This document shows positions 1-64,000 of a stretch of 64,000 nt of DNA, piece by piece; position 1 is the first letter of the stretch; each line of letters starts with the position of its first letter. Location: the NCBI GenBank assembly GCA_965225945.1, contig CBDDBZ010000030.1, forward strand, positions 32,001-96,000, read 5' to 3'. Source of the DNA: Alphaproteobacteria bacterium (GTDB lineage Bacteria; Pseudomonadota; Alphaproteobacteria; GCA-2731375). A model generated the notes under the pieces. That model saw only the letters and a list, made by a program, of their open reading frames with translations, did no database searches and was not told where the DNA came from. The position numbers and the translations under genes were made by a program.

Positions 1-1
1 C

Positions 2-2161
2 ATCACCGCCGTCGACCCCAGCCGGCTCGATCTCCTGTTCGAGCGCTTCATCAGCGCCGAGCGGAACGAGCCACCGGACATCGACGTCGACTTTGCCCAC
101 GAGCGCCGCGAGGAGGTGATCCAGTACGTCTACCGGAAATACGGCCGGGACCGCGCCGGCCTCGCCGCCACGGTGATCAGCTACCGGGGCCGCAGCGCCA
201 TCCGCGAGGTCGGCAAGGCGATGGGCCTCTCGGAGGACGTGGTCGACGCACTCGCCCGCAATCTCTGGGGCCGGGGGGTGGAGGACGTGGAGGAAGACCG
301 CGTGCGCGAGCTCGGCCTCGACCCTAGGGAGCCGACGCTGGCCATGACGCTGCGTCTGGCGGCGAGCCTGATCGGCTTTCCCCGCCACCTCTCCCAGCAC
401 GTCGGCGGCTTCGTCATCACCCGGGGGCCGCTCTCGGAGGTGGTGCCGGTCGAAAACGCGGCGATGGAGGACCGCACCGTCATCGAGTGGGACAAGAACG
501 ACCTCGCCGCCCTCGGCATGCTGAAGATCGACCTACTGGGGCTCGGCATGTTGACCTGCATCGACAAGGGCCTCGCCCTGCTCGCGCGCCATCACGGCCT
601 CGATCTCGACCTCGCCGCCGTCCCGGCGGAGGACCCGGCGGTCTACGACATGCTCTGCCGGGCCGATTCCATCGGCGTCTTCCAGGTCGAGAGCCGGGCC
701 CAGATGACCATGCTGCCGAGGCTCCGGCCGCGCGACTTCTACGACCTGGTGATCGAGGTGGCGATCGTCCGCCCGGGGCCGATCCAGGGCCAGATGGTAC
801 ATCCCTATCTCCGCCGCCGGGCCGGTAAGGAAGCGGTGGTCTTTCCCTCAGCCGAGCTGGAGGCAGTGCTGGGCAAGACGCTGGGAGTGCCGCTCTTCCA
901 GGAGCAGGCGATGCGGATCGCCATCGTCGCCGCCGGCTTCAGCCCCTCCGAGGCCGACCAGTTGCGCCGCGCCATGGCGACCTTCCGGCGGAGCGGCACC
1001 ATCCACACCTTCCGGGTGAAGATGATCGAGGGCATGGTGGCGCGCGGCTACGAACACGACTTCGCCGAGCGCTGCTTCAAGCAGATCGAGGGCTTCGGCG
1101 AATACGGCTTCCCCGAGAGCCATGCCGCGAGCTTCGCGCTGCTGGTCTACGTCTCCGCCTGGATGAAGTGCCACTACCCGGCGGTCTTCGCCTGCGCGCT
1201 CTTGAACAGCCAACCGATGGGCTTCTACGCGCCGGCCCAGATCGTCCGCGATGCGTGCGAGCACGGGGTCGAGGTCCGGCCGGTCGATGTCGGCCATTCG
1301 ATGTGGGACAACACGCTGGAGGATCGTGGCCCCGGCGCCGGCCCGGCGCTCCGCCTCGGCTTCCGCCAGGTGAAGGGCTTGCGAGAAGAGGAGATGCGCC
1401 GCCTGGAAACCGCCCGCGGCGCCGGCTGGGCCGATCTCGCCGACTTGAAGCGTCGGGCCGAGTTGCCGCTTCCCACCATCGAGCGCCTGGCCCGGGCCGA
1501 CGCCTGCAATTCCCTCGGGCTCGACCGGCGCCGCGCGCTTTGGGCGGCGAAGGCGCTAGAGGCAAGAGCGCTGCCCTTGTTCGAGCACGCCGCGCTCGGA
1601 TCGCCGCCGCCGCGCGCCGCCGACCGAAGCGCCCTGCTGCTGGCGGAGATGCCGGCCGGCCAGCAGGTGATCGAAGACTATCGCGCGCTCCGCCTCTCGC
1701 TGAAGGCACACCCGCTCGCCTTCCTGCGCCGGGCCTTGACGGCGGAGGAAGTGGTGCCCGCCGACGTTCTGGCCGAATTGCCGGCCGGCCGCCGAGTCAA
1801 GGTCGCCGGTCTGGTGCTGGTGCGCCAACGCCCGGGGAGCGCCCGCGGCGTGATCTTCGCCACGCTGGAGGACGAGACCGGCGTCGCCAACGTCATCGTC
1901 CGCACGGCCATCTTCGAGCGTTATCGCCGTATCGTGCTGGGGGCCCGGCTGCTGCTCGCCGAGGGCCGGGTGGAGCGCGAGGGGATCGTCGTCCACGTGC
2001 TGGCTAGCCACCTCGCCGACCGCTCCGACCTGCTGGAGCATTTGGCCGAGGCCGGCGTGCCCAGCCCGCCACTGGAGCCCCCCCTCGCGCCCGCCGACGT
2101 GGTCAAGCACCCCATGTCCGACCCCCGCACGGCCCTTCCGAGCGGGCGCAATTTCAGGTGA
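2..2161 (+). CDS. dnaE2: Error-prone DNA polymerase III alpha subunit DnaE2 (ImuC), 5'-truncated by window edge
   Basis: Frame open from base 2 ([21 protein letters not shown]); [34 protein letters not shown]-terminal OB fold and terminal SGRNFR motif typical of DnaE2. Confidence 0.96.
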
Positions 2162-2179
2162 GCGTGGCGTTCGCGCGGC

Positions 2180-2617
2180 TCACGCCGCGCGGAAGGTCAG
2201 GTCGATGGTCCAGCCGAGACTGGCGAGCGCCGCCTCGAGGCGGTCGATCTTGGTGTTGTGCTTCAGGTCACGCATGCGGCGGATCTCGGGCTCGCCGACG
2301 CCGAGGCGCCTGCCGAGCGTGACGTTGTTGATTCCGGCTTCGATCATCGCCAAGTGCAGGGCAATCTTGGCCGCGACCAGTGCGGAAGGCACCACCACCA
2401 CACGACCCTTGGCCGGGCTCGGCGGCGGGATCTCCAGGCCGTCGTCGATGCGAAACGCCAGGGCCACCTCCAGGCAGTCGACGGCTTGGTCGAGAGCATC
2501 GACGCGGTCCTCGCCGAAGGTCAATGCCTCGGGCAAATCCGGAAAGGCGACGTTGACGGCGCCGTCGTCCTCGGTGGTGAGGTCGACGGGGTAGCTGAAA
2601 CGAGCGGATCGAGGCAT
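2180..2617 (-). CDS. hicB: HicB-family antitoxin with C-terminal HTH
   Basis: YPVDL...VAFPDLPEALTFGE...A..CL...IPPPS partial RNase H fold plus HTH; immediately downstream of a HicA-like gene. Confidence 0.9.
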   Translation of the reverse strand: MPRSARFSYPVDLTTEDDGAVNVAFPDLPEALTFGEDRVDALDQAVDCLEVALAFRIDDGLEIPPPSPAKGRVVVVPSALVAAKIALHLAMIEAGINNVTLGRRLGVGEPEIRRMRDLKHNTKIDRLEAALASLGWTIDLTFRAA

Positions 2618-2626
2618 GTCGTCCTC

Positions 2627-2842
2627 CTAGAGATCGCGCGGGTTTATGCTGAGCTGCCGGCACATGGCGCGGAACGTGCCGGCGGCGATGTCGCGGTGGT
2701 GGCCGGTCGACAGCACGGTTCGCCGATCACCGTAGTAGACCCTCACGTGGGAGCCGCGACCGTGGTCCGTGTCGACCCGCACCGCGACGCCGTTGCGGCG
2801 GGCGAGGCGACGAAGGCGACGGAGGAATTCGGTGGCGTTCAC
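2627..2842 (-). CDS. hicA: HicA-family toxin (71 aa, GTG start)
   Basis: C-terminal part of ORF 2627..3268: (M)NATEFLRRLRR...GRGSHVRVYYGDRRTVL...DIAAGTFRAMCRQL carries the HicA GSH motif. Confidence 0.85.
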   Translation of the reverse strand: MNATEFLRRLRRLARRNGVAVRVDTDHGRGSHVRVYYGDRRTVLSTGHHRDIAAGTFRAMCRQLSINPRDL

Positions 2843-2852
2843 GAATGTGAAA

Positions 2853-2870
2853 TCGTACGTAATTGTACGA
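2853..2870. promoter_or_regulatory. Putative hicAB autorepression operator
   Basis: Palindrome TCGTAC-N6-GTACGA in an AT-rich patch 10 bp upstream of the hicA start. Confidence 0.55.
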
Positions 2871-2973
2871 ATATCAAGCTCTATATCGCATTTTTTGTAC
2901 GAGGCGGTAATTGTGGTGCGCGCCTGCGGTGATGTGTCACTCCGGCAGCTCGCTCCGCCCGCCCAGCATCGCC

Positions 2974-4014
2974 TCAACCCTCCCGTCCGAAGATCTCGCG
3001 CAGCCAGGTGCCGATCTCGGCGATGACGAAGTCGCCCGCCGGCATGACGGCGGTCAGCACCGTGCAGGCGTGCATCAGCCCGCTCCATTCGCGGTGCACG
3101 GTCTCGACGCCGGCCGCCTCCAAGCGCCGGGCATACTCGGCGGCCTCGTCGCGCAGCGGATCGAAACCGCAGTTCATCACATAGGCTGGCGCCAGCCCTG
3201 TGAGGTCTTCCGCCAGGCCGGGCGAGGCGCGCAGGTCGGCCTTGTCCGCCGCTTGGTTCAGATACCACTCGAGATAGAACTGGATGCGGTCCCTGGGCAG
3301 GATCGGATCGGCGGCGAATTCCCGGTGGCTGGGGCTGTCGAAATGCAGGTCGGTCGCGGGGTAGATCAGCACCTGGGCGAACGGCGTGGGCCCGCCCGCC
3401 CAGTGCGTCTGCTGCGCCACCACCGCCGCCAAGTTGCCGCCGGAGCTGTCCCCGGCGACGGCAATCCGATGCTCGTCACCGCCCAAGCCGGCGACGTTCT
3501 CGACCAGCCAGCCGAAGGCGGCAAGGCAATCTTCGACCGCGGCGGGAAACTTGTGCTCCGGCGCCAGGCGATAGTCGAGGGCGACCACCAGGCATTCGCC
3601 GGCCAGCGCCAGCTTGCCGCAGAAGGCGTCGTGGGTGTCGAGATCGCCCTGGATCCAACCGCCGCCATGGTAGTAGGCGACCACCGGCAAGGGGCCTTCG
3701 GCCGCCGGCCTGGCGGCGTAGAGGCGGGCGCCGAGCGGTCCCGCCGGTCCGGGGACCGTCAGCTCTTCCTTGCGCGGCAGCGGTGGGTGCGGCCGCTCCC
3801 AGAGCGCCACCAGATTGCGAAATTGCGCCCGCGCCTCGCTCGGGCTCGGCATGTGGCCCGGCACTCGGAGCCGGGTGGCGACGTCGGCGACGACCTGTGC
3901 CTTGGCCGCCATCACCCGCGCGCCGGAACGCCGCCGCCGGCCCAAGAGCCAGAGCGGCGCCAGCCATTCCGGCATCTCGGCGAGGCGCAGGCGGGCCCGC
4001 GTGGCGGCGGTCAT
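2974..4014 (-). CDS. Alpha/beta hydrolase (HSL family esterase/lipase)
   Basis: YYHGGGW oxyanion motif, GDSSGG nucleophile elbow, DPLRDE acid, C-terminal His (GLMHA). Confidence 0.92.
   Translation of the reverse strand: MTAATRARLRLAEMPEWLAPLWLLGRRRRSGARVMAAKAQVVADVATRLRVPGHMPSPSEARAQFRNLVALWERPHPPLPRKEELTVPGPAGPLGARLYAARPAAEGPLPVVAYYHGGGWIQGDLDTHDAFCGKLALAGECLVVALDYRLAPEHKFPAAVEDCLAAFGWLVENVAGLGGDEHRIAVAGDSSGGNLAAVVAQQTHWAGGPTPFAQVLIYPATDLHFDSPSHREFAADPILPRDRIQFYLEWYLNQAADKADLRASPGLAEDLTGLAPAYVMNCGFDPLRDEAAEYARRLEAAGVETVHREWSGLMHACTVLTAVMPAGDFVIAEIGTWLREIFGREG
3899..3918 (+). repeat. 20-bp direct repeat, copy 1 (GCCTTGGCCGCCATCACCCG)
   Basis: Identical to 4712-4731. Confidence 0.9.
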
Positions 4015-4086
4015 GGCGCGATCTCCCCGAAGTTAAGCAGGGACCGCATGGAGCGGCGACCCGGCCCGAGTTGCATTTGAATTGTA

Positions 4087-4110
4087 TATGTAGCCTAATT
4101 GTGCTACATA
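4087..4110. promoter_or_regulatory. Putative dinJ/relB-yafQ operator
   Basis: Perfect inverted repeat TATGTAGC-N8-GCTACATA in the AT-rich region upstream of the antitoxin. Confidence 0.65.
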
Positions 4111-4136
4111 ACCACTACAAAGGAATTATGGATACG

Positions 4137-4397
4137 ATGGCAAAAACATCAACCGTTCGCGCTCGCGTGGAGCCTGAGCTCAAAGACGCGGTCGAGGGCG
4201 TGTTCTCGCGGCTCGGCCTTACGACAAGCGACGCGATCACGCTTTTCCTCAATCAGGTCGCTCTTGTGGACGGTCTCCCCTTCCCTGTCCGGATTCCCAA
4301 CAAACAAACACGGAGAGCTATCGCCGACGCGAAGGCCAACAGGGGTATGAAGACTTTTGAAACTGCCGAGGAACTTTTTAAAGAACTTGAAGATTAG
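4137..4397 (+). CDS. RelB/DinJ-family antitoxin (alternative start 4128)
   Basis: MAKTSTVRARVEPELK..VEGVFSRLGLTTSDAITLFLNQV....GLPFPVRIPN..T..AI matches RelB/DinJ RHH pattern. Confidence 0.92.
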   Translation: MAKTSTVRARVEPELKDAVEGVFSRLGLTTSDAITLFLNQVALVDGLPFPVRIPNKQTRRAIADAKANRGMKTFETAEELFKELED

Positions 4398-4406
4398 CGG
4401 TATTTT

Positions 4407-4676
4407 ATGCGACAGATTTCACGGCAGAATAAGTTCAAACGAGATTTCAAAGTAGCAGGGCGACGAGGAAAAGATTTAACAAAGCTCAAGGAAGTAATTG
4501 CTCTTTTAGTTGTAGACGGTGCCCTGCCCCCTACGCTATTCCCGCATAAACTTTCCGGTGAGTTTTCCGGTCTATGGGAATGCCACATAGAACCTGACTG
4601 GCTCCTCATTTATGATGTCGACGAAGAGGAGTTGAATCTGATCCGTACCGGCACTCACTCCGACTTGTTTGAGTAA
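4407..4676 (+). CDS. yafQ: YafQ-family mRNA interferase toxin
   Basis: FKRDFK, HKLSG, ECHIEPDWLLIY, LIRTGTHSDLF motifs. Confidence 0.93.
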   Translation: MRQISRQNKFKRDFKVAGRRGKDLTKLKEVIALLVVDGALPPTLFPHKLSGEFSGLWECHIEPDWLLIYDVDEEELNLIRTGTHSDLFE

Positions 4677-4711
4677 ATAACACCAACCGACGAAAGTCCT
4701 GACCGCTCCGC

Positions 4712-4731
4712 GCCTTGGCCGCCATCACCCG
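4712..4731 (+). repeat. 20-bp direct repeat, copy 2
   Basis: Identical to 3899-3918. Confidence 0.9.
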
Positions 4732-4737
4732 TTCGCT

Positions 4738-4795
4738 CGGATAAAGGGACACAATACTTATCCTCACTAGGATAAGTATTGTGTCCCTTTATCCG
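4738..4795. repeat. Perfect palindrome, 27-bp arms and 4-nt loop
   Basis: CGGATAAAGGGACACAATACTTATCCT-cact-AGGATAAGTATTGTGTCCCTTTATCCG. Confidence 0.95.
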
Positions 4796-4827
4796 CCTCT
4801 CCGCCCGAATGGCCGCTGGACGCGCCT

Positions 4828-5040
4828 CTACTCCCGATCCTCGTGCGCCACCTCGCCCATCAGGCGGGCGGCGGTGCGTTCCACCTCGGCCCGGCGCTCG
4901 GGCTCCAGCGTCCAGCTCGTGCAGGGCAGCGTGCGGGACTGGAGCCGCATGACATAGCGCAAGATCTTCTTGGCCAGAGTTCTGGGCGGCGGCGGTTGCC
5001 GCACGCTCGGGCTCTCGCTCGATTCCTGCGACTCAGGCAC
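4828..5040 (-). CDS. Possible small hypothetical protein (70 aa) coupled to hslO
   Basis: GTG at 5040 overlaps the hslO stop (GTGCCTGA) and fills an otherwise empty gap; no recognisable motif. Confidence 0.35.
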   Translation of the reverse strand: MPESQESSESPSVRQPPPPRTLAKKILRYVMRLQSRTLPCTSWTLEPERRAEVERTAARLMGEVAHEDRE

Positions 5041-5986
5041 CGGAGAAGGCCGCCGGGTCGAAATCGTATTTGGAATTGCAAAATTCGCAGGTGACATCGA
5101 GCCGCCCCTCGGCGGTCAGATCGCCGATCGCCTCGGCCGATAGCGCTTGCAGCATTCGCTCGGCCCCGAGCCGCGAGCAGCGGCAGCCGAAGGCGAGCGG
5201 ATGCGGCTGGAAGACCCGTACACCGTCCTCGTGATAGAGCCGATAGAGCAACTCGTCGGCCGAGAGGCCGGGGTCGAGCAACTCGGCGTCGTCGACCGTC
5301 GCCATCAGGGTCACCGCGCGGCGCCAATCCTCCTCGCTCACCGTCCGGTCGGGCTCCGCGCCGCGCGCCAGCATCGCCGGATCGCCTTCCGGCAAGCGCT
5401 GCACCATGATCGCGCCGGCCCGCCAGCACGCCCCACCTTCGTCGTTCGCGATCCGCCGGGTGGCGATCCGGATCGCGGTCTGCACCTGCTCGGAATCGCG
5501 GAAATATTTGTGCGCACACTCGGCCAGCGTCGCCCCCTCCAGCGGCACGATCCCCTGATAGCGCTCGGTCTCGTCGCCCTGGTCGACGGTAAAGGCGAGG
5601 TAGCCGCCGCCCATCAGACGCGGCACCGGGAGATCGTGGAGCGCCTCGAGAGCGCCGAGTTCGGTGAGCGCGGCATCGTCGTATTGCACATAGCCCCGGA
5701 GCTTGCCCTCGCTGGTGCAGTCGACCACCAGCATCGGTGCGATGCCGTCGCCCTTGGCTTGGAGGGAAAATACGCCGTCGTACTTCAGCGCCGCCGCCAG
5801 GATCGCGGCCAGCGCGATCGCCTCGCCCAACAGGCGCGCGATCGGCGGCGGATAGTCGTGCCGGCGGACGATTTCGTCGACCGTCGGGCCGAGGCGAACC
5901 AAGCGTCCCCTCACGCCGGCCGCCTCGACCTGAAAGGGGCGGACCAGATCGTCCCCGCCCACGGGCACAGGGCTCAACCGAGACAC
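5033..5986 (-). CDS. hslO: Hsp33 redox-regulated chaperone
   Basis: [15 protein letters not shown], Zn-binding CRCS...CEFC. Confidence 0.95.
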
Positions 5987-6900
5987 CAGGAGAGGATACC
6001 TTTCTGCGCGTGCAGGCGGTTCTCGGCCTGGTCCCAGACGATGGACCTGGCTCCGTCGATGACCTCAGGCGTCACCTCTTCGCCCCGGTGCGCCGGCAGG
6101 CAGTGCATGAACACCGCGTCCGGCCGGGCGAGCGCCATGCTACGGGCGTTGATCTGATAGGGCGCCAGCATGTTGTGGCGGTCGCTCGACTCGCCGTCGT
6201 GCATCGAGACCCAGGTGTCGGTGACGACGCAGTCGGCGCCATCGAGCGCCGCCTCGACGTCGCCCGTGACCTCGACGTCCGCGCCCTCGGCCCTGGCCCG
6301 AGCCAATGCCGCCTCGGAGGGACGCAGCTGCTCCGGCGTCGCCAGCCGAAGCGCGTAGCCGAAGCGGGCCGCGCCCTGAATCCAGGTGTTCGCCATGTTG
6401 TTGCCGTCACCCGTCCAGGCGACGAGCTTGCCGGCGATGGCGCCGCGATGCTCCTCGTAGGTCATCACGTCGGCCATCAGTTGACAGGGATGGGTCTCGT
6501 CGGTGAGGCCGTTGATCACCGGTACGGTGGCGTGCGCCACCATCTCCGCCAGCACGTCGCGCCCGTGGGCTCGGAGCATGATGATGTCGACGTAACGCGA
6601 GAGCACGCGGGCGGTGTCGGCCACGCTCTCGCCCCGGCCGAGCTGCATGTCGGCGGTATTGGCGATGAGGGTCTGGCCGCCGAGCTGGCGCATCGCGACA
6701 TCGAAGGAGATGCGGGTTCGCGTCGAGGGCTTGTCGAAGACCATGGCGAGCAGCCGGCCTTCCATCGGCCGGCTCTCGTCCACCGCCGCCTTGCCCTTGT
6801 CGCCGCGCGCCGCCTTGCGCGCCTTGGCTTCGTCGAGGATGTCGCGCAGGGTCTCGCCGTCCAACGCGTCGATGTCGACGAAATGGCGGATGTCGCTCAT
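5974..6900 (-). CDS. argF: Ornithine carbamoyltransferase
   Basis: [31 protein letters not shown]; ATG overlaps the argD stop. Confidence 0.97.
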
Positions 6901-8072
6901 TGGCTGAGCTTCTCGCAGACCCGCTCCAGGGCGAGCATCGCTTCCTCGACCTGGGCCTCCTCGATGGTCAAGGGCGGCAGGAAGCGAACCACATTGTCGC
7001 CCGCCGGCACCGCCAGCACGCCCTCCTCGCGCAGCGCGGCGACCACGTCGGTATGGGTCGGCTTGGTCTTGAAGCCGACGAAGAGGCCGCGCGCGCGGAC
7101 GTCCTCGATGACGCTGTCGTTGCGCTGGCGCAGACCCTCCAGCCGGTCGGCCAGCTTGGCGCCAATTCGCTGGACATGGTCTAGGAAGCCCTCCTCCAGC
7201 AGCACGTCGAGCACCGCGTTGCCCGCCGCGACGGCCATCGGGTTGCCGCCATAGGTCGAGCCGTGGGTACCCGCCACCATGCCCTTGGCGGCGTCGGTCG
7301 TCGCCATGCAGGCACCGAGCGGGAAGCCGCCGCCGATGCCCTTGCCGAGGGTGACGATGTCCGGGCTGGCGCCGGTCCATTCATGCGCCAACAGCTTGCC
7401 GGTCCGGCCCATGCCGCTCTGCACCTCGTCGAGGATCAGCAGCAGGCCGTGCTCGTCGCACAGAGCGCGCAGGCCCTCCAGCAGCCCATCGGGCAGGATG
7501 TTGATGCCGCCCTCGCCCTGCACCGGCTCGATCATGATCGCCGCCGTCGCCTCGCCGATCGCCGCCCGGGTCGCCGCCAGATCGTCCCAGGGGACGTGAT
7601 CGAAGCCGTCCACCTTCGGCCCGAAGCCGTCCAGGATCTTGGCCTGGCCGGTCGCCGCCATGGTGGCCAGCGTGCGGCCGTGGAAGCAGTTCTCGAAGGT
7701 GATGACGCGGAAGCGTTCCGGCCGGCCGTCGACGTGGTGATAGCGTCGGGCCATCTTGATCGCGCATTCGTTCGCCTCGGCGCCCGAATTTGCGAAGAAC
7801 ACGGTGTCGGCGAAGCTGTTGGCGGTCAGCCGGTCGGCCAGGCGCTCCTGGCCGGGGATTCGATAGAGATTGGAGACGTGCATCAGCTCGCCCGCCTGGC
7901 GCCGGAGCTCGGCGACCAGGTGGGGATGGCTATGGCCGAGGCAAACCACGGCGATTCCGGTGGCGAAATCGAGATAGCGCGCCCCCTGGTCGTCCCAGAG
8001 ATAGGCGCCCTCGCCCTTCACGAACGCGACGTCCGTGCGGGCATAGGTCGGAAGCACGGCGGATGTGACCAC
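6897..8072 (-). CDS. argD: Acetylornithine aminotransferase
   Basis: Class III PLP motifs [33 protein letters not shown]; upstream of argF. Confidence 0.95.
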
Positions 8073-8131
8073 GTCTCTGCTCCAATCAAAAACGCGGCGC
8101 CGGGAGCGCCGCAGAGCCTACGGGAACCGGT

Positions 8132-8161
8132 AAATAAGCGGCCCGAGACGGCGAATGTCAA
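8132..8161 (-). promoter_or_regulatory. Putative sigma70 promoter of argD-argF-hslO
   Basis: Perfect TTGACA (8161-8156, minus strand) with an AT-rich -10-like hexamer 17-18 bp downstream. Confidence 0.5.
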
Positions 8162-8394
8162 CCATGCGCTCGCCGGCTATTCCACCCGCGCCGAGGCCGC
8201 CTGCGACGCCACGTCTCTCATGCGAGAGTGACCAAGCAATCCGGATGGACAGACGTGCATCGACAGGAGGCGCAAAAACGGCTTGACCCGAGAAGCGGAA
8301 TTAGACGACCCATGGATGGTACCCGCGGGCGTGGTCGGGCCGGCGGAGCGGGCCGGCTTCAAGGCCTTTCGAGTTTGACTCCGAGGATAGGGTG

Positions 8395-8661
8395 ATGGGC
8401 AAGAAGATTCTGATCCATCTCTTGTTGATTGCGATCCCGTTCCTGGTCTGGTTCGCCTATGCCTGGCTGCGCCAGCGGGCCAAGGCGCGGGGCCAGGTCT
8501 GGCGGGACGCGCCGTTCCTGGCTCTGCTGGCGATCGGGCTCGCGATCTCGACCGGGGCGCTTTTCTTACTCGACGCCTTTGAAGGCGCGCCTCCGGGCAG
8601 CACCTATGTGCCGGCCCATGTCGACGAGCAGGGGGAGATCGTGCCCGGCCGTTTCGAATGA
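8395..8661 (+). CDS. Small membrane protein (DUF6111-like)
   Basis: Two hydrophobic segments and C-terminal YVPAHVDEQGEIVPGRF; stop overlaps cca start. Confidence 0.75.
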   Translation: MGKKILIHLLLIAIPFLVWFAYAWLRQRAKARGQVWRDAPFLALLAIGLAISTGALFLLDAFEGAPPGSTYVPAHVDEQGEIVPGRFE

Positions 8662-9890
8662 ATACGCGCAGATGCGACGGCGCGCTCGCGACCCGGATCC
8701 CGCCGCCCGCCTGGATGCGGACCCGGTCCTGCCGAGCGGTGATGCGGGCGCTCATGGCCGAGGGCCACGTCGCCCGCTTCGTCGGCGGCTGCGTCCGCGA
8801 CACCATCGCCGGCCGCCCGGTCCACGACGTCGACATCGCCACCACGTCGCCCCCGCGGGTGAACGTCCGCCTGCTGGGCGCGGCCGGCATCAAAGTGGTG
8901 CCGACGGGACTCGGGCACGGCACGGTGACGGCGGTGAGCCGGGGCACCCCTTACGAGGTGACGACGCTCCGCGTCGACGTCGAGACCTTCGGCCGCCACG
9001 CCCGGGTCGCCTATACCGAGGATTGGCGGGCCGACGCGACGCGGCGCGACTTCACCATGAACGCTCTCTACGCCGATGGCCGGGGTCGGGTGTTCGACTG
9101 GTTCGGCGGCATCGAGGATCTCGCGGCCGGGCGAGTGCGCTTCGTCGGCGAGGCCGACCTCCGAATCGCCGAGGATCGCCTCAGGGTGCTGCGCTACTTC
9201 CGCTTTCACGCCTGCTACGGCCGAGGCCGGGCGGATGGCCGGGCCCTAATAGCCTGCCGGCGGGCGGCGGGCACGCTGGGCGAATTGTCGGGCGAGCGAA
9301 TCCGCCAAGAGCTGCTGAAGTTGCTGGCGGCAGCCCGCCCCGCCCCCGCGCTCCGCCTGATGATCCGCCTTGGCCTCTTGGGCGAGGTGATCGCGGCCCC
9401 GATCGACCTCGAAGCGCTCGCCCGGTTGCGCCGGCTGGAGCCCGACCCGCCCGACCCGCTGTTGCGCCTGGCCGCTCTGATGCGTGGCCAAGGCGCGGCG
9501 ACGGGCGCGCGAGTGGCGGCGCGGCTGCGCCTCTCCAGTCGCCAGCGCGATCGCCTGCTCGCTTTGCTGGCGCCCGAGAACGCGATTTCGGCGCGGGCCG
9601 GGGTCGCTGAGACCCGGCGGCTGGCGCACCGTCTGGGGCCGGAGCTGGCGCTGGATCTGGCCCGTCTCGCCGGCGCCGGGCGGGCGGCGCGGGTCGCCAG
9701 CGAGACACCGCCCCCGCCGTTTCCCCTGAGGGGTCGGGACATCCGCGTCCTCGGCCTCGCCTCGGGCCCGGCGATCGGCGAGCTGCTGGCCGAGATCGAG
9801 GCCTGGTGGATCGACGACGACTTCCGGCCCGACCGCCGCGCCTGTCTGTCGCGGCTGCGCGAAATCGTGACCTCGCGACGTGCGGGATAA
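8658..9890 (+). CDS. cca: CCA tRNA nucleotidyltransferase
   Basis: VGGCVRD, DVDIAT, RRDFTMNAL, EDRLRVLRYFRF. Confidence 0.92.
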   Translation: MNTRRCDGALATRIPPPAWMRTRSCRAVMRALMAEGHVARFVGGCVRDTIAGRPVHDVDIATTSPPRVNVRLLGAAGIKVVPTGLGHGTVTAVSRGTPYEVTTLRVDVETFGRHARVAYTEDWRADATRRDFTMNALYADGRGRVFDWFGGIEDLAAGRVRFVGEADLRIAEDRLRVLRYFRFHACYGRGRADGRALIACRRAAGTLGELSGERIRQELLKLLAAARPAPALRLMIRLGLLGEVIAAPIDLEALARLRRLEPDPPDPLLRLAALMRGQGAATGARVAARLRLSSRQRDRLLALLAPENAISARAGVAETRRLAHRLGPELALDLARLAGAGRAARVASETPPPPFPLRGRDIRVLGLASGPAIGELLAEIEAWWIDDDFRPDRRACLSRLREIVTSRRAG

Positions 9891-9894
9891 GGAC

Positions 9895-10449
9895 TCAGTT
9901 GCCGGCCTTGATTAGGCGGCCCTTGGCGCTGCGGACGGTGGTGCCGTCGACGATGCGGAGAAATTCCAGCTTCATGAAGCCGCCGGTGAGCGTGCGGCGA
10001 TAGACCTGTAGCTCCGCTCGCCCGTCGGCGGCGATCTGCATCACGTTCACCACCAGGGTCTGGCCGTCGATATAAGCCCAGGCGTAGGCGCCGTCGTCGA
10101 GCAACGGATCGCGCGACGGCCCGGCCCGCCAGACGCCGGCACGGACCGGCTGGAAGTCGAGGGTGGTCTCCTTCAGGACCTCGGTCGGGTTGCTCGGGTC
10201 GCCCTTTTGGCGCTGCACGGTACGCCAGGCGAGGGTGAAGCCGCCGCCCGACGATCGGACCTCGACGCCGATGTCGCGCGCCGTCAACTGGAAGTTGACG
10301 CTGATCCGGCTTTCGGAGATGGCGTTGCCTTGCCACGTGCCGAAGAAGGCGGCGATCGGCGCTGGTGCCGCCATCGCCTGGCCGGCCCCACCGGCGACGA
10401 GGCCGAGAATGACGACGAGCGCCACCGCGCCCTGGTTCCGGGTCCGCAT
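9895..10449 (-). CDS. Hypothetical exported protein
   Basis: Signal-peptide-like N-terminus (ending AMA), beta-rich mature region, host-like codon usage. Confidence 0.75.
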   Translation of the reverse strand: MRTRNQGAVALVVILGLVAGGAGQAMAAPAPIAAFFGTWQGNAISESRISVNFQLTARDIGVEVRSSGGGFTLAWRTVQRQKGDPSNPTEVLKETTLDFQPVRAGVWRAGPSRDPLLDDGAYAWAYIDGQTLVVNVMQIAADGRAELQVYRRTLTGGFMKLEFLRIVDGTTVRSAKGRLIKAGN

Positions 10450-10497
10450 CCGTTCTCTCCCTGAAAATCGAGCCCGCAGTGTAGCCAAGCGCCGGCG

Positions 10498-11352
10498 TCA
10501 GGGCCAGGCGACGTCGGGCGGCAGCGACATCAGGATCGCCTCGGCGTTGCCGTCGGTCCGCAGGCCGAAGCGCGTGCCCCGGTCGTAAAGCAGATTGAAC
10601 TCGACGTAGCGACCGCGACGGAAGCGTTGATGGGCCCGCTCCTCGGCGCTCCAGCTCCGTTCCATGTGGCGGCGGACCAGCACGGGATAGACCTCTTGGA
10701 AGGCCCGCCCGACGTCGCGGGTGAAGGCGAAGTCCGCCTCCCAGTCGCCGCTGTCGAGATCGTCGTAGAAGATACCGCCCACGCCGCGCGGCTCGTCGCG
10801 GTGCGGCAACCAAAAATATTCGTCGCACCACTTGGAGAATCGAACGTAGTAGTCGGCGCCGTGCGCGTCGCAGGCGGCGCGAAGGCTTGCGTGGAAGCGG
10901 GCGGTGTCGCCGTCGTCGGGGGTGATCGGGTTCAGATCGGCGGCGCCGCCGAACCACGATTTGGTGGTGACGATATGGCGCGTGTTCAGGTGCGCCGGCG
11001 GCACGTGCGGCGAGCGGGGATGCATCACCACGCTGATGCCGCTGGCCCAGAAGCGGGCATCCGCCTCGGCCCCTGGAATCTCCTTGGCGAAGGGTTCCGA
11101 GAAGACGCCATGGACGGTCGAGATGTTCACACCCGCCTTCTCGAAGACCCGGCCATGCAGCATCGACATCTCGCCGCCGCCGCCGCCCTCCCGCGACCAG
11201 GCCTCGGCTTCGAAGATGCCCGGCGCCAGCCGCTCGGCCTCGGGCACCGCGTAGTCGCGCTCGATTTCCTCGAAGCTCGCCACCAGATCGTCGCGAAGCT
11301 CGCGAAACCAGCTCCGGGCCGCCTTCTGGCGCGGGGTTTCCTCGGGTTCCAT
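10498..11352 (-). CDS. hemF: Oxygen-dependent coproporphyrinogen III oxidase
   Basis: VFEKAGVN, WFGG, RGVGGIFYD, RRGRYVEFNLLYDRGTRFGL. Confidence 0.97.
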   Translation of the reverse strand: MEPEETPRQKAARSWFRELRDDLVASFEEIERDYAVPEAERLAPGIFEAEAWSREGGGGGEMSMLHGRVFEKAGVNISTVHGVFSEPFAKEIPGAEADARFWASGISVVMHPRSPHVPPAHLNTRHIVTTKSWFGGAADLNPITPDDGDTARFHASLRAACDAHGADYYVRFSKWCDEYFWLPHRDEPRGVGGIFYDDLDSGDWEADFAFTRDVGRAFQEVYPVLVRRHMERSWSAEERAHQRFRRGRYVEFNLLYDRGTRFGLRTDGNAEAILMSLPPDVAWP

Positions 11353-11834
11353 CACGACCTCCTATTCCCCCCCTCCGCCGGCGGAAAGCCGCCGGTCCGA
11401 CGCAACGCCTCGCCCAGCACCATGGCGGCCGCCACCACCACGTTGAGCGAACGCGCGCCCGGCCGCATCGGCACCCGGAGACGGGCATCCGCCGCCTCGT
11501 GCACGGCCGCCGGCACGCCCGAGCTCTCGCGGCCCAGCAGCAGGACGTCGCCGCGCGCGAAGGCGAAGCCCATGTAGATATCACTGGCACGGGTCGTCAA
11601 CAGGACGATTCGTCCCACCCTCCCCGCCCGCGCCGCCCGGAAGGCCTCCCAGTCGGCATGGCGGACGATCTCGGCCAAGGGCGCATAGTCCATCGCCGCC
11701 CGCCTCAGCTCGCGCTCGGTGAAGACGAAGCCGGCGGGCTCGATGACGTCGAGCGGTACGCCCAGGCAGGCGGCCAAACGGATCAGACCGCCGGTGTTTC
11801 CGGGAATGTCGGGTTGATAGAGCGCCAAGCGCAT
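11352..11834 (-). CDS. trmL: tRNA (cytidine/uridine-34 2'-O)-methyltransferase
   Basis: LYQPDIPGNTG, LRRAAMDY, GRESSG, RSLNV SPOUT motifs. Confidence 0.92.
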   Translation of the reverse strand: MRLALYQPDIPGNTGGLIRLAACLGVPLDVIEPAGFVFTERELRRAAMDYAPLAEIVRHADWEAFRAARAGRVGRIVLLTTRASDIYMGFAFARGDVLLLGRESSGVPAAVHEAADARLRVPMRPGARSLNVVVAAAMVLGEALRRTGGFPPAEGGNRRS

Positions 11835-11999
11835 TTCGTCCCTTACCTTTCACCCATGGCCAGCCGGTCGGCGGCATCGATCGGGCTCGGCACGCGCTGC
11901 GTCATCGCGTCGCAGCACGGGCGTCGGGTAGACAAATCCTTGGCAGCATGACAAATAAACCCGCCTGAGGATCCATGCAGGACATCTGGGGGTGTGATC

Positions 12000-12518
12000 A
12001 TGGCGGATGATGGCGTCACGCGCCGCGACTTCATCTATGTCGCCGCCGTCGGGATGGGCGCGGTCGGCACCGGGCTCGCGGTCTGGCCGTTCGTGCATCA
12101 GATGAACCCGTCGCAGGACGTGCTTGCACTGTCCTCGATCGAGGTCGACATCTCAGGCATCGAGGTGGGGCAGGCGATCAAGCCGAAATGGCGAGGCAAG
12201 CCGGTCTTCATCCGCCGCCGCACCAAGAAGGAGATCGAGCAGGCCCGCGCCGTGCCGCTCGCCGACCTCCCCGATCCCGAGAGCGACCAGGACCGGGTCA
12301 AGAAGGACCGCGACGAATGGCTGGTACTGATCGGCGTCTGCACGCATTTCGGCTGCATACCCCTGGGCCAGCAGGGTGAGTACGGCGGCTGGTTCTGCCC
12401 CTGCCACGGCTCGCACTACGACACCTCCGGGCGGATCCGCAAGGGACCGGCGCCGCGCAACCTCGACGTGCCGCCATACCGGTTCAGCGAGGACGGCACC
12501 ACGATCTTGATCGGCTAG
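12000..12518 (+). CDS. petA: Ubiquinol-cytochrome c reductase Rieske subunit
   Basis: Tat motif TRRDFI; CTHFGC and CPCHGS. Confidence 0.97.
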
Positions 12519-12532
12519 GGAGACGCCGGCGC

Positions 12533-13777
12533 ATGCCCTTGTTCAACAACGACAATCCGGTCGTGAAGTGGATCGAGTACCGATTGCCGGTGTTCAGCTT
12601 CGTCGACGCCCACCTGATCGACTATCCGACCCCGAAGAACCTCAACTACTGGTACAACTTCGGCTCCATCGCCGGCATCATGCTGGTGGTGCAGATGGCC
12701 ACCGGGATCGTGCTGGCGATGCACTACCAGCCGCACGCCGATCTGGCCTTCGATTCCGTCGAGCACATCATGCGCGACGTGAACTACGGCTGGCTGATCC
12801 GCTACATGCACTCCAACGGCGCCTCGATGTTCTTCATCGCGGTCTACATCCATCTCTTCCGCGGGCTCTACTATGGCTCTTACAAGGCGCCGCGCGAGAT
12901 CCTCTGGTGGATGGGCATCGTCATCCTTTTTCTGATGATGGGGAGCGCCTTCATGGGCTACGTGCTGCCCTGGGGACAGATGAGCTTCTGGGGCGCCACC
13001 GTGATCACCAGCCTGTTCTCTGCCCTGCCGCTGGTCGGCGAGCAGATCGTGACCTGGCTGTGGGGCGGCTTCTCGATCGACAACCCGACGCTCAACCGCT
13101 TCTACAGCCTGCATTACCTGTTTCCCTTCGTGCTCTGCGGCGCGGTCTTCGTGCACCTGTGGGCGCTGCATCACCGCAAGTCGAACAACCCCACGGGCCT
13201 CGACATCAAGGGCCCCCAGGACACCATTCCCTTCCACCCCTACTACACGGTGAAAGACATCTACGGGATCGCCGTCTTCGGCATCTTCTTCAGCGTCTTC
13301 CTGTTCTTCATGCCGAACGCGCTGGGCGAGGTTGACAACTACATTAAGGCCGACCCGCTCTCGACGCCGGCCCATATCGTGCCGGAGTGGTACTTCCTGC
13401 CGTTCTACGCGATCCTCCGCTCGATCCCGCAAAAGCTGCTGGGCGTGATCGCCATGGGCGCCTCGCTGATGGTCCTCTTCGTGCTGCCCTGGCTCGATAC
13501 CAGCGGGGTCCGTTCGGCCACCTTCCGCCCGGTCTACAAGCAGCTCTTCTGGATCTTCTTCGTCACCTGCATCGTGCTGGGCGTGGTCGGCGCCAACCCG
13601 GCGGAGGGCATCTGGCTGGTGATCGGCCGGATCTTCACCGCCATCTACTTCCTGTTCTTCCTCGTCCTGCCGATCGTCGGCTGGCTCGAGCGGCCGAGAC
13701 CCTTGCCGGCGGGCATCGCCGAATCGGTGCTGGCGAATTCCGGTGGCGGCGAGGCCCTGAGCGAGGGGAGGGCATGA
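12533..13777 (+). CDS. petB: Cytochrome b
   Basis: WNFGS-like, [22 protein letters not shown]. Confidence 0.98.
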
Positions 13778-14544
13778 TGGGCAGGTTCGGATTGTTCTTG
13801 GCCGCCGTTGGCCTGATGCTCGCGGGCGCGACCTCGGCCCCGGCCGCCGTCGAGTCACCGCCGCTCAGGAAGGCCGAACTGGCCCACATGAACCCCTTCG
13901 CCAGCTACGACCTGGCGGCGGTGCAACGCGGCTTCCAGGTCTATAACGAGGTCTGCGCAGCCTGCCACTCGGTGCAGTACCTCTACTACCGCAACCTCGG
14001 CGAGATCGGGCTTTCGGAAGCCGAGGTGAAGGCCATCGCCGCCGAGGCGACGGTGATGAACGAAGAAGCCAATGAGGACGGGGAGATGTTCGAGCGGCCG
14101 GGCAAGCCCTCGGACCGCATCGTCAAGCCGTTCGAGAACGATGCCGCGGCCCGGGCCGCCAACGGCGGCGCCCTGCCGCCGGACCTCTCGTTGATGGTCA
14201 AGGCCCGCAAGGGGCATGAGGACTACGTCTTTTCGCTCCTCACCGGCTACGCCGATCCACCGGCCGATCTCGAGATACGGGAGGGGATGAGCCACAATCC
14301 GTACTTCTCCGGTGGAATGATCGCCATGGCGCCGCCGTTGAGCGAGGACGCGGTCGAATACGCCGACGGCACCAAGGCGACGGTGGATCAGATGGCGCGC
14401 GATGTCGTCACTTTCCTCGCCTGGGCCTCCGAGCCGACCTTGGTCGAGCGGCGCCAGATGGGCACCAAGGTGATCATCTTCCTGGTGATCTTCTCGGCTC
14501 TGATGTACGCGGTGAAGCGCAAGGTCTGGGCCGACGTTCACTAG
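13774..14544 (+). CDS. petC: Cytochrome c1
   Basis: [16 protein letters not shown] heme motif, PPDLSL, IAMAPPL, C-terminal TM. Confidence 0.97.
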
Positions 14545-14580
14545 GGGATTTCACCCCCCGATGGGGTCGGGCGCCCGGGC

Positions 14581-15162
14581 ATGATCCGCCCGCTCTACGA
14601 CTGGACGTTCCGGCTCGCCGGCCATCGCCGCGCGAGCTGGGCGCTGGTCGCCATCGCCGTGGCCGAAAGCTCGGTCTTCCCGATCCCGCCCGATCTGCTG
14701 CTGATACCGATGGTGTTGGCGGATCGTGCCCGGGCCTGGTGGCTGGCGACGATCTGCACCGTCTCATCGGTGCTGGGCGGCCTCGGCGGCTACTACATCG
14801 GCGCCTTCCTGTTCGAGGCGGTGGCCAAGCCGCTGCTCGAGTTCTATGGCCACGGCGCCGCCTTCGACGAGTTTCGCGCGCTGTACGGCGAGCACGGCGC
14901 CTGGGTAGTCTTCACTGCCGGGGTGACGCCCTTCCCTTACAAGGTCATCACCATCACCAGCGGCGTGGTGGCGCTGTCGCTGCCGACCTTCATCATCGCC
15001 TCGATCGTGGCCCGGGGGCTCCGTTTCTTCATCGTCGCGGGGCTCCTCTGGTGGTTCGGACCGCCCATTCGCGATTTCATCGAGAAGCGCCTGGGCCTGG
15101 TGTTCGTGGTCCTGTTGATCCTGCTCATCGGCGGCTTCGTGGCGGTCGAATGGCTCCTCTGA
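14581..15162 (+). CDS. YqaA/DedA-family membrane protein
   Basis: AESSVFPIPPD, TPFPYKV, RGLRFF. Confidence 0.9.
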   Translation: MIRPLYDWTFRLAGHRRASWALVAIAVAESSVFPIPPDLLLIPMVLADRARAWWLATICTVSSVLGGLGGYYIGAFLFEAVAKPLLEFYGHGAAFDEFRALYGEHGAWVVFTAGVTPFPYKVITITSGVVALSLPTFIIASIVARGLRFFIVAGLLWWFGPPIRDFIEKRLGLVFVVLLILLIGGFVAVEWLL

Positions 15163-15533
15163 TAGCACTGGAGAAATCCCTCGACTCCCCCTCCCGCAGC
15201 CAATCATCGCGAAGCTACTATCCCATGGGTGGTTGCGTGGGAATGCGGCGAGCGGGGGAAGCGGCGGCTGCGGAGATCGCCATAATTCCAGATCGGCTAT
15301 TGCTTTTTGCCGCCGAGAGGCTAATTATCCCTCTGGTACGCGGTCGGTCGTGGCGACAGTCGATCGATTATTGCCTGGGCCGCTCCTCCAACCACCGGTA
15401 ACGATCCCTACGGCCCCGTCAGAACCGGCATCCATTCGCCGGGTCATCGCCAGCCCGGTTCATCGTCCCTCCGATCCACCCGACACGGTCGCTGCGGGGC
15501 GGACAAGCGAAAGCGGCGATCCGTCGCCTCGCC

Positions 15534-15565
15534 AAGCCGATCCTCCCAAAAGCCGATCCTCCCAA
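15534..15565 (+). repeat. Perfect 16-bp tandem duplication in rho leader
   Basis: AAGCCGATCCTCCCAA x2. Confidence 0.9.
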
Positions 15566-15586
15566 AGAACGTAACGGTATTTCCAA

Positions 15587-16843
15587 ATGCACCTCCAGGA
15601 ACTCAAGCGCAAAAACCCGACGGACCTGCTCTCCTATGCGGAGGAGCTGGAGGTCGAGAACGCGAGCTCGCTCAGGCGTCAGGACATGATGTTCGCGATC
15701 CTGAAGCAGCTCGCCGAAAAGAACGAGGAAATCACCGGTGGTGGCGTCCTGGAGGTTTTGCAGGACGGCTTCGGCTTCCTTCGGGCGCCGGAATCGAACT
15801 ATCTGCCGGGACCCGACGACATCTACGCCTCGCCCTCGCAGATCCGCCGCTTCGCGCTTCGCACCGGCGACACGGTCGAGGGCCAGATCCGCGCGCCGAA
15901 GGACGGCGAGCGCTATTTCGCCCTCCTCAAGGTCAACGAAATCAACTTCGAGGATCCCGAGGAGACCCGCCACAAGGTCCATTTCGACAGCCTGACACCG
16001 CTCTACCCCGACCAGCGGCTGGTGCTGGAGCGGACGGACGTGCCGGACGATGATTTGTCGGTCCGGGTCATCGACCTGACCTCGCCGATCGGCAAGGGCC
16101 AGCGAGGGCTGATCGTCTCGCCGCCCCGCACCGGCAAGACGGTGCTGTTGCAGAACATCGCCCACTCGATCAGCGCCAACCATCCCGAGGTCTTTCTGAT
16201 CGTGCTGCTGATCGACGAGCGGCCCGAGGAAGTGACCGACATGCAGCGCTCGGTCGACGGCGAGGTCATCAGCTCGACCTTCGACGAGCCGGCGCAGCGT
16301 CATGTGCAGGTGACGGAGATGGTGATCGAAAAGGCCAAGCGCCTGGTCGAGCACAAACGTGACGTGGTGATCCTGCTGGACTCGATCACCCGCCTGGCCA
16401 GGGCCTACAACACGGTGGTGCCGTCTTCCGGCAAGGTGCTGACCGGTGGCGTCGACGCCAACGCCCTGCAGCGCCCCAAGCGCTTCTTCGGCGCCGCCCG
16501 CAATATCGAGGAAGGCGGCTCCCTCACCATCATCGCCACGGCGCTGATCGACACCGGCAGCCGCATGGACGAGGTGATCTTCGAGGAGTTCAAGGGCACC
16601 GGCAATTCGGAGATCATTCTCGACCGCAAGCTCGCCGACAAGCGGACCTTTCCGGCCATGGACATCACCAAGTCGGGCACCCGCAAGGAGGAACTACTGG
16701 TCGACAAGGGCGAGCTCGCCAAGATGTGGGTGCTGCGCCGGATCCTCAATCCGATGGGCACGGTGGACGCCATCGAATTCCTGACCGACAAGCTGAAGGC
16801 GACCAAGAGCAACAAGGATTTCTTCGATTCGATGAATACCTGA
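15587..16843 (+). CDS. rho: Transcription termination factor Rho
   Basis: [47 protein letters not shown]. Confidence 0.99.
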
Positions 16844-16936
16844 TAGCGAGTTCCTGTTAAATTTGCTTCGCTTCGCTTCACGGGTACTTTTCACCGATCG
16901 ACACCCGAGGGACATGGCCCTCGAGGGCGCTTCCCC

Positions 16937-18184
16937 TCAGGCCGTCCGCATCAGTGCCGGCAGGTCGCCGGCCATGGCGCTCGCGCGGCGCTCGAAGAAG
17001 CGCTTCAGGGGTCCGATCCGCTGCACCGTGGCGAGGCCGAGGCCGCGGGCCAGGCGCAGGGGTCCGATATCGTTCGAAAACAACCGATTGAGCCCATCCG
17101 TCATCACCAACATGGCCAGCGCGTCGGCCCGCCGGTGGCGCTGATAGGCCTCCAGCCCCTCGGCCGCGCCGAGGTCGAGTCCGACCCGCGCCCGGTCCTT
17201 CAGGATCTCCACCAGCCAGGCGACGTCGCGATAGCCGAGATTGAGGCCCTGGCCCGCCAGGGGATGCATGGCATGCGCCGCGTCGCCCACCAGCACCAGG
17301 CGGCGGTCGATATAGCGCTCGGCATTGGAAAGGCCGAGGTGATGGCGCCACCGGGGACCGACCGGCTCGATCCGACCCAGATGATCGCCCGCGCGGTCCG
17401 CTACCTCGGAGCGGAACGCCGCGTCGTCGAGCTCGAGCATGGCCTCGGCCACGCCGGCGCGCTCGGTCCAGATCATGGAGGAGCGCCGATCCGTCATCGG
17501 CAGCAGGGCGAAGGGACCGCCGGAGAGAAAATGCTCCTTGGCGATGCCGTGGTGCGGTTCCGCGTGGCGCAGGGTGGCGACCAGCGCCGCTTGGGGATAG
17601 CGCCAGGCGAGACAATTGATCCCCGCCGCCTGGCGCAATTGCGAGCCACGCCCGTCCGCCGCCACCAATAGGGGCGCGCGGAGCACGCAGCCGTCGGCGA
17701 GCGTGAGCTCGACACCGTGAGGCCTGCGCGAGATGTCCCGGATTTCGACCGGCGCGAGCAGGCGGGCACCGTCGCTGGCCGCCACCGCGTTTTCCAACGC
17801 GGCGCGCAGATGACGGTTCTCCACCATGAAGCCGAAGGGCCGCTCGCCGACCTCGCGGTGGTCGAAATGGAGGAAGAACGGTGCCCGACCGTCGGCGACA
17901 CGGATCTCGAGGATCGGCTCGGCCACCGCTGCCAGCCCGCGCCAGACGCCGATCGCATTCAGCATGGTCTGAGTGCCGAGAGCAATGCTGGTGACCCGCC
18001 CGTCGAAGCCGCCCTCGGCGATCGCCGCCGGCGCCTGTCGCTCGACGACGATCGCTTCCAGCCCCGCCTCGGCCGCGGCCCGGGCCAGCGCCATGCCGAT
18101 CAGACCACCGCCGACGATCGCCAGATCGGCGCCGAGCACCCGCGTCGTGCCGCGTTTCGGCGCTTCGTTCGCGTTTCTGGCCAT
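16937..18184 (-). CDS. UbiH/UbiF/VisC-family FAD-dependent ubiquinone biosynthesis hydroxylase
   Basis: GGGLIG, VAADGRGS, LVGDAAHAMHPLAGQGLNLG. Confidence 0.92.
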   Translation of the reverse strand: MARNANEAPKRGTTRVLGADLAIVGGGLIGMALARAAAEAGLEAIVVERQAPAAIAEGGFDGRVTSIALGTQTMLNAIGVWRGLAAVAEPILEIRVADGRAPFFLHFDHREVGERPFGFMVENRHLRAALENAVAASDGARLLAPVEIRDISRRPHGVELTLADGCVLRAPLLVAADGRGSQLRQAAGINCLAWRYPQAALVATLRHAEPHHGIAKEHFLSGGPFALLPMTDRRSSMIWTERAGVAEAMLELDDAAFRSEVADRAGDHLGRIEPVGPRWRHHLGLSNAERYIDRRLVLVGDAAHAMHPLAGQGLNLGYRDVAWLVEILKDRARVGLDLGAAEGLEAYQRHRRADALAMLVMTDGLNRLFSNDIGPLRLARGLGLATVQRIGPLKRFFERRASAMAGDLPALMRTA

Positions 18185-18244
18185 GCGCCAGCTTCGCGCC
18201 CGCGCGCTCGCCTGTCCACCGTCGCGCAGGTCTCTTCGCGTCGC

Positions 18245-18290
18245 TGCCTATAATTCAGCACAAACCAAATTTACGCCTAACAAATGGGCA
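18245..18290 (+). promoter_or_regulatory. Tandem NtrC-like upstream activator boxes for glnK-amtB
   Basis: CGCCTAACAAATGGGCA (18274-18290, GC-N11-GC, AT-rich core) and related TGCCTATAATTCAGCA (18245-18260, N10). Confidence 0.55.
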
Positions 18291-18324
18291 CAAAGTTGTC
18301 CATGGATGCCGGTCAAATAGCGCC

Positions 18325-19506
18325 TAGTGTCCTGATCGATAAATTAATATGATTATGTCTCTATTTGTTTGCAGGAGGCGCGATTGATGGCGAGAGTGGC
18401 GGTGACGATCTCTTTGAGCGATGACGAGCGCGCCGAATTGGAGGCGCTGTCTCGTCGTCGCAAGACCTCGCAGGGGCTTGCGCGGCGGGCTCGGATCGTC
18501 TTGGCGGCGGCGGAAGGGTTGGAGAACAAGGAGATCGCCGTTCGTCTCGAGGCGAGCGCGGACACCGTGGGCAAGTGGCGTCGCCGCTATGCGGCGGAGG
18601 GCCTCGACGGTCTGTACGACGAACCCCGCCCCGGCGCGCCGCGTCAAATCGGCGATGACGCCATCGCGGAAGCGGTCCGGCTGACGCTGGAAGAGACGCC
18701 GCCGGACGCGACCCATTGGAGCCTTCGCTCGATGGCGCGGGCGAGCGGCCACGCGCCCTCGACCATTCATCGCATCTGGCGGGCCTTCGGCTTGCAGCCG
18801 CATCGCTCGGAGACCTTCAAGCTGTCGAGCGATCCCTTCTTCGTGGAGAAGGTCCGCGACATCGTCGGTCTGTATTTGGCGCCGCCGGATCGTGCCCTGG
18901 TTCTCTGTGTCGACGAAAAGAGCCAGATCCAGGCCTTGGACCGTTCCCAGCCCCTCTTGCCGATGCGCCCCGGGCAGGCGGAGCGGCGCAGCCACGACTA
19001 CAAGCGCCACGGCACGACCTCTCTCTTCGCGGCCCTCGACATCGCCACGGGAGAGATCATCGGCAAATGTTTCCCGCGCCATCGGGCCCGAGAGTTCCGC
19101 AAATTCCTCGACCTCGTCGAGGCGAACGTCCCTGGTGATCTCGACATCCACATCGTCATGGACAACTACGGGACCCACAAGACCAAGGCGATCCGCGACT
19201 GGTTCGCCAAACGGCCGCGCTGGCAGGCCCATTTCACACCCACCAGCGCCTCCTGGCTCAACCAGGTCGAGCGCTGGTTCGGGCTGCTGACCGACAAGCA
19301 GATCAGGCGCGGCGTCCATCGCTCCACCAAGGAGTTGGAGCGCACCATCCTCGACTACATCGACACGACAAACCAGAACCCCAAACCCTTCAAATGGACC
19401 AAATCCGCCGATACATCCTCGGCGCCATCCAGCGCTTCTGCCTCCGAACAATCGAAATCGCTGAACAGCAGGCGAAAATCATGCGAACTTCGGAATCGGG
19501 ACACTA
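18325..19506 (+). mobile_element. IS630-family insertion sequence (~1.18 kb)
   Basis: Ends CTAGTGTCCTGAT ... ATCGGGACACTAG form imperfect terminal inverted repeats with TA (CTAG) at both junctions; encloses a DDE transposase. Confidence 0.93.
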
Positions 19507-19507
19507 G
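18387..19507 (+). pseudogene. IS630-family transposase with 1-nt deletion near 19413 altering the C-terminus
   Basis: HTH (WSLRSMA), [30 protein letters not shown]; after WTKSAD the conserved [14 protein letters not shown] tail is in another frame, ending at the TAG in the right IS end. Confidence 0.85.
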
Positions 19508-19526
19508 ATGATAATAACGTTTGAAA

Positions 19527-19539
19527 TATCAATACGTTG
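19527..19539 (+). promoter_or_regulatory. IHF binding site
   Basis: TATCAATACGTTG matches WATCAANNNNTTR exactly, with AT-rich flank. Confidence 0.65.
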
Positions 19540-19557
19540 ACTAAGTTCATCCCGTCT

Positions 19558-19573
19558 CGGCACGGTTCTTGAA
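19558..19573 (+). promoter_or_regulatory. Sigma54 -24/-12 promoter of glnK-amtB
   Basis: CGGCACGGTTCTTGAA (GG-N10-GA variant of TGGCACG-N4-TTGC). Confidence 0.65.
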
Positions 19574-19631
19574 AAACATGAGGGGACGGCGAAGACCGGC
19601 GTCGCCAGGCGTCACGAGGGGAGAGACAGCG

Positions 19632-19979
19632 ATGAAACTCGTCACGGCCGTGATCAAGCCGTTCAAGTTGGACGACGTCCGCGAGGCCTTGACCGCGATC
19701 GGTATCCAAGGCCTGACGGTCTCGGAAGCTCGGGGCTATGGCCGCCAGGGGGGTCACACGGAAATCTATCGGGGTGCCGAATACGCCGTGAACAACCTGG
19801 CGAAAATCCGTCTCGAGGTCGCGGTGTCGGACGAGATGGTCGAGCGGGTGGTCGACGCGATCATCGCCGCCGCCCGCACCGGGCAAATCGGCGACGGCAA
19901 GATCTTCGTCCACGACCTGGGCCAGGCGGCCCGAATCCGCACCGCCGAGCGCGACCAGGACGCCCTTTCAGCCTGCTGA
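19632..19979 (+). CDS. glnK: P-II nitrogen regulatory protein
   Basis: IKPFKLDDV, HTEIYRGAEY (Tyr51), TGQIGDGKIFV; upstream of amtB. Confidence 0.93.
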   Translation: MKLVTAVIKPFKLDDVREALTAIGIQGLTVSEARGYGRQGGHTEIYRGAEYAVNNLAKIRLEVAVSDEMVERVVDAIIAAARTGQIGDGKIFVHDLGQAARIRTAERDQDALSAC

Positions 19980-20005
19980 AGCAAACAAAACGGAAAGGAA
20001 CTCCG

Positions 20006-21295
20006 ATGCGCATCAATTCTTTTCGCCCGGCCGCCGCGTTGACCTCGGCGCTGGTCGCTGGGCTCTGGGCGGGCCCCGCGGCGGCCGCCGAGCTCAACAG
20101 CGGCGACACCGCCTGGATGCTGACCTCGACCGCCATCGTCCTGATGATGACGATCCCGGGCATCGCCCTCTTCTACGGCGGCATGGTCCGTAAGAAGAAC
20201 GTGCTCGCGACCCTGATGCAGAGCTTCGCCACTTGCTGCCTCGCCACCGTGATCTGGATGGTGATCGGCTATTCCCTCGCCTTCGGCGGCGAGGGGGCGT
20301 TCCATGGCGGCTTCTCCAAGATCTTCCTGGCCTCCATGACCAAGGAGGCGATGAGCGGGAGCATCCCGGAAAGCGTCTTCATGACCTTCCAGATGACCTT
20401 CGCCATCATCACCCCGGCGCTGATCACCGGTGCGGTGGCGGAGCGGATGAAGTTTTCCGCGCTCATGGTCTTCATCGGCCTCTGGTCGATCCTGGTCTAT
20501 GCGCCGATCGCCCACTGGGTTTGGGGCGAGGGCGGTTTCCTCGCCGCCGCGGGCGTGCTCGACTTCGCCGGCGGCACCGTCGTGCACATCAATTCGGGCG
20601 TCGCGGCGCTGGTCGTCTGCATCATGCTCGGCAAGCGGCTTGGCTATGGTCGCGAGAATCTAGCGCCGCACCATGTCGGGTTCACCGTCATCGGCGCCTC
20701 GCTGCTCTGGGTCGGCTGGTTCGGTTTCAATGCCGGCTCGGCGCTGGCGGCCGACAATGGCGCCGGCATGGCCATGGCGGTGACCCAGATCGCGACCGCG
20801 ACCGCCGCCCTCGCCTGGATGGCGGTGGAGTGGATCCGGGACGGCAAGCCGAGCGTGCTCGGCATCGCCTCGGGCGCGATCGCCGGTCTCGTCGCGATCA
20901 CGCCGGCGGCCGGCTTCATCGCCCCCGGCGCCGCCCTGGTCCTGGGCGCGATCGCCGGCGTGGTCTGCTACTGGGCCGTCACCTGGCTCAAGCTCAAGCT
21001 CGGCTATGACGATTCGCTCGACGTCTTCGGCGTCCACGGCGTCGGCGGCATCGTCGGCGCGCTGCTGACCGGCGTGTTCGCCAGCGAGGCGATCGGCGGC
21101 ACAGCGGGCCTCCTGGAAGGCAACGCCATGCAGGTGGTGAAGCAGGCCGAGGGCATCGCCGCCATCATCGTCTACACCGCCGTGGTCTCGGCGGTCCTGA
21201 TCAAGCTGATCGACCTGGTGATGGGAATCCGGGTGGACGAGGATAGCGAGCGCGAGGGTCTCGATATTCGCCTCCACGGCGAAAGCGTGATGTGA
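20006..21295 (+). CDS. amtB: Ammonium transporter
   Basis: FQMTFAIITPAL, DFAGGTVVH, WFGFNAGS, DDSLDVFGVHG. Confidence 0.98.
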   Translation: MRINSFRPAAALTSALVAGLWAGPAAAAELNSGDTAWMLTSTAIVLMMTIPGIALFYGGMVRKKNVLATLMQSFATCCLATVIWMVIGYSLAFGGEGAFHGGFSKIFLASMTKEAMSGSIPESVFMTFQMTFAIITPALITGAVAERMKFSALMVFIGLWSILVYAPIAHWVWGEGGFLAAAGVLDFAGGTVVHINSGVAALVVCIMLGKRLGYGRENLAPHHVGFTVIGASLLWVGWFGFNAGSALAADNGAGMAMAVTQIATATAALAWMAVEWIRDGKPSVLGIASGAIAGLVAITPAAGFIAPGAALVLGAIAGVVCYWAVTWLKLKLGYDDSLDVFGVHGVGGIVGALLTGVFASEAIGGTAGLLEGNAMQVVKQAEGIAAIIVYTAVVSAVLIKLIDLVMGIRVDEDSEREGLDIRLHGESVM

Positions 21296-21308
21296 TCCCA
21301 ATGCTGGC

Positions 21309-21335
21309 GGCGGGGCGGCTCGGCGCCGCCCCGCC
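21309..21335 (+). terminator. GC-rich hairpin after amtB
   Basis: GGCGGGGCGGC-tcggc-GCCGCCCCGCC, 11-bp stem; no U-tract. Confidence 0.5.
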
Positions 21336-21545
21336 GGCCAAATTCGAGGCCCTCGTTCGAACCGGAACAAACCACGAAGAGCGAGGCCTGGGACCTCCCT
21401 CTTTTTATGCTCGACGCGAGCTTTCAGCCGCAAGCCCTTGTGTGGACAGTGAGATGTGGATACAGTATATTCTCGGCGTTTAGGTTATGTTCGCTATCGG
21501 GCGAATCGCTCCGCGAATGGGTGCGAATCACTTCGGGTCACGGCC

Positions 21546-22736
21546 ATGTTCAACCCTCGTCTCGGCCTCCTTCCCGACTATCCCTTCGAGCGCCTGCGCG
21601 GCCTGCTGGACCATCTGCCGCCGGCCGAGGGCGTGGAGCAAATTTGGATGAGCCTGGGGGAGCCGCGCCATCCCTACCCCGACCTGGTCGCCCAGACGAT
21701 GGCGGAAAACGCCCATCTCTACGGCAAGTATCCGCCCAATCGCGGCACCCCGGCGTTGCGCCAGGCGATCGCCGAGTGGCTCCGGCGACGCTACGCCCTG
21801 CCGGAGGGGCTGATCAGCGCGGACGCGAACGTGGTCGCCATCTCCGGCACCCGCGAGGGCCTCTTCATGTGCGCGCTGATCTATGTGCCGGAGGAAAAGG
21901 CGGGCGGCCGGCCGACGGTGCTGATGCCCAATCCCTTCTACCAGTGCTACGCGGGCGCGGCCTTGGCGGCGGGGGCGGAGCCGGTCTATCTGGCGACGCC
22001 GAGGGCGGCGAATTTTCTCCCCGACCTCGACGCCCTCGACGAGGATCTGCTGGCGCGCACCGCCCTCTTCTACCTCTGTTCGCCCGCCAATCCCCAAGGC
22101 ACGATGGCCGACGCCGGCTATCTCGAACGCTTGCTCGGACTCGCCCGGCGGCATGAATTCGTCCTGGCGATGGACGAGTGCTATGCCGAGATTTACACTG
22201 CGGAGGCGCCGCTCGGCTGCCTCGAAGTCGCCGAGCAGATGGGGGGCTCGCTCGACAACCTGTTGGTTTTCCACTCGCTTTCCAAACGCTCCAACGTGCC
22301 GGGACTACGTTCCGGCTTCGTCGCAGGGGATGCAGGCTTGATCGCCCGCTTCGCCAAGATGCGCGACTATGGCGGCAATCCGGCGCCGCTTCCGATCGAC
22401 GCGACGGCGACCGCGCTCTGGCGCGCGGAGAGCCACGTGGTCGAGAACCGCCGGCTCTACCAGGAGAAGTTCAACCTCGCCGAGCAGGTGATCGGCAATC
22501 GCTTCGGCTTTTACAAGCCCAAGGGCGGCTTCTTCCTCTGGCTCGACGTCGGCGACGGGGTCGAGGCGACACGCGGGCTGTGGACCGAGGCGGCACTCCG
22601 GGTTCTGCCGGGGGCCTATCTCACCGCCGATGTCGCGGGCGAGGAAAACGCGGGCACACCCTATATCCGCCTCGCCATGGTGCACGACCGGGAGACCACG
22701 GCGGAGGCGCTGCGTCGCCTCGCCGAGGTGCTCTAG
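21546..22736 (+). CDS. Class I/II PLP aminotransferase (DapC-like)
   Basis: YPFERL, CSPANPQG, DECYAEIY, SLSKRSNVPGLRSG. Confidence 0.88.
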   Translation: MFNPRLGLLPDYPFERLRGLLDHLPPAEGVEQIWMSLGEPRHPYPDLVAQTMAENAHLYGKYPPNRGTPALRQAIAEWLRRRYALPEGLISADANVVAISGTREGLFMCALIYVPEEKAGGRPTVLMPNPFYQCYAGAALAAGAEPVYLATPRAANFLPDLDALDEDLLARTALFYLCSPANPQGTMADAGYLERLLGLARRHEFVLAMDECYAEIYTAEAPLGCLEVAEQMGGSLDNLLVFHSLSKRSNVPGLRSGFVAGDAGLIARFAKMRDYGGNPAPLPIDATATALWRAESHVVENRRLYQEKFNLAEQVIGNRFGFYKPKGGFFLWLDVGDGVEATRGLWTEAALRVLPGAYLTADVAGEENAGTPYIRLAMVHDRETTAEALRRLAEVL

Positions 22737-22778
22737 CGCATGATCCGCGCGCGAAATCGCCGGATGGGGGTCCGTGAG

Positions 22779-25121
22779 ATGAGCGAACTAGGTGGCCTTG
22801 GACGTCTGACCTTGCTGCCGGCGGGTGCGGCGCCCTTTCTTCGCCGCCGCGCGGGCGAGTTCGCCGGCCTCGGCGCCCTGGCCCTGGCGGCGACCTTGGC
22901 CCTGGCGCTCGCCAGCTTTGAGGCCAGCGATGCGAGCTGGAACACCGCCGGCGGCGGAACGATTGCCAACTGGCTCGGCGCGCCGGGGGCACTGACCGCC
23001 GATCTGCTGCTGCAGGCGATCGGCCTCGCCGCGGTACCACCGATCCTGGTTCTGTTCGTCTGGTCCTGGCACCTCTTGTCGCATCGCGGAATCCGCCGTT
23101 TCGGCTGGCGGCTGGCGGCGCTCGCAATCGCGGTCGCCACCGCCGCCGTGCTGGCCGCGAGCGTGGCGACGCCCGCCGCATGGCCGCTGGCCAGCGGTCT
23201 CGGTGGCGTCGGCGGCGACCTCGCGGTCCAGGGCATCGGGCACCTGGCCGCGGCCTTCGGCTTCGTTCCCCGGCCGCAGGCGATCGCCGTGGGCGCGAGC
23301 GGCCTGGCGCTCGCCGCCGGGCTCCTGGCCTTGGGGCTCGACAGAGGCGAATGGCTGGGCGTCGGGCATGGCGTGGCGGGGCTCGCTCGGATCGCCGTCG
23401 CTCTCCTCGCCCAGCCGGCTCGGCTCGGCCGGGGCATTCGGGCGCGCCTCGCGCGTCGCCGGGCGCCGCTCGCCGAGGACGGCGGGGGCCAGGCGACGCC
23501 GACTCGAGCCCGGCCCGCGCGCCGTGTCGCCAAGTCGAAAGTGCGGGAGACGCGCGGCAAGCGAGCCGAGGCGGCCGATCAGTCCAGCCTGGATCTGGGA
23601 CCGGTCGGCGACTATCAGCTCCCACCGCTGAGTCTCTTGGCCGAGCCGGACCCGGGGAATCGCGGCACCGCCGTCAACGAGGAAGCGCTGGAGCAGAACG
23701 CCCGCATGTTGGAGTCGGTGCTGGACGACTACGGTGTCCGCGGCCGCATCATCAAGGTCCGGCCCGGCCCGGTGGTCACGCTTTACGAACTGGAGCCGGC
23801 GCCCGGCACCAAATCGAGCCGGGTCATTGGCCTCGCCGACGACATCGCCCGCTCTATGAGCGCGATCTCGGTCCGTGTCGCCGTGGTGCCGGGGCGCAAC
23901 GTCATCGGCATCGAATTGCCCAACCTCGACCGCGAGGACGTGCTGCTGCGCGAACTTCTGGCCAGCAACGACTTCGAGGATCCCCAGATCGCCCTCGGCC
24001 TGGCGCTCGGCCGCGACATCGGCGGCGCGCCCGTGCTGGCCGACCTCGCCCGAATGCCGCACCTGCTGATCGCCGGCACCACGGGGTCGGGCAAGTCGGT
24101 CGCCATCAACACCATGATCCTCTCGCTGCTCTACCGCCTGCCGCCGGAGCGTTGCCGGATGATCATGATCGATCCGAAGATGCTGGAACTGAGCGTCTAC
24201 GACGACATCCCCCATCTCCTGACCCCCGTGGTGACCGATCCGGCCAAGGCCGTCGTCGCGCTGAAGTGGACCGTCCGCGAGATGGAGACCCGCTACAAGG
24301 CGATGGCGCGGCTCGGCGTGCGCAACATCACCGGCTACAACCAGCGTCTGGCCGAGGCCCGCGACAAGGACGAGAAGCTGACCCGAACGGTGCAGACCGG
24401 CTTCGATCCCGAGACCGGCAAGCCGATTTTCGAGCAGCAGTTGCTCGAGCTGGAGCCGTTGCCCTTCATCGTCGTCGTGGTCGACGAGATGGCCGACCTG
24501 ATGATGCTCGCCGGCAAGGACATCGAGGGCGCGATCCAACGCCTGGCGCAGATGGCGCGGGCCGCGGGCATTCATCTCATCATGGCGACGCAACGGCCCT
24601 CGGTCGACGTCATCACCGGGACCATCAAGGCCAACTTCCCGACCCGCATCTCTTTCCAGGTGACCAGCAAGATCGACAGCCGCACGATTCTCGGCGAACA
24701 GGGTGCCGAGCAGCTTCTGGGCCAGGGTGACATGCTCTACATGGTCGGCGGCGGCCGGGTCACCCGAGTGCACGGTCCCTTGGTCTCGGACGGCGAAGTC
24801 GAGCGGATCGCCACCTACCTCCGGGGCCAGGGGGAGCCGGACTATCTCGACGCGGTGACCGAGGACGACGGCGAGGGTGGCGGCGAGGGGTTTGCGGGCG
24901 CCGACATGGGCGGCAGCGGCGACGAGTTCTACGACCGCGCCGTCGATGTCGTCGCGCGCCACCGCAAGGCCTCCACCAGCTTCGTGCAGCGGCAATTGCA
25001 GATCGGCTATAATCGCGCCGCCAACCTGATCGAGCGGATGGAGGACGAGGGCGTGATCGGCCCACCGAATCACGTCGGCAAGCGGGAAATCTTCGTCCGC
25101 GATCCGAGCGAGGACTTGTAG
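22779..25121 (+). CDS. ftsK: DNA translocase FtsK (start uncertain, 22740 possible)
   Basis: N-terminal TM region, [26 protein letters not shown], gamma domain IGYNRAA. Confidence 0.97.
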
Positions 25122-25181
25122 TCGGAGACGCCGGACGCCATGATTCCCACCGGCCCGGGCGAGCAGCGAGGAGGTGCGCGC

Positions 25182-25820
25182 GTGGCACGATCATGGCTAC
25201 GACAGCTGGGCCGGAGCCTGCTCGTGGCGTGTCTCTGGCTCGGCCTCGCGAGCGCGGCCGCCGGGGCGGAGCTCGGTGAGGCGGACAAGGCGGACGTTGC
25301 CCGTATCGCCGCCTATCTGAACGATGTCCGCTCGCTGAAGGCGCGCTTCATCCAAGTCGGCCCCAACGGCGAGCTGGCGCAAGGCGACCTCTATCTCCGC
25401 CGCCCGGGCCGGCTGCGTTTCGAATACGACCCGCCGAGCCCCCTGCTGCTGGTGGCCGACGGCTTTTGGCTCATCCTGCAAGACAAGGAGCTGGAGCAGG
25501 TGAGCCGCTGGCCGGTGAACGACACGCCCTTGGGCGTGCTGGTCGCCGACGATATCGAGCTCGACGGGCGGCGCACCCGGGTCACCGAGGTCGGGCGCCG
25601 CGCGGGCGTGTTGACGGTGACACTGATCGACCGGGAACGGCCAGACGAGGGCTCGGTCACCCTGGTGTTCTCAGACTCGCCGCTCAGGCTCCGGCAGTGG
25701 CGGATCGTGGATGCGCAGGGCGGGGTCACCAACCTCTCCTTGCAGCGGACCCAGCTCAATCCGAAGCTCGATCCCGAACTCTTCGTCTTCACCGATCCCG
25801 AAGGGACCTATGATCGTTGA
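25182..25820 (+). CDS. lolA: Outer-membrane lipoprotein carrier LolA family
   Basis: Signal peptide, FIQ...G...RPGRLRFEYDPP; follows ftsK; GTG start after GGAGG. Confidence 0.88.
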   Translation: MARSWLRQLGRSLLVACLWLGLASAAAGAELGEADKADVARIAAYLNDVRSLKARFIQVGPNGELAQGDLYLRRPGRLRFEYDPPSPLLLVADGFWLILQDKELEQVSRWPVNDTPLGVLVADDIELDGRRTRVTEVGRRAGVLTVTLIDRERPDEGSVTLVFSDSPLRLRQWRIVDAQGGVTNLSLQRTQLNPKLDPELFVFTDPEGTYDR

Positions 25821-25937
25821 TGCATGATCCGCTCCCGACGGTTGGATCGCGGGCGCGGGGCGGATAGGATGCGGACCCGTTCGAGCGAATCATGCCGCGT
25901 ATGGCCGGCCCTGGGCAGGCGTAGTCGGGAATTGGGT

Positions 25938-26750
25938 ATGAGCGAGGCGACCCTCCGGCCCTTGGTCGGGATCATCACCAACTACAAGGACGGGGATCAC
26001 CACGTCCATCACGCCGTCAGCGACACATACGTCCAGGCGGTGGCGAGCGCGACCAGCGGCGTGCCCGTCGGCCTGCCGGCGCTGGGCGACGGCTTCGACG
26101 CCGAGGGCTGGCTCGCCCACCTCGACGGCGTGGTGCTGACGGGCGGTGCCTCCAACATCGAGCCGCATCGCTATGACCAGGAGGTTCGCGACGGCGACGA
26201 GAGCGAGCGCGACGCGATGCGCGATGGCAGCGCGATCGCGCTGGTCCGGGGCGCCGTCCGGCGCGGCGTGCCGCTGCTCGGGATCTGCCGGGGCATCCAG
26301 GAAATGAACGTCGCCCTCGGCGGCAGCCTTTATCCGCTGCTCCATCAAGTCCCCGGGCGTCGCGATCACCGCCGCCAGCGCGACCAGCCCCGGGAGGTCC
26401 AGTTGGCGCCCCGCCACCGCCTACGCTTGACGCCGGGCAGCCTGATGGCGGCCATCGCCGAGGCGGAGGAGGTGGTGGTCAACTCGCTCCACGGCCAGGG
26501 GATCGACCGTTTGGCGCCCGGACTGCAGGTCGACGGCGTGGCCGACGACGGCACCATCGAGGCGGTCTCGGCGCCGAGCGCGCCGGGCTTCGTTCTGGGC
26601 GTGCAGTGGCATTGCGAGCATAGCCCCGAGGCGACGCCGCTCCACGGCAAGATCTTCGCCGCCTTCGACAAGGCGATCCGGGCGCACGCCCTCGCGCGTT
26701 CCGCCGGCGCGGACAAGCCGCGAGCCCTGCCGGTGCGAGCGGCGCAATGA
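25938..26750 (+). CDS. Gamma-glutamyl-GABA hydrolase family (peptidase C26, PuuD-like)
   Basis: LTGGASNIEP, GICRGIQEMNVALGG, VNSLHGQGI, GVQWHCE. Confidence 0.9.
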   Translation: MSEATLRPLVGIITNYKDGDHHVHHAVSDTYVQAVASATSGVPVGLPALGDGFDAEGWLAHLDGVVLTGGASNIEPHRYDQEVRDGDESERDAMRDGSAIALVRGAVRRGVPLLGICRGIQEMNVALGGSLYPLLHQVPGRRDHRRQRDQPREVQLAPRHRLRLTPGSLMAAIAEAEEVVVNSLHGQGIDRLAPGLQVDGVADDGTIEAVSAPSAPGFVLGVQWHCEHSPEATPLHGKIFAAFDKAIRAHALARSAGADKPRALPVRAAQ

Positions 26751-27796
26751 CCGAGGCGGCGGTCCAGGACGCCCGGCGCGCCTTCTACGAGCGGATCGCC
26801 ACGCGCCACATGACGCCGCTATGGGAGGTCGTGCACCAACTGGTCTCGTCGGCGCCATCGCCGGCGGCCGAGCCGGTGGTGTGGCGCTATGGGGATATTC
26901 GCGACGATATCTTGGAGTCCGGCGGGTTGATCACTGCCAAGGAGGCGGTGCGCCGCGTCCTGGTGCTGGAGAACCCGGGTCTCGCCGGCACCAGCCGCGT
27001 CACCGACACGCTCTATGCCGGAATGCAGCTCATCCTGCCGGGAGAGGTGGCGCCGGCGCACCGCCATTCTCAGAGCGCGCTCCGCTTCGTCATCGAGGGC
27101 GAGGGCGCCTATACCGCCGTCGAGGGCGAGCGGGCCTATATGGCGCCGGGCGACTTCGTCATCACGCCGACGTGGTGCTGGCACGACCACGGCAACGAAA
27201 GCGAGGCGGCGATGATCTGGCTCGACGGGCTCGACATCCCGATCGTCGCCCTGTTGCGCGCGACCTTCGCCGAGCCCTATCCCGAGGACGCCCAGGTCGA
27301 GAGCCGACCCTCCGGCGATTCGCTGGCGCGTTACGGCGCCGGCCTGCTGCCGGTCGACCATGAGGCACGCTCCCCGGTCTCGCCGCTCTTCCACTATCCC
27401 TTTGAGCGCACCCGCGAGGCGCTGGAGACCATGCGCCGGCGCGAGGCCTGGGACCCCTGCCACGGCCTGAAGCTCCGCTACGTCAATCCGGCGACCGGCG
27501 GTCCGGCGATGGCGACCATCGGTACCTTCATGCAGCTCCTGCCCAAGGGCTTCGCCGGCGAGGACTACCGCTCGACCGACGGCCAGGTGTTCTCCGTGGT
27601 CGAGGGCCGGGGCCGGACAGTGGTCGGCGCGACGGTGCTGGAATGGGGCCCGCGCGACACCTTCGTCGTGCCCGCCTGGGCCCGTCATCGCCACCTCGCG
27701 GACGCCGACGCGGTCCTGTTCAGCTTCTCCGACCGACCGGTGCAGACGGCGCTCGGCCTCTGGCGCGAGGCGCGCGGCAACGGCGGCGACGGATGA
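26747..27796 (+). CDS. gtdA: Gentisate 1,2-dioxygenase (bicupin)
   Basis: RRVLVLENPG, LYAGMQLILPGEVAPAHRHSQSALRF, WHDHGN, WLDGLDIP. Confidence 0.9.
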   Translation: MTEAAVQDARRAFYERIATRHMTPLWEVVHQLVSSAPSPAAEPVVWRYGDIRDDILESGGLITAKEAVRRVLVLENPGLAGTSRVTDTLYAGMQLILPGEVAPAHRHSQSALRFVIEGEGAYTAVEGERAYMAPGDFVITPTWCWHDHGNESEAAMIWLDGLDIPIVALLRATFAEPYPEDAQVESRPSGDSLARYGAGLLPVDHEARSPVSPLFHYPFERTREALETMRRREAWDPCHGLKLRYVNPATGGPAMATIGTFMQLLPKGFAGEDYRSTDGQVFSVVEGRGRTVVGATVLEWGPRDTFVVPAWARHRHLADADAVLFSFSDRPVQTALGLWREARGNGGDG

Positions 27797-28410
27797 GCGA
27801 TTCGTTGGCTTCCGGCGACGGCGAGCCCCCCCTCGACGATGAGGAAGACCTGGATCTCGGCGAATTTCCGGGGCTCCGCGCCCTCGCCAGGTTTGCCCGC
27901 TTGGTCCCCGATCTCGGCTGGTTCCAGAACCTCGGCAACGAGTTGGACGAGGACGAAATCGAATGGGCCGAGGCCTATCTGGCGGAGATGGGCTTTCCCG
28001 ACTCGACCGTGGCCCCCGTCGGCGACTGGGAGGAGGCGGCGGCCGCCGCCGCCAGCGCCGACTGGAACAGCCCCTGGTGGGAGGCGGAGGAGGGGCTTCG
28101 CGCCGCGCTGATGGTGGAGGCCTGCGCGCGGATCGGCGAGGAGCGGCTGGAAGTCGCGTTGGCCCACCTCGCCGCCCGAGCCGCCGACGCGATCCGAGTC
28201 GGGGCCGAGGTGGCCGCCGCCCGAGACGGCGTAATCGACGAGGAGTTGGTGCGCGCCGCCGCCGGCGCCGCCGCCCAGGCCGCGCATCAGGCGGCACTGG
28301 TCCTCGCCGCCGAGATCGAGGACGAGCATCCCTTCGCTCTCAAGTTCCGCCTCTTCGAGACCGGCCGCTGGCCCATCGGCCTCACCGGCCACAGTTTTCA
28401 TCTCTACTGA
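27793..28410 (+). CDS. Conserved hypothetical acidic protein
   Basis: ATGA overlap with gtdA; C-terminal HPFALKFRLFETGRWPIG. Confidence 0.75.
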   Translation: MSDSLASGDGEPPLDDEEDLDLGEFPGLRALARFARLVPDLGWFQNLGNELDEDEIEWAEAYLAEMGFPDSTVAPVGDWEEAAAAAASADWNSPWWEAEEGLRAALMVEACARIGEERLEVALAHLAARAADAIRVGAEVAAARDGVIDEELVRAAAGAAAQAAHQAALVLAAEIEDEHPFALKFRLFETGRWPIGLTGHSFHLY

Positions 28411-28472
28411 ACGGGAGTGTTCATGTCCCCGGTGACGCTCACATTCACCCACGCTGCCTCGGGCGGCGCCTG

Positions 28473-29276
28473 ATGTCCAAACTCCGGCTCGCCACCTGGA
28501 ACATCAACTCGGTCCGTTCCCACATGGACGTGGTGGAGCGCTTCGTCGCCGCCGAGACGCCGGACATCCTCTGCCTGCAGGAGACCAAGGTCGCCGACGA
28601 GCGGTTTCCCTTGGCACCCTTCCGCAAGATGGGCTTCGCCCACCATGCCATCCACGGCCAGAAGGCCTATCACGGGGTCGCCGTCTTCTCGCGCACCCTG
28701 CCGCTCGACAAGGTCACGCGGCGGCAATGGTGCGACAGCGCCGACGCCCGTCATCTCCACTGCCGGATCGCCGACGGGATCGAGTTGCACAACTTCTATG
28801 TTCCCGCGGGCGGCGACGTTCCCGATGTCGAGGGGAACGACAAATTCCGTCACAAGCTCCAGTTCATGACCGAGGTCACGGACTGGTTCCGCCGCCGCAA
28901 GCGCCGCGCCAATCGCTTCGTCCTGGTCGGCGATCTGAACGTGGCACCACTGGAGAGCGACGTCTGGAACCACAAGCAACTGCTGAAGGTGGTGAGCCAC
29001 ACGCCGATCGAGGTCGAGCACATGGCCCGTTGGCGGGCCAGCCACGACTGGGTCGACGCCGTCCGCCAGCTGATCCCGCCGGAAGAAGTGCTCTATAGCT
29101 GGTGGAGCTACCGGGCCCGCGACTGGGAGGCGGCGGACCGGGGCAGACGACTGGACCACGTCTGGGTGACGCCGGCGCTCAGCGGCGCGATCCGCGAGGC
29201 GCGCGTCGTCAAGGCCGCGCGCGGCTGGCCGAAGACCAGCGACCACGCGCCGGTGGTGGTCGATCTGGAGCTCTGA
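28473..29276 (+). CDS. xth: Exodeoxyribonuclease III
   Basis: ATWNINSVR, LCLQETK, GDLNVAP, RRLDHVW, SDHAPV. Confidence 0.96.
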   Translation: MSKLRLATWNINSVRSHMDVVERFVAAETPDILCLQETKVADERFPLAPFRKMGFAHHAIHGQKAYHGVAVFSRTLPLDKVTRRQWCDSADARHLHCRIADGIELHNFYVPAGGDVPDVEGNDKFRHKLQFMTEVTDWFRRRKRRANRFVLVGDLNVAPLESDVWNHKQLLKVVSHTPIEVEHMARWRASHDWVDAVRQLIPPEEVLYSWWSYRARDWEAADRGRRLDHVWVTPALSGAIREARVVKAARGWPKTSDHAPVVVDLEL

Positions 29277-29344
29277 CGGCAACTGCACCGTACGGCTCGT
29301 TTTCCACTCGGGCCGTGTGACTTCCGTCACTCGAGCCTATCGCT

Positions 29345-29365
29345 GCCGGCCCTCGGGGGGCCGGC
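29345..29365. terminator. Hairpin between convergent xth and methyltransferase genes
   Basis: GCCGGCCC-tcggg-GGGCCGGC. Confidence 0.45.
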
Positions 29366-29386
29366 GCGGCTTCCAGCCTCAGACGG

Positions 29387-29875
29387 TCAACGATTGACGT
29401 ACATGTGATAGCGCCCGGGCGCCACCGCCTCGGGCGTTTCCATCGCCTCGAAACCAGCGGCCTCCATCACCTGATCGGCAACCACGATGGCGCCGGGCGC
29501 AAGCAAGCGCGCGAGCCTCGGCGCAACCCATGCGGCAAGCGCCACCGACGCCGCCTTGTCGCCACCGCCGATATCGCAATGTGCCAGCACCGCCGGCGCG
29601 CCAATCCGCGCCACGGCGTCCGGAAGGGTGTCTTGGATCTCGCCCAGGAGCATGTGGGCAGCATCCGGAATACTGTCCGGATGCGCGGCCACCTGGCGGT
29701 CGAAGACGAAGATTTCACGATCCGGCATGCGCTCGCGGAGATGGTCGAAGGTGCGGCCGTTGCCGAGTCCGAGTTCGAGCACCGGTCCGCTCCGCGCGCC
29801 GACCAACGAGACCGCCAGGTCGAGGCAGGCGCGCTGGGCTTTCAGGCGGCGGATGAAGGAGTCGAGGCGGCTCAT
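29387..29875 (-). CDS. Small class I SAM-dependent methyltransferase (Methyltransf_17-like)
   Basis: MSRLDSFIRRL..QR..L, VLELGLGNGRTFDHLRE; ATGA overlap with upstream cNMP-binding gene. Confidence 0.85.
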   Translation of the reverse strand: MSRLDSFIRRLKAQRACLDLAVSLVGARSGPVLELGLGNGRTFDHLRERMPDREIFVFDRQVAAHPDSIPDAAHMLLGEIQDTLPDAVARIGAPAVLAHCDIGGGDKAASVALAAWVAPRLARLLAPGAIVVADQVMEAAGFEAMETPEAVAPGRYHMYVNR

Positions 29876-30348
29876 TGATCCGTCGCGGCGCTGGCTTTTG
29901 CCAGGCGTTGATTGGCTTCCGAGAGCTGCAGGTTGGTCTGTTCCAGGCGGCGCGCCAGCTCACGCATGATCTCGATCCCCATTTCGGGGAATTCGGTTAT
30001 CATGCGGAAGAACAGGTCCTTGGAAATTTTCAGGGTCTCGAGTTCGCCCGTGGCCCGGATCGTCGCCGTTCTGGGCACGTCGATCAGAATGGCGATCTCG
30101 CCGACGAATGCGTTCTTCGAGACATGCGCGACCGTGAGTGGCCCGTTCGGCGTATCGATGATGACGTCCGCCTCGCCGCGCACGATGACGTAGGCGGCAT
30201 CGCCGATATCACCCTGGCGGAAAATGTCCTGCTGGGCGGGATAGGTCAGCCGTTCACTGGTGAACGCCAGCAATTTGAGCCGCGAGGGCTCGATGTTGGC
30301 GAAGAGCGGTACGCTCCGCAGCAACTCGACTTCTTCGCTCAGGCTCAT
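29872..30348 (-). CDS. Stand-alone cyclic nucleotide-binding domain protein
   Basis: LRSVPLF, FRQGDIGDAAYVIVRG, phosphate-binding cassette GEIAILIDVPRTAT; no HTH. Confidence 0.93.
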   Translation of the reverse strand: MSLSEEVELLRSVPLFANIEPSRLKLLAFTSERLTYPAQQDIFRQGDIGDAAYVIVRGEADVIIDTPNGPLTVAHVSKNAFVGEIAILIDVPRTATIRATGELETLKISKDLFFRMITEFPEMGIEIMRELARRLEQTNLQLSEANQRLAKASAATDQ

Positions 30349-30372
30349 GGTCTCGCTCCGGGTTCCATTGAA

Positions 30373-33027
30373 TCACTCTTGACTCAACAACTTGTTAAAG
30401 AACGTCCCCTCGACGTTCAGTTCGGCGAAGCTGCCCTGCTCGACGATCTTGCCTTGGCGCATCACGATCACATGATCGAAATGCTCGCCATCACGGGCGC
30501 GATGCAGGGCCCAGATCAGCGCCTTGTGTTCGAACGTTTCCAACAGACCCTCCATTATGCGGGTCTGACTGGCGCCGTCCATGCCGCTGGTGGGCTCGAA
30601 CAGCAACAGCACGTCGGGACGCTTGAGCGTGGCCCGCGCGAGCGCGAGCCGTTGCCGTTGCGCGCTGCTGAGACGCGCCCCGGCTATGCCTACATTGTAT
30701 TGCAGACCCACCTCGGCAACGGTGTGACGCAGGTCCAGCTCGCTGATCACCTCTCGGATCAGCACGCCGACCCGCTCCTGCGCCTGGGCCTGGCCGTAGG
30801 CCACTTTGCCGAATAGAATGTTGTCCTGTAAATTCGCGGCCCGATTGTAGCTCTCCCGATCAAAGAACTCGATCGCGCTCCGTAGTTCATCCGGCAGGTT
30901 TTGCGCGAAGATTTCGCGCGCGTCCAAGATCTTGGTCTGAAATTCGGCATCGACCAGGCCCAGGCGATGGCGCGCCGGCACCAGGACGAACGGTAGCGAA
31001 ATCAGGGTCGAGCGCTCGGCCATGCCGAGGGCTCGCAAATTGTCGCGATCGGCCCGTTGCAAGAGGTTCTGCAATTCCGGCAGTCCATCCGCCGAGACGA
31101 AGCTGAACTGTTGAAAGAGTTCGTGGTCCGGCGGTAGGTCGGCGAAGAGCTCGACCATGGTCGCCGCCAATTGATAGCCGACCTGGAGGAACTTTTGGAT
31201 CAGGCCCGCGTCCTCGAGGACCTCGAGGACGTACTCGTTGGCGGCCAAATGGTCGGAATCGAAGTCGTCGGTGACCGGGTTGCCGAACAGCAGGTTCTCG
31301 CCGACGCTGGCGTTGGAGTTGTAGCGATCGCGGTCGAAGGTCTCCACCAGGGGCGCGATCTCGGGGTCGATCAAACGCTCGCGCAACCGGGTCCTGGCGC
31401 TCATGATCTGCTCCGCGACATCGGCCCGCCGATCGGGATCGATGGTGCCCCGGAGGCCGAATTCGTAGATGTCCTCCGACATTCCCAACATCTCCAGGAC
31501 CTCGAGCGCGCGGGCCGTCAGGCCGGGCAGGTCGCCGACGTCGGCGGAGCCGTAGTCGGTCCAGTCTGCCTCGATGTCATGGTCGATATTGCCGGAGCGC
31601 TGTGCCTCCGAGACATAGTGTGCTCGCTCGCTCGCCGCCGTGCCCTGATAGGTGTGCTCGACCAGCGGTCGATGGCGCAGGCCGAAATACAGATTGTTGG
31701 CGATCGAGCCGGCGAAGATGAAGGAATTCTGACCGACATAGGCGGTCCGACGCCCGACCACGGCCTCGGGCGCGACGGTGAAGTCGACGCCGCCGACGGC
31801 GAGCGAGCCGCGATCGGGGTCGAGCAGGCGGGCGAGCGTGAGCACCAGCTCTTCCCGGCCGCTGCCGGGCGGGCCGATCAGCGCCACCCGACGATCGAGC
31901 GGCACGCGGGCGGAGACGCCGTCGAGCACGGCGATGTCCTGGTCGTCGCGCCACGTCACGTTGGCCAGCGCGATCTCGCCCCGGAGTGGCTCGATGCTCT
32001 CCGGTTCGGTCAACTGCGAGGCTTCGTCCCGCATGCCGGCCGGCTCGAACTGGCTGACCACCTGGTCGTACTTGATGTTGGCGTCGGAATATTGCTGGTA
32101 GTAGGCCAGCAGTTCCTTCCAGGGCGAGGCCAGGTCCTTGTGCGCGGCGATCGCCGCCACCAGCGTGCCGATCTCCAATTCGCGCTGGATTACCAGGTAA
32201 CCGCCGATCGAATAGAAGAAGAAAGGACCCAATTGCTGGATGAAGTTGTTCAGGAACTTGATGACGAACTTCTGCCGGTAGATCCGGTAGCGGACGTCGA
32301 AGATGGCGTGGAGCTGGTTGGCGAAGTGGGATAGGGCGAGGCGCGCGCCGTCATGGGCCCGGATCTCCTGCACCCCCTGCACGGTCTCTCCGATGCGTTC
32401 GGAAAGCCGGCGCACGCGGCGCACCCGCTCCTTGCCGAGCTGATTGACGCGGCGCTGAAGCTTCGGGATCAGCCAGACCTGCAGCGGATAGAGCATGACC
32501 GCCGCGAGCGCCATCCGCCAATCCTGGATGAAGAGGAAGGCCAGGATGGTGAGCAGCGTTCCGCCCTGGAAGGCCGGCTGCGAGAAGGCGTTGCCGATGA
32601 AGCCGCCCAAGGGCTCCACCTCCTGCGAGATCATCGGGATGATCTCGCCCTGGCTTATCTTGCGGAAGGTCGGGAGCGGAAAGCGCAAAATCCGCGAATA
32701 GAGGTCGTAGCGCAGCCGGCGGAGCATGCGCTCGCCGGTCAGGCCCCTGTAAACGTTGATGACGTACTTGAAGCTCTGGTTGATGATCACCAGCACCAGG
32801 AAGGCGGCGCACAGCATGAAGAGGAAGGTGACCTGGTCGACCTCGATGCCCGAGACGATCTCATAGGGGAAGTTGACCGAGCGGCCGCCGATCGCCTCGT
32901 TGATGATCAGCTTCGGCAGTTCGTAAAACAGGTAGAGGAAGGGGAAGGACGCCGCCGCCAGCACCGTCAAGATGATCTGTTGCGGTTTGCTGTAGCGCAG
33001 AACGTAGCGTAAGACCGACTTTTCCAT
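30373..33027 (-). CDS. ABC exporter (TMD+NBD) with degenerate, internally expanded NBD
   Basis: N-terminal ABC membrane domain; Walker A GPPGSGRE, signature LSSAQ, Walker B LLLFE; ~290-aa insertion within the NBD. Confidence 0.88.
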   Translation of the reverse strand: MEKSVLRYVLRYSKPQQIILTVLAAASFPFLYLFYELPKLIINEAIGGRSVNFPYEIVSGIEVDQVTFLFMLCAAFLVLVIINQSFKYVINVYRGLTGERMLRRLRYDLYSRILRFPLPTFRKISQGEIIPMISQEVEPLGGFIGNAFSQPAFQGGTLLTILAFLFIQDWRMALAAVMLYPLQVWLIPKLQRRVNQLGKERVRRVRRLSERIGETVQGVQEIRAHDGARLALSHFANQLHAIFDVRYRIYRQKFVIKFLNNFIQQLGPFFFYSIGGYLVIQRELEIGTLVAAIAAHKDLASPWKELLAYYQQYSDANIKYDQVVSQFEPAGMRDEASQLTEPESIEPLRGEIALANVTWRDDQDIAVLDGVSARVPLDRRVALIGPPGSGREELVLTLARLLDPDRGSLAVGGVDFTVAPEAVVGRRTAYVGQNSFIFAGSIANNLYFGLRHRPLVEHTYQGTAASERAHYVSEAQRSGNIDHDIEADWTDYGSADVGDLPGLTARALEVLEMLGMSEDIYEFGLRGTIDPDRRADVAEQIMSARTRLRERLIDPEIAPLVETFDRDRYNSNASVGENLLFGNPVTDDFDSDHLAANEYVLEVLEDAGLIQKFLQVGYQLAATMVELFADLPPDHELFQQFSFVSADGLPELQNLLQRADRDNLRALGMAERSTLISLPFVLVPARHRLGLVDAEFQTKILDAREIFAQNLPDELRSAIEFFDRESYNRAANLQDNILFGKVAYGQAQAQERVGVLIREVISELDLRHTVAEVGLQYNVGIAGARLSSAQRQRLALARATLKRPDVLLLFEPTSGMDGASQTRIMEGLLETFEHKALIWALHRARDGEHFDHVIVMRQGKIVEQGSFAELNVEGTFFNKLLSQE

Positions 33028-33188
33028 GGCTACGATACGTCGTCCGCGCCCAAGGTGCCCCCTCGGATTCCGCCCGCACTCTACCGGTTGATCGGCAAGA
33101 CTGCAAAGTAACTAAACCGCTTCAGAAAGTGTTTCCGAGACAACGAGGCCTATGCCATAGTCGCGACCAAGAATTAGGGGATCGCGGT

Positions 33189-34448
33189 ATGGGCACCGAC
33201 AAGGTCGGCTCGCGCGTGCTCATCTACAGTCACGACACCTTCGGGCTCGGCCACTTGCGCCGTTGCCGGACCATCGCGCATGCGCTCGTCGAGCGGTTTC
33301 GCAATATCTCGGTGCTGATTCTCTCCGGCTCGCCGATCATCGGCAGCTTCGACTTTCGCTCCCGCGTCGATTTCGTCCGCGTGCCGGGCGTGGTCAAGCT
33401 CAGGAACGGCGAATACACCCCCCTCAACCTGCATATCGACATCGACGAGATGCTGACCATGCGGGCGGAGATCATCCGCCACACGGCCGAGATCTTCGCC
33501 CCCGACGTGTTCATCGTCGACAAGGAACCGTTGGGCCTCAGGGGCGAGGTCGGGCCGACGCTTGCGCTGTTGCGCGAGAAGGGCACACGGCTGGTGCTCG
33601 GCTTGCGCGACGTGATGGACGAACCGCGCAGCCTCGCGCCCGAGTGGCAGCGCAAGAACGTGATGCCGGCGTTGCGCGACCTGTACGACGAAATCTGGGT
33701 CTACGGCCTGCCGCAGATCTGCGATCCGTTGGAGGGCATCGAGCTGTCGAAGCAGGTGCGTCGCAAGATGGTCTACACCGGCTATCTGGAGCGTACGGTG
33801 CCGAGCCCCGGCGCCAACACCATCTTGCCGAAGATGGTCGAGAATCCGTACATCCTGGTCACTACCGGCGGTGGCGGTGACGGCGAGGGACTGATCGAAT
33901 GGGTGCTGCGCGCCTACGAGAGCGATCATCCGCAGATTTACCCGGCTTTCCTGGTGTTGGGTCCGTTCATGCAACCGGAGCGACGGGCTGAATTCATGGC
34001 CCGGGTGGCGCGTCTCGACAATGTCGAGGCGATCACCTTCGATGCCCATATCGAGACCTTGGAGGCGAACGCGGTCGGCGTCGTCGCCATGGGCGGTTAC
34101 AACACCTTCTGCGAGATCCTGAGCCTCGATAAGCGAGCCTTGATCGTGCCCCGGACGGAGCCACGATTCGAACAGTGGATCCGGGTCAGCCGGGCCGAGG
34201 AGTTGGGCCTCGTCCGGATGCTGGAGGACGATGGCGCCTACGATGCCGGCACGATGGCCAAGGCCCTGCTGCAATTGCCTTATCAGAACAAACCCTCGGA
34301 CATCGTCGTACCCGGCCTGCTCGAGGGGTTGGAGAACGTCGCCCGCCTGATCGGCCCCTGGCTTCCCGGCGCGAGCCTGGTGGAGCCGAATGTCGAGGAT
34401 CGCTTCGCCGTGCCGCCCGGCCGGCGCCAGGTCGCCTCGGGGACCTGA
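33189..34448 (+). CDS. GT-B glycosyltransferase (GT28-C-like family)
   Basis: YSHDTFGLGHLRR, VTTGGGGDG, MGGYNTFCEIL. Confidence 0.85.
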   Translation: MGTDKVGSRVLIYSHDTFGLGHLRRCRTIAHALVERFRNISVLILSGSPIIGSFDFRSRVDFVRVPGVVKLRNGEYTPLNLHIDIDEMLTMRAEIIRHTAEIFAPDVFIVDKEPLGLRGEVGPTLALLREKGTRLVLGLRDVMDEPRSLAPEWQRKNVMPALRDLYDEIWVYGLPQICDPLEGIELSKQVRRKMVYTGYLERTVPSPGANTILPKMVENPYILVTTGGGGDGEGLIEWVLRAYESDHPQIYPAFLVLGPFMQPERRAEFMARVARLDNVEAITFDAHIETLEANAVGVVAMGGYNTFCEILSLDKRALIVPRTEPRFEQWIRVSRAEELGLVRMLEDDGAYDAGTMAKALLQLPYQNKPSDIVVPGLLEGLENVARLIGPWLPGASLVEPNVEDRFAVPPGRRQVASGT

Positions 34449-34462
34449 CGGACCCAAGCTCG

Positions 34463-35725
34463 ATGCGCCGGGTCGCCTTCGTTCTCAAGGGCTATCCCAG
34501 ACTCTCGGAAACCTTCATCGCGCAGGAGATACGCGCTCTGGAGCTGCGCGGGCTCGACATTCGCATCATTTCGCTGCGTCATCCGACCGAGAGCGCACGC
34601 CACCCGGTCCACGGCGAGATCCAGGCCGAGGTGTCCTATTTGCCGGAATATCTTTATCAGGAGCCGTTGCGCGTGCTTCGCGCCTGGTGGGCGATGCGGC
34701 GCGAGGCTCGCTACCCGGAGACCCGAGCCCTCTGGCTTCGCGACCTCCGGCGCGACCCGACGCCCAACCGGGTGCGTCGATTCGGCCAGGCCTTGGTGCT
34801 GGCCTGGGAACTGCCGGAAGATATCGATTCTCTGCACGCGCATTTCCTGCACACGCCGGCCTCCGTCACCCGCTACGCCGCTCAGCTGACGTCGCGACCG
34901 TGGAGCTGTTCGGCGCACGCCAAGGACGTCTGGACGACGCCCGAGTGGGAGCTCGCCGAAAAGCTCGCCGAATGTACTTGGCTGGTCACCTGCAACGGAT
35001 CGGCGGAGGCGCGCCTCGCCGCCCTGGCGCCGGCGGCGAACGCCGGCGGGACGGTGTCGCTGATCTATCACGGTTTGGACCTCGCGCGCTTTCCGCCGCC
35101 GCCCGCCGGCGGGCGCGACGCCGACGGTTCACGCGCCGAGGATCCGGTCCGCCTGCTCTCGGTCGGCCGCGCGGTGGCGAAGAAGGGCTACGGCGACTTG
35201 CTGGCCGCGCTGGCTCGATTGCCGGCTGATCTCGCCTGGCGCCTCGAACACATCGGCGGTGGGCCGGAGTTGAAGGCGCTTCGCGCCCGGGCCGAGCGAC
35301 TGGGCCTCGCCTCCCGAATCACTTGGCGCGGCGCCCTGGCGCAGGCCGAGGTGCTGGAGGCCTATCGCCGGGCGGATCTCTTCGTTCTCGCCAGCCGCAT
35401 CGCCGCTTCGGGCGACCGCGACGGTCTGCCGAACGTATTGATGGAAGCGCAGAGCCAGGCGGTCGCCTGCTTGGCGAGCGCGGTCGCCGGCATCCCGGAA
35501 CTGATCCGCGACGGCGAAACCGGCCGCCTGGTGCCACCCGAACGGGTCGACGACCTGGCAGGAGCGCTCGAGGCGCTGATCCGCGACCCCGATGCCCGCC
35601 GTCGCCTGGGGCGCGCGGGTCAGGCCCGCCTGGTGGGCGAGTTCGACGCCGATCCCTGGCTCGATCGGCTGGCCGAGCGCTTCGCCCTGGTGGCGAGGGA
35701 AGCGACGAGACGGGCCCGGGCCTGA
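34463..35725 (+). CDS. GT4 glycosyltransferase
   Basis: LKGYPRLSETFIAQEI, HAHFLH, VGRAVAKKG, DGLPNVLMEA. Confidence 0.9.
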   Translation: MRRVAFVLKGYPRLSETFIAQEIRALELRGLDIRIISLRHPTESARHPVHGEIQAEVSYLPEYLYQEPLRVLRAWWAMRREARYPETRALWLRDLRRDPTPNRVRRFGQALVLAWELPEDIDSLHAHFLHTPASVTRYAAQLTSRPWSCSAHAKDVWTTPEWELAEKLAECTWLVTCNGSAEARLAALAPAANAGGTVSLIYHGLDLARFPPPPAGGRDADGSRAEDPVRLLSVGRAVAKKGYGDLLAALARLPADLAWRLEHIGGGPELKALRARAERLGLASRITWRGALAQAEVLEAYRRADLFVLASRIAASGDRDGLPNVLMEAQSQAVACLASAVAGIPELIRDGETGRLVPPERVDDLAGALEALIRDPDARRRLGRAGQARLVGEFDADPWLDRLAERFALVAREATRRARA

Positions 35726-35738
35726 CCCGGTGACGCCC

Positions 35739-36875
35739 GTGCGGATCGCCTTCCACGCGCCGCTGAAGCCGCCCGACCATCCGACCCCCTCGGGCGACCG
35801 AGGGATGGCGCGTCTGTTGATCCGGGCGCTCGGCGCGGCCGGCCACGAGGTCGAGGTGGCGAGCCGGCTGCGCGCCTATGATGGCCGAGGCGTGCCGCGT
35901 ATTCAGGCGGCGATCCGCGACGTCGCGCGCACCCGCGCCGAGCGCTGGCTGGAGCAGGTGGCGGCGGGCGCCCGGCCTCGGCCGGACCTCTGGTTCACCT
36001 ATCACCTCTATCACAAGGCACCGGATTGGCTGGGGCCGCGGATAGCGGCCGGCCTCGGGGTGCCCTATGTGGTGGCCGAAGCTTCGCACGCGCCGAAGCG
36101 GGCCGGCGGGCCCTGGGACATCGGCTACCGCCAGGCGGAAGCGGCGATCCGCGCCGCCGACAGGGTGCTTTGCCTGACGCGCCTCGACATGGCCTGCGTC
36201 GCGCCGCTGCTGGCGGAGCCGGAACGGCTAGTCCGCCTGCCGCCTTTCATCGATCTCGAACCCTACGCCCGGGCGCTCGCCGATGCGCCGCGCGCCAGGG
36301 CCGAGGTGGCCCGCGCGCACGGACTCGATCCGGCGGTGCCCTGGTTGCTGGCCGTCGCTATGATGCGGCCGGGCGACAAGCTCGCCTCCTACCAACGGCT
36401 CGCCGCCGCGCTCGCCCGGCTCGCCGCGCGCGAGTGGCGATTGCTGGTCGTCGGCGACGGCCCGGCCAGGGGCGAGGTGCGCCGGGCGCTCGCGCCGCTT
36501 CGCCGCGTCGTGTCGTATCTGGGCGCGCTCCCGGCCGAGGCGCTGCCGCGCGTCTATGCCGCCTCGGATCTCTATCTCTGGCCGGGCGTGGGGGAGGCCT
36601 ACGGAATGGCATTCCTGGAAGCGCAGGCGGCGGGTCTCGCGGTCGTCGCCGGGCGGGAACGCGGCATCCCCGACGTGGTGCGCGACGGCGAGACCGGGGT
36701 GCTGACGCCGCCCGGCGACGATCGCGCCTTCGCCGAGACGGTCTGGGCCTTGCTGGCGGATTCCGCGCGGCGGCGCGCGATGGGACGCCGGGCGACGGCC
36801 TGGGTGGCGGCGGAACGCGACATCGCGGCGACGGCGCGGCGGCTCGACGACGCGTTGGCGGGGCTGGTGGCGTGA
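35739..36875 (+). CDS. GT4 glycosyltransferase (GTG start 35730 or 35739)
   Basis: APLKPPDHPTPSGDR, EAYGMAFLEAQAAG (EX7E). Confidence 0.88.
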   Translation: MRIAFHAPLKPPDHPTPSGDRGMARLLIRALGAAGHEVEVASRLRAYDGRGVPRIQAAIRDVARTRAERWLEQVAAGARPRPDLWFTYHLYHKAPDWLGPRIAAGLGVPYVVAEASHAPKRAGGPWDIGYRQAEAAIRAADRVLCLTRLDMACVAPLLAEPERLVRLPPFIDLEPYARALADAPRARAEVARAHGLDPAVPWLLAVAMMRPGDKLASYQRLAAALARLAAREWRLLVVGDGPARGEVRRALAPLRRVVSYLGALPAEALPRVYAASDLYLWPGVGEAYGMAFLEAQAAGLAVVAGRERGIPDVVRDGETGVLTPPGDDRAFAETVWALLADSARRRAMGRRATAWVAAERDIAATARRLDDALAGLVA

Positions 36876-37462
36876 CCCGCGTCGCCTTCCTCCGCCACGC
36901 CCCCACGACCTGGAACCAGGAGGGCCGGTTGCAGGGCCGCGCCGACCTGCCGCTCGCGCCGGAAGGTCGGGCGGGTCTCGCCGGGTGCCGGGTGCCGGCC
37001 GCGCTCGACGGCGCGCAGTGGCACGTCAGTCCGCTGACGCGGGCGCGCCAGACGGCGGCGCTGCTGGGCCATGGCGAGGCGGCCGTGGAGCCGGCCCTGA
37101 TCGAGATCGACTATGGTGAATTCGAGGGCGCGCGCCTCGCCGATCTCCGTGCCCGCCTGGGCCCGGAGATGACGGCGAACGAGGCCCGCGGCCTCGATTT
37201 CCGCCCGCCCGGCGGGGAAAGCCCGCGCGAGGTGCGCCGCCGCGTCGCCGCCTGGCTCGCGCAGCTCGCGGCGGTGGGCGGCCATCACGTCGCGGTCACC
37301 CACAAGACGGTCATCCGGAGCGTGCTCTCCCTCGCCCTCGACTGGGACATGGTGCGCAAGCAGCCGGTCCGGCTGAACTGGCGCCGGCTGCACCTCTTCA
37401 CCCTTGACGCCGACGGCCGGCCCGTGCCCTTTCGCCTCGACCTACCCCTGGAGCGGCGATGA
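36872..37462 (+). CDS. Histidine phosphatase family protein
   Basis: LRHAPTTWN..GRLQGR, SPLTRARQTA, GGES, VTHK; GTGA overlap. Confidence 0.9.
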   Translation: MTRVAFLRHAPTTWNQEGRLQGRADLPLAPEGRAGLAGCRVPAALDGAQWHVSPLTRARQTAALLGHGEAAVEPALIEIDYGEFEGARLADLRARLGPEMTANEARGLDFRPPGGESPREVRRRVAAWLAQLAAVGGHHVAVTHKTVIRSVLSLALDWDMVRKQPVRLNWRRLHLFTLDADGRPVPFRLDLPLERR

Positions 37463-38619
37463 ACCGGGCGCGGATCTTCTTCTACGTGCAGCATCTGCTC
37501 GGCATCGGCCATCTGCGACGGGCGACGACGCTCGCTCGGGCGCTCGCCGCCGCCGGCCACGACGTGCGCCTGGTCTCCGGCGGCATGGCGATCGCGAGCC
37601 GCGAGCTGGATGGCATCGAGTTCATGCAACTACCGGCGGTGATGGCCACCGACATGAGCTTCAAGACGCTCCTCGACGCCGACGGCCGAGCGATAGACGA
37701 TGCCTGGCGAGAGGCGCGGCAGCGGCGCCTGCTCGCCATGTTCGATTCGGTGGCACCGGACCTGCTGCTGTTCGAGCTCTTTCCATTCGGCCGCTGGGGC
37801 ATGCGCTTCGAATTGCTGCCGCTGCTGGACGCGGCGGCGGCGGCGCGGCCGCGGCCCCTGGTCGTGAGCTCGGTCCGCGACATCCTGGTCGCGAAGTCGA
37901 AGCCGGCGCGCTACGTTCAAATGGTCGATCTGGCCGAGCGTCACTTCGACCATGTGTTGGTGCACGGCGACGCGGCGGTGGTGCCGCTCTTTCGGACCCT
38001 GCCGCAGGCCCGCCGCATCTCCGAGCGGGTGCATCACACCGGCTACGTGGTCGACGTGGGCGGGCGCCGAGGCGGGCCCGGCGACGACGGTTGGGACGAG
38101 GTCGTGGTCTCGGCGGGCGGCGGGCGGGTCGGGCGCCGATTGCTCGAGACCGCGATTGCCGCCCGCCCCCAAACGCCCTTTGCCGACAAGCGCTGGCGGG
38201 TGCTGGTCGGCTACCACGTCGACCAGACGGATTTCCGGGAATTTCGGGCGCTGGCGAGCGAAGGGGTGATCGTCGAGCGGGCGCGGGCCGATTTCCCGAG
38301 CCTGCTGATGAATTGCGCGCTCTCGATCTCGCAAGGCGGCTACAACACGGTGATGGAGGCGCTTCGGGCCGGGTGCCGCATCGTGATCTCGCCCTATGCC
38401 GGGGCAGAGGAGAACGAGCAGACGCTGCGCGCCGAATTGCTGGCGGCCCGGGGCGCGCTACACACGATCGCCGAGGACGGACTGACGCCGGCTCGATTGG
38501 CCGAAGTCGTGCGCCGAGCCGCCGAGACGCCGCCGCCCGGAGAACTCGGCATCGACACCGACGGCGCCGGGACCACCGTCCGTCTGATCGCCGAATGGCT
38601 CGACGCGCGGAGCGGCTGA
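37459..38619 (+). CDS. GT-B glycosyltransferase, paralogue of 33189..34448
   Basis: YVQHLLGIGHLRR, VSAGGGRVG, SQGGYNTVME, EQTLRA. Confidence 0.85.
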   Translation: MNRARIFFYVQHLLGIGHLRRATTLARALAAAGHDVRLVSGGMAIASRELDGIEFMQLPAVMATDMSFKTLLDADGRAIDDAWREARQRRLLAMFDSVAPDLLLFELFPFGRWGMRFELLPLLDAAAAARPRPLVVSSVRDILVAKSKPARYVQMVDLAERHFDHVLVHGDAAVVPLFRTLPQARRISERVHHTGYVVDVGGRRGGPGDDGWDEVVVSAGGGRVGRRLLETAIAARPQTPFADKRWRVLVGYHVDQTDFREFRALASEGVIVERARADFPSLLMNCALSISQGGYNTVMEALRAGCRIVISPYAGAEENEQTLRAELLAARGALHTIAEDGLTPARLAEVVRRAAETPPPGELGIDTDGAGTTVRLIAEWLDARSG

Positions 38620-38620
38620 G

Positions 38621-39388
38621 ATGACGGGGTGGGCGGCGCTCGATGCCGAGCTCGAGGCCTGGCGCGACGCCGGAGATAGGCCGACCTTCTGGTGGCGCGA
38701 CGATGACGCGGGCCGGCCGGGCGAGGCGCTCGAACGCCTGCTCGAGCTGGGCGCGCGATGGGAGGTACCGCTGGCGCTGGCCGTGGTGCCGGCCGACTGT
38801 GGCCGGCCGTTGGCGGAACGGCTCGCGAAGGCGCCCGACGTCGCGGTCCTGCCGCACGGTCTCGGCCATTTGAACCACGCGCCCGAGGGCGCGAAGAAGG
38901 CGGAGTTCGGAGCCCATCGCCCGCTCTTCGAGCTGCTGGGCGACGTCGCCACGGGCTGGAACCGAACCCGTCTGCTGTTCGCCGCCAAGGCGCTTCCCGT
39001 CTTCGTCCCGCCGTGGAACCGGCTGGCGCCCTCGCTGGTGCCACGTCTCGCCGACGCCGGCCTCCGGGGTCTCTCGCGTTTCGGTCCCAGGGCGGCGGCG
39101 CTGGCCGCGCCCGGTATCGTCGCGTGCAATTGCCATCTCGACCTCCTCGCTTGGCGCGGGAATCGCGGTTTCGTCGGCGAGGCGGAGGCGCTGGCGGCCG
39201 TGGTGGAACATCTTTCGGGTCGTCGCGAAGGGCGCTTCGATTCCGCGGAGCCGACCGGCGTCATGAGCCATCATCTAGCTCACGACGAGGGCTGCTGGCG
39301 GTTCCTGGGCCGACTGTTCGAACACCTCCGGAAGGGCGGCGTTGGGCGCTGGTTATCGGCGGTGGAAGCCTTTAACGTGCCGCCATGA
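38621..39388 (+). CDS. Polysaccharide deacetylase family protein
   Basis: WWRDDDA, HGLGHLNH, FVPPWNR, HH motifs of the NodB-like fold. Confidence 0.85.
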   Translation: MTGWAALDAELEAWRDAGDRPTFWWRDDDAGRPGEALERLLELGARWEVPLALAVVPADCGRPLAERLAKAPDVAVLPHGLGHLNHAPEGAKKAEFGAHRPLFELLGDVATGWNRTRLLFAAKALPVFVPPWNRLAPSLVPRLADAGLRGLSRFGPRAAALAAPGIVACNCHLDLLAWRGNRGFVGEAEALAAVVEHLSGRREGRFDSAEPTGVMSHHLAHDEGCWRFLGRLFEHLRKGGVGRWLSAVEAFNVPP

Positions 39389-39873
39389 GCCTGCACCTTT
39401 ACCCGACGCGCAGTCTGCTCGCGGACTATGCGAGGGCGGCGCTCGGCGTCACCATCACCGCGGTTCCGCTGATCGTATCCGGCGGCTTCGGCGTCGTCGC
39501 CGCGATCGTGCTGGCTTTGATGGCGGTCTTCGTGGTTTACGGTTTGCGCACGGCGCTGCGCCAATTGACGCGGATCGAAGTCTCCGACATCGGTATCCGC
39601 GCACTCGGCCCGATCGGCCGGGCGATCACCTGGGACGACGTGCGCGAGGTCCGCTTACGCTACTACTCCACTCGGCGCGACCGGCGAAAGGGTTGGCTGC
39701 AACTCAAGGTCAGGGGACCGGGCGGCTCGATCGGCATGGATTCGCAGCTCGACGACTTCGAGACGGTACTGAACGCGGTGATGCGCGCGGCCTCGACGCG
39801 GGGCATCGCATCCGACCCGACGACGCTGGAGAACCTCAAGCTGTTCGAGGAACGCCGGGACAGCCTCGCATGA
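39385..39873 (+). CDS. Hypothetical 2-TM protein with PH-like cytoplasmic domain
   Basis: Two TM segments then ITWDDV..V.L.YYSTRR; ATGA overlaps at both ends. Confidence 0.75.
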   Translation: MSLHLYPTRSLLADYARAALGVTITAVPLIVSGGFGVVAAIVLALMAVFVVYGLRTALRQLTRIEVSDIGIRALGPIGRAITWDDVREVRLRYYSTRRDRRKGWLQLKVRGPGGSIGMDSQLDDFETVLNAVMRAASTRGIASDPTTLENLKLFEERRDSLA

Positions 39874-41750
39874 GCGAGGTGCTCCGAATCGAGGATCTGG
39901 CGGTCGAGTTCCGTGTCGCCGAAGGCGTCATCCGGGCGGTCAACGGCGTCTCCTTCTCGGTGCCGCGCGGCGGCACGGTGGCGTTGGTGGGCGAATCCGG
40001 CTCGGGCAAGACCGTGGTCAGCCAGTCGGTGCTCAGAATTTTGCCGAAGGTCGCGCGAATCAGTCGGGGCCGGATCCTGTTCGACGATCCGGGTCGTGAC
40101 GGCCCGCCCGTCGACCTCGCCGCGCTGCCGGCCGACGGCCGCGAGATGCGGACCATCCGGGGCGACAGCATCTCGATCATCTTCCAGGAGCCGATGACCT
40201 CGCTTTCGCCACTCCACACGGTGGGCAACCAGATCGGCGAGGCGCTGTTGTTGCATCGCGACATGGACGCAGCCGGCGCGCGTGAGATGACCGTCGATAT
40301 GCTGCATCTGGTGAGTTTCCCGGAGCCGGAGCGGGCGATCCATAAATATCCCTTCGAGCTCTCCGGCGGCCTGCGCCAGCGGGCGATGATCGCGATGGCG
40401 CTGATCTGCCGACCGTCCCTGCTGATCGCCGACGAACCGACCACCGCCCTCGACGTCACCATTCAGGCGCAGATCCTGAAGCTGATGAACGACCTGCAGG
40501 CCGAGCTCGGCATGGCGGTGCTGATGATCACCCACGATCTGGGCGTGGTGGCCAACGTCGCCGACGAGGTCGTGGTGATGTACCACGGCCAGATCATGGA
40601 GAAGGGGGGGCTGGAGGACCTCTTCCGCGACCCCCGCCATCCCTACATGAAGGCGCTGCTGAGGGCGGTGCCGCGCTTCGGCATGAAGTCGGGCGAGCGG
40701 CTGGTGCCGCTTCGCGCCATCGAAGCCCAGGCTGGTGCGCTGCTGAAGCGCAAGGAGGTCGCCCCGCCTTGCGCCGACGACCGGCCGCTGCTCGACATCC
40801 AGGGTCTGAGCAAGACCTTCACCACCCGCCGGCGGAGCCTTTTCGGTAGCCGCGCCGCCGGCCGTCAGCTCGCCATCGACAATGTCAGCTTCCACATCGA
40901 TCGCGGCGAGTGTCTGGGCCTGGTGGGCGAGAGCGGCTGCGGCAAGACCACCACGTCGAAGATCATCATGCGGGCGATCGCGCCGGATGCGGGCGAAGTC
41001 AGTTTCAACGGTTCCGACGGCGAATCGGACGTCCTGGCGCTGCAGGGGGAACGGCTGTTTCGGTATCGCCGGCAGGTCCAGTTCATCTTCCAGGACCCGT
41101 TCAGCTCGCTCAACCCCCGGATGACGGTCTACGACATCATCGCCGAGCCGCTGCTGATCCACGAGATCGGCGACCGGGCCGAGCGGGCCGAGCGGGTCAA
41201 GGAGCTGATGAACCTGGTCGGCCTCGATCCCAGGTTTCTCCGGCGCTATCCGCACAGCTTCTCCGGCGGGCAGCGGCAACGGATCGGCATCGCCCGGGCG
41301 CTGGCGCTGCAGCCGGAGATGCTGATCTGCGACGAGCCGGTCTCCGCCCTCGACGTCAGCGTGCAGGCACAGGTCCTCAACCTGCTGAAGGACCTGCAGG
41401 ACGAGTTGGGTCTGACGTATCTCTTCATCTCGCACAATCTGGCGGTGGTCGACTACGTCGCCAAGCGGATCGCCGTGATGTGCGCCGGGCGGGTGGTCGA
41501 GATCGCGCCGCGCGAGGTTCTTTTCCGCGATCCGGTGCACCCCTATACCAGGGCGCTGCTCGCCGCCGTGCCCAAGGCCGATCCCGGCGCCCGGCTCGAC
41601 CTCACGGCGCTGATGCAGGGCAAGGCCTCCGACCCCGGCGCCTGGCCGGCGCCATTCACACTGGACGAATCGATTCACGTGGATATGATCGACCTCGGCG
41701 AGGACCACCATGTCCGCGCCCAAGAAAAACCGGAAGGCTACGGGTCCTAA
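39870..41750 (+). CDS. Peptide/nickel-type ABC importer, fused double ATPase
   Basis: Two NBDs: GESGSGKT/LSGGLRQ and GESGCGKT/FSGGQRQ. Confidence 0.95.
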   Translation: MSEVLRIEDLAVEFRVAEGVIRAVNGVSFSVPRGGTVALVGESGSGKTVVSQSVLRILPKVARISRGRILFDDPGRDGPPVDLAALPADGREMRTIRGDSISIIFQEPMTSLSPLHTVGNQIGEALLLHRDMDAAGAREMTVDMLHLVSFPEPERAIHKYPFELSGGLRQRAMIAMALICRPSLLIADEPTTALDVTIQAQILKLMNDLQAELGMAVLMITHDLGVVANVADEVVVMYHGQIMEKGGLEDLFRDPRHPYMKALLRAVPRFGMKSGERLVPLRAIEAQAGALLKRKEVAPPCADDRPLLDIQGLSKTFTTRRRSLFGSRAAGRQLAIDNVSFHIDRGECLGLVGESGCGKTTTSKIIMRAIAPDAGEVSFNGSDGESDVLALQGERLFRYRRQVQFIFQDPFSSLNPRMTVYDIIAEPLLIHEIGDRAERAERVKELMNLVGLDPRFLRRYPHSFSGGQRQRIGIARALALQPEMLICDEPVSALDVSVQAQVLNLLKDLQDELGLTYLFISHNLAVVDYVAKRIAVMCAGRVVEIAPREVLFRDPVHPYTRALLAAVPKADPGARLDLTALMQGKASDPGAWPAPFTLDESIHVDMIDLGEDHHVRAQEKPEGYGS

Positions 41751-43686
41751 CCCTCAACGCCGGAGACGTGACATAATCAGGGGACGCAAGCGGGACGTGA
41801 CCTCGGCGGTCGCGAGCCTTCTACTTGCCGTCTGGTCGACGGCCGGCGCGGCGGCGGCGTATCGGGAAACGCCGTCGTTGAAAGCGGACGTCGAGGCCGG
41901 AAAGTTGCCGCCGATCGAGGCGCGGCTGCCCCGGGTGCCGCGCATCGTCACCCTCGACGGCAAGGGCCGGACGATCGGCAAGCACGGCGGGGAGCTGAAG
42001 ACGCTGATCGGGCGGGCCAAGGATGTCCGCCTGCTCGTGGTCTACGGCTATGCCCGCCTGGTGGTCTACGACGAGAAATTCGAGATCGTGCCGGACATCG
42101 CCGAAAAGGTGACGGTGGAGGAAGGGCGTCGATTCACCTTTCATCTGCGCGCGGGCCACAAATGGTCGGACGGCCAGCCCTTCACCGCCGAGGACTTCCG
42201 CTACTACTGGGAAGACGTCGCCAACAATTACGATCTCTCGCCCGCGGGCCCGCCCAGGATCCTGCGGGTGGCGGGCAAGCCGCCGGTCTTCGAGGTCGTC
42301 GATCGCCACACCGTGCGTTACACCTGGGAGGCGCCCAACCCCTTCTTCCTGCCCCGGCTGGCCGGCGCCTCGCCCCTCTTCATCCATCGCCCGGCGCACT
42401 ATCTGAAACGGTTTCACCAAAAATACGCCGACCCGGAGGCGCTGGAGGCGGCGCTCAAGGCGGTCAGGCGGCGCAACTGGGCGGCACTCCACAACCGGCT
42501 CGACAACATGTACCGCTTCGACAATCCGGCGCTGCCGACGTTGCAGCCCTGGGTCAACGTCTCGAAGCCGTCCGCGACCCGCTTCGTCGCGCGGCGCAAT
42601 CCCTATTTCCACCGCGTCGACGCCGAGGGCCGGCAACTGCCCTATATCGACAGCGTGGTGATGAACATCTCCGACGGGAAGCTGATCCCGGCCAAGGCCG
42701 GTACCGGCGAGGTCGACATCCAGGCCCGCAGCCTGTTCTTCAACAACTACACCTTCCTCAAGGAGAACGAGGAGGCGCACGGTTTCAAGACCCTGCTGTG
42801 GCGCATCGCCAAGGGTTCGCACCTGGCGATTTTCCCCAACCTCAACCATAACGACGAGGTCTGGCGCGCGCTCTTCCGTGACGTCCGCTTCCGCCGTGCG
42901 CTGAGCTTGGCGATCGACCGCGCGGCGATCAACGAGACCATGTTCTTCGGCCTGGCGAGCGAGGCCAACAACACCGTGCTGGCGGAAAGCCCTCTCTTCA
43001 AGGACGCGTACCGGACCGCGTGGGCCGAATACGACCCCGAGGCCGCCGCCGACCTGCTGGACCAGATCGGCCTTGGGGAGAGCAGCGACGACGACATTCG
43101 CCTGTTGCCCGACGGCCGGCCCTTGGAAATCATCATCGAGACCGCGGGCGAGGACACCGAGCAGACCGATATCCTGCAATTGGTGCAGGAAAATTGGGCG
43201 GAGGTCGGCATCAAGCTCTTCATCAAGCCCTCGCAGCGCGAGATCTTCCGCAACCGAGTCTTTGCCGGGCAGACCATGATGAGCGTGTGGAGCGGCCTGG
43301 AGAACGGCGTGCCCTCGGCCGACACCGCGCCGAACGAACTCGCGCCGACCTCACAGCAGCAATTGCAATGGCCGAAGTGGGGACAGCATTACGAGACGAG
43401 CGGCCTCGCGGGCGAGGCCCCGGACATGGACGAGGCCAAGGAATTGGCGCGGCTCAACGTCGCCTGGCTCGCCGCGCCGGACAAAGCGGCGCGCGCGGCG
43501 ATCTGGCACCAAATGCTGAAGCTGCACGCCGAGCAGGTCTTCACCATCGGCCTGATCTCCGGGGTCAAGCAGCCGATCGTGGTCAAGAACGGCCTTCGCA
43601 ACGTGCCCGAGGAGGGGATCTACAACTGGGACCCGGGGGCGCAGCTCGGCATCTACCGGCCCGACACCTTCTGGTTCGATCGCTGA
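41710..43686 (+). CDS. Family 5 ABC substrate-binding protein (start uncertain; GTG 41797 possible)
   Basis: GKLPPIEARLP, KWSDGQPFTAEDF, RNPYFHRVD..GRQLPYID, FRRALSLAIDR. Confidence 0.92.
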   Translation: MSAPKKNRKATGPNPQRRRRDIIRGRKRDVTSAVASLLLAVWSTAGAAAAYRETPSLKADVEAGKLPPIEARLPRVPRIVTLDGKGRTIGKHGGELKTLIGRAKDVRLLVVYGYARLVVYDEKFEIVPDIAEKVTVEEGRRFTFHLRAGHKWSDGQPFTAEDFRYYWEDVANNYDLSPAGPPRILRVAGKPPVFEVVDRHTVRYTWEAPNPFFLPRLAGASPLFIHRPAHYLKRFHQKYADPEALEAALKAVRRRNWAALHNRLDNMYRFDNPALPTLQPWVNVSKPSATRFVARRNPYFHRVDAEGRQLPYIDSVVMNISDGKLIPAKAGTGEVDIQARSLFFNNYTFLKENEEAHGFKTLLWRIAKGSHLAIFPNLNHNDEVWRALFRDVRFRRALSLAIDRAAINETMFFGLASEANNTVLAESPLFKDAYRTAWAEYDPEAAADLLDQIGLGESSDDDIRLLPDGRPLEIIIETAGEDTEQTDILQLVQENWAEVGIKLFIKPSQREIFRNRVFAGQTMMSVWSGLENGVPSADTAPNELAPTSQQQLQWPKWGQHYETSGLAGEAPDMDEAKELARLNVAWLAAPDKAARAAIWHQMLKLHAEQVFTIGLISGVKQPIVVKNGLRNVPEEGIYNWDPGAQLGIYRPDTFWFDR

Positions 43687-43783
43687 GGGCGGCGCGGCGC
43701 GGGCGATGGCGCCAGCGTCTCGCGCGCGCCTTGGCGCGACGGCGGCGCCTGAGATAGTCTAATAGCGATGGACGTAAGTCCCG

Positions 43784-43819
43784 ACCGCCCCGCTAGTGGA
43801 TAGAATCCACTAGGGCGGT
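43784..43819. repeat. Intergenic hairpin with core CTAGTGGAT-aga-ATCCACTAG
   Basis: Perfect 9-bp-arm core 43793-43813 extended by ACCGCCC/GGGCGGT. Confidence 0.8.
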
Positions 43820-43855
43820 TGGTTTAGGACTCGCCGAGGGGACGCGGGGCGTTTT

Positions 43856-44881
43856 ATGTTCGGTTACCTGGTGCAGCGGGTCTTGATCATGATCCCGACG
43901 CTGCTGGTGATCAGCGGCGTCACCTTTTTGATCATTCAAGCGCCGCCCGGCGACTATCTCTCCAACGAGATGGCGCGCCTGATCGCCGACGGCGACCACG
44001 CGGCGGCGGAGAAGCTGGCCTTCCTCCGCAAGGAATTCGGCCTCGACAAGCCGATGCTGGAGCAGTACGTGGTCTGGCTCGGCGTCTGGCCCGGCAACAA
44101 CGGTTTCTCCGGTATATTGCAGGCTGATTTCGGCTGGTCGTTCGAATACCAGCTGCCGGTCGACCAAGTGGTCGGAGACCGCCTGCTGCTCTCCTTTGTG
44201 CTGAACTTCGTCACCATCCTGTTCGTCTACGCGGTCAGCTTCCCGATCGGCGTCTACACCGCCGTCCGCCAGTATTCGTTCGGCGATCACGCGATGACCT
44301 TCATCGGCTACATCGGACTGGCGACGCCCAACTTCCTGCTGGCGCTGATCCTGCTGTTCCTCGCCAAGACCTTCTTCGGGGTTTCGATCGGCGGCTTGAT
44401 GGACGACGACTACATCGACCAGCCGATGTCCTGGGACAAGTTCGTCTCGATCCTGGAGCATCTGGTCGTGCCGGTGATCGTGATCGGCACGTCAGGCACG
44501 GCCGGCATGATTCGCCGCCTTCGCGCCAACCTGCTGGACGAATTGCAGAAGCAATACGTGGTGACGGCGCGGACCAAGGGCATGAGGGCGAGCCGATTGC
44601 TGATCAAGTACCCACTCCGCATGGCGCTCAATCCCTTCGTCGCCGACATCGGCAACCTGTTGCCGCAGATGATCTCCGGCTCGGCCATCGTTTCCGTGGT
44701 GATGAGCCTGCCGACCTCGGGCCCGATGCTGGTCCACGCGCTGCAGAGCCAGGATCAGTATCTCGCCGGCTCCTTCCTGTTGTTCCTCTCCTGCCTCACC
44801 GTGATCGGCATGTTCGTCTCCGACATCCTGTTGGCGGTGTTGGATCCCCGGATCCGGCTGGGCGCGGAGGTGGGCCGATGA
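43856..44881 (+). CDS. ABC importer permease (OppB-like)
   Basis: GLDKP...QY..W, YVVTARTKG EAA-type loop, LDPRIR. Confidence 0.93.
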   Translation: MFGYLVQRVLIMIPTLLVISGVTFLIIQAPPGDYLSNEMARLIADGDHAAAEKLAFLRKEFGLDKPMLEQYVVWLGVWPGNNGFSGILQADFGWSFEYQLPVDQVVGDRLLLSFVLNFVTILFVYAVSFPIGVYTAVRQYSFGDHAMTFIGYIGLATPNFLLALILLFLAKTFFGVSIGGLMDDDYIDQPMSWDKFVSILEHLVVPVIVIGTSGTAGMIRRLRANLLDELQKQYVVTARTKGMRASRLLIKYPLRMALNPFVADIGNLLPQMISGSAIVSVVMSLPTSGPMLVHALQSQDQYLAGSFLLFLSCLTVIGMFVSDILLAVLDPRIRLGAEVGR

Positions 44882-46065
44882 CCAGGCCCGACAGCCCTCC
44901 CGAACACTGGGTCAGCGAGGAGCCGTTCGATCCCCGCACCATCGAGCGCCTGACGCCGGAACAGGAGCGTTTCTACCTCGCGGGCCAATGGCGGCTGATG
45001 TGGTGGAAACTGCGCCGCCATCCCCTGGCGGTGATCAGCGGGATCTTCTTGCTGGTGATCTATGGCACGATCGTGATCAGCGAGATCATCGCCCCGCACG
45101 GTCTGGCCAAGCGCCATGCCCGCTACATCTATGCGCCGCCGCAGTCGGTGCGTTTCTTCCACGAAGGCGACTTCATCGGCCCCTTCGTCCATCCCTATAA
45201 GCGGAGCCGCGATCTCGTGACCCTGAAGCGGATCTACACCGAGGACGAGACGAAGGTTTGGAAAATCGGCCTTTTCTGCAGCGGTGACAAGTACCGGCTC
45301 TGGGGCGTCTTCAAGATGCGCCTGCATCTCTTCTGCGCCGAGCGCACGAGCAAGAGCGGCGAGCTCGAAGCGGCGCCGATCTTCCTCTTCGGCACCGACC
45401 GCCTGGGGCGCGACATCTTCAGCCGGGTGATCTACGGCGCCCGGATTTCGCTCACCGTCGGTCTGATCGGGATCACCATCAGCTTCGTCATCGGCCTAAC
45501 CCTCGGCGGCCTCGCCGGCTATTACGGCGGCTGGGTCGACAATGTGGTGCAGCGGTTGATCGAAATGCTGCGCTCCTTTCCCGAACTGCCGCTCTGGATG
45601 GCGCTCTCGGCGGCACTGCCGGTGACCTGGAGTCCGGTCGCCGTCTTCCTCGGCATCACCGTGATTCTGGGGCTGTTGGACTGGCCGGGACTGGCCCGCG
45701 CCGTCCGCTCGAAGCTGTTGGCGCTGCGCGAGGAGGACTATGCCGCCGCCGCGACGCTGATGGGTGCCAGCCCCAAGCGGGTCATCGCCCGCCATCTCCT
45801 GCCCAACTTCATGAGCCACATCATCGCCTCGTTGACGCTCTCGATCCCCTCGATGATCCTGGGCGAGACCGCGCTCTCCTTCCTCGGCCTCGGCCTCCGG
45901 CCACCGGTGACGAGCTGGGGCGTGTTGCTGAACGAGGCGCAGAACATCAACGCCGTCGCCACCTATCCCTGGCTGATCCTGCCGATGGTGCCGGTGATCC
46001 TGGTGGTGCTGGCCTTCAACTTCTTCGGTGACGGCTTGCGCGACGCGGCCGATCCATACAACTAG
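44878..46065 (+). CDS. ABC importer permease (OppC-like)
   Basis: FGTDRLGRD, GARISL, ETALSFLGLG, FNFFGDGLRDAADP. Confidence 0.93.
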   Translation: MTRPDSPPEHWVSEEPFDPRTIERLTPEQERFYLAGQWRLMWWKLRRHPLAVISGIFLLVIYGTIVISEIIAPHGLAKRHARYIYAPPQSVRFFHEGDFIGPFVHPYKRSRDLVTLKRIYTEDETKVWKIGLFCSGDKYRLWGVFKMRLHLFCAERTSKSGELEAAPIFLFGTDRLGRDIFSRVIYGARISLTVGLIGITISFVIGLTLGGLAGYYGGWVDNVVQRLIEMLRSFPELPLWMALSAALPVTWSPVAVFLGITVILGLLDWPGLARAVRSKLLALREEDYAAAATLMGASPKRVIARHLLPNFMSHIIASLTLSIPSMILGETALSFLGLGLRPPVTSWGVLLNEAQNINAVATYPWLILPMVPVILVVLAFNFFGDGLRDAADPYN

Positions 46066-46080
46066 CGGGAGCGCGCGGCT

Positions 46081-47433
46081 CTACGCGTGCAACACCACCA
46101 GATCCACCGGCTCGCCAAGGCCCTCCACGGCACGGCCGGGGCGGGGCTCGGGCGGCCTCTCGGGGCGGTAGCCCTCGGCCTGGGCGCGGGCCAACGTCGC
46201 CGCCGTGGTGAGCGCCGTGGCGCTTTCCTGCTTGTTCTGCTTTTCGAGCTTGGCGGCGAGGTTGACCGGCTCGCCGATCACCGTGAATTCGAGTCGGCTC
46301 TCTTCGCCGACGGCGCCGAACACCACCGGGCCCGCCGCCACGGCGAAGCCGATCGCCAAGGGCGCCAAGCCCTGCGCCTGGCGGGCTCGGGCCCAATCGT
46401 CGGCTTCGCGGACCAGCGCATCCACGGCGCGGAGCGCGTCGGCGCTCGCCGTCGGGCTCGGCCATACGGCACCGAAGGTGGCGAGGATGCCGTCGCCCAA
46501 GAACTTGTCGATGCTGCCGCCATGGGCCTGAATGACGCCGACCATGCGGTGCTGGTATTCCGCCAGCAGCACCATCAGGGCGTCCGGATCGCTCGACATC
46601 GCGAGATGGGTGAAGCCGCGGACATCTGTGACCAGCACCGCCGCCTCTCGCAGTTCGCCCCGGCCCGGGCGAATCGGAGCCTCGGCGGCGGTGATACGAT
46701 CGGCGATCTCCGGCGCGAAGAAGCGTTCGAGATCGCGGTGCGCCACCTCCTCCGCCACCGAGGCGACCAATAGGCGACGGGCCCGCATCAGGGCCAGGGC
46801 CAGGATCGCCGTGGTCAGCAGGATGGTGATGATCTTGTCGAATTCGGCGCCGATCAGGACCATGGCCGAGGTCATGTAGAGGACGTAGTCGTCGGTGATT
46901 CCCATGCCGGGCGCCGTCGAGCTGATCAGCGCATAGTTCAGCAGCACCAGCCAGCCGAGCGCCGCCGACCCGCCCGCCAAGAGCACGTAGCCGGCGGAGA
47001 AGCGAAGCGCGCGGAGCGCCACGAAGATGAAAACGTAGAGCAGCGTCGGCGCCTTCAGATAGAACGCCGCCGGCTGGCCGTATTGCAGATGGAAGCTCCA
47101 GATCAGCCCCATCAGCAGGCTCATGTCGAAGAACACGGAGAGGGCCACGAACCAAGCAGGCGCGAAGTCACGGCGCAGCAGGATCAGGCGCAACATCGAG
47201 AAGCCGATATAGAGGCCGAGCGCCACCGGCACCGGGGCGAAGGGTTGTTCGGCGGTGAAGGTCTTCGGCGCCAGCGCGTAGAGGGCGGACCAGATGCAGC
47301 CGATCAGCAGTTGGGCGCCGGCGATCAAGCGCTCGCTCTCGATCTCGCGGGCCGCGATCAGCCGGGCCACCCGGGCCGGCGGCGCCGCCTCGAGGCCGGT
47401 GCCGAGCAAGACCCGGCGAAGTCTCTCGATCAT
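46081..47433 (-). CDS. Membrane-bound class III adenylate/guanylate cyclase
   Basis: Multi-TM N-terminus; TDVRGFT, IDKFLGDGILATFG, EFTVIGEPVNLAAKLE. Confidence 0.92.
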   Translation of the reverse strand: MIERLRRVLLGTGLEAAPPARVARLIAAREIESERLIAGAQLLIGCIWSALYALAPKTFTAEQPFAPVPVALGLYIGFSMLRLILLRRDFAPAWFVALSVFFDMSLLMGLIWSFHLQYGQPAAFYLKAPTLLYVFIFVALRALRFSAGYVLLAGGSAALGWLVLLNYALISSTAPGMGITDDYVLYMTSAMVLIGAEFDKIITILLTTAILALALMRARRLLVASVAEEVAHRDLERFFAPEIADRITAAEAPIRPGRGELREAAVLVTDVRGFTHLAMSSDPDALMVLLAEYQHRMVGVIQAHGGSIDKFLGDGILATFGAVWPSPTASADALRAVDALVREADDWARARQAQGLAPLAIGFAVAAGPVVFGAVGEESRLEFTVIGEPVNLAAKLEKQNKQESATALTTAATLARAQAEGYRPERPPEPRPGRAVEGLGEPVDLVVLHA

Positions 47434-47524
47434 GCCGATTCCCTCCCTGGGGAGCCTTCACACCGCGGCGGGTCCGGACGCCGCCCGAAGTTTCGGCGCC
47501 CCGGCCAGCGGAGCCGCGGGCGCG

Positions 47525-48361
47525 TCAGCGCTTTTCGAGCCACAGGCTGGAGGCGAGCGGACCGGGCCAGCCAGGAAGCGACGCAAGTGGACTCGCCGCC
47601 ACACGCGCGGCCATCCGGCGGCGAACGTGGGCGGCGGCAAAGAGCGGTGCGTAGCCACCCGAGGTGAGCAGCGTCGCCACGGCATTCTGCTCGTTGTAGC
47701 CACGCCAACCCCATTCGGCGGGATAGTCGTCGGCGAGGAAGATGTCGTGGAAATGGATCAGGGTGCCCGGCCGCAGCATCGGCAGCACCCGATTTAGCAG
47801 GTCGTCGACGTCGGTTCCGGGCATCAGCACGTGGCTCGAATCGACGAAGAGCATGTCGCCCGGAGCAAGGGGTTCGAATAGCCCCGTCCCGACCGCGCCC
47901 AACGGCCGTTCGATCAGTCGGATGGCGAGACCCCGGAGCGTGGCCCGGGGTGCCGGGTCGATTGCCGTCAGCTCCGTGGCCAGGCCGCCGTCGGCGATCG
48001 CGCGCGCGAGGAACCGGGTCGAATGGCCGGATCCGATCTCGACGATGCGGGCCGGCGCCCGCGCCCGCACCAAGGCGTAGGTGGCGGCCGCGTCGAGCGG
48101 CGGGAACCAGTCCTGGTTCCACCGCGGCGCCGGCGGCGCCTCGTCGCCGATGGCCTCGAGCGCCCCTCGTCGGGCATCGATCTCGTCCAACAGCAGGGCA
48201 AAGGCCGGCTCGCTCTCCCCGAGCAGCGCTTCCACCGGGTCGTAGCACGGCGCCTCCCCCGGTGGTGCCAATCGGTCGGCGTAACGATGGGGGATGAAGA
48301 AGCCGCGCCGGGCGAGGCTGAAGACCGTGGCGAGGCCCATGCAGAGCACGCGCGCCCGCAT
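47525..48361 (-). CDS. Class I SAM-dependent methyltransferase (Methyltransf_24-like)
   Basis: IVEIGSGHST, FVDSSH, IHFHDIF..DYP..W...YNEQ. Confidence 0.88.
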   Translation of the reverse strand: MRARVLCMGLATVFSLARRGFFIPHRYADRLAPPGEAPCYDPVEALLGESEPAFALLLDEIDARRGALEAIGDEAPPAPRWNQDWFPPLDAAATYALVRARAPARIVEIGSGHSTRFLARAIADGGLATELTAIDPAPRATLRGLAIRLIERPLGAVGTGLFEPLAPGDMLFVDSSHVLMPGTDVDDLLNRVLPMLRPGTLIHFHDIFLADDYPAEWGWRGYNEQNAVATLLTSGGYAPLFAAAHVRRRMAARVAASPLASLPGWPGPLASSLWLEKR

Positions 48362-48495
48362 CTAGGACGACACCCCGTGCGGCGCGGCGGCGATCATCGT
48401 CACCACCGGCAATACCAACCGATGTAAGGAACTCGCCATTCATGGCGGTGGGTACAAGCGGCTCTCCGGGCGATGTCGGGCGAGCGGATCATGCC

Positions 48496-49314
48496 TTAGA
48501 GCTCGATCACCAGGCCCTCGCGGGCGACGACGGTGCCGGGTCGGCGCACCTCGGCCTTGGCGGCGATCTGGTCCATGAAGTCGTCGTCGTGGTCGGGGTC
48601 GTGATGGAAGATCACCAGGGTCTCGACCGAGGCCGCATCGCACAGCCGACAGCCCTCCTCCCAGGTCGAGTGACCCCAACCGACCCGCGTGGGATACTCC
48701 TCGTCGGTGTAAGTAGCGTCGTAAATCACCAGGTCCGCGCCCTCGATCAAGGCGAGGATATTCTGGTCGAGGGCGCCCGGTTCGTGCTCGGTGTCGGTCA
48801 GATAACAGACCGCGCGGCCGGCGTGTTCCACCCTGTAGCCGGTGGCGCGGTTCGGATGGTTGAGCGGCGCGGTCTTGACCCGGACGTCCGCGCCGAGCTC
48901 CAGCGTCGTCCCCACCGCGAAATCGCGATAGTCGACGGCGGCGGCAAAAATCCCCGGCGGCACCGGGAACAGTGGGGCGATCATCATGTCTTCCAGCACC
49001 GACTTCAGCGTGTGCTCCGGCAACAAGTGTCCGGCCCAGAGGCGGAATTGGTTCGTCGGATCGAAGAACGGCTTGAAGAAGGGAATGCCGCAGACGTGGT
49101 CGAAATGCGTGTGGGTCAGCAGCAAATCCAGATCCCATGGCCCGCCCCGCGCGTGCAAGGCGTTGCCGAGATAGCGGAGGCCGGTGCCGGCGTCCAGCAA
49201 CAGTGGCCGGCCGCCGCACTCGATCTCGATCGAGGAGGTGTTGCCGCCGTAACGCCGAGTGTCCGCGTTGGGGGTCGAGATGCTGCCGCGCACACCCCAG
49301 AAACGGACCGCCAT
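48496..49314 (-). CDS. MBL-fold metallo-hydrolase (RNase Z/phosphodiesterase-like)
   Basis: FWGVRGS, YGGNTS, LDAGTG, THTHFDH, WGHS, FHHDP. Confidence 0.9.
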   Translation of the reverse strand: MAVRFWGVRGSISTPNADTRRYGGNTSSIEIECGGRPLLLDAGTGLRYLGNALHARGGPWDLDLLLTHTHFDHVCGIPFFKPFFDPTNQFRLWAGHLLPEHTLKSVLEDMMIAPLFPVPPGIFAAAVDYRDFAVGTTLELGADVRVKTAPLNHPNRATGYRVEHAGRAVCYLTDTEHEPGALDQNILALIEGADLVIYDATYTDEEYPTRVGWGHSTWEEGCRLCDAASVETLVIFHHDPDHDDDFMDQIAAKAEVRRPGTVVAREGLVIEL

Positions 49315-49383
49315 CCGTCCTCCCGCGGGCGCCCGTGTTACATCGCTACACATGATATTGGCGGGTCCGCCCGGCGCGCGCCC

Positions 49384-50070
49384 CTAGGGCGCTAGCCGAT
49401 AGCCGCCGGTCTCGGTGACCAGAAGCTCGGCGTTGGAGGGATCCCGCTCGATCTTCTGGCGCAGGCGGTAGATATGGGTTTCCAGCGTGTGTGTCGTGAC
49501 CCCGGCATTATAGCCCCACACTTCGTTCAACAGGATATCGCGGCTGACCACCCGGTCGTTGGCGCGGTAGAGGTACTTCAGGATCGAGGTTTCTTTCTCG
49601 GTCAGTCTGACCTTCTGGTTCTTCTCGTCGTGGGTGAGCAGCTTCATGCTCGGGCGGAAGGTGTAGGGACCGATGGAGAAAACGGCGTCCTCGGACTGCT
49701 CGTGCTGGCGCAACTGGGCGCGAATACGGGCCAGCAGCACGGCGAAGCGGAACGGCTTGGTGACGTAGTCGTTGGCGCCCGCGTCGAGGCCGAGGATGGT
49801 GTCGGCATCGCCGTCGGCGGCGGTCAGCATGATGATCGGGCATTTGACGCCGTTCCGCCTGAGCATCTTGCAGACTTCCCGCCCGTCCAGATCGGGCAGA
49901 CCCACGTCCAGCAGCACCAGGTCGAAATGCGCGCCCTTGGCCTGTTCCAGGGCCTCGGCGCCGTTCGCCGCCTCGGCAGTCTGGAACTCGTCGTGCATCA
50001 CCAGTTGCTCGGCGAGAGAGCCGCGAAGCGCGTCCTCGTCGTCGACCAGCAGGATTTTCTTGGCCGTCAT
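49384..50070 (-). CDS. cenR: OmpR-family response regulator, CenR/OtpR-like
   Basis: ILLVDDE..LR..LAEQL..H.EF, LLDVGLPD, GANDYVTKPF, VWGYNAGVTTHTLETHIYRLRQKIE as recalled for alphaproteobacterial CenR; orphan, divergent from ribA. Confidence 0.75.
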   Translation of the reverse strand: MTAKKILLVDDEDALRGSLAEQLVMHDEFQTAEAANGAEALEQAKGAHFDLVLLDVGLPDLDGREVCKMLRRNGVKCPIIMLTAADGDADTILGLDAGANDYVTKPFRFAVLLARIRAQLRQHEQSEDAVFSIGPYTFRPSMKLLTHDEKNQKVRLTEKETSILKYLYRANDRVVSRDILLNEVWGYNAGVTTHTLETHIYRLRQKIERDPSNAELLVTETGGYRLAP

Positions 50071-50333
50071 CTCGCCGATCCCCTTCGCATGAATAGCGTC
50101 GCGCTCGCCGCTTCCCCCGAAGCCCGCCACGGGCATTCGGGCGAGGCCGGGGCCTTCGCGGCCGGGTCTCGCCATGATATAGGCATTCCACTGGAATCGT
50201 TCAATATTTCGGGGTCTTACGATCACGGGCGACGAGAATTTCTCGCAGGTTGTCCCCGCGCGCTCGATCCCGTATCAACGAGGCCGGATCGCCGTCGAGG
50301 AAGATCATGGCCCGAGACGCGGAGCCCAAGGGC

Positions 50334-51434
50334 ATGCCGAACCGCGCGGCGCGGGTGGCGGTCGCTCGGGCCGTCGCCGAGCTCAGACGGGGCGCGGCGG
50401 TGGTGTTGCGTGGCGATGGGGGGGGCTTGGCGGTCCTGGCGGCGGAGACCGCGAGCGCAGGCGAGATCGAGCGCCTGGGCGCGCTCGGCGCTGGCGATCT
50501 TCGGCTCGCGCTCACCGCGGCCCGGGCCCGCGCGCTCAACATCCTGCCCTCGGGCCACGACGTGGTGCTGCTGCCCTGGCGGCGCTGGTTCGACGCGGAA
50601 TTGGCGCGCGAGCTCGGTGACGCGACGACCGATCTGGCCCGCCCGCTCCGGGGACCCTTCGAGCGGGAGCGCCGGGCGCCGAGCCGAGCGGAAGAGGCGG
50701 CGGTCCAGCTCGCGAAGCTGGCCCGTCTGCTCCCCCTGGCGGTGATCGGATCCCTGGACGCGGCAACGCTCGAGCGGCTCGTCGAGACCGGAGAGTGCCT
50801 CGCCGTCGACGCCGCCCGCGTGCTCGACTTCGAGGCCGCGTCGGCGGCCAGCCTGACTCGCGTGGTGGCGGCGCGGGTGCCGCTCGCCGGGGCCGAGGAC
50901 GCGCGCGTTCTCGCCTTCCGTCCCGACGACGGCGGCGCCGAGCACCTGGCGATCCTGATCGGCGAGATCGACTTTGCCGCCCCTGTGCTGACGCGGCTGC
51001 ATTCGGAATGCTTCACCGGCGATCTGCTGGCATCGCTCAAGTGCGATTGCGGCCAGCAGTTGCGCGGCGCCATCGAGGCGATGACCGAGGCGGGCGGCGG
51101 CATCGTGGTCTACCTGGCGCAGGAAGGCCGCGGCATCGGCCTGATGAACAAGCTCCGCACTTACCGCCTGCAGGACGACGGCTTCGATACCATCGACGCC
51201 AACCTGCGCCTCGGCTTCGACGCCGACGAGCGGATTTTCGAGCCGGCGGCGGAAATCCTGCGGCAACTGGGGGTTCGGGCGGTCCGGCTGTTGACCAACA
51301 ATGTGGACAAGATCGAAGGCCTCCGGGCGGCCGGCGTCGAAGTCGCCGAGCGAGTCGCTCACAGCTTTCCGGAAAACATCCACAATCGCGAATATCTCGC
51401 GACCAAGCGACGCCGCAGTGGCCATTTGAGCTGA
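50334..51434 (+). CDS. ribA: GTP cyclohydrolase II with degenerate N-terminal DHBP-synthase-like domain (start may be 50307)
   Basis: RLHSECFTGDLLASLKCDCG, QEGRGIGL, LLTNN, YLATK...GH. Confidence 0.93.
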   Translation: MPNRAARVAVARAVAELRRGAAVVLRGDGGGLAVLAAETASAGEIERLGALGAGDLRLALTAARARALNILPSGHDVVLLPWRRWFDAELARELGDATTDLARPLRGPFERERRAPSRAEEAAVQLAKLARLLPLAVIGSLDAATLERLVETGECLAVDAARVLDFEAASAASLTRVVAARVPLAGAEDARVLAFRPDDGGAEHLAILIGEIDFAAPVLTRLHSECFTGDLLASLKCDCGQQLRGAIEAMTEAGGGIVVYLAQEGRGIGLMNKLRTYRLQDDGFDTIDANLRLGFDADERIFEPAAEILRQLGVRAVRLLTNNVDKIEGLRAAGVEVAERVAHSFPENIHNREYLATKRRRSGHLS

Positions 51435-51444
51435 GCGCCATAAA

Positions 51445-51472
51445 CGGCGACGCCCCGGCCGCCGCTTTTTTT
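51445..51472 (+). terminator. Possible intrinsic terminator after ribA
   Basis: CGGCG...CGCCG short stem followed by T6. Confidence 0.4.
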
Positions 51473-51678
51473 GCTCGCCGCTCGCGCGGCGCGCCGGGCC
51501 ATGCCACGCGCACGCGTGGCGGCGAATAACCCGTTGAGCCGGGGGAATGGGGCGCAGTCAGGACTTCCGTCGGTTGGTATGAATAGACGGGGCCGAGCGG
51601 GGAAATTCAATCGATCGGCGGGCGAATCGCGGCATATAATCCGCCCCTCGCAGTACCAGAGGTTGGAGGGCGGCGGCG

Positions 51679-52470
51679 ATGCGCGCGTTGGTGACGGGAT
51701 CGAGTCCGGGGATCGGCGGGGAGACTTGCTTGAAATTGGCACGGGACGCGCTGGCCCGGGGTGAGCGGGCGGCGATCGCCGCGGCCGAGGTGCGCGAGAC
51801 CGAGGAGCTCCAGAAGCTGGCGGAGAAATTGCGGGGGCTGGGCGCCGAGGTGGCGACGCCGGTAGGCGACCTGATGGATCCCGAGACCCCGGCCCGCCTG
51901 GTGGCCGAGGCGGTGGCGGCCTTCGGCGGGCTCGACGCCGTGGTCTCCAACGCCGGAATCACCGCGCCCGGCTTCATCGCCGAGCTCGCCTTCGAGGATT
52001 GGGAGCGGGTGATGCGCATCAACGTCACCGCCGGCTTTCTGCTGGCCCAGGCGGCCTATCCGCATCTCAAGGAAGCGGGCGGCGCCTATGTCGGTATCGG
52101 CTCGATCTCCGGTCGCAACGCCCATCCCGGCATGGGCGCCTACGGCCCCGCCAAGGCCGCCAACATCATGCTCTGCCGGGTCCTGGCGCAGGAATGGGCG
52201 GCGGACGGCATTCGCGCCAACGCGGTCTCGCCGGGGATGATCCGCACCCCGCTCACCGCCGCCGTCTATGCCGACAACGCGACCGCGCAGGCGCGCGCGG
52301 ATTTGGTGCCACAGCGCCGCGTCGGCGAGCCGATCGACATCGCCAATGCCGTCGCCTGGCTGGTGGGACCGGACAATACTTATTGCAACGGCAAGGACAT
52401 CTGCATCGACGGCGGGTACGAGGATTCGATCATGGCGCATATTCCCGGCCGCCCGACCCGCGATATTTAG
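51679..52470 (+). CDS. Short-chain dehydrogenase/reductase
   Basis: TGSSPGIG, SNAG, YGPAK, IRANAVSPG. Confidence 0.92.
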   Translation: MRALVTGSSPGIGGETCLKLARDALARGERAAIAAAEVRETEELQKLAEKLRGLGAEVATPVGDLMDPETPARLVAEAVAAFGGLDAVVSNAGITAPGFIAELAFEDWERVMRINVTAGFLLAQAAYPHLKEAGGAYVGIGSISGRNAHPGMGAYGPAKAANIMLCRVLAQEWAADGIRANAVSPGMIRTPLTAAVYADNATAQARADLVPQRRVGEPIDIANAVAWLVGPDNTYCNGKDICIDGGYEDSIMAHIPGRPTRDI

Positions 52471-52506
52471 AGCATGATCCGATCATATGGTCCGATCATG
52501 CTCTAA
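52467..52506. repeat. 40-bp palindromic element with 13-bp perfect arms
   Basis: TTAGAGCATGATC-N14-GATCATGCTCTAA; overlaps the SDR stop codon. Confidence 0.88.
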
Positions 52507-52532
52507 CTTTGGTCGATAGGCAGGAGGCCGCT

Positions 52533-53300
52533 ATGTCACCGTCCGATCGGATCGAGGACACAGCCCGCCCGCCCGTGCTCTATCGCCGCCCCACGCCGCT
52601 TTCGGCGGAGCGACACGCGGACCATCGCGTCGAGGCCGGGACCGGCCACGGCTTCGCGGCCGAAATCAATTCGCTACTGCTGAACGCCGTCGAGTTCGTG
52701 CCGGCGGCTCGGCACTACCCGATCGTCTTCACCCTGGGCGAGGAACCGGTGCCGGTGGCGATTCTCGGCCTCGGCGATGGCCGGAACCTCTTCATCCGGG
52801 ATGGCAGGTGGGAGCGGGGCCTCTACATCCCGGCCTACGTCAGGCGCTATCCCTTCATCTTCACCGAGCACAAGGAGGCGGGCCAACTCGTCCTCTGCAT
52901 CGACGACGCGGCGCCCTCGGTGACGACGGAGGCACGCGGCGAGCGCTTGATCGTGGACGGCGAGCCGTCCGAGTTTGCGCGCCGTGCGCTCGAGTTCTGC
53001 ACCGCCTTCCAGCGCGAGGTGGTCAAGACCCGTGCCCTCGTCGAGCTGCTCGAGGAACGCGATCTGATGACACGGCGGATGGCGAGCCTTCGTCGCGGCG
53101 AGGAAGAGCGTTCGCTGGGCGGTTTTCAGGTGGTCGACGAGGCCAAATTCAACGCGCTAGACGATGCCACGATCCTCGATTGGCGCCGTCGTGGCTTCCT
53201 GCCGATCCTCTATGCGCACCTTCTCTCGCTCGGCAATTGGGAGTCCCTCTCCAGCCGCGATTCCCTGCCCGGCACTTCGAACGCCACATTAACATGTTGA
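52533..53300 (+). CDS. SapC family protein
   Basis: EF..AARHYPIVF, YIPAYVRRYPF, GF.VVDE.KF..L, G.L...YAHLLSL.NW. Confidence 0.88.
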   Translation: MSPSDRIEDTARPPVLYRRPTPLSAERHADHRVEAGTGHGFAAEINSLLLNAVEFVPAARHYPIVFTLGEEPVPVAILGLGDGRNLFIRDGRWERGLYIPAYVRRYPFIFTEHKEAGQLVLCIDDAAPSVTTEARGERLIVDGEPSEFARRALEFCTAFQREVVKTRALVELLEERDLMTRRMASLRRGEEERSLGGFQVVDEAKFNALDDATILDWRRRGFLPILYAHLLSLGNWESLSSRDSLPGTSNATLTC

Positions 53301-53306
53301 TTTTCT

Positions 53307-53315
53307 TGTTATAAT
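53307..53315 (+). promoter_or_regulatory. Extended -10 element upstream of the RTX gene
   Basis: TGTTATAAT = TGnTATAAT in an AT-rich patch. Confidence 0.45.
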
Positions 53316-54829
53316 TGCCTGTCGGGTACAGCATTCCAGCTTGGTGATGGCGGCGTCGTTGGATGTCATGTCGATGTTCGAGCAGGCGTCGTATATCGAT
53401 CGCGACCCCCAAATGGGGGGCGACAGGCGTTTCGTGATCGCGGATAATGAAACCCGATAGCCGTCCCCGCGCGGATGGCGGGCGAGGTCCGCGGAGCCGG
53501 GTGGGATGAGCCGAAGCGGAAACTTCGATCGGGGCGGCGCCATCGGCGTCGCGCCGGGGGCGGCGGAATACGCGCTCGTTCTGCAGGCCGGCTCGGCCCT
53601 CGACGGCAAGCTGGTGGTGCCGCTCGCCGATTTCCTGCTCGGGGCGGAGTGTTTACCCGAGCGGGCCTGGACCTGGAGATCCGGGGCCAGGACGGCACCC
53701 GGGTGCTGATCCGGGACTATTTCCAACATGACGAGGTGGCGGACCTGTGGACGCCCGGGGGCGCGGTGCTCTCGGGCGAGCTGGTCGCGCGCCTGGCGGG
53801 CCCGGTGGCGGAAGGCTGGGCCCAGGCGGCGGGTTCGCCCGCGCGCCCGATCGGCGTCGTCGAGCAGGTGGTCGGCGAAGTGCGGGCGGAGCGGGCGGAC
53901 GGCGCAAGCGTGATACTGACCGAGGGAAGCTCGGTCTTCCAGGGCGACGTGGTGGTGACCGGCCCGGGCGCGCGGCTCGGCATCCGCTTTGCCGACGACA
54001 CCGCCTTCGCGATGGAGGGCGACGGGCGGATGGTGCTGGACGAGCTGGTCTACGACGCCGCCTCCGGGTCCGGCTCGGCCAGTTTCTCGATCCTGCAGGG
54101 CGCCTTCGTCTTCGTCACCGGCCAGATCGCCCAGAGCGATCCGGACAGTTTCGAGGTGAAGACGCCGCTGGCGACGATCGGCGTTCGGGGCACGGTGTTC
54201 GGCGGCGTCCTGGGCGAGCGGCTGGACGTCTATTTCGACGACGGCTTCGGCTTCGTCGTGAACCAGGCGGGCCGGCAGGATATCGACCAGGGCCAGAACC
54301 TGACGGTGCTGGCGGCCAATCAGTTGCCGAGCCTGCCGGTGGCGACGCCGCTGGGCCAGTTCTACCAGATCTTCACGCTCTCCATCGGGATCCTTCCGAC
54401 CACGCCGTTCACGCCGCCGGGCCGGCGCGGCGACAGCCAGGACGGCGATCAGCCGGACCAGCAGGAGGGCACCGCACCAACGGACGACGCCACGGCGGCC
54501 GAGGCCACGGCGCAGGCCCCGGCGAACACGGACTTCGTCGAGGCGGCGGCCGAGCCCGAGCCCGAGTCCGTGGAAGATCTGGTCGACATCGCGCTGAATC
54601 CGTTGGCCCCCTTCATTCCGTCCCCGCCCGTAACCAATTCCAGTCGATCGCCGGCACGGCCGGTCGGTGCGCCGGCGCCGACAACATCATTTCCGGCCCG
54701 ACCTGCCGGCAAGATACCAGTCGACGTGTCATTTCCGGTGGAGGAGATTTTCAATACGGCGGACCCCGTAGTCCTTGATGATGCCGGCACATCGGACAGT
54801 TTTGTGGGCACGGCGCCACTGGCGGCGGC

Positions 54830-54889
54830 GCTGGAGCCGGTGCTGGAGCCGGTGCTGGTGCCGGAGCCGCTGCCGGAGCCGCTGCCGCC
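54830..54889 (+). repeat. 12-bp-period tandem repeat encoding LEPV/PEPL linker
   Basis: GCTGGAGCCGGT x2 grading into GCCGGAGCCGCT x2. Confidence 0.75.
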
Positions 54890-55819
54890 GTCTGGCATCA
54901 CCTTCACCGGCGACGGCGACTTGCGGGGGCGGGAGACGACCGGTCCCGACAACATCAGCGGCGGCGGCGGCGCCGACACCATCGCCGGCGGCGGCGGCAA
55001 CGACATCCTGAACGGCGGCGCCGGCAACGACGTGATCGACGGCGGCACCGGCATCGACACCGCGACCTTCGGCGGCAACCTCGCGGCCTATTCGTTCTCG
55101 CCCGGCAGCATCATCGTCGTCGGGCCGGACGGTCGCGACACGCTGATCGACGTCGAGTTTCTGAGCTTCGACGACCAGACGATTCCGGCACCGACCTTCG
55201 TCGTTCCGCAGCAGCAGCCGGGCATCATCGACGGGCCGAGGGTCACGGAGAACATTTTGACCGTGCTCGACGCAAGCGGGGTGCGAGTCGGCTCCACCGT
55301 CGATCACATCCTCTTCACCGTGAATACGGCCGGCACGGTCACCATCGACACGCTTTCCTGGGAGCAGGATACCCAGGACTCCGACGGCGACGGGAACACC
55401 TCGGAGACCTTCGACATCAACGGCGACGGCGAGATCGCCTTCATCGACGTCTACATCTATCTCTTCCAGGACGCTGGCGGCGGCACGCCGGGAACGTTGA
55501 TAGCCTCCAACGACGATTCGTCCCAGACCTTCAACGACGGCTCCATTTACAGCTACGATTCCTACCTTTCGGCCAACCTGGCGGCGGGGGACTACGTGCT
55601 GGCGCTCGGCGCCTTCTCGTTGAGTGAGACCGAGGCGCGGGCGCAGAGCAACGACGTCACGCGCTATCCGGTGACCGTCAATAGCTTCGGCAGTCAAGTG
55701 CCGACCGATCACGGCGATTACCAGGTCATCATCGGCGGCGCCGTCACCATCAACGCGGTGAACCAGGGATCGGGGGGCGGCACGATCACCGGCGGCACCG
55801 GCACGACGGGCAACGACAT

Positions 55820-56555
55820 CCTCACCGGCACGGCGGCGGCGGAGCTGATCGACGGCCTGGCGGGCAACGACCTCCTGGATGGCCTCGGCGGCAACGATAC
55901 GCTGCTGGGCGGCCCCGGTGCGGACACGATCCTGGGTGGGGACGGCGACGACACGATCTCCGGCGGCGCGGGGAACGACACGATCGCCGGTGGCGGCAAC
56001 AACGACGTGATCGACGGTGGCGACGGCACCGCCGATGTCGCGGAATTCTCGGGCGCCCGGGTGGGTTACCGCGCCACCACGGTGAGTGGCACGACGACGG
56101 TGGTCGACATCGACCCGCTCGACGGCGACGACGGGACCGACACGCTGACCAATATCGAGATCCTGGGGTTCTCGGACGGCCTTGCCGCGACACCGCCCGA
56201 CGGCGGCGTACTCGGCCCCGTCGGCTTTACCGGGGCGGCGGGCGACGACACGTTCACCGGCACGGCGGCGAACGAGGTGATCGACGGCCTGGCGGGCAAC
56301 GATTTGCTCGGCGGCGGCGACGGCGACGATACGATCTCCGGCGGCACGGGGAACGACACGATCGCCGGTGGCGGCAACAACGACGTGATCGACGGCGGTG
56401 CCGGCACCGCCGATGTCGCGGCCTTTTCGGGCGCCCGGGCCGGCTACACCATCACGACCGTCGGCGGCACGACGACGGTGGTCGACACCAATCCGATCGA
56501 CGCCGACGACGGCACCGACACGCTCACCAATATCGAGTTTTTGCAATTCTCGGGC
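55820..56555 (+). repeat. Internal duplication of a ~100-aa RTX module
   Basis: GTAA.E.IDGLAGNDLL...GNDTIAGGGNNDVIDGG.GTADVA.FSGAR.GY...DDGTDTLTNIE occurs twice with long identical nucleotide stretches. Confidence 0.85.
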
Positions 56556-59500
56556 GGCACCGTCCTGGTCGTCGGTTCCGCCACCACGGTCACCGGCACG
56601 GCGGCGGCCGAGATCCTCGTCGGCACGGCGGGCGACGATACGCTGATCGGCGGCGCTGGCGCCGATACGCTCGACGGCCGTCTCGGCACCGATATCGTCG
56701 ACTATTCGAGCGATCCCGCCGGGGTCAACGTGAACCTCGCCACCGGCACGGCGACGGACGGCTTCGGCGCGACCGACACGCTGATCTCGATCGAGGGCGT
56801 GATCACCGGCGGCTTCGACGACGTCATCACCACCGGCCCCGGCAACGACATCGTCGACGCCGGCGCGAGCCTCTCCGTCAACTCCTCCGGCAACATCTTT
56901 GGCGGCACCTTCGACCGGATCGTCGGCAGCATCGGCAACGACACCATCGACGTCGGTGGCGGGCTGTTCGACTACGACATCATCGACTATCGCAACGCCG
57001 GGCTCTCGGCGCCGATCACCGTCGATCTGCGCGATCCCACGAACCCCTTCGCCGACAAGGGCGTGAACGGCAGGGATTCGCTGATCAACCAGTCGACCTT
57101 CGGCGGCGACGGCTTGCAAATCAAGGGCACCGCCTTCGCCGACACCTTCTTCAGCTCCGATACCTATTTCTTCACCGAGTATCAGCCGGGCGGCGGCGTC
57201 GACACGATCAACGGCGGCGCCATGATCGACCGCGTCGACTATCGCGACACGGTCAGCACGACCGGCATCACGGCCGATCTCGGCGCCGGCTTCGCGATCG
57301 ACGGCTTCGGCGACAGGGACGTGTTGATCAGCGTCGAACAGATCGAATCCGGCAATCAAGTCAAGACGACATCCTGTTCGGCTCGGCCGCGAACAACGTC
57401 TTCCGCCCTGGCGGCGGTACCGACTTCATCGACGGCCGCACCGGCATCGACCAGGTGCGCTACCAGAACGCCAATACGGCCGTGCTCATCGATCTCTCGC
57501 TCACCACCAACCAAGTCACCAGCGACGGTTTCAATCTCGGCGCCGGCACCAGCGTCGACAACCTGGTCAGCATCGAGAACCTGCGCGGCGGCAACTTCAA
57601 CGACAGACTGACCGGCGACGCGGGCCCGAACCTGATCGAGGGCCGGGGCGGTTCCGACCGTCTGACCGGCTTGGCCGGCAACGACACGCTCAAGGGCCAG
57701 GATGGCTTCGACACCGCCGACTACTCGGGGTCGCCCGCCGGGATCAACGCGAATCTCGTGACCGGGACGGTCCGCGACGGCTTCGGCGGCACGGATACGG
57801 TGTCGAGCATCGAGGGTGTGGTCGGCACTGCGTTCAACGATACCATCCTCGCCTCGTCCACCACTCCGGAAAATTTCTCGACGATCACGCCGGGCGGCGG
57901 CGACGTCGTCGTGACAGGGTCCCTTATCTCGAACGGCGCCTTCGACTACCGGGTGAGCTACAGCAACGCGCCGGCGGGCATCAACGGCAATCTCGCGACC
58001 GGCGTGGTGCTGGACGGCTTCGGTGGCACCGATACAATTTCCAATATTTCGCAAATCAGGGGCTCCAACTTCGACGACACGTTGACCGGCGGCAACACGA
58101 CGCCGGACTTCCAGGATTTCGAGAGCTTCGACCCCCGAGGCGGCAACGATCTGATCGTTGGCGGCAGCGGATTCGACCGCATCGAGTACAGAAGCCCGCC
58201 GACGGGAATTTTGCTCGATTTGACGGTCGGAACCGTGCTCGACGGGTTCGGCGGTACCGATACCTTCAGCGGGATCGAGGGTATTCGCGCCACCAGTTTC
58301 GACGACAGCTTGTTCGGCGGCGTGGACGACAACTTCGAGAGGTTCAGCCCCCGCGCCGGCAACGACTTGGTCGACGGCCGAACCGGCTTCGACGAGCTGG
58401 ACTATCGCTTCGAGGACGCGACCCAAGGTGTTTTGGTCAATCTCGCCCGGGGCGTGGCGACGGACGGTGCCGGCGGCACCGACACTATTCTCAACATCGA
58501 AGCGGTACGCGGGACGATCTTCGACGACACGCTGATCGGCGGCGGTGACAACAATTTCGAGCGCTTCCGGGGCAAGGAAGGCAACGACATCATCGACGGT
58601 GGCACCGGCTTCGACCAGGTCTCCTATCAGGGTGAAACCGGTCCGGTCACCGTCAACCTCGCCACCGGCATCGCGCTCGACGGCAGCGGCGGCACGGATA
58701 CGCTCAGCAACATCGAATTCATCCGCGGCTCCGACGGCGACGACCTGTTGATCGGCGGCGGCGCCGGCATCGGTGTCTCGAATTTCGAGGCCTTCAGGGG
58801 TGAAGCCGGCAACGACACAATTCAGGGCGGCGACGGCTTCGACCGGGCCGAGTACAACAGCGCGACGGGCCCAATCACGATCGATGTCGCCCTCGGACGG
58901 GTGAGCGGCGATGCCTCGGTCGGCACCGACACGCTCGACAGCGTCGAGTGGATTCGAGGCAGCGATTTCGCGGATACCTACCGCGGTGGTTTGCCGCCCA
59001 ACGCCAACACCTCCTTCTCCGGCCTTGCCGACGATGTTTTCGAGGGCCGGGGCGGTAACGACATCGTCAACGGCGATGGCAACACGACCGCGGCTTATTT
59101 CAGTGCTACCGGTGGCGTCGTCGTCGACCTCGCGGCCGGCACCGCGAGGGGCGACGCCTCGGTCGGCACCGATGCGCTCTCGGGCGTGGCCAATGTCGTG
59201 GGCAGCGAGTTCGCCGACAGGATCAGGGGCAATGCCGGCGACAACTTCATCCAGGGCCGCGACGGCATCGACACGCTCGACGGCGGCGCCGGCGTCGACA
59301 CGGCGTTCTATTTCAGCAATTCCTCGACCTCCGGCCTCATCATCAACCTCGCCACCAGCACGGTGACGAACGACGGGCTGGGCAACGCCGACATCATCGC
59401 CAATTTTGAGAACGTGGAGGGCACCTTCTTCGGCGACCAGATCGCCGGCAGCGCCGTCGCCAATCGGTTAGACGGCCACGCCGGCGACGACACGATCGGC

Positions 59501-60093
59501 GGCGGCGGCGGCAACGATACGCTGATCGGCGGCGGCGGCGCCGACCTGCTGGACGGTGGCCTCGGCAACGACACCTTCCAGTACGACCAGGTCGGTGACG
59601 GGACGCGGATCGCCACGAACCAGACGATCGCGGCAAGCGGCGTGGCCACCGACGTCATCAACGGCTTCACTTCGGGATCCGACGAGATCGACATCAACGA
59701 AACCGAATTTGTAGTCTTGGCCGGTGCACAGTTCGCCACCATCGGGACGCCTTACGACGGCACCAACTCCGGTCTGACGAGCGGCACCGCCTTCATCTTC
59801 GACGGCACGCACCTGAGCTACGACCCCGACGTCAACGCCGCCGGACACACCGCCATGGCGCAGGTGAACGGCGACCCGGTGGGGCTAGGCGACCTCACCC
59901 CCGTATAGCCCCGAGGTGCCACACGCGATGTCCGCCGCGGCCGGCGGAGCCGGCCCGGCGCCTCGGGGGGCCTCCGTAAAGCCTCGATATTCTTCGTGAT
60001 AATTCGCTGTCGGGTCTGATATGCCGACTCGGCGATGGTGGCGCTGCCCGGGCGCTTGATTCCCATCCGGCCGGCGCCGACAATGTCGCCGCC

Positions 60094-60777
60094 ATGTTGA
60101 TCAACGCGAACTACGCGCTGCCCGCGATCGTCGACGGCGAGGCGCTGCCCTGGATCGCTTCGCCACTTCCCGGCGTCGAGCGGCGGATGTTGGAGCGCGA
60201 CGGCGACGAGGTCGCCCGCGTCACCAGCCTGGTCCGCTATGCCGCCGGCAGCCGCTTCTCCGAACATGAGCACGCCGGTGGCGAGGAGTTTTTGGTCCTG
60301 GAAGGGACCTTCTCCGACCAATACGGCGATTTTCCCGCCGGCACCTACCTGCGCAATCCGGTCGGCTCCAGCCACGCCCCGCACTGCGACGAGGGCTGTC
60401 TGATCTTCGTCAAGCTCTGGTGGATGCAGTCCGAGGACCAGGCCTTCGTCCGCGCCGATACCACGGACAAATCGGACTGGCGGGCGCGGGCGCCGGGTGT
60501 CGAGGAAAAGCCGCTGCATGCCTGGGGTCCGGAAGCGGTCGGTTTCCTGCGCCTCGCCCCCGGGGCGAGCTTGCCGGCGCGCGCGATTCCGGGCGGCGAG
60601 GAGATCCTCGTCGTCGAGGGCACGATCGAGGACGAGGACGGCCTGCACGGCCGTCATGCCTGGTTGCGCCGCCCCGGCGGGCAGGCGCCGGCGATGACCA
60701 CAACCAGCGGCGCGCGGCTCCTGGTCAAGCGCGGCCAGCTCGCGCTTCCGCCGCCGCCGCTGCCGACGCGGGCCTGA
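60094..60777 (+). CDS. ChrR-like cupin domain protein
   Basis: GVERRMLERDG.EVAR.TSLVRY..GS.F..HEH.GGEEFLVLEG. Confidence 0.9.
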   Translation: MLINANYALPAIVDGEALPWIASPLPGVERRMLERDGDEVARVTSLVRYAAGSRFSEHEHAGGEEFLVLEGTFSDQYGDFPAGTYLRNPVGSSHAPHCDEGCLIFVKLWWMQSEDQAFVRADTTDKSDWRARAPGVEEKPLHAWGPEAVGFLRLAPGASLPARAIPGGEEILVVEGTIEDEDGLHGRHAWLRRPGGQAPAMTTTSGARLLVKRGQLALPPPPLPTRA

Positions 60778-60851
60778 CGCTCGGGACCGTCGCCTTCGGT
60801 TTCGGGTGCTATAAATTTCGCCTCGGGTGAGTTTCGCCGCGGGAGGATGGA

Positions 60852-62567
60852 ATGCCTTGGCAGCCGCAGATCGTCGGCGCCCGACACATGGTGTCGGCGG
60901 GTCATCATTTGGCGGCGCTCGCCGGTTTCGAGATCCTGGAGGCGGGGGGAAACGCGATCGACGCGGGCGTTGCCGCGGGCCTGGCGCTGGGCGTCGTGCA
61001 CTCCGACCAGGTCCAGTTCTCGGGCGTCGCCCCGATTCTGATCCACCTGGCCGAGAGCGGCGAGACCCTGTCGATCGCCGGTCTGGGCCCTTGGCCGCGC
61101 GCCACCCGACCCGAGCACTTCATCGACGAGCTGGGCGGCGCCATCCCGCTCGGCCTGTTGCGCACCGTGGTTCCGGCGGCGCCCGATGCCTGGATCCTGG
61201 CGCTGGCGCGCCACGGCACCATGGCCTTCTCCGAGGTCGCCGAGGCCGCTATTCGCCATGCTCGCGACGGCTTTGCGATGCATCCCTTCATGGCCTCCTT
61301 CATCCGCCGCAACGAGGCCAACTACGCCCGCTGGCCGAGCAGCGCCGCGATCTATCTGCCTCGAGGCCGCCCGCCCGCCGAGGGCGAACTGTTCCGCCAG
61401 GGCGATCTCGCGGCCTCGCTGCAATACATGGCCGACGAGGATCGTGCCGCCTCGGCTCGGGGCGGGCGGGCGGCCGGTCTCGCGGCGGCCCGCGACGCCT
61501 TCTACCGGGGCGACCTGGCGCGCGCAATGGTCGCCTATCACGCCGAGAACGGCGGCTGGCTGACGGCGGAGGACCTGGCCGACTATCGCTCCGAGATCGA
61601 AATCCCGCCGCGCCGGCGCTTCGCCGAGTGGGAGGTCGTGAGCTGCGGAGCCTGGTGTCAGGGCCCGGCGCTGCTGCAGATGCTGGCGATGCTGGACGGC
61701 GAGGATCTGGCGGCCCTCGGCCACAACACGGCCGACTACATCCACCTCCTGGTCGAGGTGATGAAGCTCGCGCTCGCCGACCGCGAGGCCTACTACGGCG
61801 ATCCGCGCCAGGTGGAGGTGCCGCTCGAGACCTTGTTGTCGGACAGCTATGCGGAAACGCGACGGGCCGAGGTCGCGGCTGATCGGGCGGCGGTGGAAAT
61901 GCCCGCGCCGGGCCGGATCGACGGCGCCACGCCCGGCACGCTGGCGATCCTCGAGGCAGCGGCGGAACCGGCGTCCGCCTCGGCGGATACCTCCTATGCC
62001 TGCGCCGTCGACAAAATGGGCAACGTCTTTTCGGCGACCCCGAGCGACGTCTCCTTCGAGAGTCCCGTCATCCCCGGTCTCGGCTTTTGTCCCTCGGCCC
62101 GGGGCTCGCAATCCTTCGCGATTCGCGGCCATGCCTCGGCGGTGGCGCCCGGCAAGCGGCCGCGCTTGACGCCCAATCCCGCGATCGCTTTTCGCGGCGA
62201 GGCGGTTCGCATGCCCTTCGGTACCCCCGGCGGCGATGCCCAGACCCAGGCGATGCTGCAGGTCTTCGTGAATATCGCCGTCTTCGCGGTGGCGCCGCAG
62301 GAGGCGGTGGAAGCGCCGCGTTTCGTCACTCACGGCTTTCCCGGATCGTTCGAACCGCACGTCTATCGACCGGGACGTCTGGAGATCGAGGACCGTATCG
62401 ACGAACGGGTTCGCGCCGAGCTCGCGTCGCGCGGCCATGGGGTGGTCGTCGAGCCGGCGCTTTCGGACCGCGTCGGCGGCGTCTGCCTGATCGAGGCGGA
62501 GCGGGAAAGCGGCCGCCTCTGGGGTGGCGCGGATCCCCGACGCCCAGCCCGCGCGATTGGCCGCTGA
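60852..62567 (+). CDS. Gamma-glutamyltransferase family protein (cytoplasmic, no signal peptide)
   Basis: GGNAIDAGVA, DTSY autoproteolytic Thr site, PGKRPRLT, GTPGGD, GGADPRR. Confidence 0.92.
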   Translation: MPWQPQIVGARHMVSAGHHLAALAGFEILEAGGNAIDAGVAAGLALGVVHSDQVQFSGVAPILIHLAESGETLSIAGLGPWPRATRPEHFIDELGGAIPLGLLRTVVPAAPDAWILALARHGTMAFSEVAEAAIRHARDGFAMHPFMASFIRRNEANYARWPSSAAIYLPRGRPPAEGELFRQGDLAASLQYMADEDRAASARGGRAAGLAAARDAFYRGDLARAMVAYHAENGGWLTAEDLADYRSEIEIPPRRRFAEWEVVSCGAWCQGPALLQMLAMLDGEDLAALGHNTADYIHLLVEVMKLALADREAYYGDPRQVEVPLETLLSDSYAETRRAEVAADRAAVEMPAPGRIDGATPGTLAILEAAAEPASASADTSYACAVDKMGNVFSATPSDVSFESPVIPGLGFCPSARGSQSFAIRGHASAVAPGKRPRLTPNPAIAFRGEAVRMPFGTPGGDAQTQAMLQVFVNIAVFAVAPQEAVEAPRFVTHGFPGSFEPHVYRPGRLEIEDRIDERVRAELASRGHGVVVEPALSDRVGGVCLIEAERESGRLWGGADPRRPARAIGR

Positions 62568-62668
62568 GCGGTATCTCCTTGGCCACCGCACAGGCTCTGC
62601 GGTGACGAAATATTTACCTATCGAGCCCAGATTCGAGTTCGCGCATGGGCTCAACGAAAGCGGCGGCC

Positions 62669-63787
62669 ATGGCATATTCGACCGTTCGATTACAAGGCCT
62701 GATCGACCTCGCGCAGGAGGATTCCAGTGACAAGCGTCGCGAGCTCCTGGAAGAGGTCGCCGACCTGTTTCTGGACGATTCGAATGCGATGAACGACCGC
62801 GAGACGGGACTGGCCGACGACATCTTGACCAAAGTCGCGCACGACGTCGAAATGAAGGTCCGCAAGTCCCTCGCCGAGCGTTTCGCCAGCGTCGATACCG
62901 TGCCGCCGAACCTGGTACGGATGCTCGCGAGCGATGAGATCGAGGTCGCCGCGCCGATCCTGCAGGAGAGCCGGGCGCTCAGCGATCGGGATCTGATGGA
63001 CATCGTGCGGGAGAACGGGAAGGACCACATGCTGGCGGTCACGCGTCGCGAGGAAATCTCCGAGGCCGTGTCCGAGGCGCTGGTCGAGAGTGGCGACGAC
63101 GACGTTATCGTCAACTTGGTGCGCAACGCGGGTGCCCAGATTTCGCGCGGCAGCATGGAGAACCTGGTCGCGCGCTCGGAGTCGAACGCGGTGTTGCAGG
63201 AGCCGCTGGTGAAGCGGGGCGACCTGCCGGCCGATCTGATGCACGACATGTTCTGGTTCGTGTCGTCGCAGCTCAAGGAATATATCCTGACCGAAGCCAA
63301 CATGGACGAGAGTCTGGTCGCGGAGGTGATCGAGGAGACTCGGGCCAGCTTGACCCAGGAAATCGACGACTACGACGCGAAGATGCGCCGCGGTCTCCGC
63401 ATCGTGCTCCGCCGGGAGCGCGAAAGGAAGCTGAACGAGGACTACATGGTGCAGGCGCTGCGCCAGGGCGAGCGCGAGGTCTTCGTCGCGGCCTTCTCGC
63501 GGCTGGCTGAAATCGATCTGCAGACCGCCGATCGAGTCCTTTCCAACGAGTCCCCCGAGGCCATCGCCGTCGCCTGCAAGGCGAGTCAATTCATGCTGTC
63601 CACCTTTTCCAGCATCGTTCTCTTGAGCAATGAGGGAAAGACGCGCAAGGGCTTCGAGGTGGCCGAGCTGCTGGAGCTCTACAACAAGGTCCCCGACTCC
63701 GCGGCCAAGCGCGCCATGCGGTTCTGGCGCATTCGCAAGAAAGCCGAATCCGCGCCGAAGACGGCTCCCATGGCGCTGACCGCGTGA
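62669..63787 (+). CDS. DUF2336-like protein
   Basis: LA.D.IEVAAPIL..S..LSD.DL, LVRNAGA.IS, C-terminal RAMRFWR. Confidence 0.8.
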   Translation: MAYSTVRLQGLIDLAQEDSSDKRRELLEEVADLFLDDSNAMNDRETGLADDILTKVAHDVEMKVRKSLAERFASVDTVPPNLVRMLASDEIEVAAPILQESRALSDRDLMDIVRENGKDHMLAVTRREEISEAVSEALVESGDDDVIVNLVRNAGAQISRGSMENLVARSESNAVLQEPLVKRGDLPADLMHDMFWFVSSQLKEYILTEANMDESLVAEVIEETRASLTQEIDDYDAKMRRGLRIVLRRERERKLNEDYMVQALRQGEREVFVAAFSRLAEIDLQTADRVLSNESPEAIAVACKASQFMLSTFSSIVLLSNEGKTRKGFEVAELLELYNKVPDSAAKRAMRFWRIRKKAESAPKTAPMALTA

Positions 63788-63795
63788 TCTCCGGC

Positions 63796-63999
63796 TCAGC
63801 CTTTGAAGGCGAGGCCGATCAAAAGGGCGATGATGCCGGCGATCGCATAGAGGGCGACGACGGCGACGCCCAGGAAAATCATGTTCCCGGTGGTCTTCAG
63901 CGGATGCACCTGGCGTTCCTGGTGGAGGCGTTCGTCGCCGCGACGGTCGCTGCCGCCGATCAGCGTCAGGAAGGCGCGGCGTCCCCCCAGGGGAAAGGC
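63796..63999 (-). CDS. Small membrane protein, 5'-truncated by window edge
   Basis: AFPLGGRRAFLTLIGGSDRRGDERLHQERQVHPLKTTGNMIF followed by a TM segment and TGA; not in the ORF track. Confidence 0.65.
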   Translation of the reverse strand, partial: AFPLGGRRAFLTLIGGSDRRGDERLHQERQVHPLKTTGNMIFLGVAVVALYAIAGIIALLIGLAFKG

Positions 64000-64000
64000 G

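Follow-up and report, generated by a model that had tools for sequence, protein, structure and literature searches.

A non-rhizobial member of the PPP/opt-red gene clusters, with four glycosyltransferases, a cNMP-linked ABC exporter-like protein and a sugar-type importer

The closest described relative of the locus studied here is the smb21252-smb21271 cluster on pSymB of Sinorhizobium meliloti 1021, which was named PPP, for 'phazolicin-protecting polysaccharide' (Travin et al., 2023, mBio; PMC10128002). In that paper the locus is read as encoding a barrier polysaccharide, the word 'polysaccharide' being the authors' own speculation. In their Tn-seq under phazolicin, SMb21252, SMb21253, SMb21264, SMb21265, SMb21266 and SMb21269 showed log2FC of -3.5 to -5.4, and the rhizobial polysaccharide lyase and nucleotide-sugar oxidase also had strong phenotypes (PMC10128002). 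The same data give -0.41 to +0.53 (adjusted p 1) for the importer genes SMb21260-63, zero effect for the MBL gene, and non-significant values for the sensor SMb21270 (+1.09, +1.46 and +3.13; p 1, 1 and 0.26), which rest on 5 TA sites (PMC10128002). SMb21252, SMb21265 and SMb21269 are listed symbiosis genes. The PPP genes for synthesis and export protect S. meliloti from phazolicin and are important in nodules. Another relative lies on plasmid pA of Rhizobium etli CIAT 652, where the annotated order runs from a cyclase through four 'oligopeptide ABC' genes to redA, redB and a third transferase, and on to an ABC exporter and a cNMP protein of 155 aa. From the gene names of the record, we take this redA/redB locus to be the opt operon of Vos et al. 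2007 (Environ Microbiol 9:1665).

More distant systems offer partial parallels. In the biosynthesis of mycothiol and bacillithiol (MshA, MshA2 phosphatase and MshB; BshA and BshB), a GT4 enzyme moves GlcNAc to a small acceptor that is phosphorylated or acidic, and the product is then dephosphorylated and de-N-acetylated. Cyclic beta-1,2-glucan (NdvB/Cgs with NdvA/ChvA) is synthesized in the cytoplasm without undecaprenyl phosphate and reaches the periplasm through a half-size type IV exporter, and it has a role in the envelope and in symbiosis in the same bacterial groups; we know of no importer or cNMP sensor for cyclic glucans. In TIGR03896 systems, the gene for a small cNMP-binding protein adjoins that of a type IV ABC exporter of the bacteriocin type, which at the level of annotation may be taken as a precedent for cNMP-linked export.

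The locus described here comprises 17 genes in three blocks spanning 29387-49353 of the window, that is, the whole stretch of 64,000 nucleotides analysed. The left block on the minus strand encodes a Methyltransf_17 protein, a cNMP-binding protein and an ABC exporter, the central block on the plus strand (33189-46065) encodes four transferases (two of GT28-like/COG4671 type and two of GT4), a phosphatase, a deacetylase, a 2-TM protein and an importer, and the right block on the minus strand encodes a class III cyclase, a Methyltransf_24 protein and an MBL hydrolase. The exporter and transferase operons diverge from an intergenic region (33028..33188, no strand) that presumably holds their promoters. 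Reading of the sequence found six 4-base start/stop overlaps, five of them ATGA and the sixth GTGA, and one further junction reads TGAGATG. The initial annotation had described three blocks with many such overlaps, as we found, but counted 16 genes. The genes it listed all lie at the coordinates it gave, with the MBL gene starting at 49353 or 49314 and the Methyltransf_24 frame at 47525-48361, and the functions it named were all borne out by Pfam, NCBIfam and fold searches, including that of the deacetylase.

Twelve of the 17 genes have orthologues in smb21252-smb21271, with 37-62% identity and coordinates that agree with Data Set S1 (PMC10128002). Shared are a GT4, the CE4 deacetylase, the MBL hydrolase, the four importer genes, redA, redB, the second COG4671 transferase, the ABC exporter (SMb21268/69) and the cNMP-binding protein (SMb21270), and methyltransferases and a class III cyclase also occur within the PPP cluster. 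Its genes stand in a different order, however, and only the PPP cluster has the nucleotide-sugar oxidase, the polysaccharide lyase, a DUF3095 protein and an FkbM methyltransferase, while only our locus has the histidine phosphatase, the 2-TM protein, Methyltransf_17 and Methyltransf_24; the two products probably differ. The R. etli locus shows 38-61% identity to our genes, and the stretch inspected there lacks the phosphatase, CE4, GT4_C and the 2-TM gene. The locus is therefore a non-rhizobial member of the PPP/opt-red kind already named in rhizobia and not an undescribed system, as had been proposed from the sequence; its orthologues belong to a pathway characterised by name and phenotypes, though not by product chemistry.

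The 12 genes from the exporter to OppC were collinear in all 10 related genomes, and the transferase-deacetylase-importer core recurred in at least 562 loci of Alpha-, Beta- and Gammaproteobacteria. Of the 46 loci where the downstream flank measured at least 9.5 kb, GT_D was present in 46, GT4_B and GT4_C in 44 each, the ATPase in 42, the deacetylase in 41, the phosphatase in 39, the binding protein in 36 and the 2-TM protein in 30. Of the 59 loci whose flank was long enough, 40 carry the exporter and sensor upstream of the core, and where the exporter was absent there, a homologue lay elsewhere in the genome (5 of 5 genomes checked). It might be supposed that the three blocks have nothing to do with one another and that the system is an accident of gene order. 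Synteny within the family extends to the housekeeping flanks (an xthA-like gene, an OmpR-type response regulator and ribA), which shows that some linkage is inherited order, and part of that on the right-hand side may be no more than this. Nevertheless, the gene set reappears rearranged in different classes, in R. etli and S. meliloti, in MAGs of Gammaproteobacteria and Hyphomicrobiaceae and in a Rhodoferax MAG, where all of it forms a single co-directional operon with a cyclase behind it, and the sensor is fused to the exporter in some lineages, which already contradicts an accident and leaves it with hardly any probability. The locus is one conserved gene set, far beyond chance neighbourhood.

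The transferases are four cytoplasmic GT-B enzymes, two retaining GT4 and two GT28-like. GT_A (33189..34448, +; COG4671/GT28-like; TIGR00661 at 2.2e-8, below cut-off), which every one of the 24 genomes from the family has, is 53% identical to the product of pSymB 837144-838358, listed in Data Set S1 as SMb21264 redA, COG4671 (PMC10128002). GT_D (37459..38619, +; Glyco_tran_28_C, 3.4e-9), the orthologue of SMb21266 (42% identity), is its paralogue with 25% identity. The family 4 enzymes are GT4_B (34463..35725, +; Glycos_transf_1, 4.2e-31), the redB (SMb21265) orthologue with 55% identity, and GT4_C (35730..36875, +; Glyco_trans_1_4, 5e-27), the SMb21252 orthologue with 45% identity. The nearest solved chains to GT4_C (E about 1e-14, C-terminal half only) are the PimB'-type mannosyltransferase 3oka together with 3c4q/3c48 and 2jjm/3mbo, whose labels in the search output say no more than predicted or group 1 glycosyltransferase. 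We take 3c4q/3c48 and 2jjm/3mbo to be MshA and BshA, and the best NCBIfam matches of GT4_C are likewise the BshA and MshA models (72.7 bits versus a cut-off of 273.7). Matches of the GT4 proteins to solved enzymes span only the donor-binding half and carry little information on the acceptor.

The logic of mycothiol and bacillithiol synthesis after the GT4 step is shared by the two genes for tailoring enzymes in the central block. The histidine phosphatase (branch 1, 196 aa; 36872..37462, +; His_Phos_1, 6e-35), which neither the R. etli nor the S. meliloti cluster has, overlaps GT4_C by GTGA and GT_D by ATGA. The 255-aa protein that follows GT_D (38621..39388, +) gave zero Pfam matches, but its invariant residues include all five CE4 motifs (D27-D29, H79/H83, P131-R134, D174/W178 and H217/H218), its AF2 model (pLDDT 96.9) retrieved CE4 deacetylases in Foldseek (probability 1.00, TM 0.53-0.73), and it is 40% identical to SMb21253; by motifs and predicted fold it is a CE4 (NodB-type) deacetylase. 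The thiol pathways differ in their LmbE-type deacetylase, whereas our locus lacks a cysteine ligase and has three extra transferases and two transporters. The next gene (39385..39873, +), with an ATGA overlap on each side, encodes a 162-aa protein with two predicted TM helices and a soluble C-terminal part and without any Pfam match at E 0.01.

The exporter-like protein (884 aa; 30373..33027, -; ABC_membrane, 1.7e-23), orthologous to SMb21268/69, is of the type IV (MsbA/TmrAB-like) kind. Its ABC_tran match is split, the nucleotide-binding domain holds an insert of about 290 aa, and an internal repeat was detected (z 7.3). The AF2 model (pLDDT 84.8) matched TmrAB, PCAT1 and MsbA (PaMsbA included) best in Foldseek, and the best NCBIfam match was MsbA (7.8e-64, below cut-off). 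In a motif survey of 56 sequences, the ATP-site motifs were non-canonical: the Walker B aspartate is missing family-wide and the Walker A lysine also in the source genus, so that the protein may not pump at all. Its matches to the ChvA/NdvA models of cyclic glucan export were weak (144.6 bits versus a cut-off of 733), and the cyclic glucan pathway differs in its giant GT84 synthase from our locus with four GT-B enzymes, a deacetylase and a phosphatase.

Could the product be a membrane glycolipid? A GT4 enzyme would then add GlcNAc to a phospholipid or diacylglycerol, CE4 would deacetylate it, the other transferases would extend it, an MsbA-like flippase would move it and the importer would recover released head groups. 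Lipid or lipid-linked flippases are the best NCBIfam and fold matches of the exporter (MsbA below cut-off), GT4_B and GT4_C match the phosphatidylinositol mannosyltransferases PimA and PimB' among solved structures and, far below cut-off, the NCBIfam model of GlcNAc-phosphatidylglycerol synthase (4.2e-4 and 4.5e-12, respectively), and the envelope-barrier phenotypes of S. meliloti would fit. On the other hand, these lipid-enzyme matches are all weak and limited to the donor-binding domain, the histidine phosphatase present in 39 of 46 loci is needless for a lipid acceptor, and a dedicated periplasmic binding protein of sugar type with its importer suits a soluble ligand better. We regard the glycolipid as unlikely.

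At this locus the exporter-like protein is paired with a cNMP sensor, a stand-alone cNMP-binding protein (158 aa; 29872..30348, -; PF00027, 1.3e-17) without a DNA-binding domain, 56% identical to its S. meliloti orthologue SMb21270. Its phosphate-binding cassette (G83, E84, R93, T94 and A95) varies little or not at all across 32 sequences. At 32.6 bits against a cut-off of 161 it is not a TIGR03896 member; the cargo of TIGR03896 systems is peptides, and our exporter has a different, enlarged nucleotide-binding domain. Binding of sensor and exporter was likely beforehand from fusions of the two, of 1034 aa in locus L078 and 1018 aa in locus L073. Complex prediction weakly supports such binding: the pair scored 0.60 against 0.00 for the best control, with a partner pLDDT of 85 and at least 95% of contacts shared between runs, where 116 of the 157 solved complexes used for calibration passed the mark, as did 2 of the 215 mismatched pairs, but scores of 0.60 or under belonged to only 18 of those 157 solved complexes and to both passing mismatches.

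The importer is a complete, binding-protein-dependent system of the PepT family (Opp/Dpp/Gsi/Yej type), and its binding protein falls in a subgroup of family 5 that binds sugars. It consists of a fused double ATPase (39870..41750, +; SMb21260 orthologue, 61% identity; GsiA 1.2e-183 and YejF 3.1e-160 in NCBIfam, both below cut-off), a periplasmic family-5 binding protein (41710..43686, +; SMb21261 orthologue; SBP_bac_5, 7.6e-60), whose N-terminus is signal-peptide-like and whose true start may be later, an OppB-like permease (43856..44881, +; SMb21262 orthologue, 57% identity; BPD_transp_1, 2.8e-29) and an OppC-like permease (44878..46065, +; SMb21263 orthologue, 62% identity; BPD_transp_1, 3.8e-31, and OppC_N). 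The nearest solved relatives of the binding protein are 5ipw (3.7e-97) and the pectin binder SPH1118 (2.6e-64), followed by the alpha-galactoside binder MelB (5.8e-36), in agreement with the oligosaccharide-type binding protein first suggested.

Alternatively, the importer may take up peptides or muropeptides, with MurG-like transferases and CE4 recycling or modifying cell-wall fragments or precursors. The S. meliloti annotation calls the binding protein a putative murein-peptide/oligopeptide binder and redA 'slightly similar' to MurG, and peptidoglycan is the substrate of many CE4 enzymes. Opt mutants of R. etli are reportedly impaired in growth on oligopeptides, which would favour a peptide substrate, but in R. 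etli the opt genes precede redA and redB and share their strand, so that opt insertions could affect the transferases by polarity. Moreover, the related YejBEF-YepA takes up muropeptides in Agrobacterium (PMC9790009). Nevertheless, among solved relatives of known ligand the closest bind pectin oligosaccharides and alpha-galactosides, DppA (5.6e-15) and the murein-peptide binder MppA (4.2e-9) match far more weakly, and recycling leaves the dedicated exporter, two GT4 enzymes and the methyltransferases unexplained, which makes this possibility quite remote.

The product may instead be a high-molecular-weight surface polysaccharide, in line with the name PPP, of which the importer scavenges breakdown fragments only, without a functional cycle of export and re-import. 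This agrees with the reading of the S. meliloti locus by Travin et al. and with the strong phazolicin phenotypes of the rhizobial lyase and oxidase and the lack of a phenotype in importer mutants (PMC10128002). However, the lyase and oxidase are missing from our locus, a polymerase, synthase, chain-length regulator or outer-membrane export gene was found neither in the window nor in the loci inspected, and casual scavenging is hard to square with an importer that, across classes, accompanies the transferases more constantly than any other partner. Across the whole window, Pfam gave zero matches to Wzx, Wzy, Wza, Wzc, a priming transferase or nucleotide-sugar genes, and genes of the Und-P pathway were not found either; the initial annotation was thus right that this is not a standard EPS, LPS or capsule locus, and the genes form one conserved module. 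A surface polymer of this sort seems improbable, about as much so as the glycolipid.

The explanation that we consider probable is a full non-rhizobial PPP/opt-red module, in which a glycan is made, exported under cNMP control and recaptured. The transferases would assemble a short glycan with an amino sugar (GlcN, formed from GlcNAc by deacetylation) on a phosphorylated primer other than undecaprenyl; this primer would lose its phosphate, and the glycan would be methylated. The exporter would carry the product over the inner membrane, gated by the small cNMP-binding protein docked on the enlarged nucleotide-binding domain, and the importer would recapture the product, whole or as fragments, from the periplasm. 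We prefer a soluble periplasmic oligosaccharide over a longer surface polymer or a glycolipid, and the product may strengthen the envelope barrier. That the product is taken back up, as the initial annotation held, remains a supposition, since the four importer genes of S. meliloti had no effect in the phazolicin screen and re-import is thus unnecessary for protection. Nothing points to the osmolyte or diffusible signal once suggested; the published phenotypes speak for envelope protection and nodule fitness.

The right block may supply the nucleotide. The membrane-anchored class III cyclase (450 aa; 46081..47433, -; Guanylate_cyc, 2.9e-8) was aligned to solved cyclases: its two specificity positions hold Lys and Thr, the adenylate-type pair also seen in CyaB (3r5g), and a Lys replaces the transition-state Arg; all of these are kept in 6 of 6 family orthologues. 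This 6TM cyclase would be the most likely source of cAMP, which the MBL-fold phosphodiesterase-type hydrolase (48496..49353 or, with the later start, 49314, -; Lactamase_B_2, 7.2e-25) might remove. The latter has an HxHxDH motif, 44% identity to SMb21254 and weak NCBIfam matches, far below cut-off, to RNase Z and cyclic-nucleotide phosphodiesterase. In the 10 relatives, right-block genes adjoin in 5-6 (cyclase 6, Methyltransf_24 5). The proposed link to cNMP is upheld in that cyclic-nucleotide parts accompany the cluster in various arrangements, at times fused to the exporter.

Methylation might involve two enzymes. The SAM-dependent Methyltransf_17 protein (162 aa; 29387..29875, -; PF12692, 9e-57), whose start overlaps the stop of the cNMP gene (ATGA), is encoded upstream of the core in 27 of the 59 loci whose flank was long enough, and a 43% identical homologue lies near the R. 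etli cluster. The Methyltransf_24 protein (278 aa; 47525..48361, -; PF13578, 8.2e-14) lies in a frame of high GC3; a longer overlapping ORF (47430-48443) was rejected by GC3 and Pfam. The distant locus L073 carries two Methyltransf_24 genes within the cluster.

The locus at 29387-49353 is a member of a module that is already named, genetically studied and chemically uncharacterised, namely the cluster for the phazolicin-protecting polysaccharide (PPP) of Sinorhizobium meliloti (smb21252-smb21271; Travin et al., 2023, PMC10128002), with opt-red as its Rhizobium etli counterpart. The initial annotation had pictured an undescribed system for synthesis, export and re-import of a glycoconjugate under cyclic-nucleotide control; this picture is largely borne out, but not the word undescribed, since the locus had these names already. 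Combining an ORF listing with a filter on GC3 by frame and with Pfam and NCBIfam scans, we counted 17 genes in the three blocks proposed earlier, instead of 16. The left block (minus strand) encodes a Methyltransf_17 methyltransferase (MT17), a 158-aa cNMP-binding protein without DNA-binding domain (29872-30348) and an 884-aa ABC exporter (30373-33027). The central block (plus strand, 11 genes) encodes the glycosyltransferases GT_A (COG4671/GT28-like, 33189-34448), GT4_B (34463-35725) and GT4_C (35730-36875), a histidine phosphatase, a fourth transferase GT_D (GT28-like, 37459-38619), a 255-aa protein, a 162-aa protein with two predicted transmembrane helices (2-TM protein), and an importer made up of a fused double ATPase, a family-5 binding protein and two permeases. 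In the right block, again on the minus strand, lie genes for a membrane-anchored class III cyclase, for the Methyltransf_24 enzyme MT24, whose true frame is 47525-48361, and for an MBL hydrolase. Direct inspection of the junctions agreed with the proposed start/stop overlaps, ATGA at five and GTGA at one. The reported absence of wzx/wzy/wza/wzc, priming transferase and nucleotide-sugar genes also held by Pfam throughout the window, and no coding ORF of the window gave a Pfam match to the hallmarks of the Wzx/Wzy, ABC (Wzm/Wzt) or synthase routes for EPS, CPS or LPS, namely a priming phosphoglycosyl transferase, a flippase plus polymerase or a synthase, a chain-length regulator and an outer-membrane export protein.

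The relation to PPP came from tblastn against plasmids, in which 274 records, mostly of Rhizobium and Sinorhizobium, had a match. In pA of R. etli CIAT 652 the match is annotated redA with redB next to it; a cyclase gene and four genes annotated "oligopeptide ABC transporter" lie before redA, and genes for an ABC exporter and for a "regulator" of 155 aa lie after redA/redB. The S. meliloti match at pSymB 837144-838358 is SMb21264, listed as redA, COG4671 and "PPP-biosynthesis" in Data Set S1 (Travin et al., 2023, PMC10128002). The annotation of the S. meliloti cluster was taken from strain ml45 and the supplement of that paper, as the 1021 pSymB record in the plasmid set used carries none. Twelve S. 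meliloti PPP-cluster genes were matched by window proteins at 37-62% identity. They include the transferase trio that lies together (GT_A 53%, GT4_B 55% and GT_D 42% to SMb21264, 21265 and 21266), the adjacent PepT-family importer with fused ATPase, family-5 binding protein and two permeases (52-62% to SMb21260-63), and the half-size ABC exporter and small cNMP protein (37% and 56%). On the other hand, the histidine phosphatase, 2-TM protein and MT24 of the window have no counterpart in the rhizobial clusters, which in turn encode a DUF3095 protein, an FkbM methyltransferase, a polysaccharide lyase and a nucleotide-sugar oxidase; the last two are annotated in S. meliloti, and neither has a Pfam match in the window. 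The window's form, with phosphatase, 2-TM protein and different methyltransferases, is the common and widespread one outside rhizobia, and methylation recurs in both forms via non-orthologous enzymes. Two other systems were considered and set aside. The cGMP cyst system of Rhodospirillum centenum (gcyA/B/C, cgrA) has, in the layout described in PMC4681086, the order RC1_3785-gcyB-gcyC-cgrA with a CRP-type regulator, unlike our locus, and the Clr/cAMP-regulated S. meliloti polysaccharide cluster nodP2-smb21248 is a different one of Wzx/ExoP type (PMC5498481).

The phazolicin and nodule phenotypes of the module come from S. meliloti alone, the sole organism tested, where it protects against the antibiotic peptide and adds to nodule fitness. 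In the phazolicin Tn-seq, SMb21252, 21253, 21264, 21265, 21266 and 21269 had log2FC of -3.5 to -5.4 (PMC10128002, supplement). The oxidase SMb21256, the lyase SMb21259 and the FkbM methyltransferase SMb21271 were also depleted; the oxidase and lyase (log2FC about -4.4 to -4.7) are both needed for protection, and SMb21271 at the lowest dose was not significant (log2FC -2.28, adjusted p 0.15) (PMC10128002). The importer SMb21260-63 and the MBL gene SMb21254 had log2FC of about 0, and the cNMP gene SMb21270, with 5 TA sites, gave +1.1 to +3.1, not significant (PMC10128002). Moreover, SMb21252, 21265 and 21269 are listed as symbiosis genes (Flores-Tinoco et al., 2020, supplement), and PPP genes are induced under Myxococcus predation (PMC10315480). 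Our literature search found PPP mentioned only in PMC10128002 and PMC10315480 and found no chemical characterisation; a search combining redA, redB and Rhizobium gave no match.

Relatives of GT_A were found in 29/41 genomes searched (24/24 in the window's family, 4/16 for other families of the class), and a scan of species-representative genomes gave at least 562 loci encoding them, which means that several hundred proteobacterial species or more carry the module. Partners were counted by tblastn of the window proteins against the best 80 loci, limited to those with enough flank. Downstream, among the 46 of these loci with at least 9.5 kb, we found GT_D in 46, GT4_B and GT4_C in 44 each, the ATPase in 42, the deacetylase (the 255-aa protein) in 41, the phosphatase in 39, the binding protein in 36 and the 2-TM protein in 30. 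Upstream, among the 59 of the best 80 with at least 4.5 kb, the exporter and the cNMP protein were each found in 40 and MT17 in 27. The upstream exporter and cNMP protein were present in 40 of the 53 loci not labelled Betaproteobacteria versus 0 of the 6 so labelled, and each of five genomes searched whose transferase locus had no exporter upstream proved to encode an exporter homologue. In a Rhodoferax MAG, the exporter directly follows the importer in a single co-directional operon that runs from GT_A to OppC, the exporter and then the cNMP protein, with a convergent cyclase after it. In ten relatives' genomes the order from exporter to OppC was collinear in 10/10, with MT17 and the cNMP protein present in 9/10. 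No other partner accompanies the synthesis genes as constantly as the importer.

The right block is more loosely attached, because the cyclase was adjacent in 6/10 relatives and MT24 and the MBL gene in 5/10. An xthA-like exonuclease gene, an OmpR-type response regulator gene (73-81% identity) and a ribA-like gene flank the cluster in several relatives (28470-29276 and 49384-51434 in the window), which places the cluster in chromosomal surroundings that are old and stable. Since these flanking genes are also syntenic, part of the linkage of the right block may be inherited order. Against mere inherited order, however, cyclases of the same architecture lie next to the cluster in a gammaproteobacterial (452 aa) and a Hyphomicrobiaceae MAG (443 aa), the clusters of R. 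etli and S. meliloti also contain cyclases, a 44% orthologue of the MBL gene lies inside the S. meliloti cluster, and MT24 genes lie inside the cluster of another homologous locus, L073.

The exporter has the fold of type IV ABC exporters, in which six transmembrane helices with long intracellular loops precede the nucleotide-binding domain (Pfam ABC_membrane, 1.7e-23), and its AF2 model matched TmrAB, PCAT1 and MsbA at E of about 1e-18 to 1e-20. Canonical ABC exporters carry a Walker A of GxxGxGK[ST], a Walker B of hhhhDE and the signature LSGGQ. We surveyed these motifs in 56 sequences and listed the commonest variants. Walker A in the window is GPPGSGREE, with Arg for Lys and Glu for Ser/Thr, a genus-wide form, and among the variants listed the relatives mostly have GSGK[ED]E, giving a family pattern of GxxGSGK[ED]E. 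Walker B is LLLFE in the window and mostly hhhhSE, in a few cases SD, in the relatives, and none of the variants listed retains its Asp; as signature, those listed have LSSAQ or LSAAQ. The window exporter thus lacks the canonical ATP-hydrolysing motif set, and as each copy has non-canonical motifs, a homodimeric exporter would hold two non-consensus ATP sites. In addition, all 56 sequences have 352-366 residues between Q-loop and signature, an insert of nearly constant length, and the extra ~290 residues of the nucleotide-binding domain are conserved and modelled at pLDDT >90. Residues 562-718 and 719-884 form an internal repeat (z 7.3 against shuffles), and the extra residues contain, in the region of residues ~430-780, two further conserved copies of the segment normally found after the Q-loop ("xNIxFG plus helices"), as if the helical subdomain had been partly triplicated. 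The exporter of S. meliloti aligns in two frames with a switch near residue 116 (pSymB loci L102, 20559-23206, and L103, 22724-25373), reflecting a frameshift or the two annotated genes SMb21268 and SMb21269, the latter annotated at only 2091 bases.

The cNMP protein retains an intact phosphate-binding cassette. It is fused to the exporter C-terminus in two homologous loci (L073 and L078), and a cNMP protein-exporter fusion is probably present in Thalassospira, judging from open frames of 1101 and 1082 aa. A complex predicted from this sensor and exporter residues 330-884, covering the nucleotide-binding domain, scored 0.60 versus 0.00 for the best control; partner pLDDT was 85, and the runs shared at least 95% of their contacts. 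On calibration, 116/157 solved complexes and 2/215 mismatched pairs reached our mark, but a score of 0.60 or lower was given by only 18 of the 157 solved complexes and by both passing mismatches; the prediction lends weak support to docking of the sensor on the nucleotide-binding domain.

The cyclase was aligned to solved enzymes and compared with the features of class III adenylate cyclases (two metal Asp, a specificity pair of Lys and Asp/Thr, transition-state Asn and Arg). Lys and Thr occupy its two specificity positions, as in the adenylate cyclase CyaB (3r5g) and in contrast to Glu and Gly in the related guanylate-type chain 2w01, and its metal Asp residues and transition-state Asn align with those of CyaB. 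The transition-state Arg is replaced by Lys, likewise in 6/6 family orthologues. In three MAGs labelled Gammaproteobacteria (L075, L074 and L060), the cluster-linked 6TM cyclases have Gln for Lys at the first specificity position (VINQFQGDA), and the nucleotide made by such cyclases may differ between lineages. For the MBL hydrolase, solved relatives were only remote RNase Z matches; candidate substrates would be a cNMP or a glycan phosphodiester.

Pfam gave no match for the 255-aa protein, nor did a sequence search find a solved relative. In 32 sequences, D27-D29, H79, H83, R134, D174, W178, H217 and H218 are invariant; we take these to be the CE4 motif residues. CE4 (NodB-homology) enzymes are defined by five motifs, including an Asp-His-His metal triad and catalytic Asp and His, on a deformed (beta/alpha) barrel, and the model of the protein (pLDDT 96.9) matched CE4 deacetylases, namely PgdA, chitin deacetylases and acetylxylan esterases, at a Foldseek probability of 1.00. 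The invariant motif residues and the fold together confirm the deacetylase proposed earlier. Of the transferases, GT_A gave 0 hits at E 1 in a sequence search for solved relatives, and the best matches of GT4_C are MshA-, BshA- and PimB'-type enzymes, weakly and over the donor domain only. The GT4_C and phosphatase genes overlap. Both features would be consistent with a GT4_C that puts GlcNAc on a phosphorylated acceptor, with dephosphorylation and deacetylation by the CE4 enzyme as the steps after it. The binding protein has a signal-peptide-like N-terminus, and its best match is 5ipw (3.7e-97), which has no stated ligand, followed by the pectin binder SPH1118 (2.6e-64), an alpha-galactoside binder (5.8e-36) and DppA (5.6e-15). 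SPH1118 binds pectin oligosaccharides. By sequence similarity, the nearest solved relatives of the window's binding protein with known ligands are thus sugar binders, well ahead of peptide binders.

Three oddities stand out, namely the constancy of the importer, the family-wide non-canonical ATP site of the exporter and a sensor that is sometimes fused to it. A speculative reading, which we consider rather unlikely as a whole, is that the exporter-like protein, with its ABC fold, a presumably hydrolysis-deficient ATP site and a triplicated helical subdomain, is a cAMP-gated conduit and not a pump, and that the whole module is a periplasmic glycan cycle, in which a small amino-sugar oligosaccharide is made in the cytoplasm, released on a cyclic-nucleotide signal and used or consumed in the envelope, and the remnant is re-imported. 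Such a cycle would resemble mycobacterial trehalose recycling and, if true, the module would set envelope permeability to peptides and phenazines. Knowing the product in a tractable carrier, either a rhizobium or an Azospirillum, would give annotation to a dozen "hypothetical" or generically named genes across hundreds of genomes.

The remainder of the window is housekeeping (dnaE, hsp33, petABC, rho, amtB, ftsK, lolA, ribA) plus RTX-repeat proteins. The latter, at 53451-59908, are two very large proteins or a broken one: the first (53475-57611, 1378 aa) has a FecR domain and HemolysinCabind repeats, and the second (57455-59908, 817 aa) overlaps it in a different reading frame. Two 147-aa ORFs (57958-58401 and 59308-59751) were dismissed as antisense shadows of the RTX-repeat gene. 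An IS630-like transposase gene (18348-19511; DDE_3 and HTH domains) lies between a UbiH-like monooxygenase gene and amtB, where the G+C content is lower (0.63), and a HicB-like antitoxin gene (2180-2626) adjoins dnaE.
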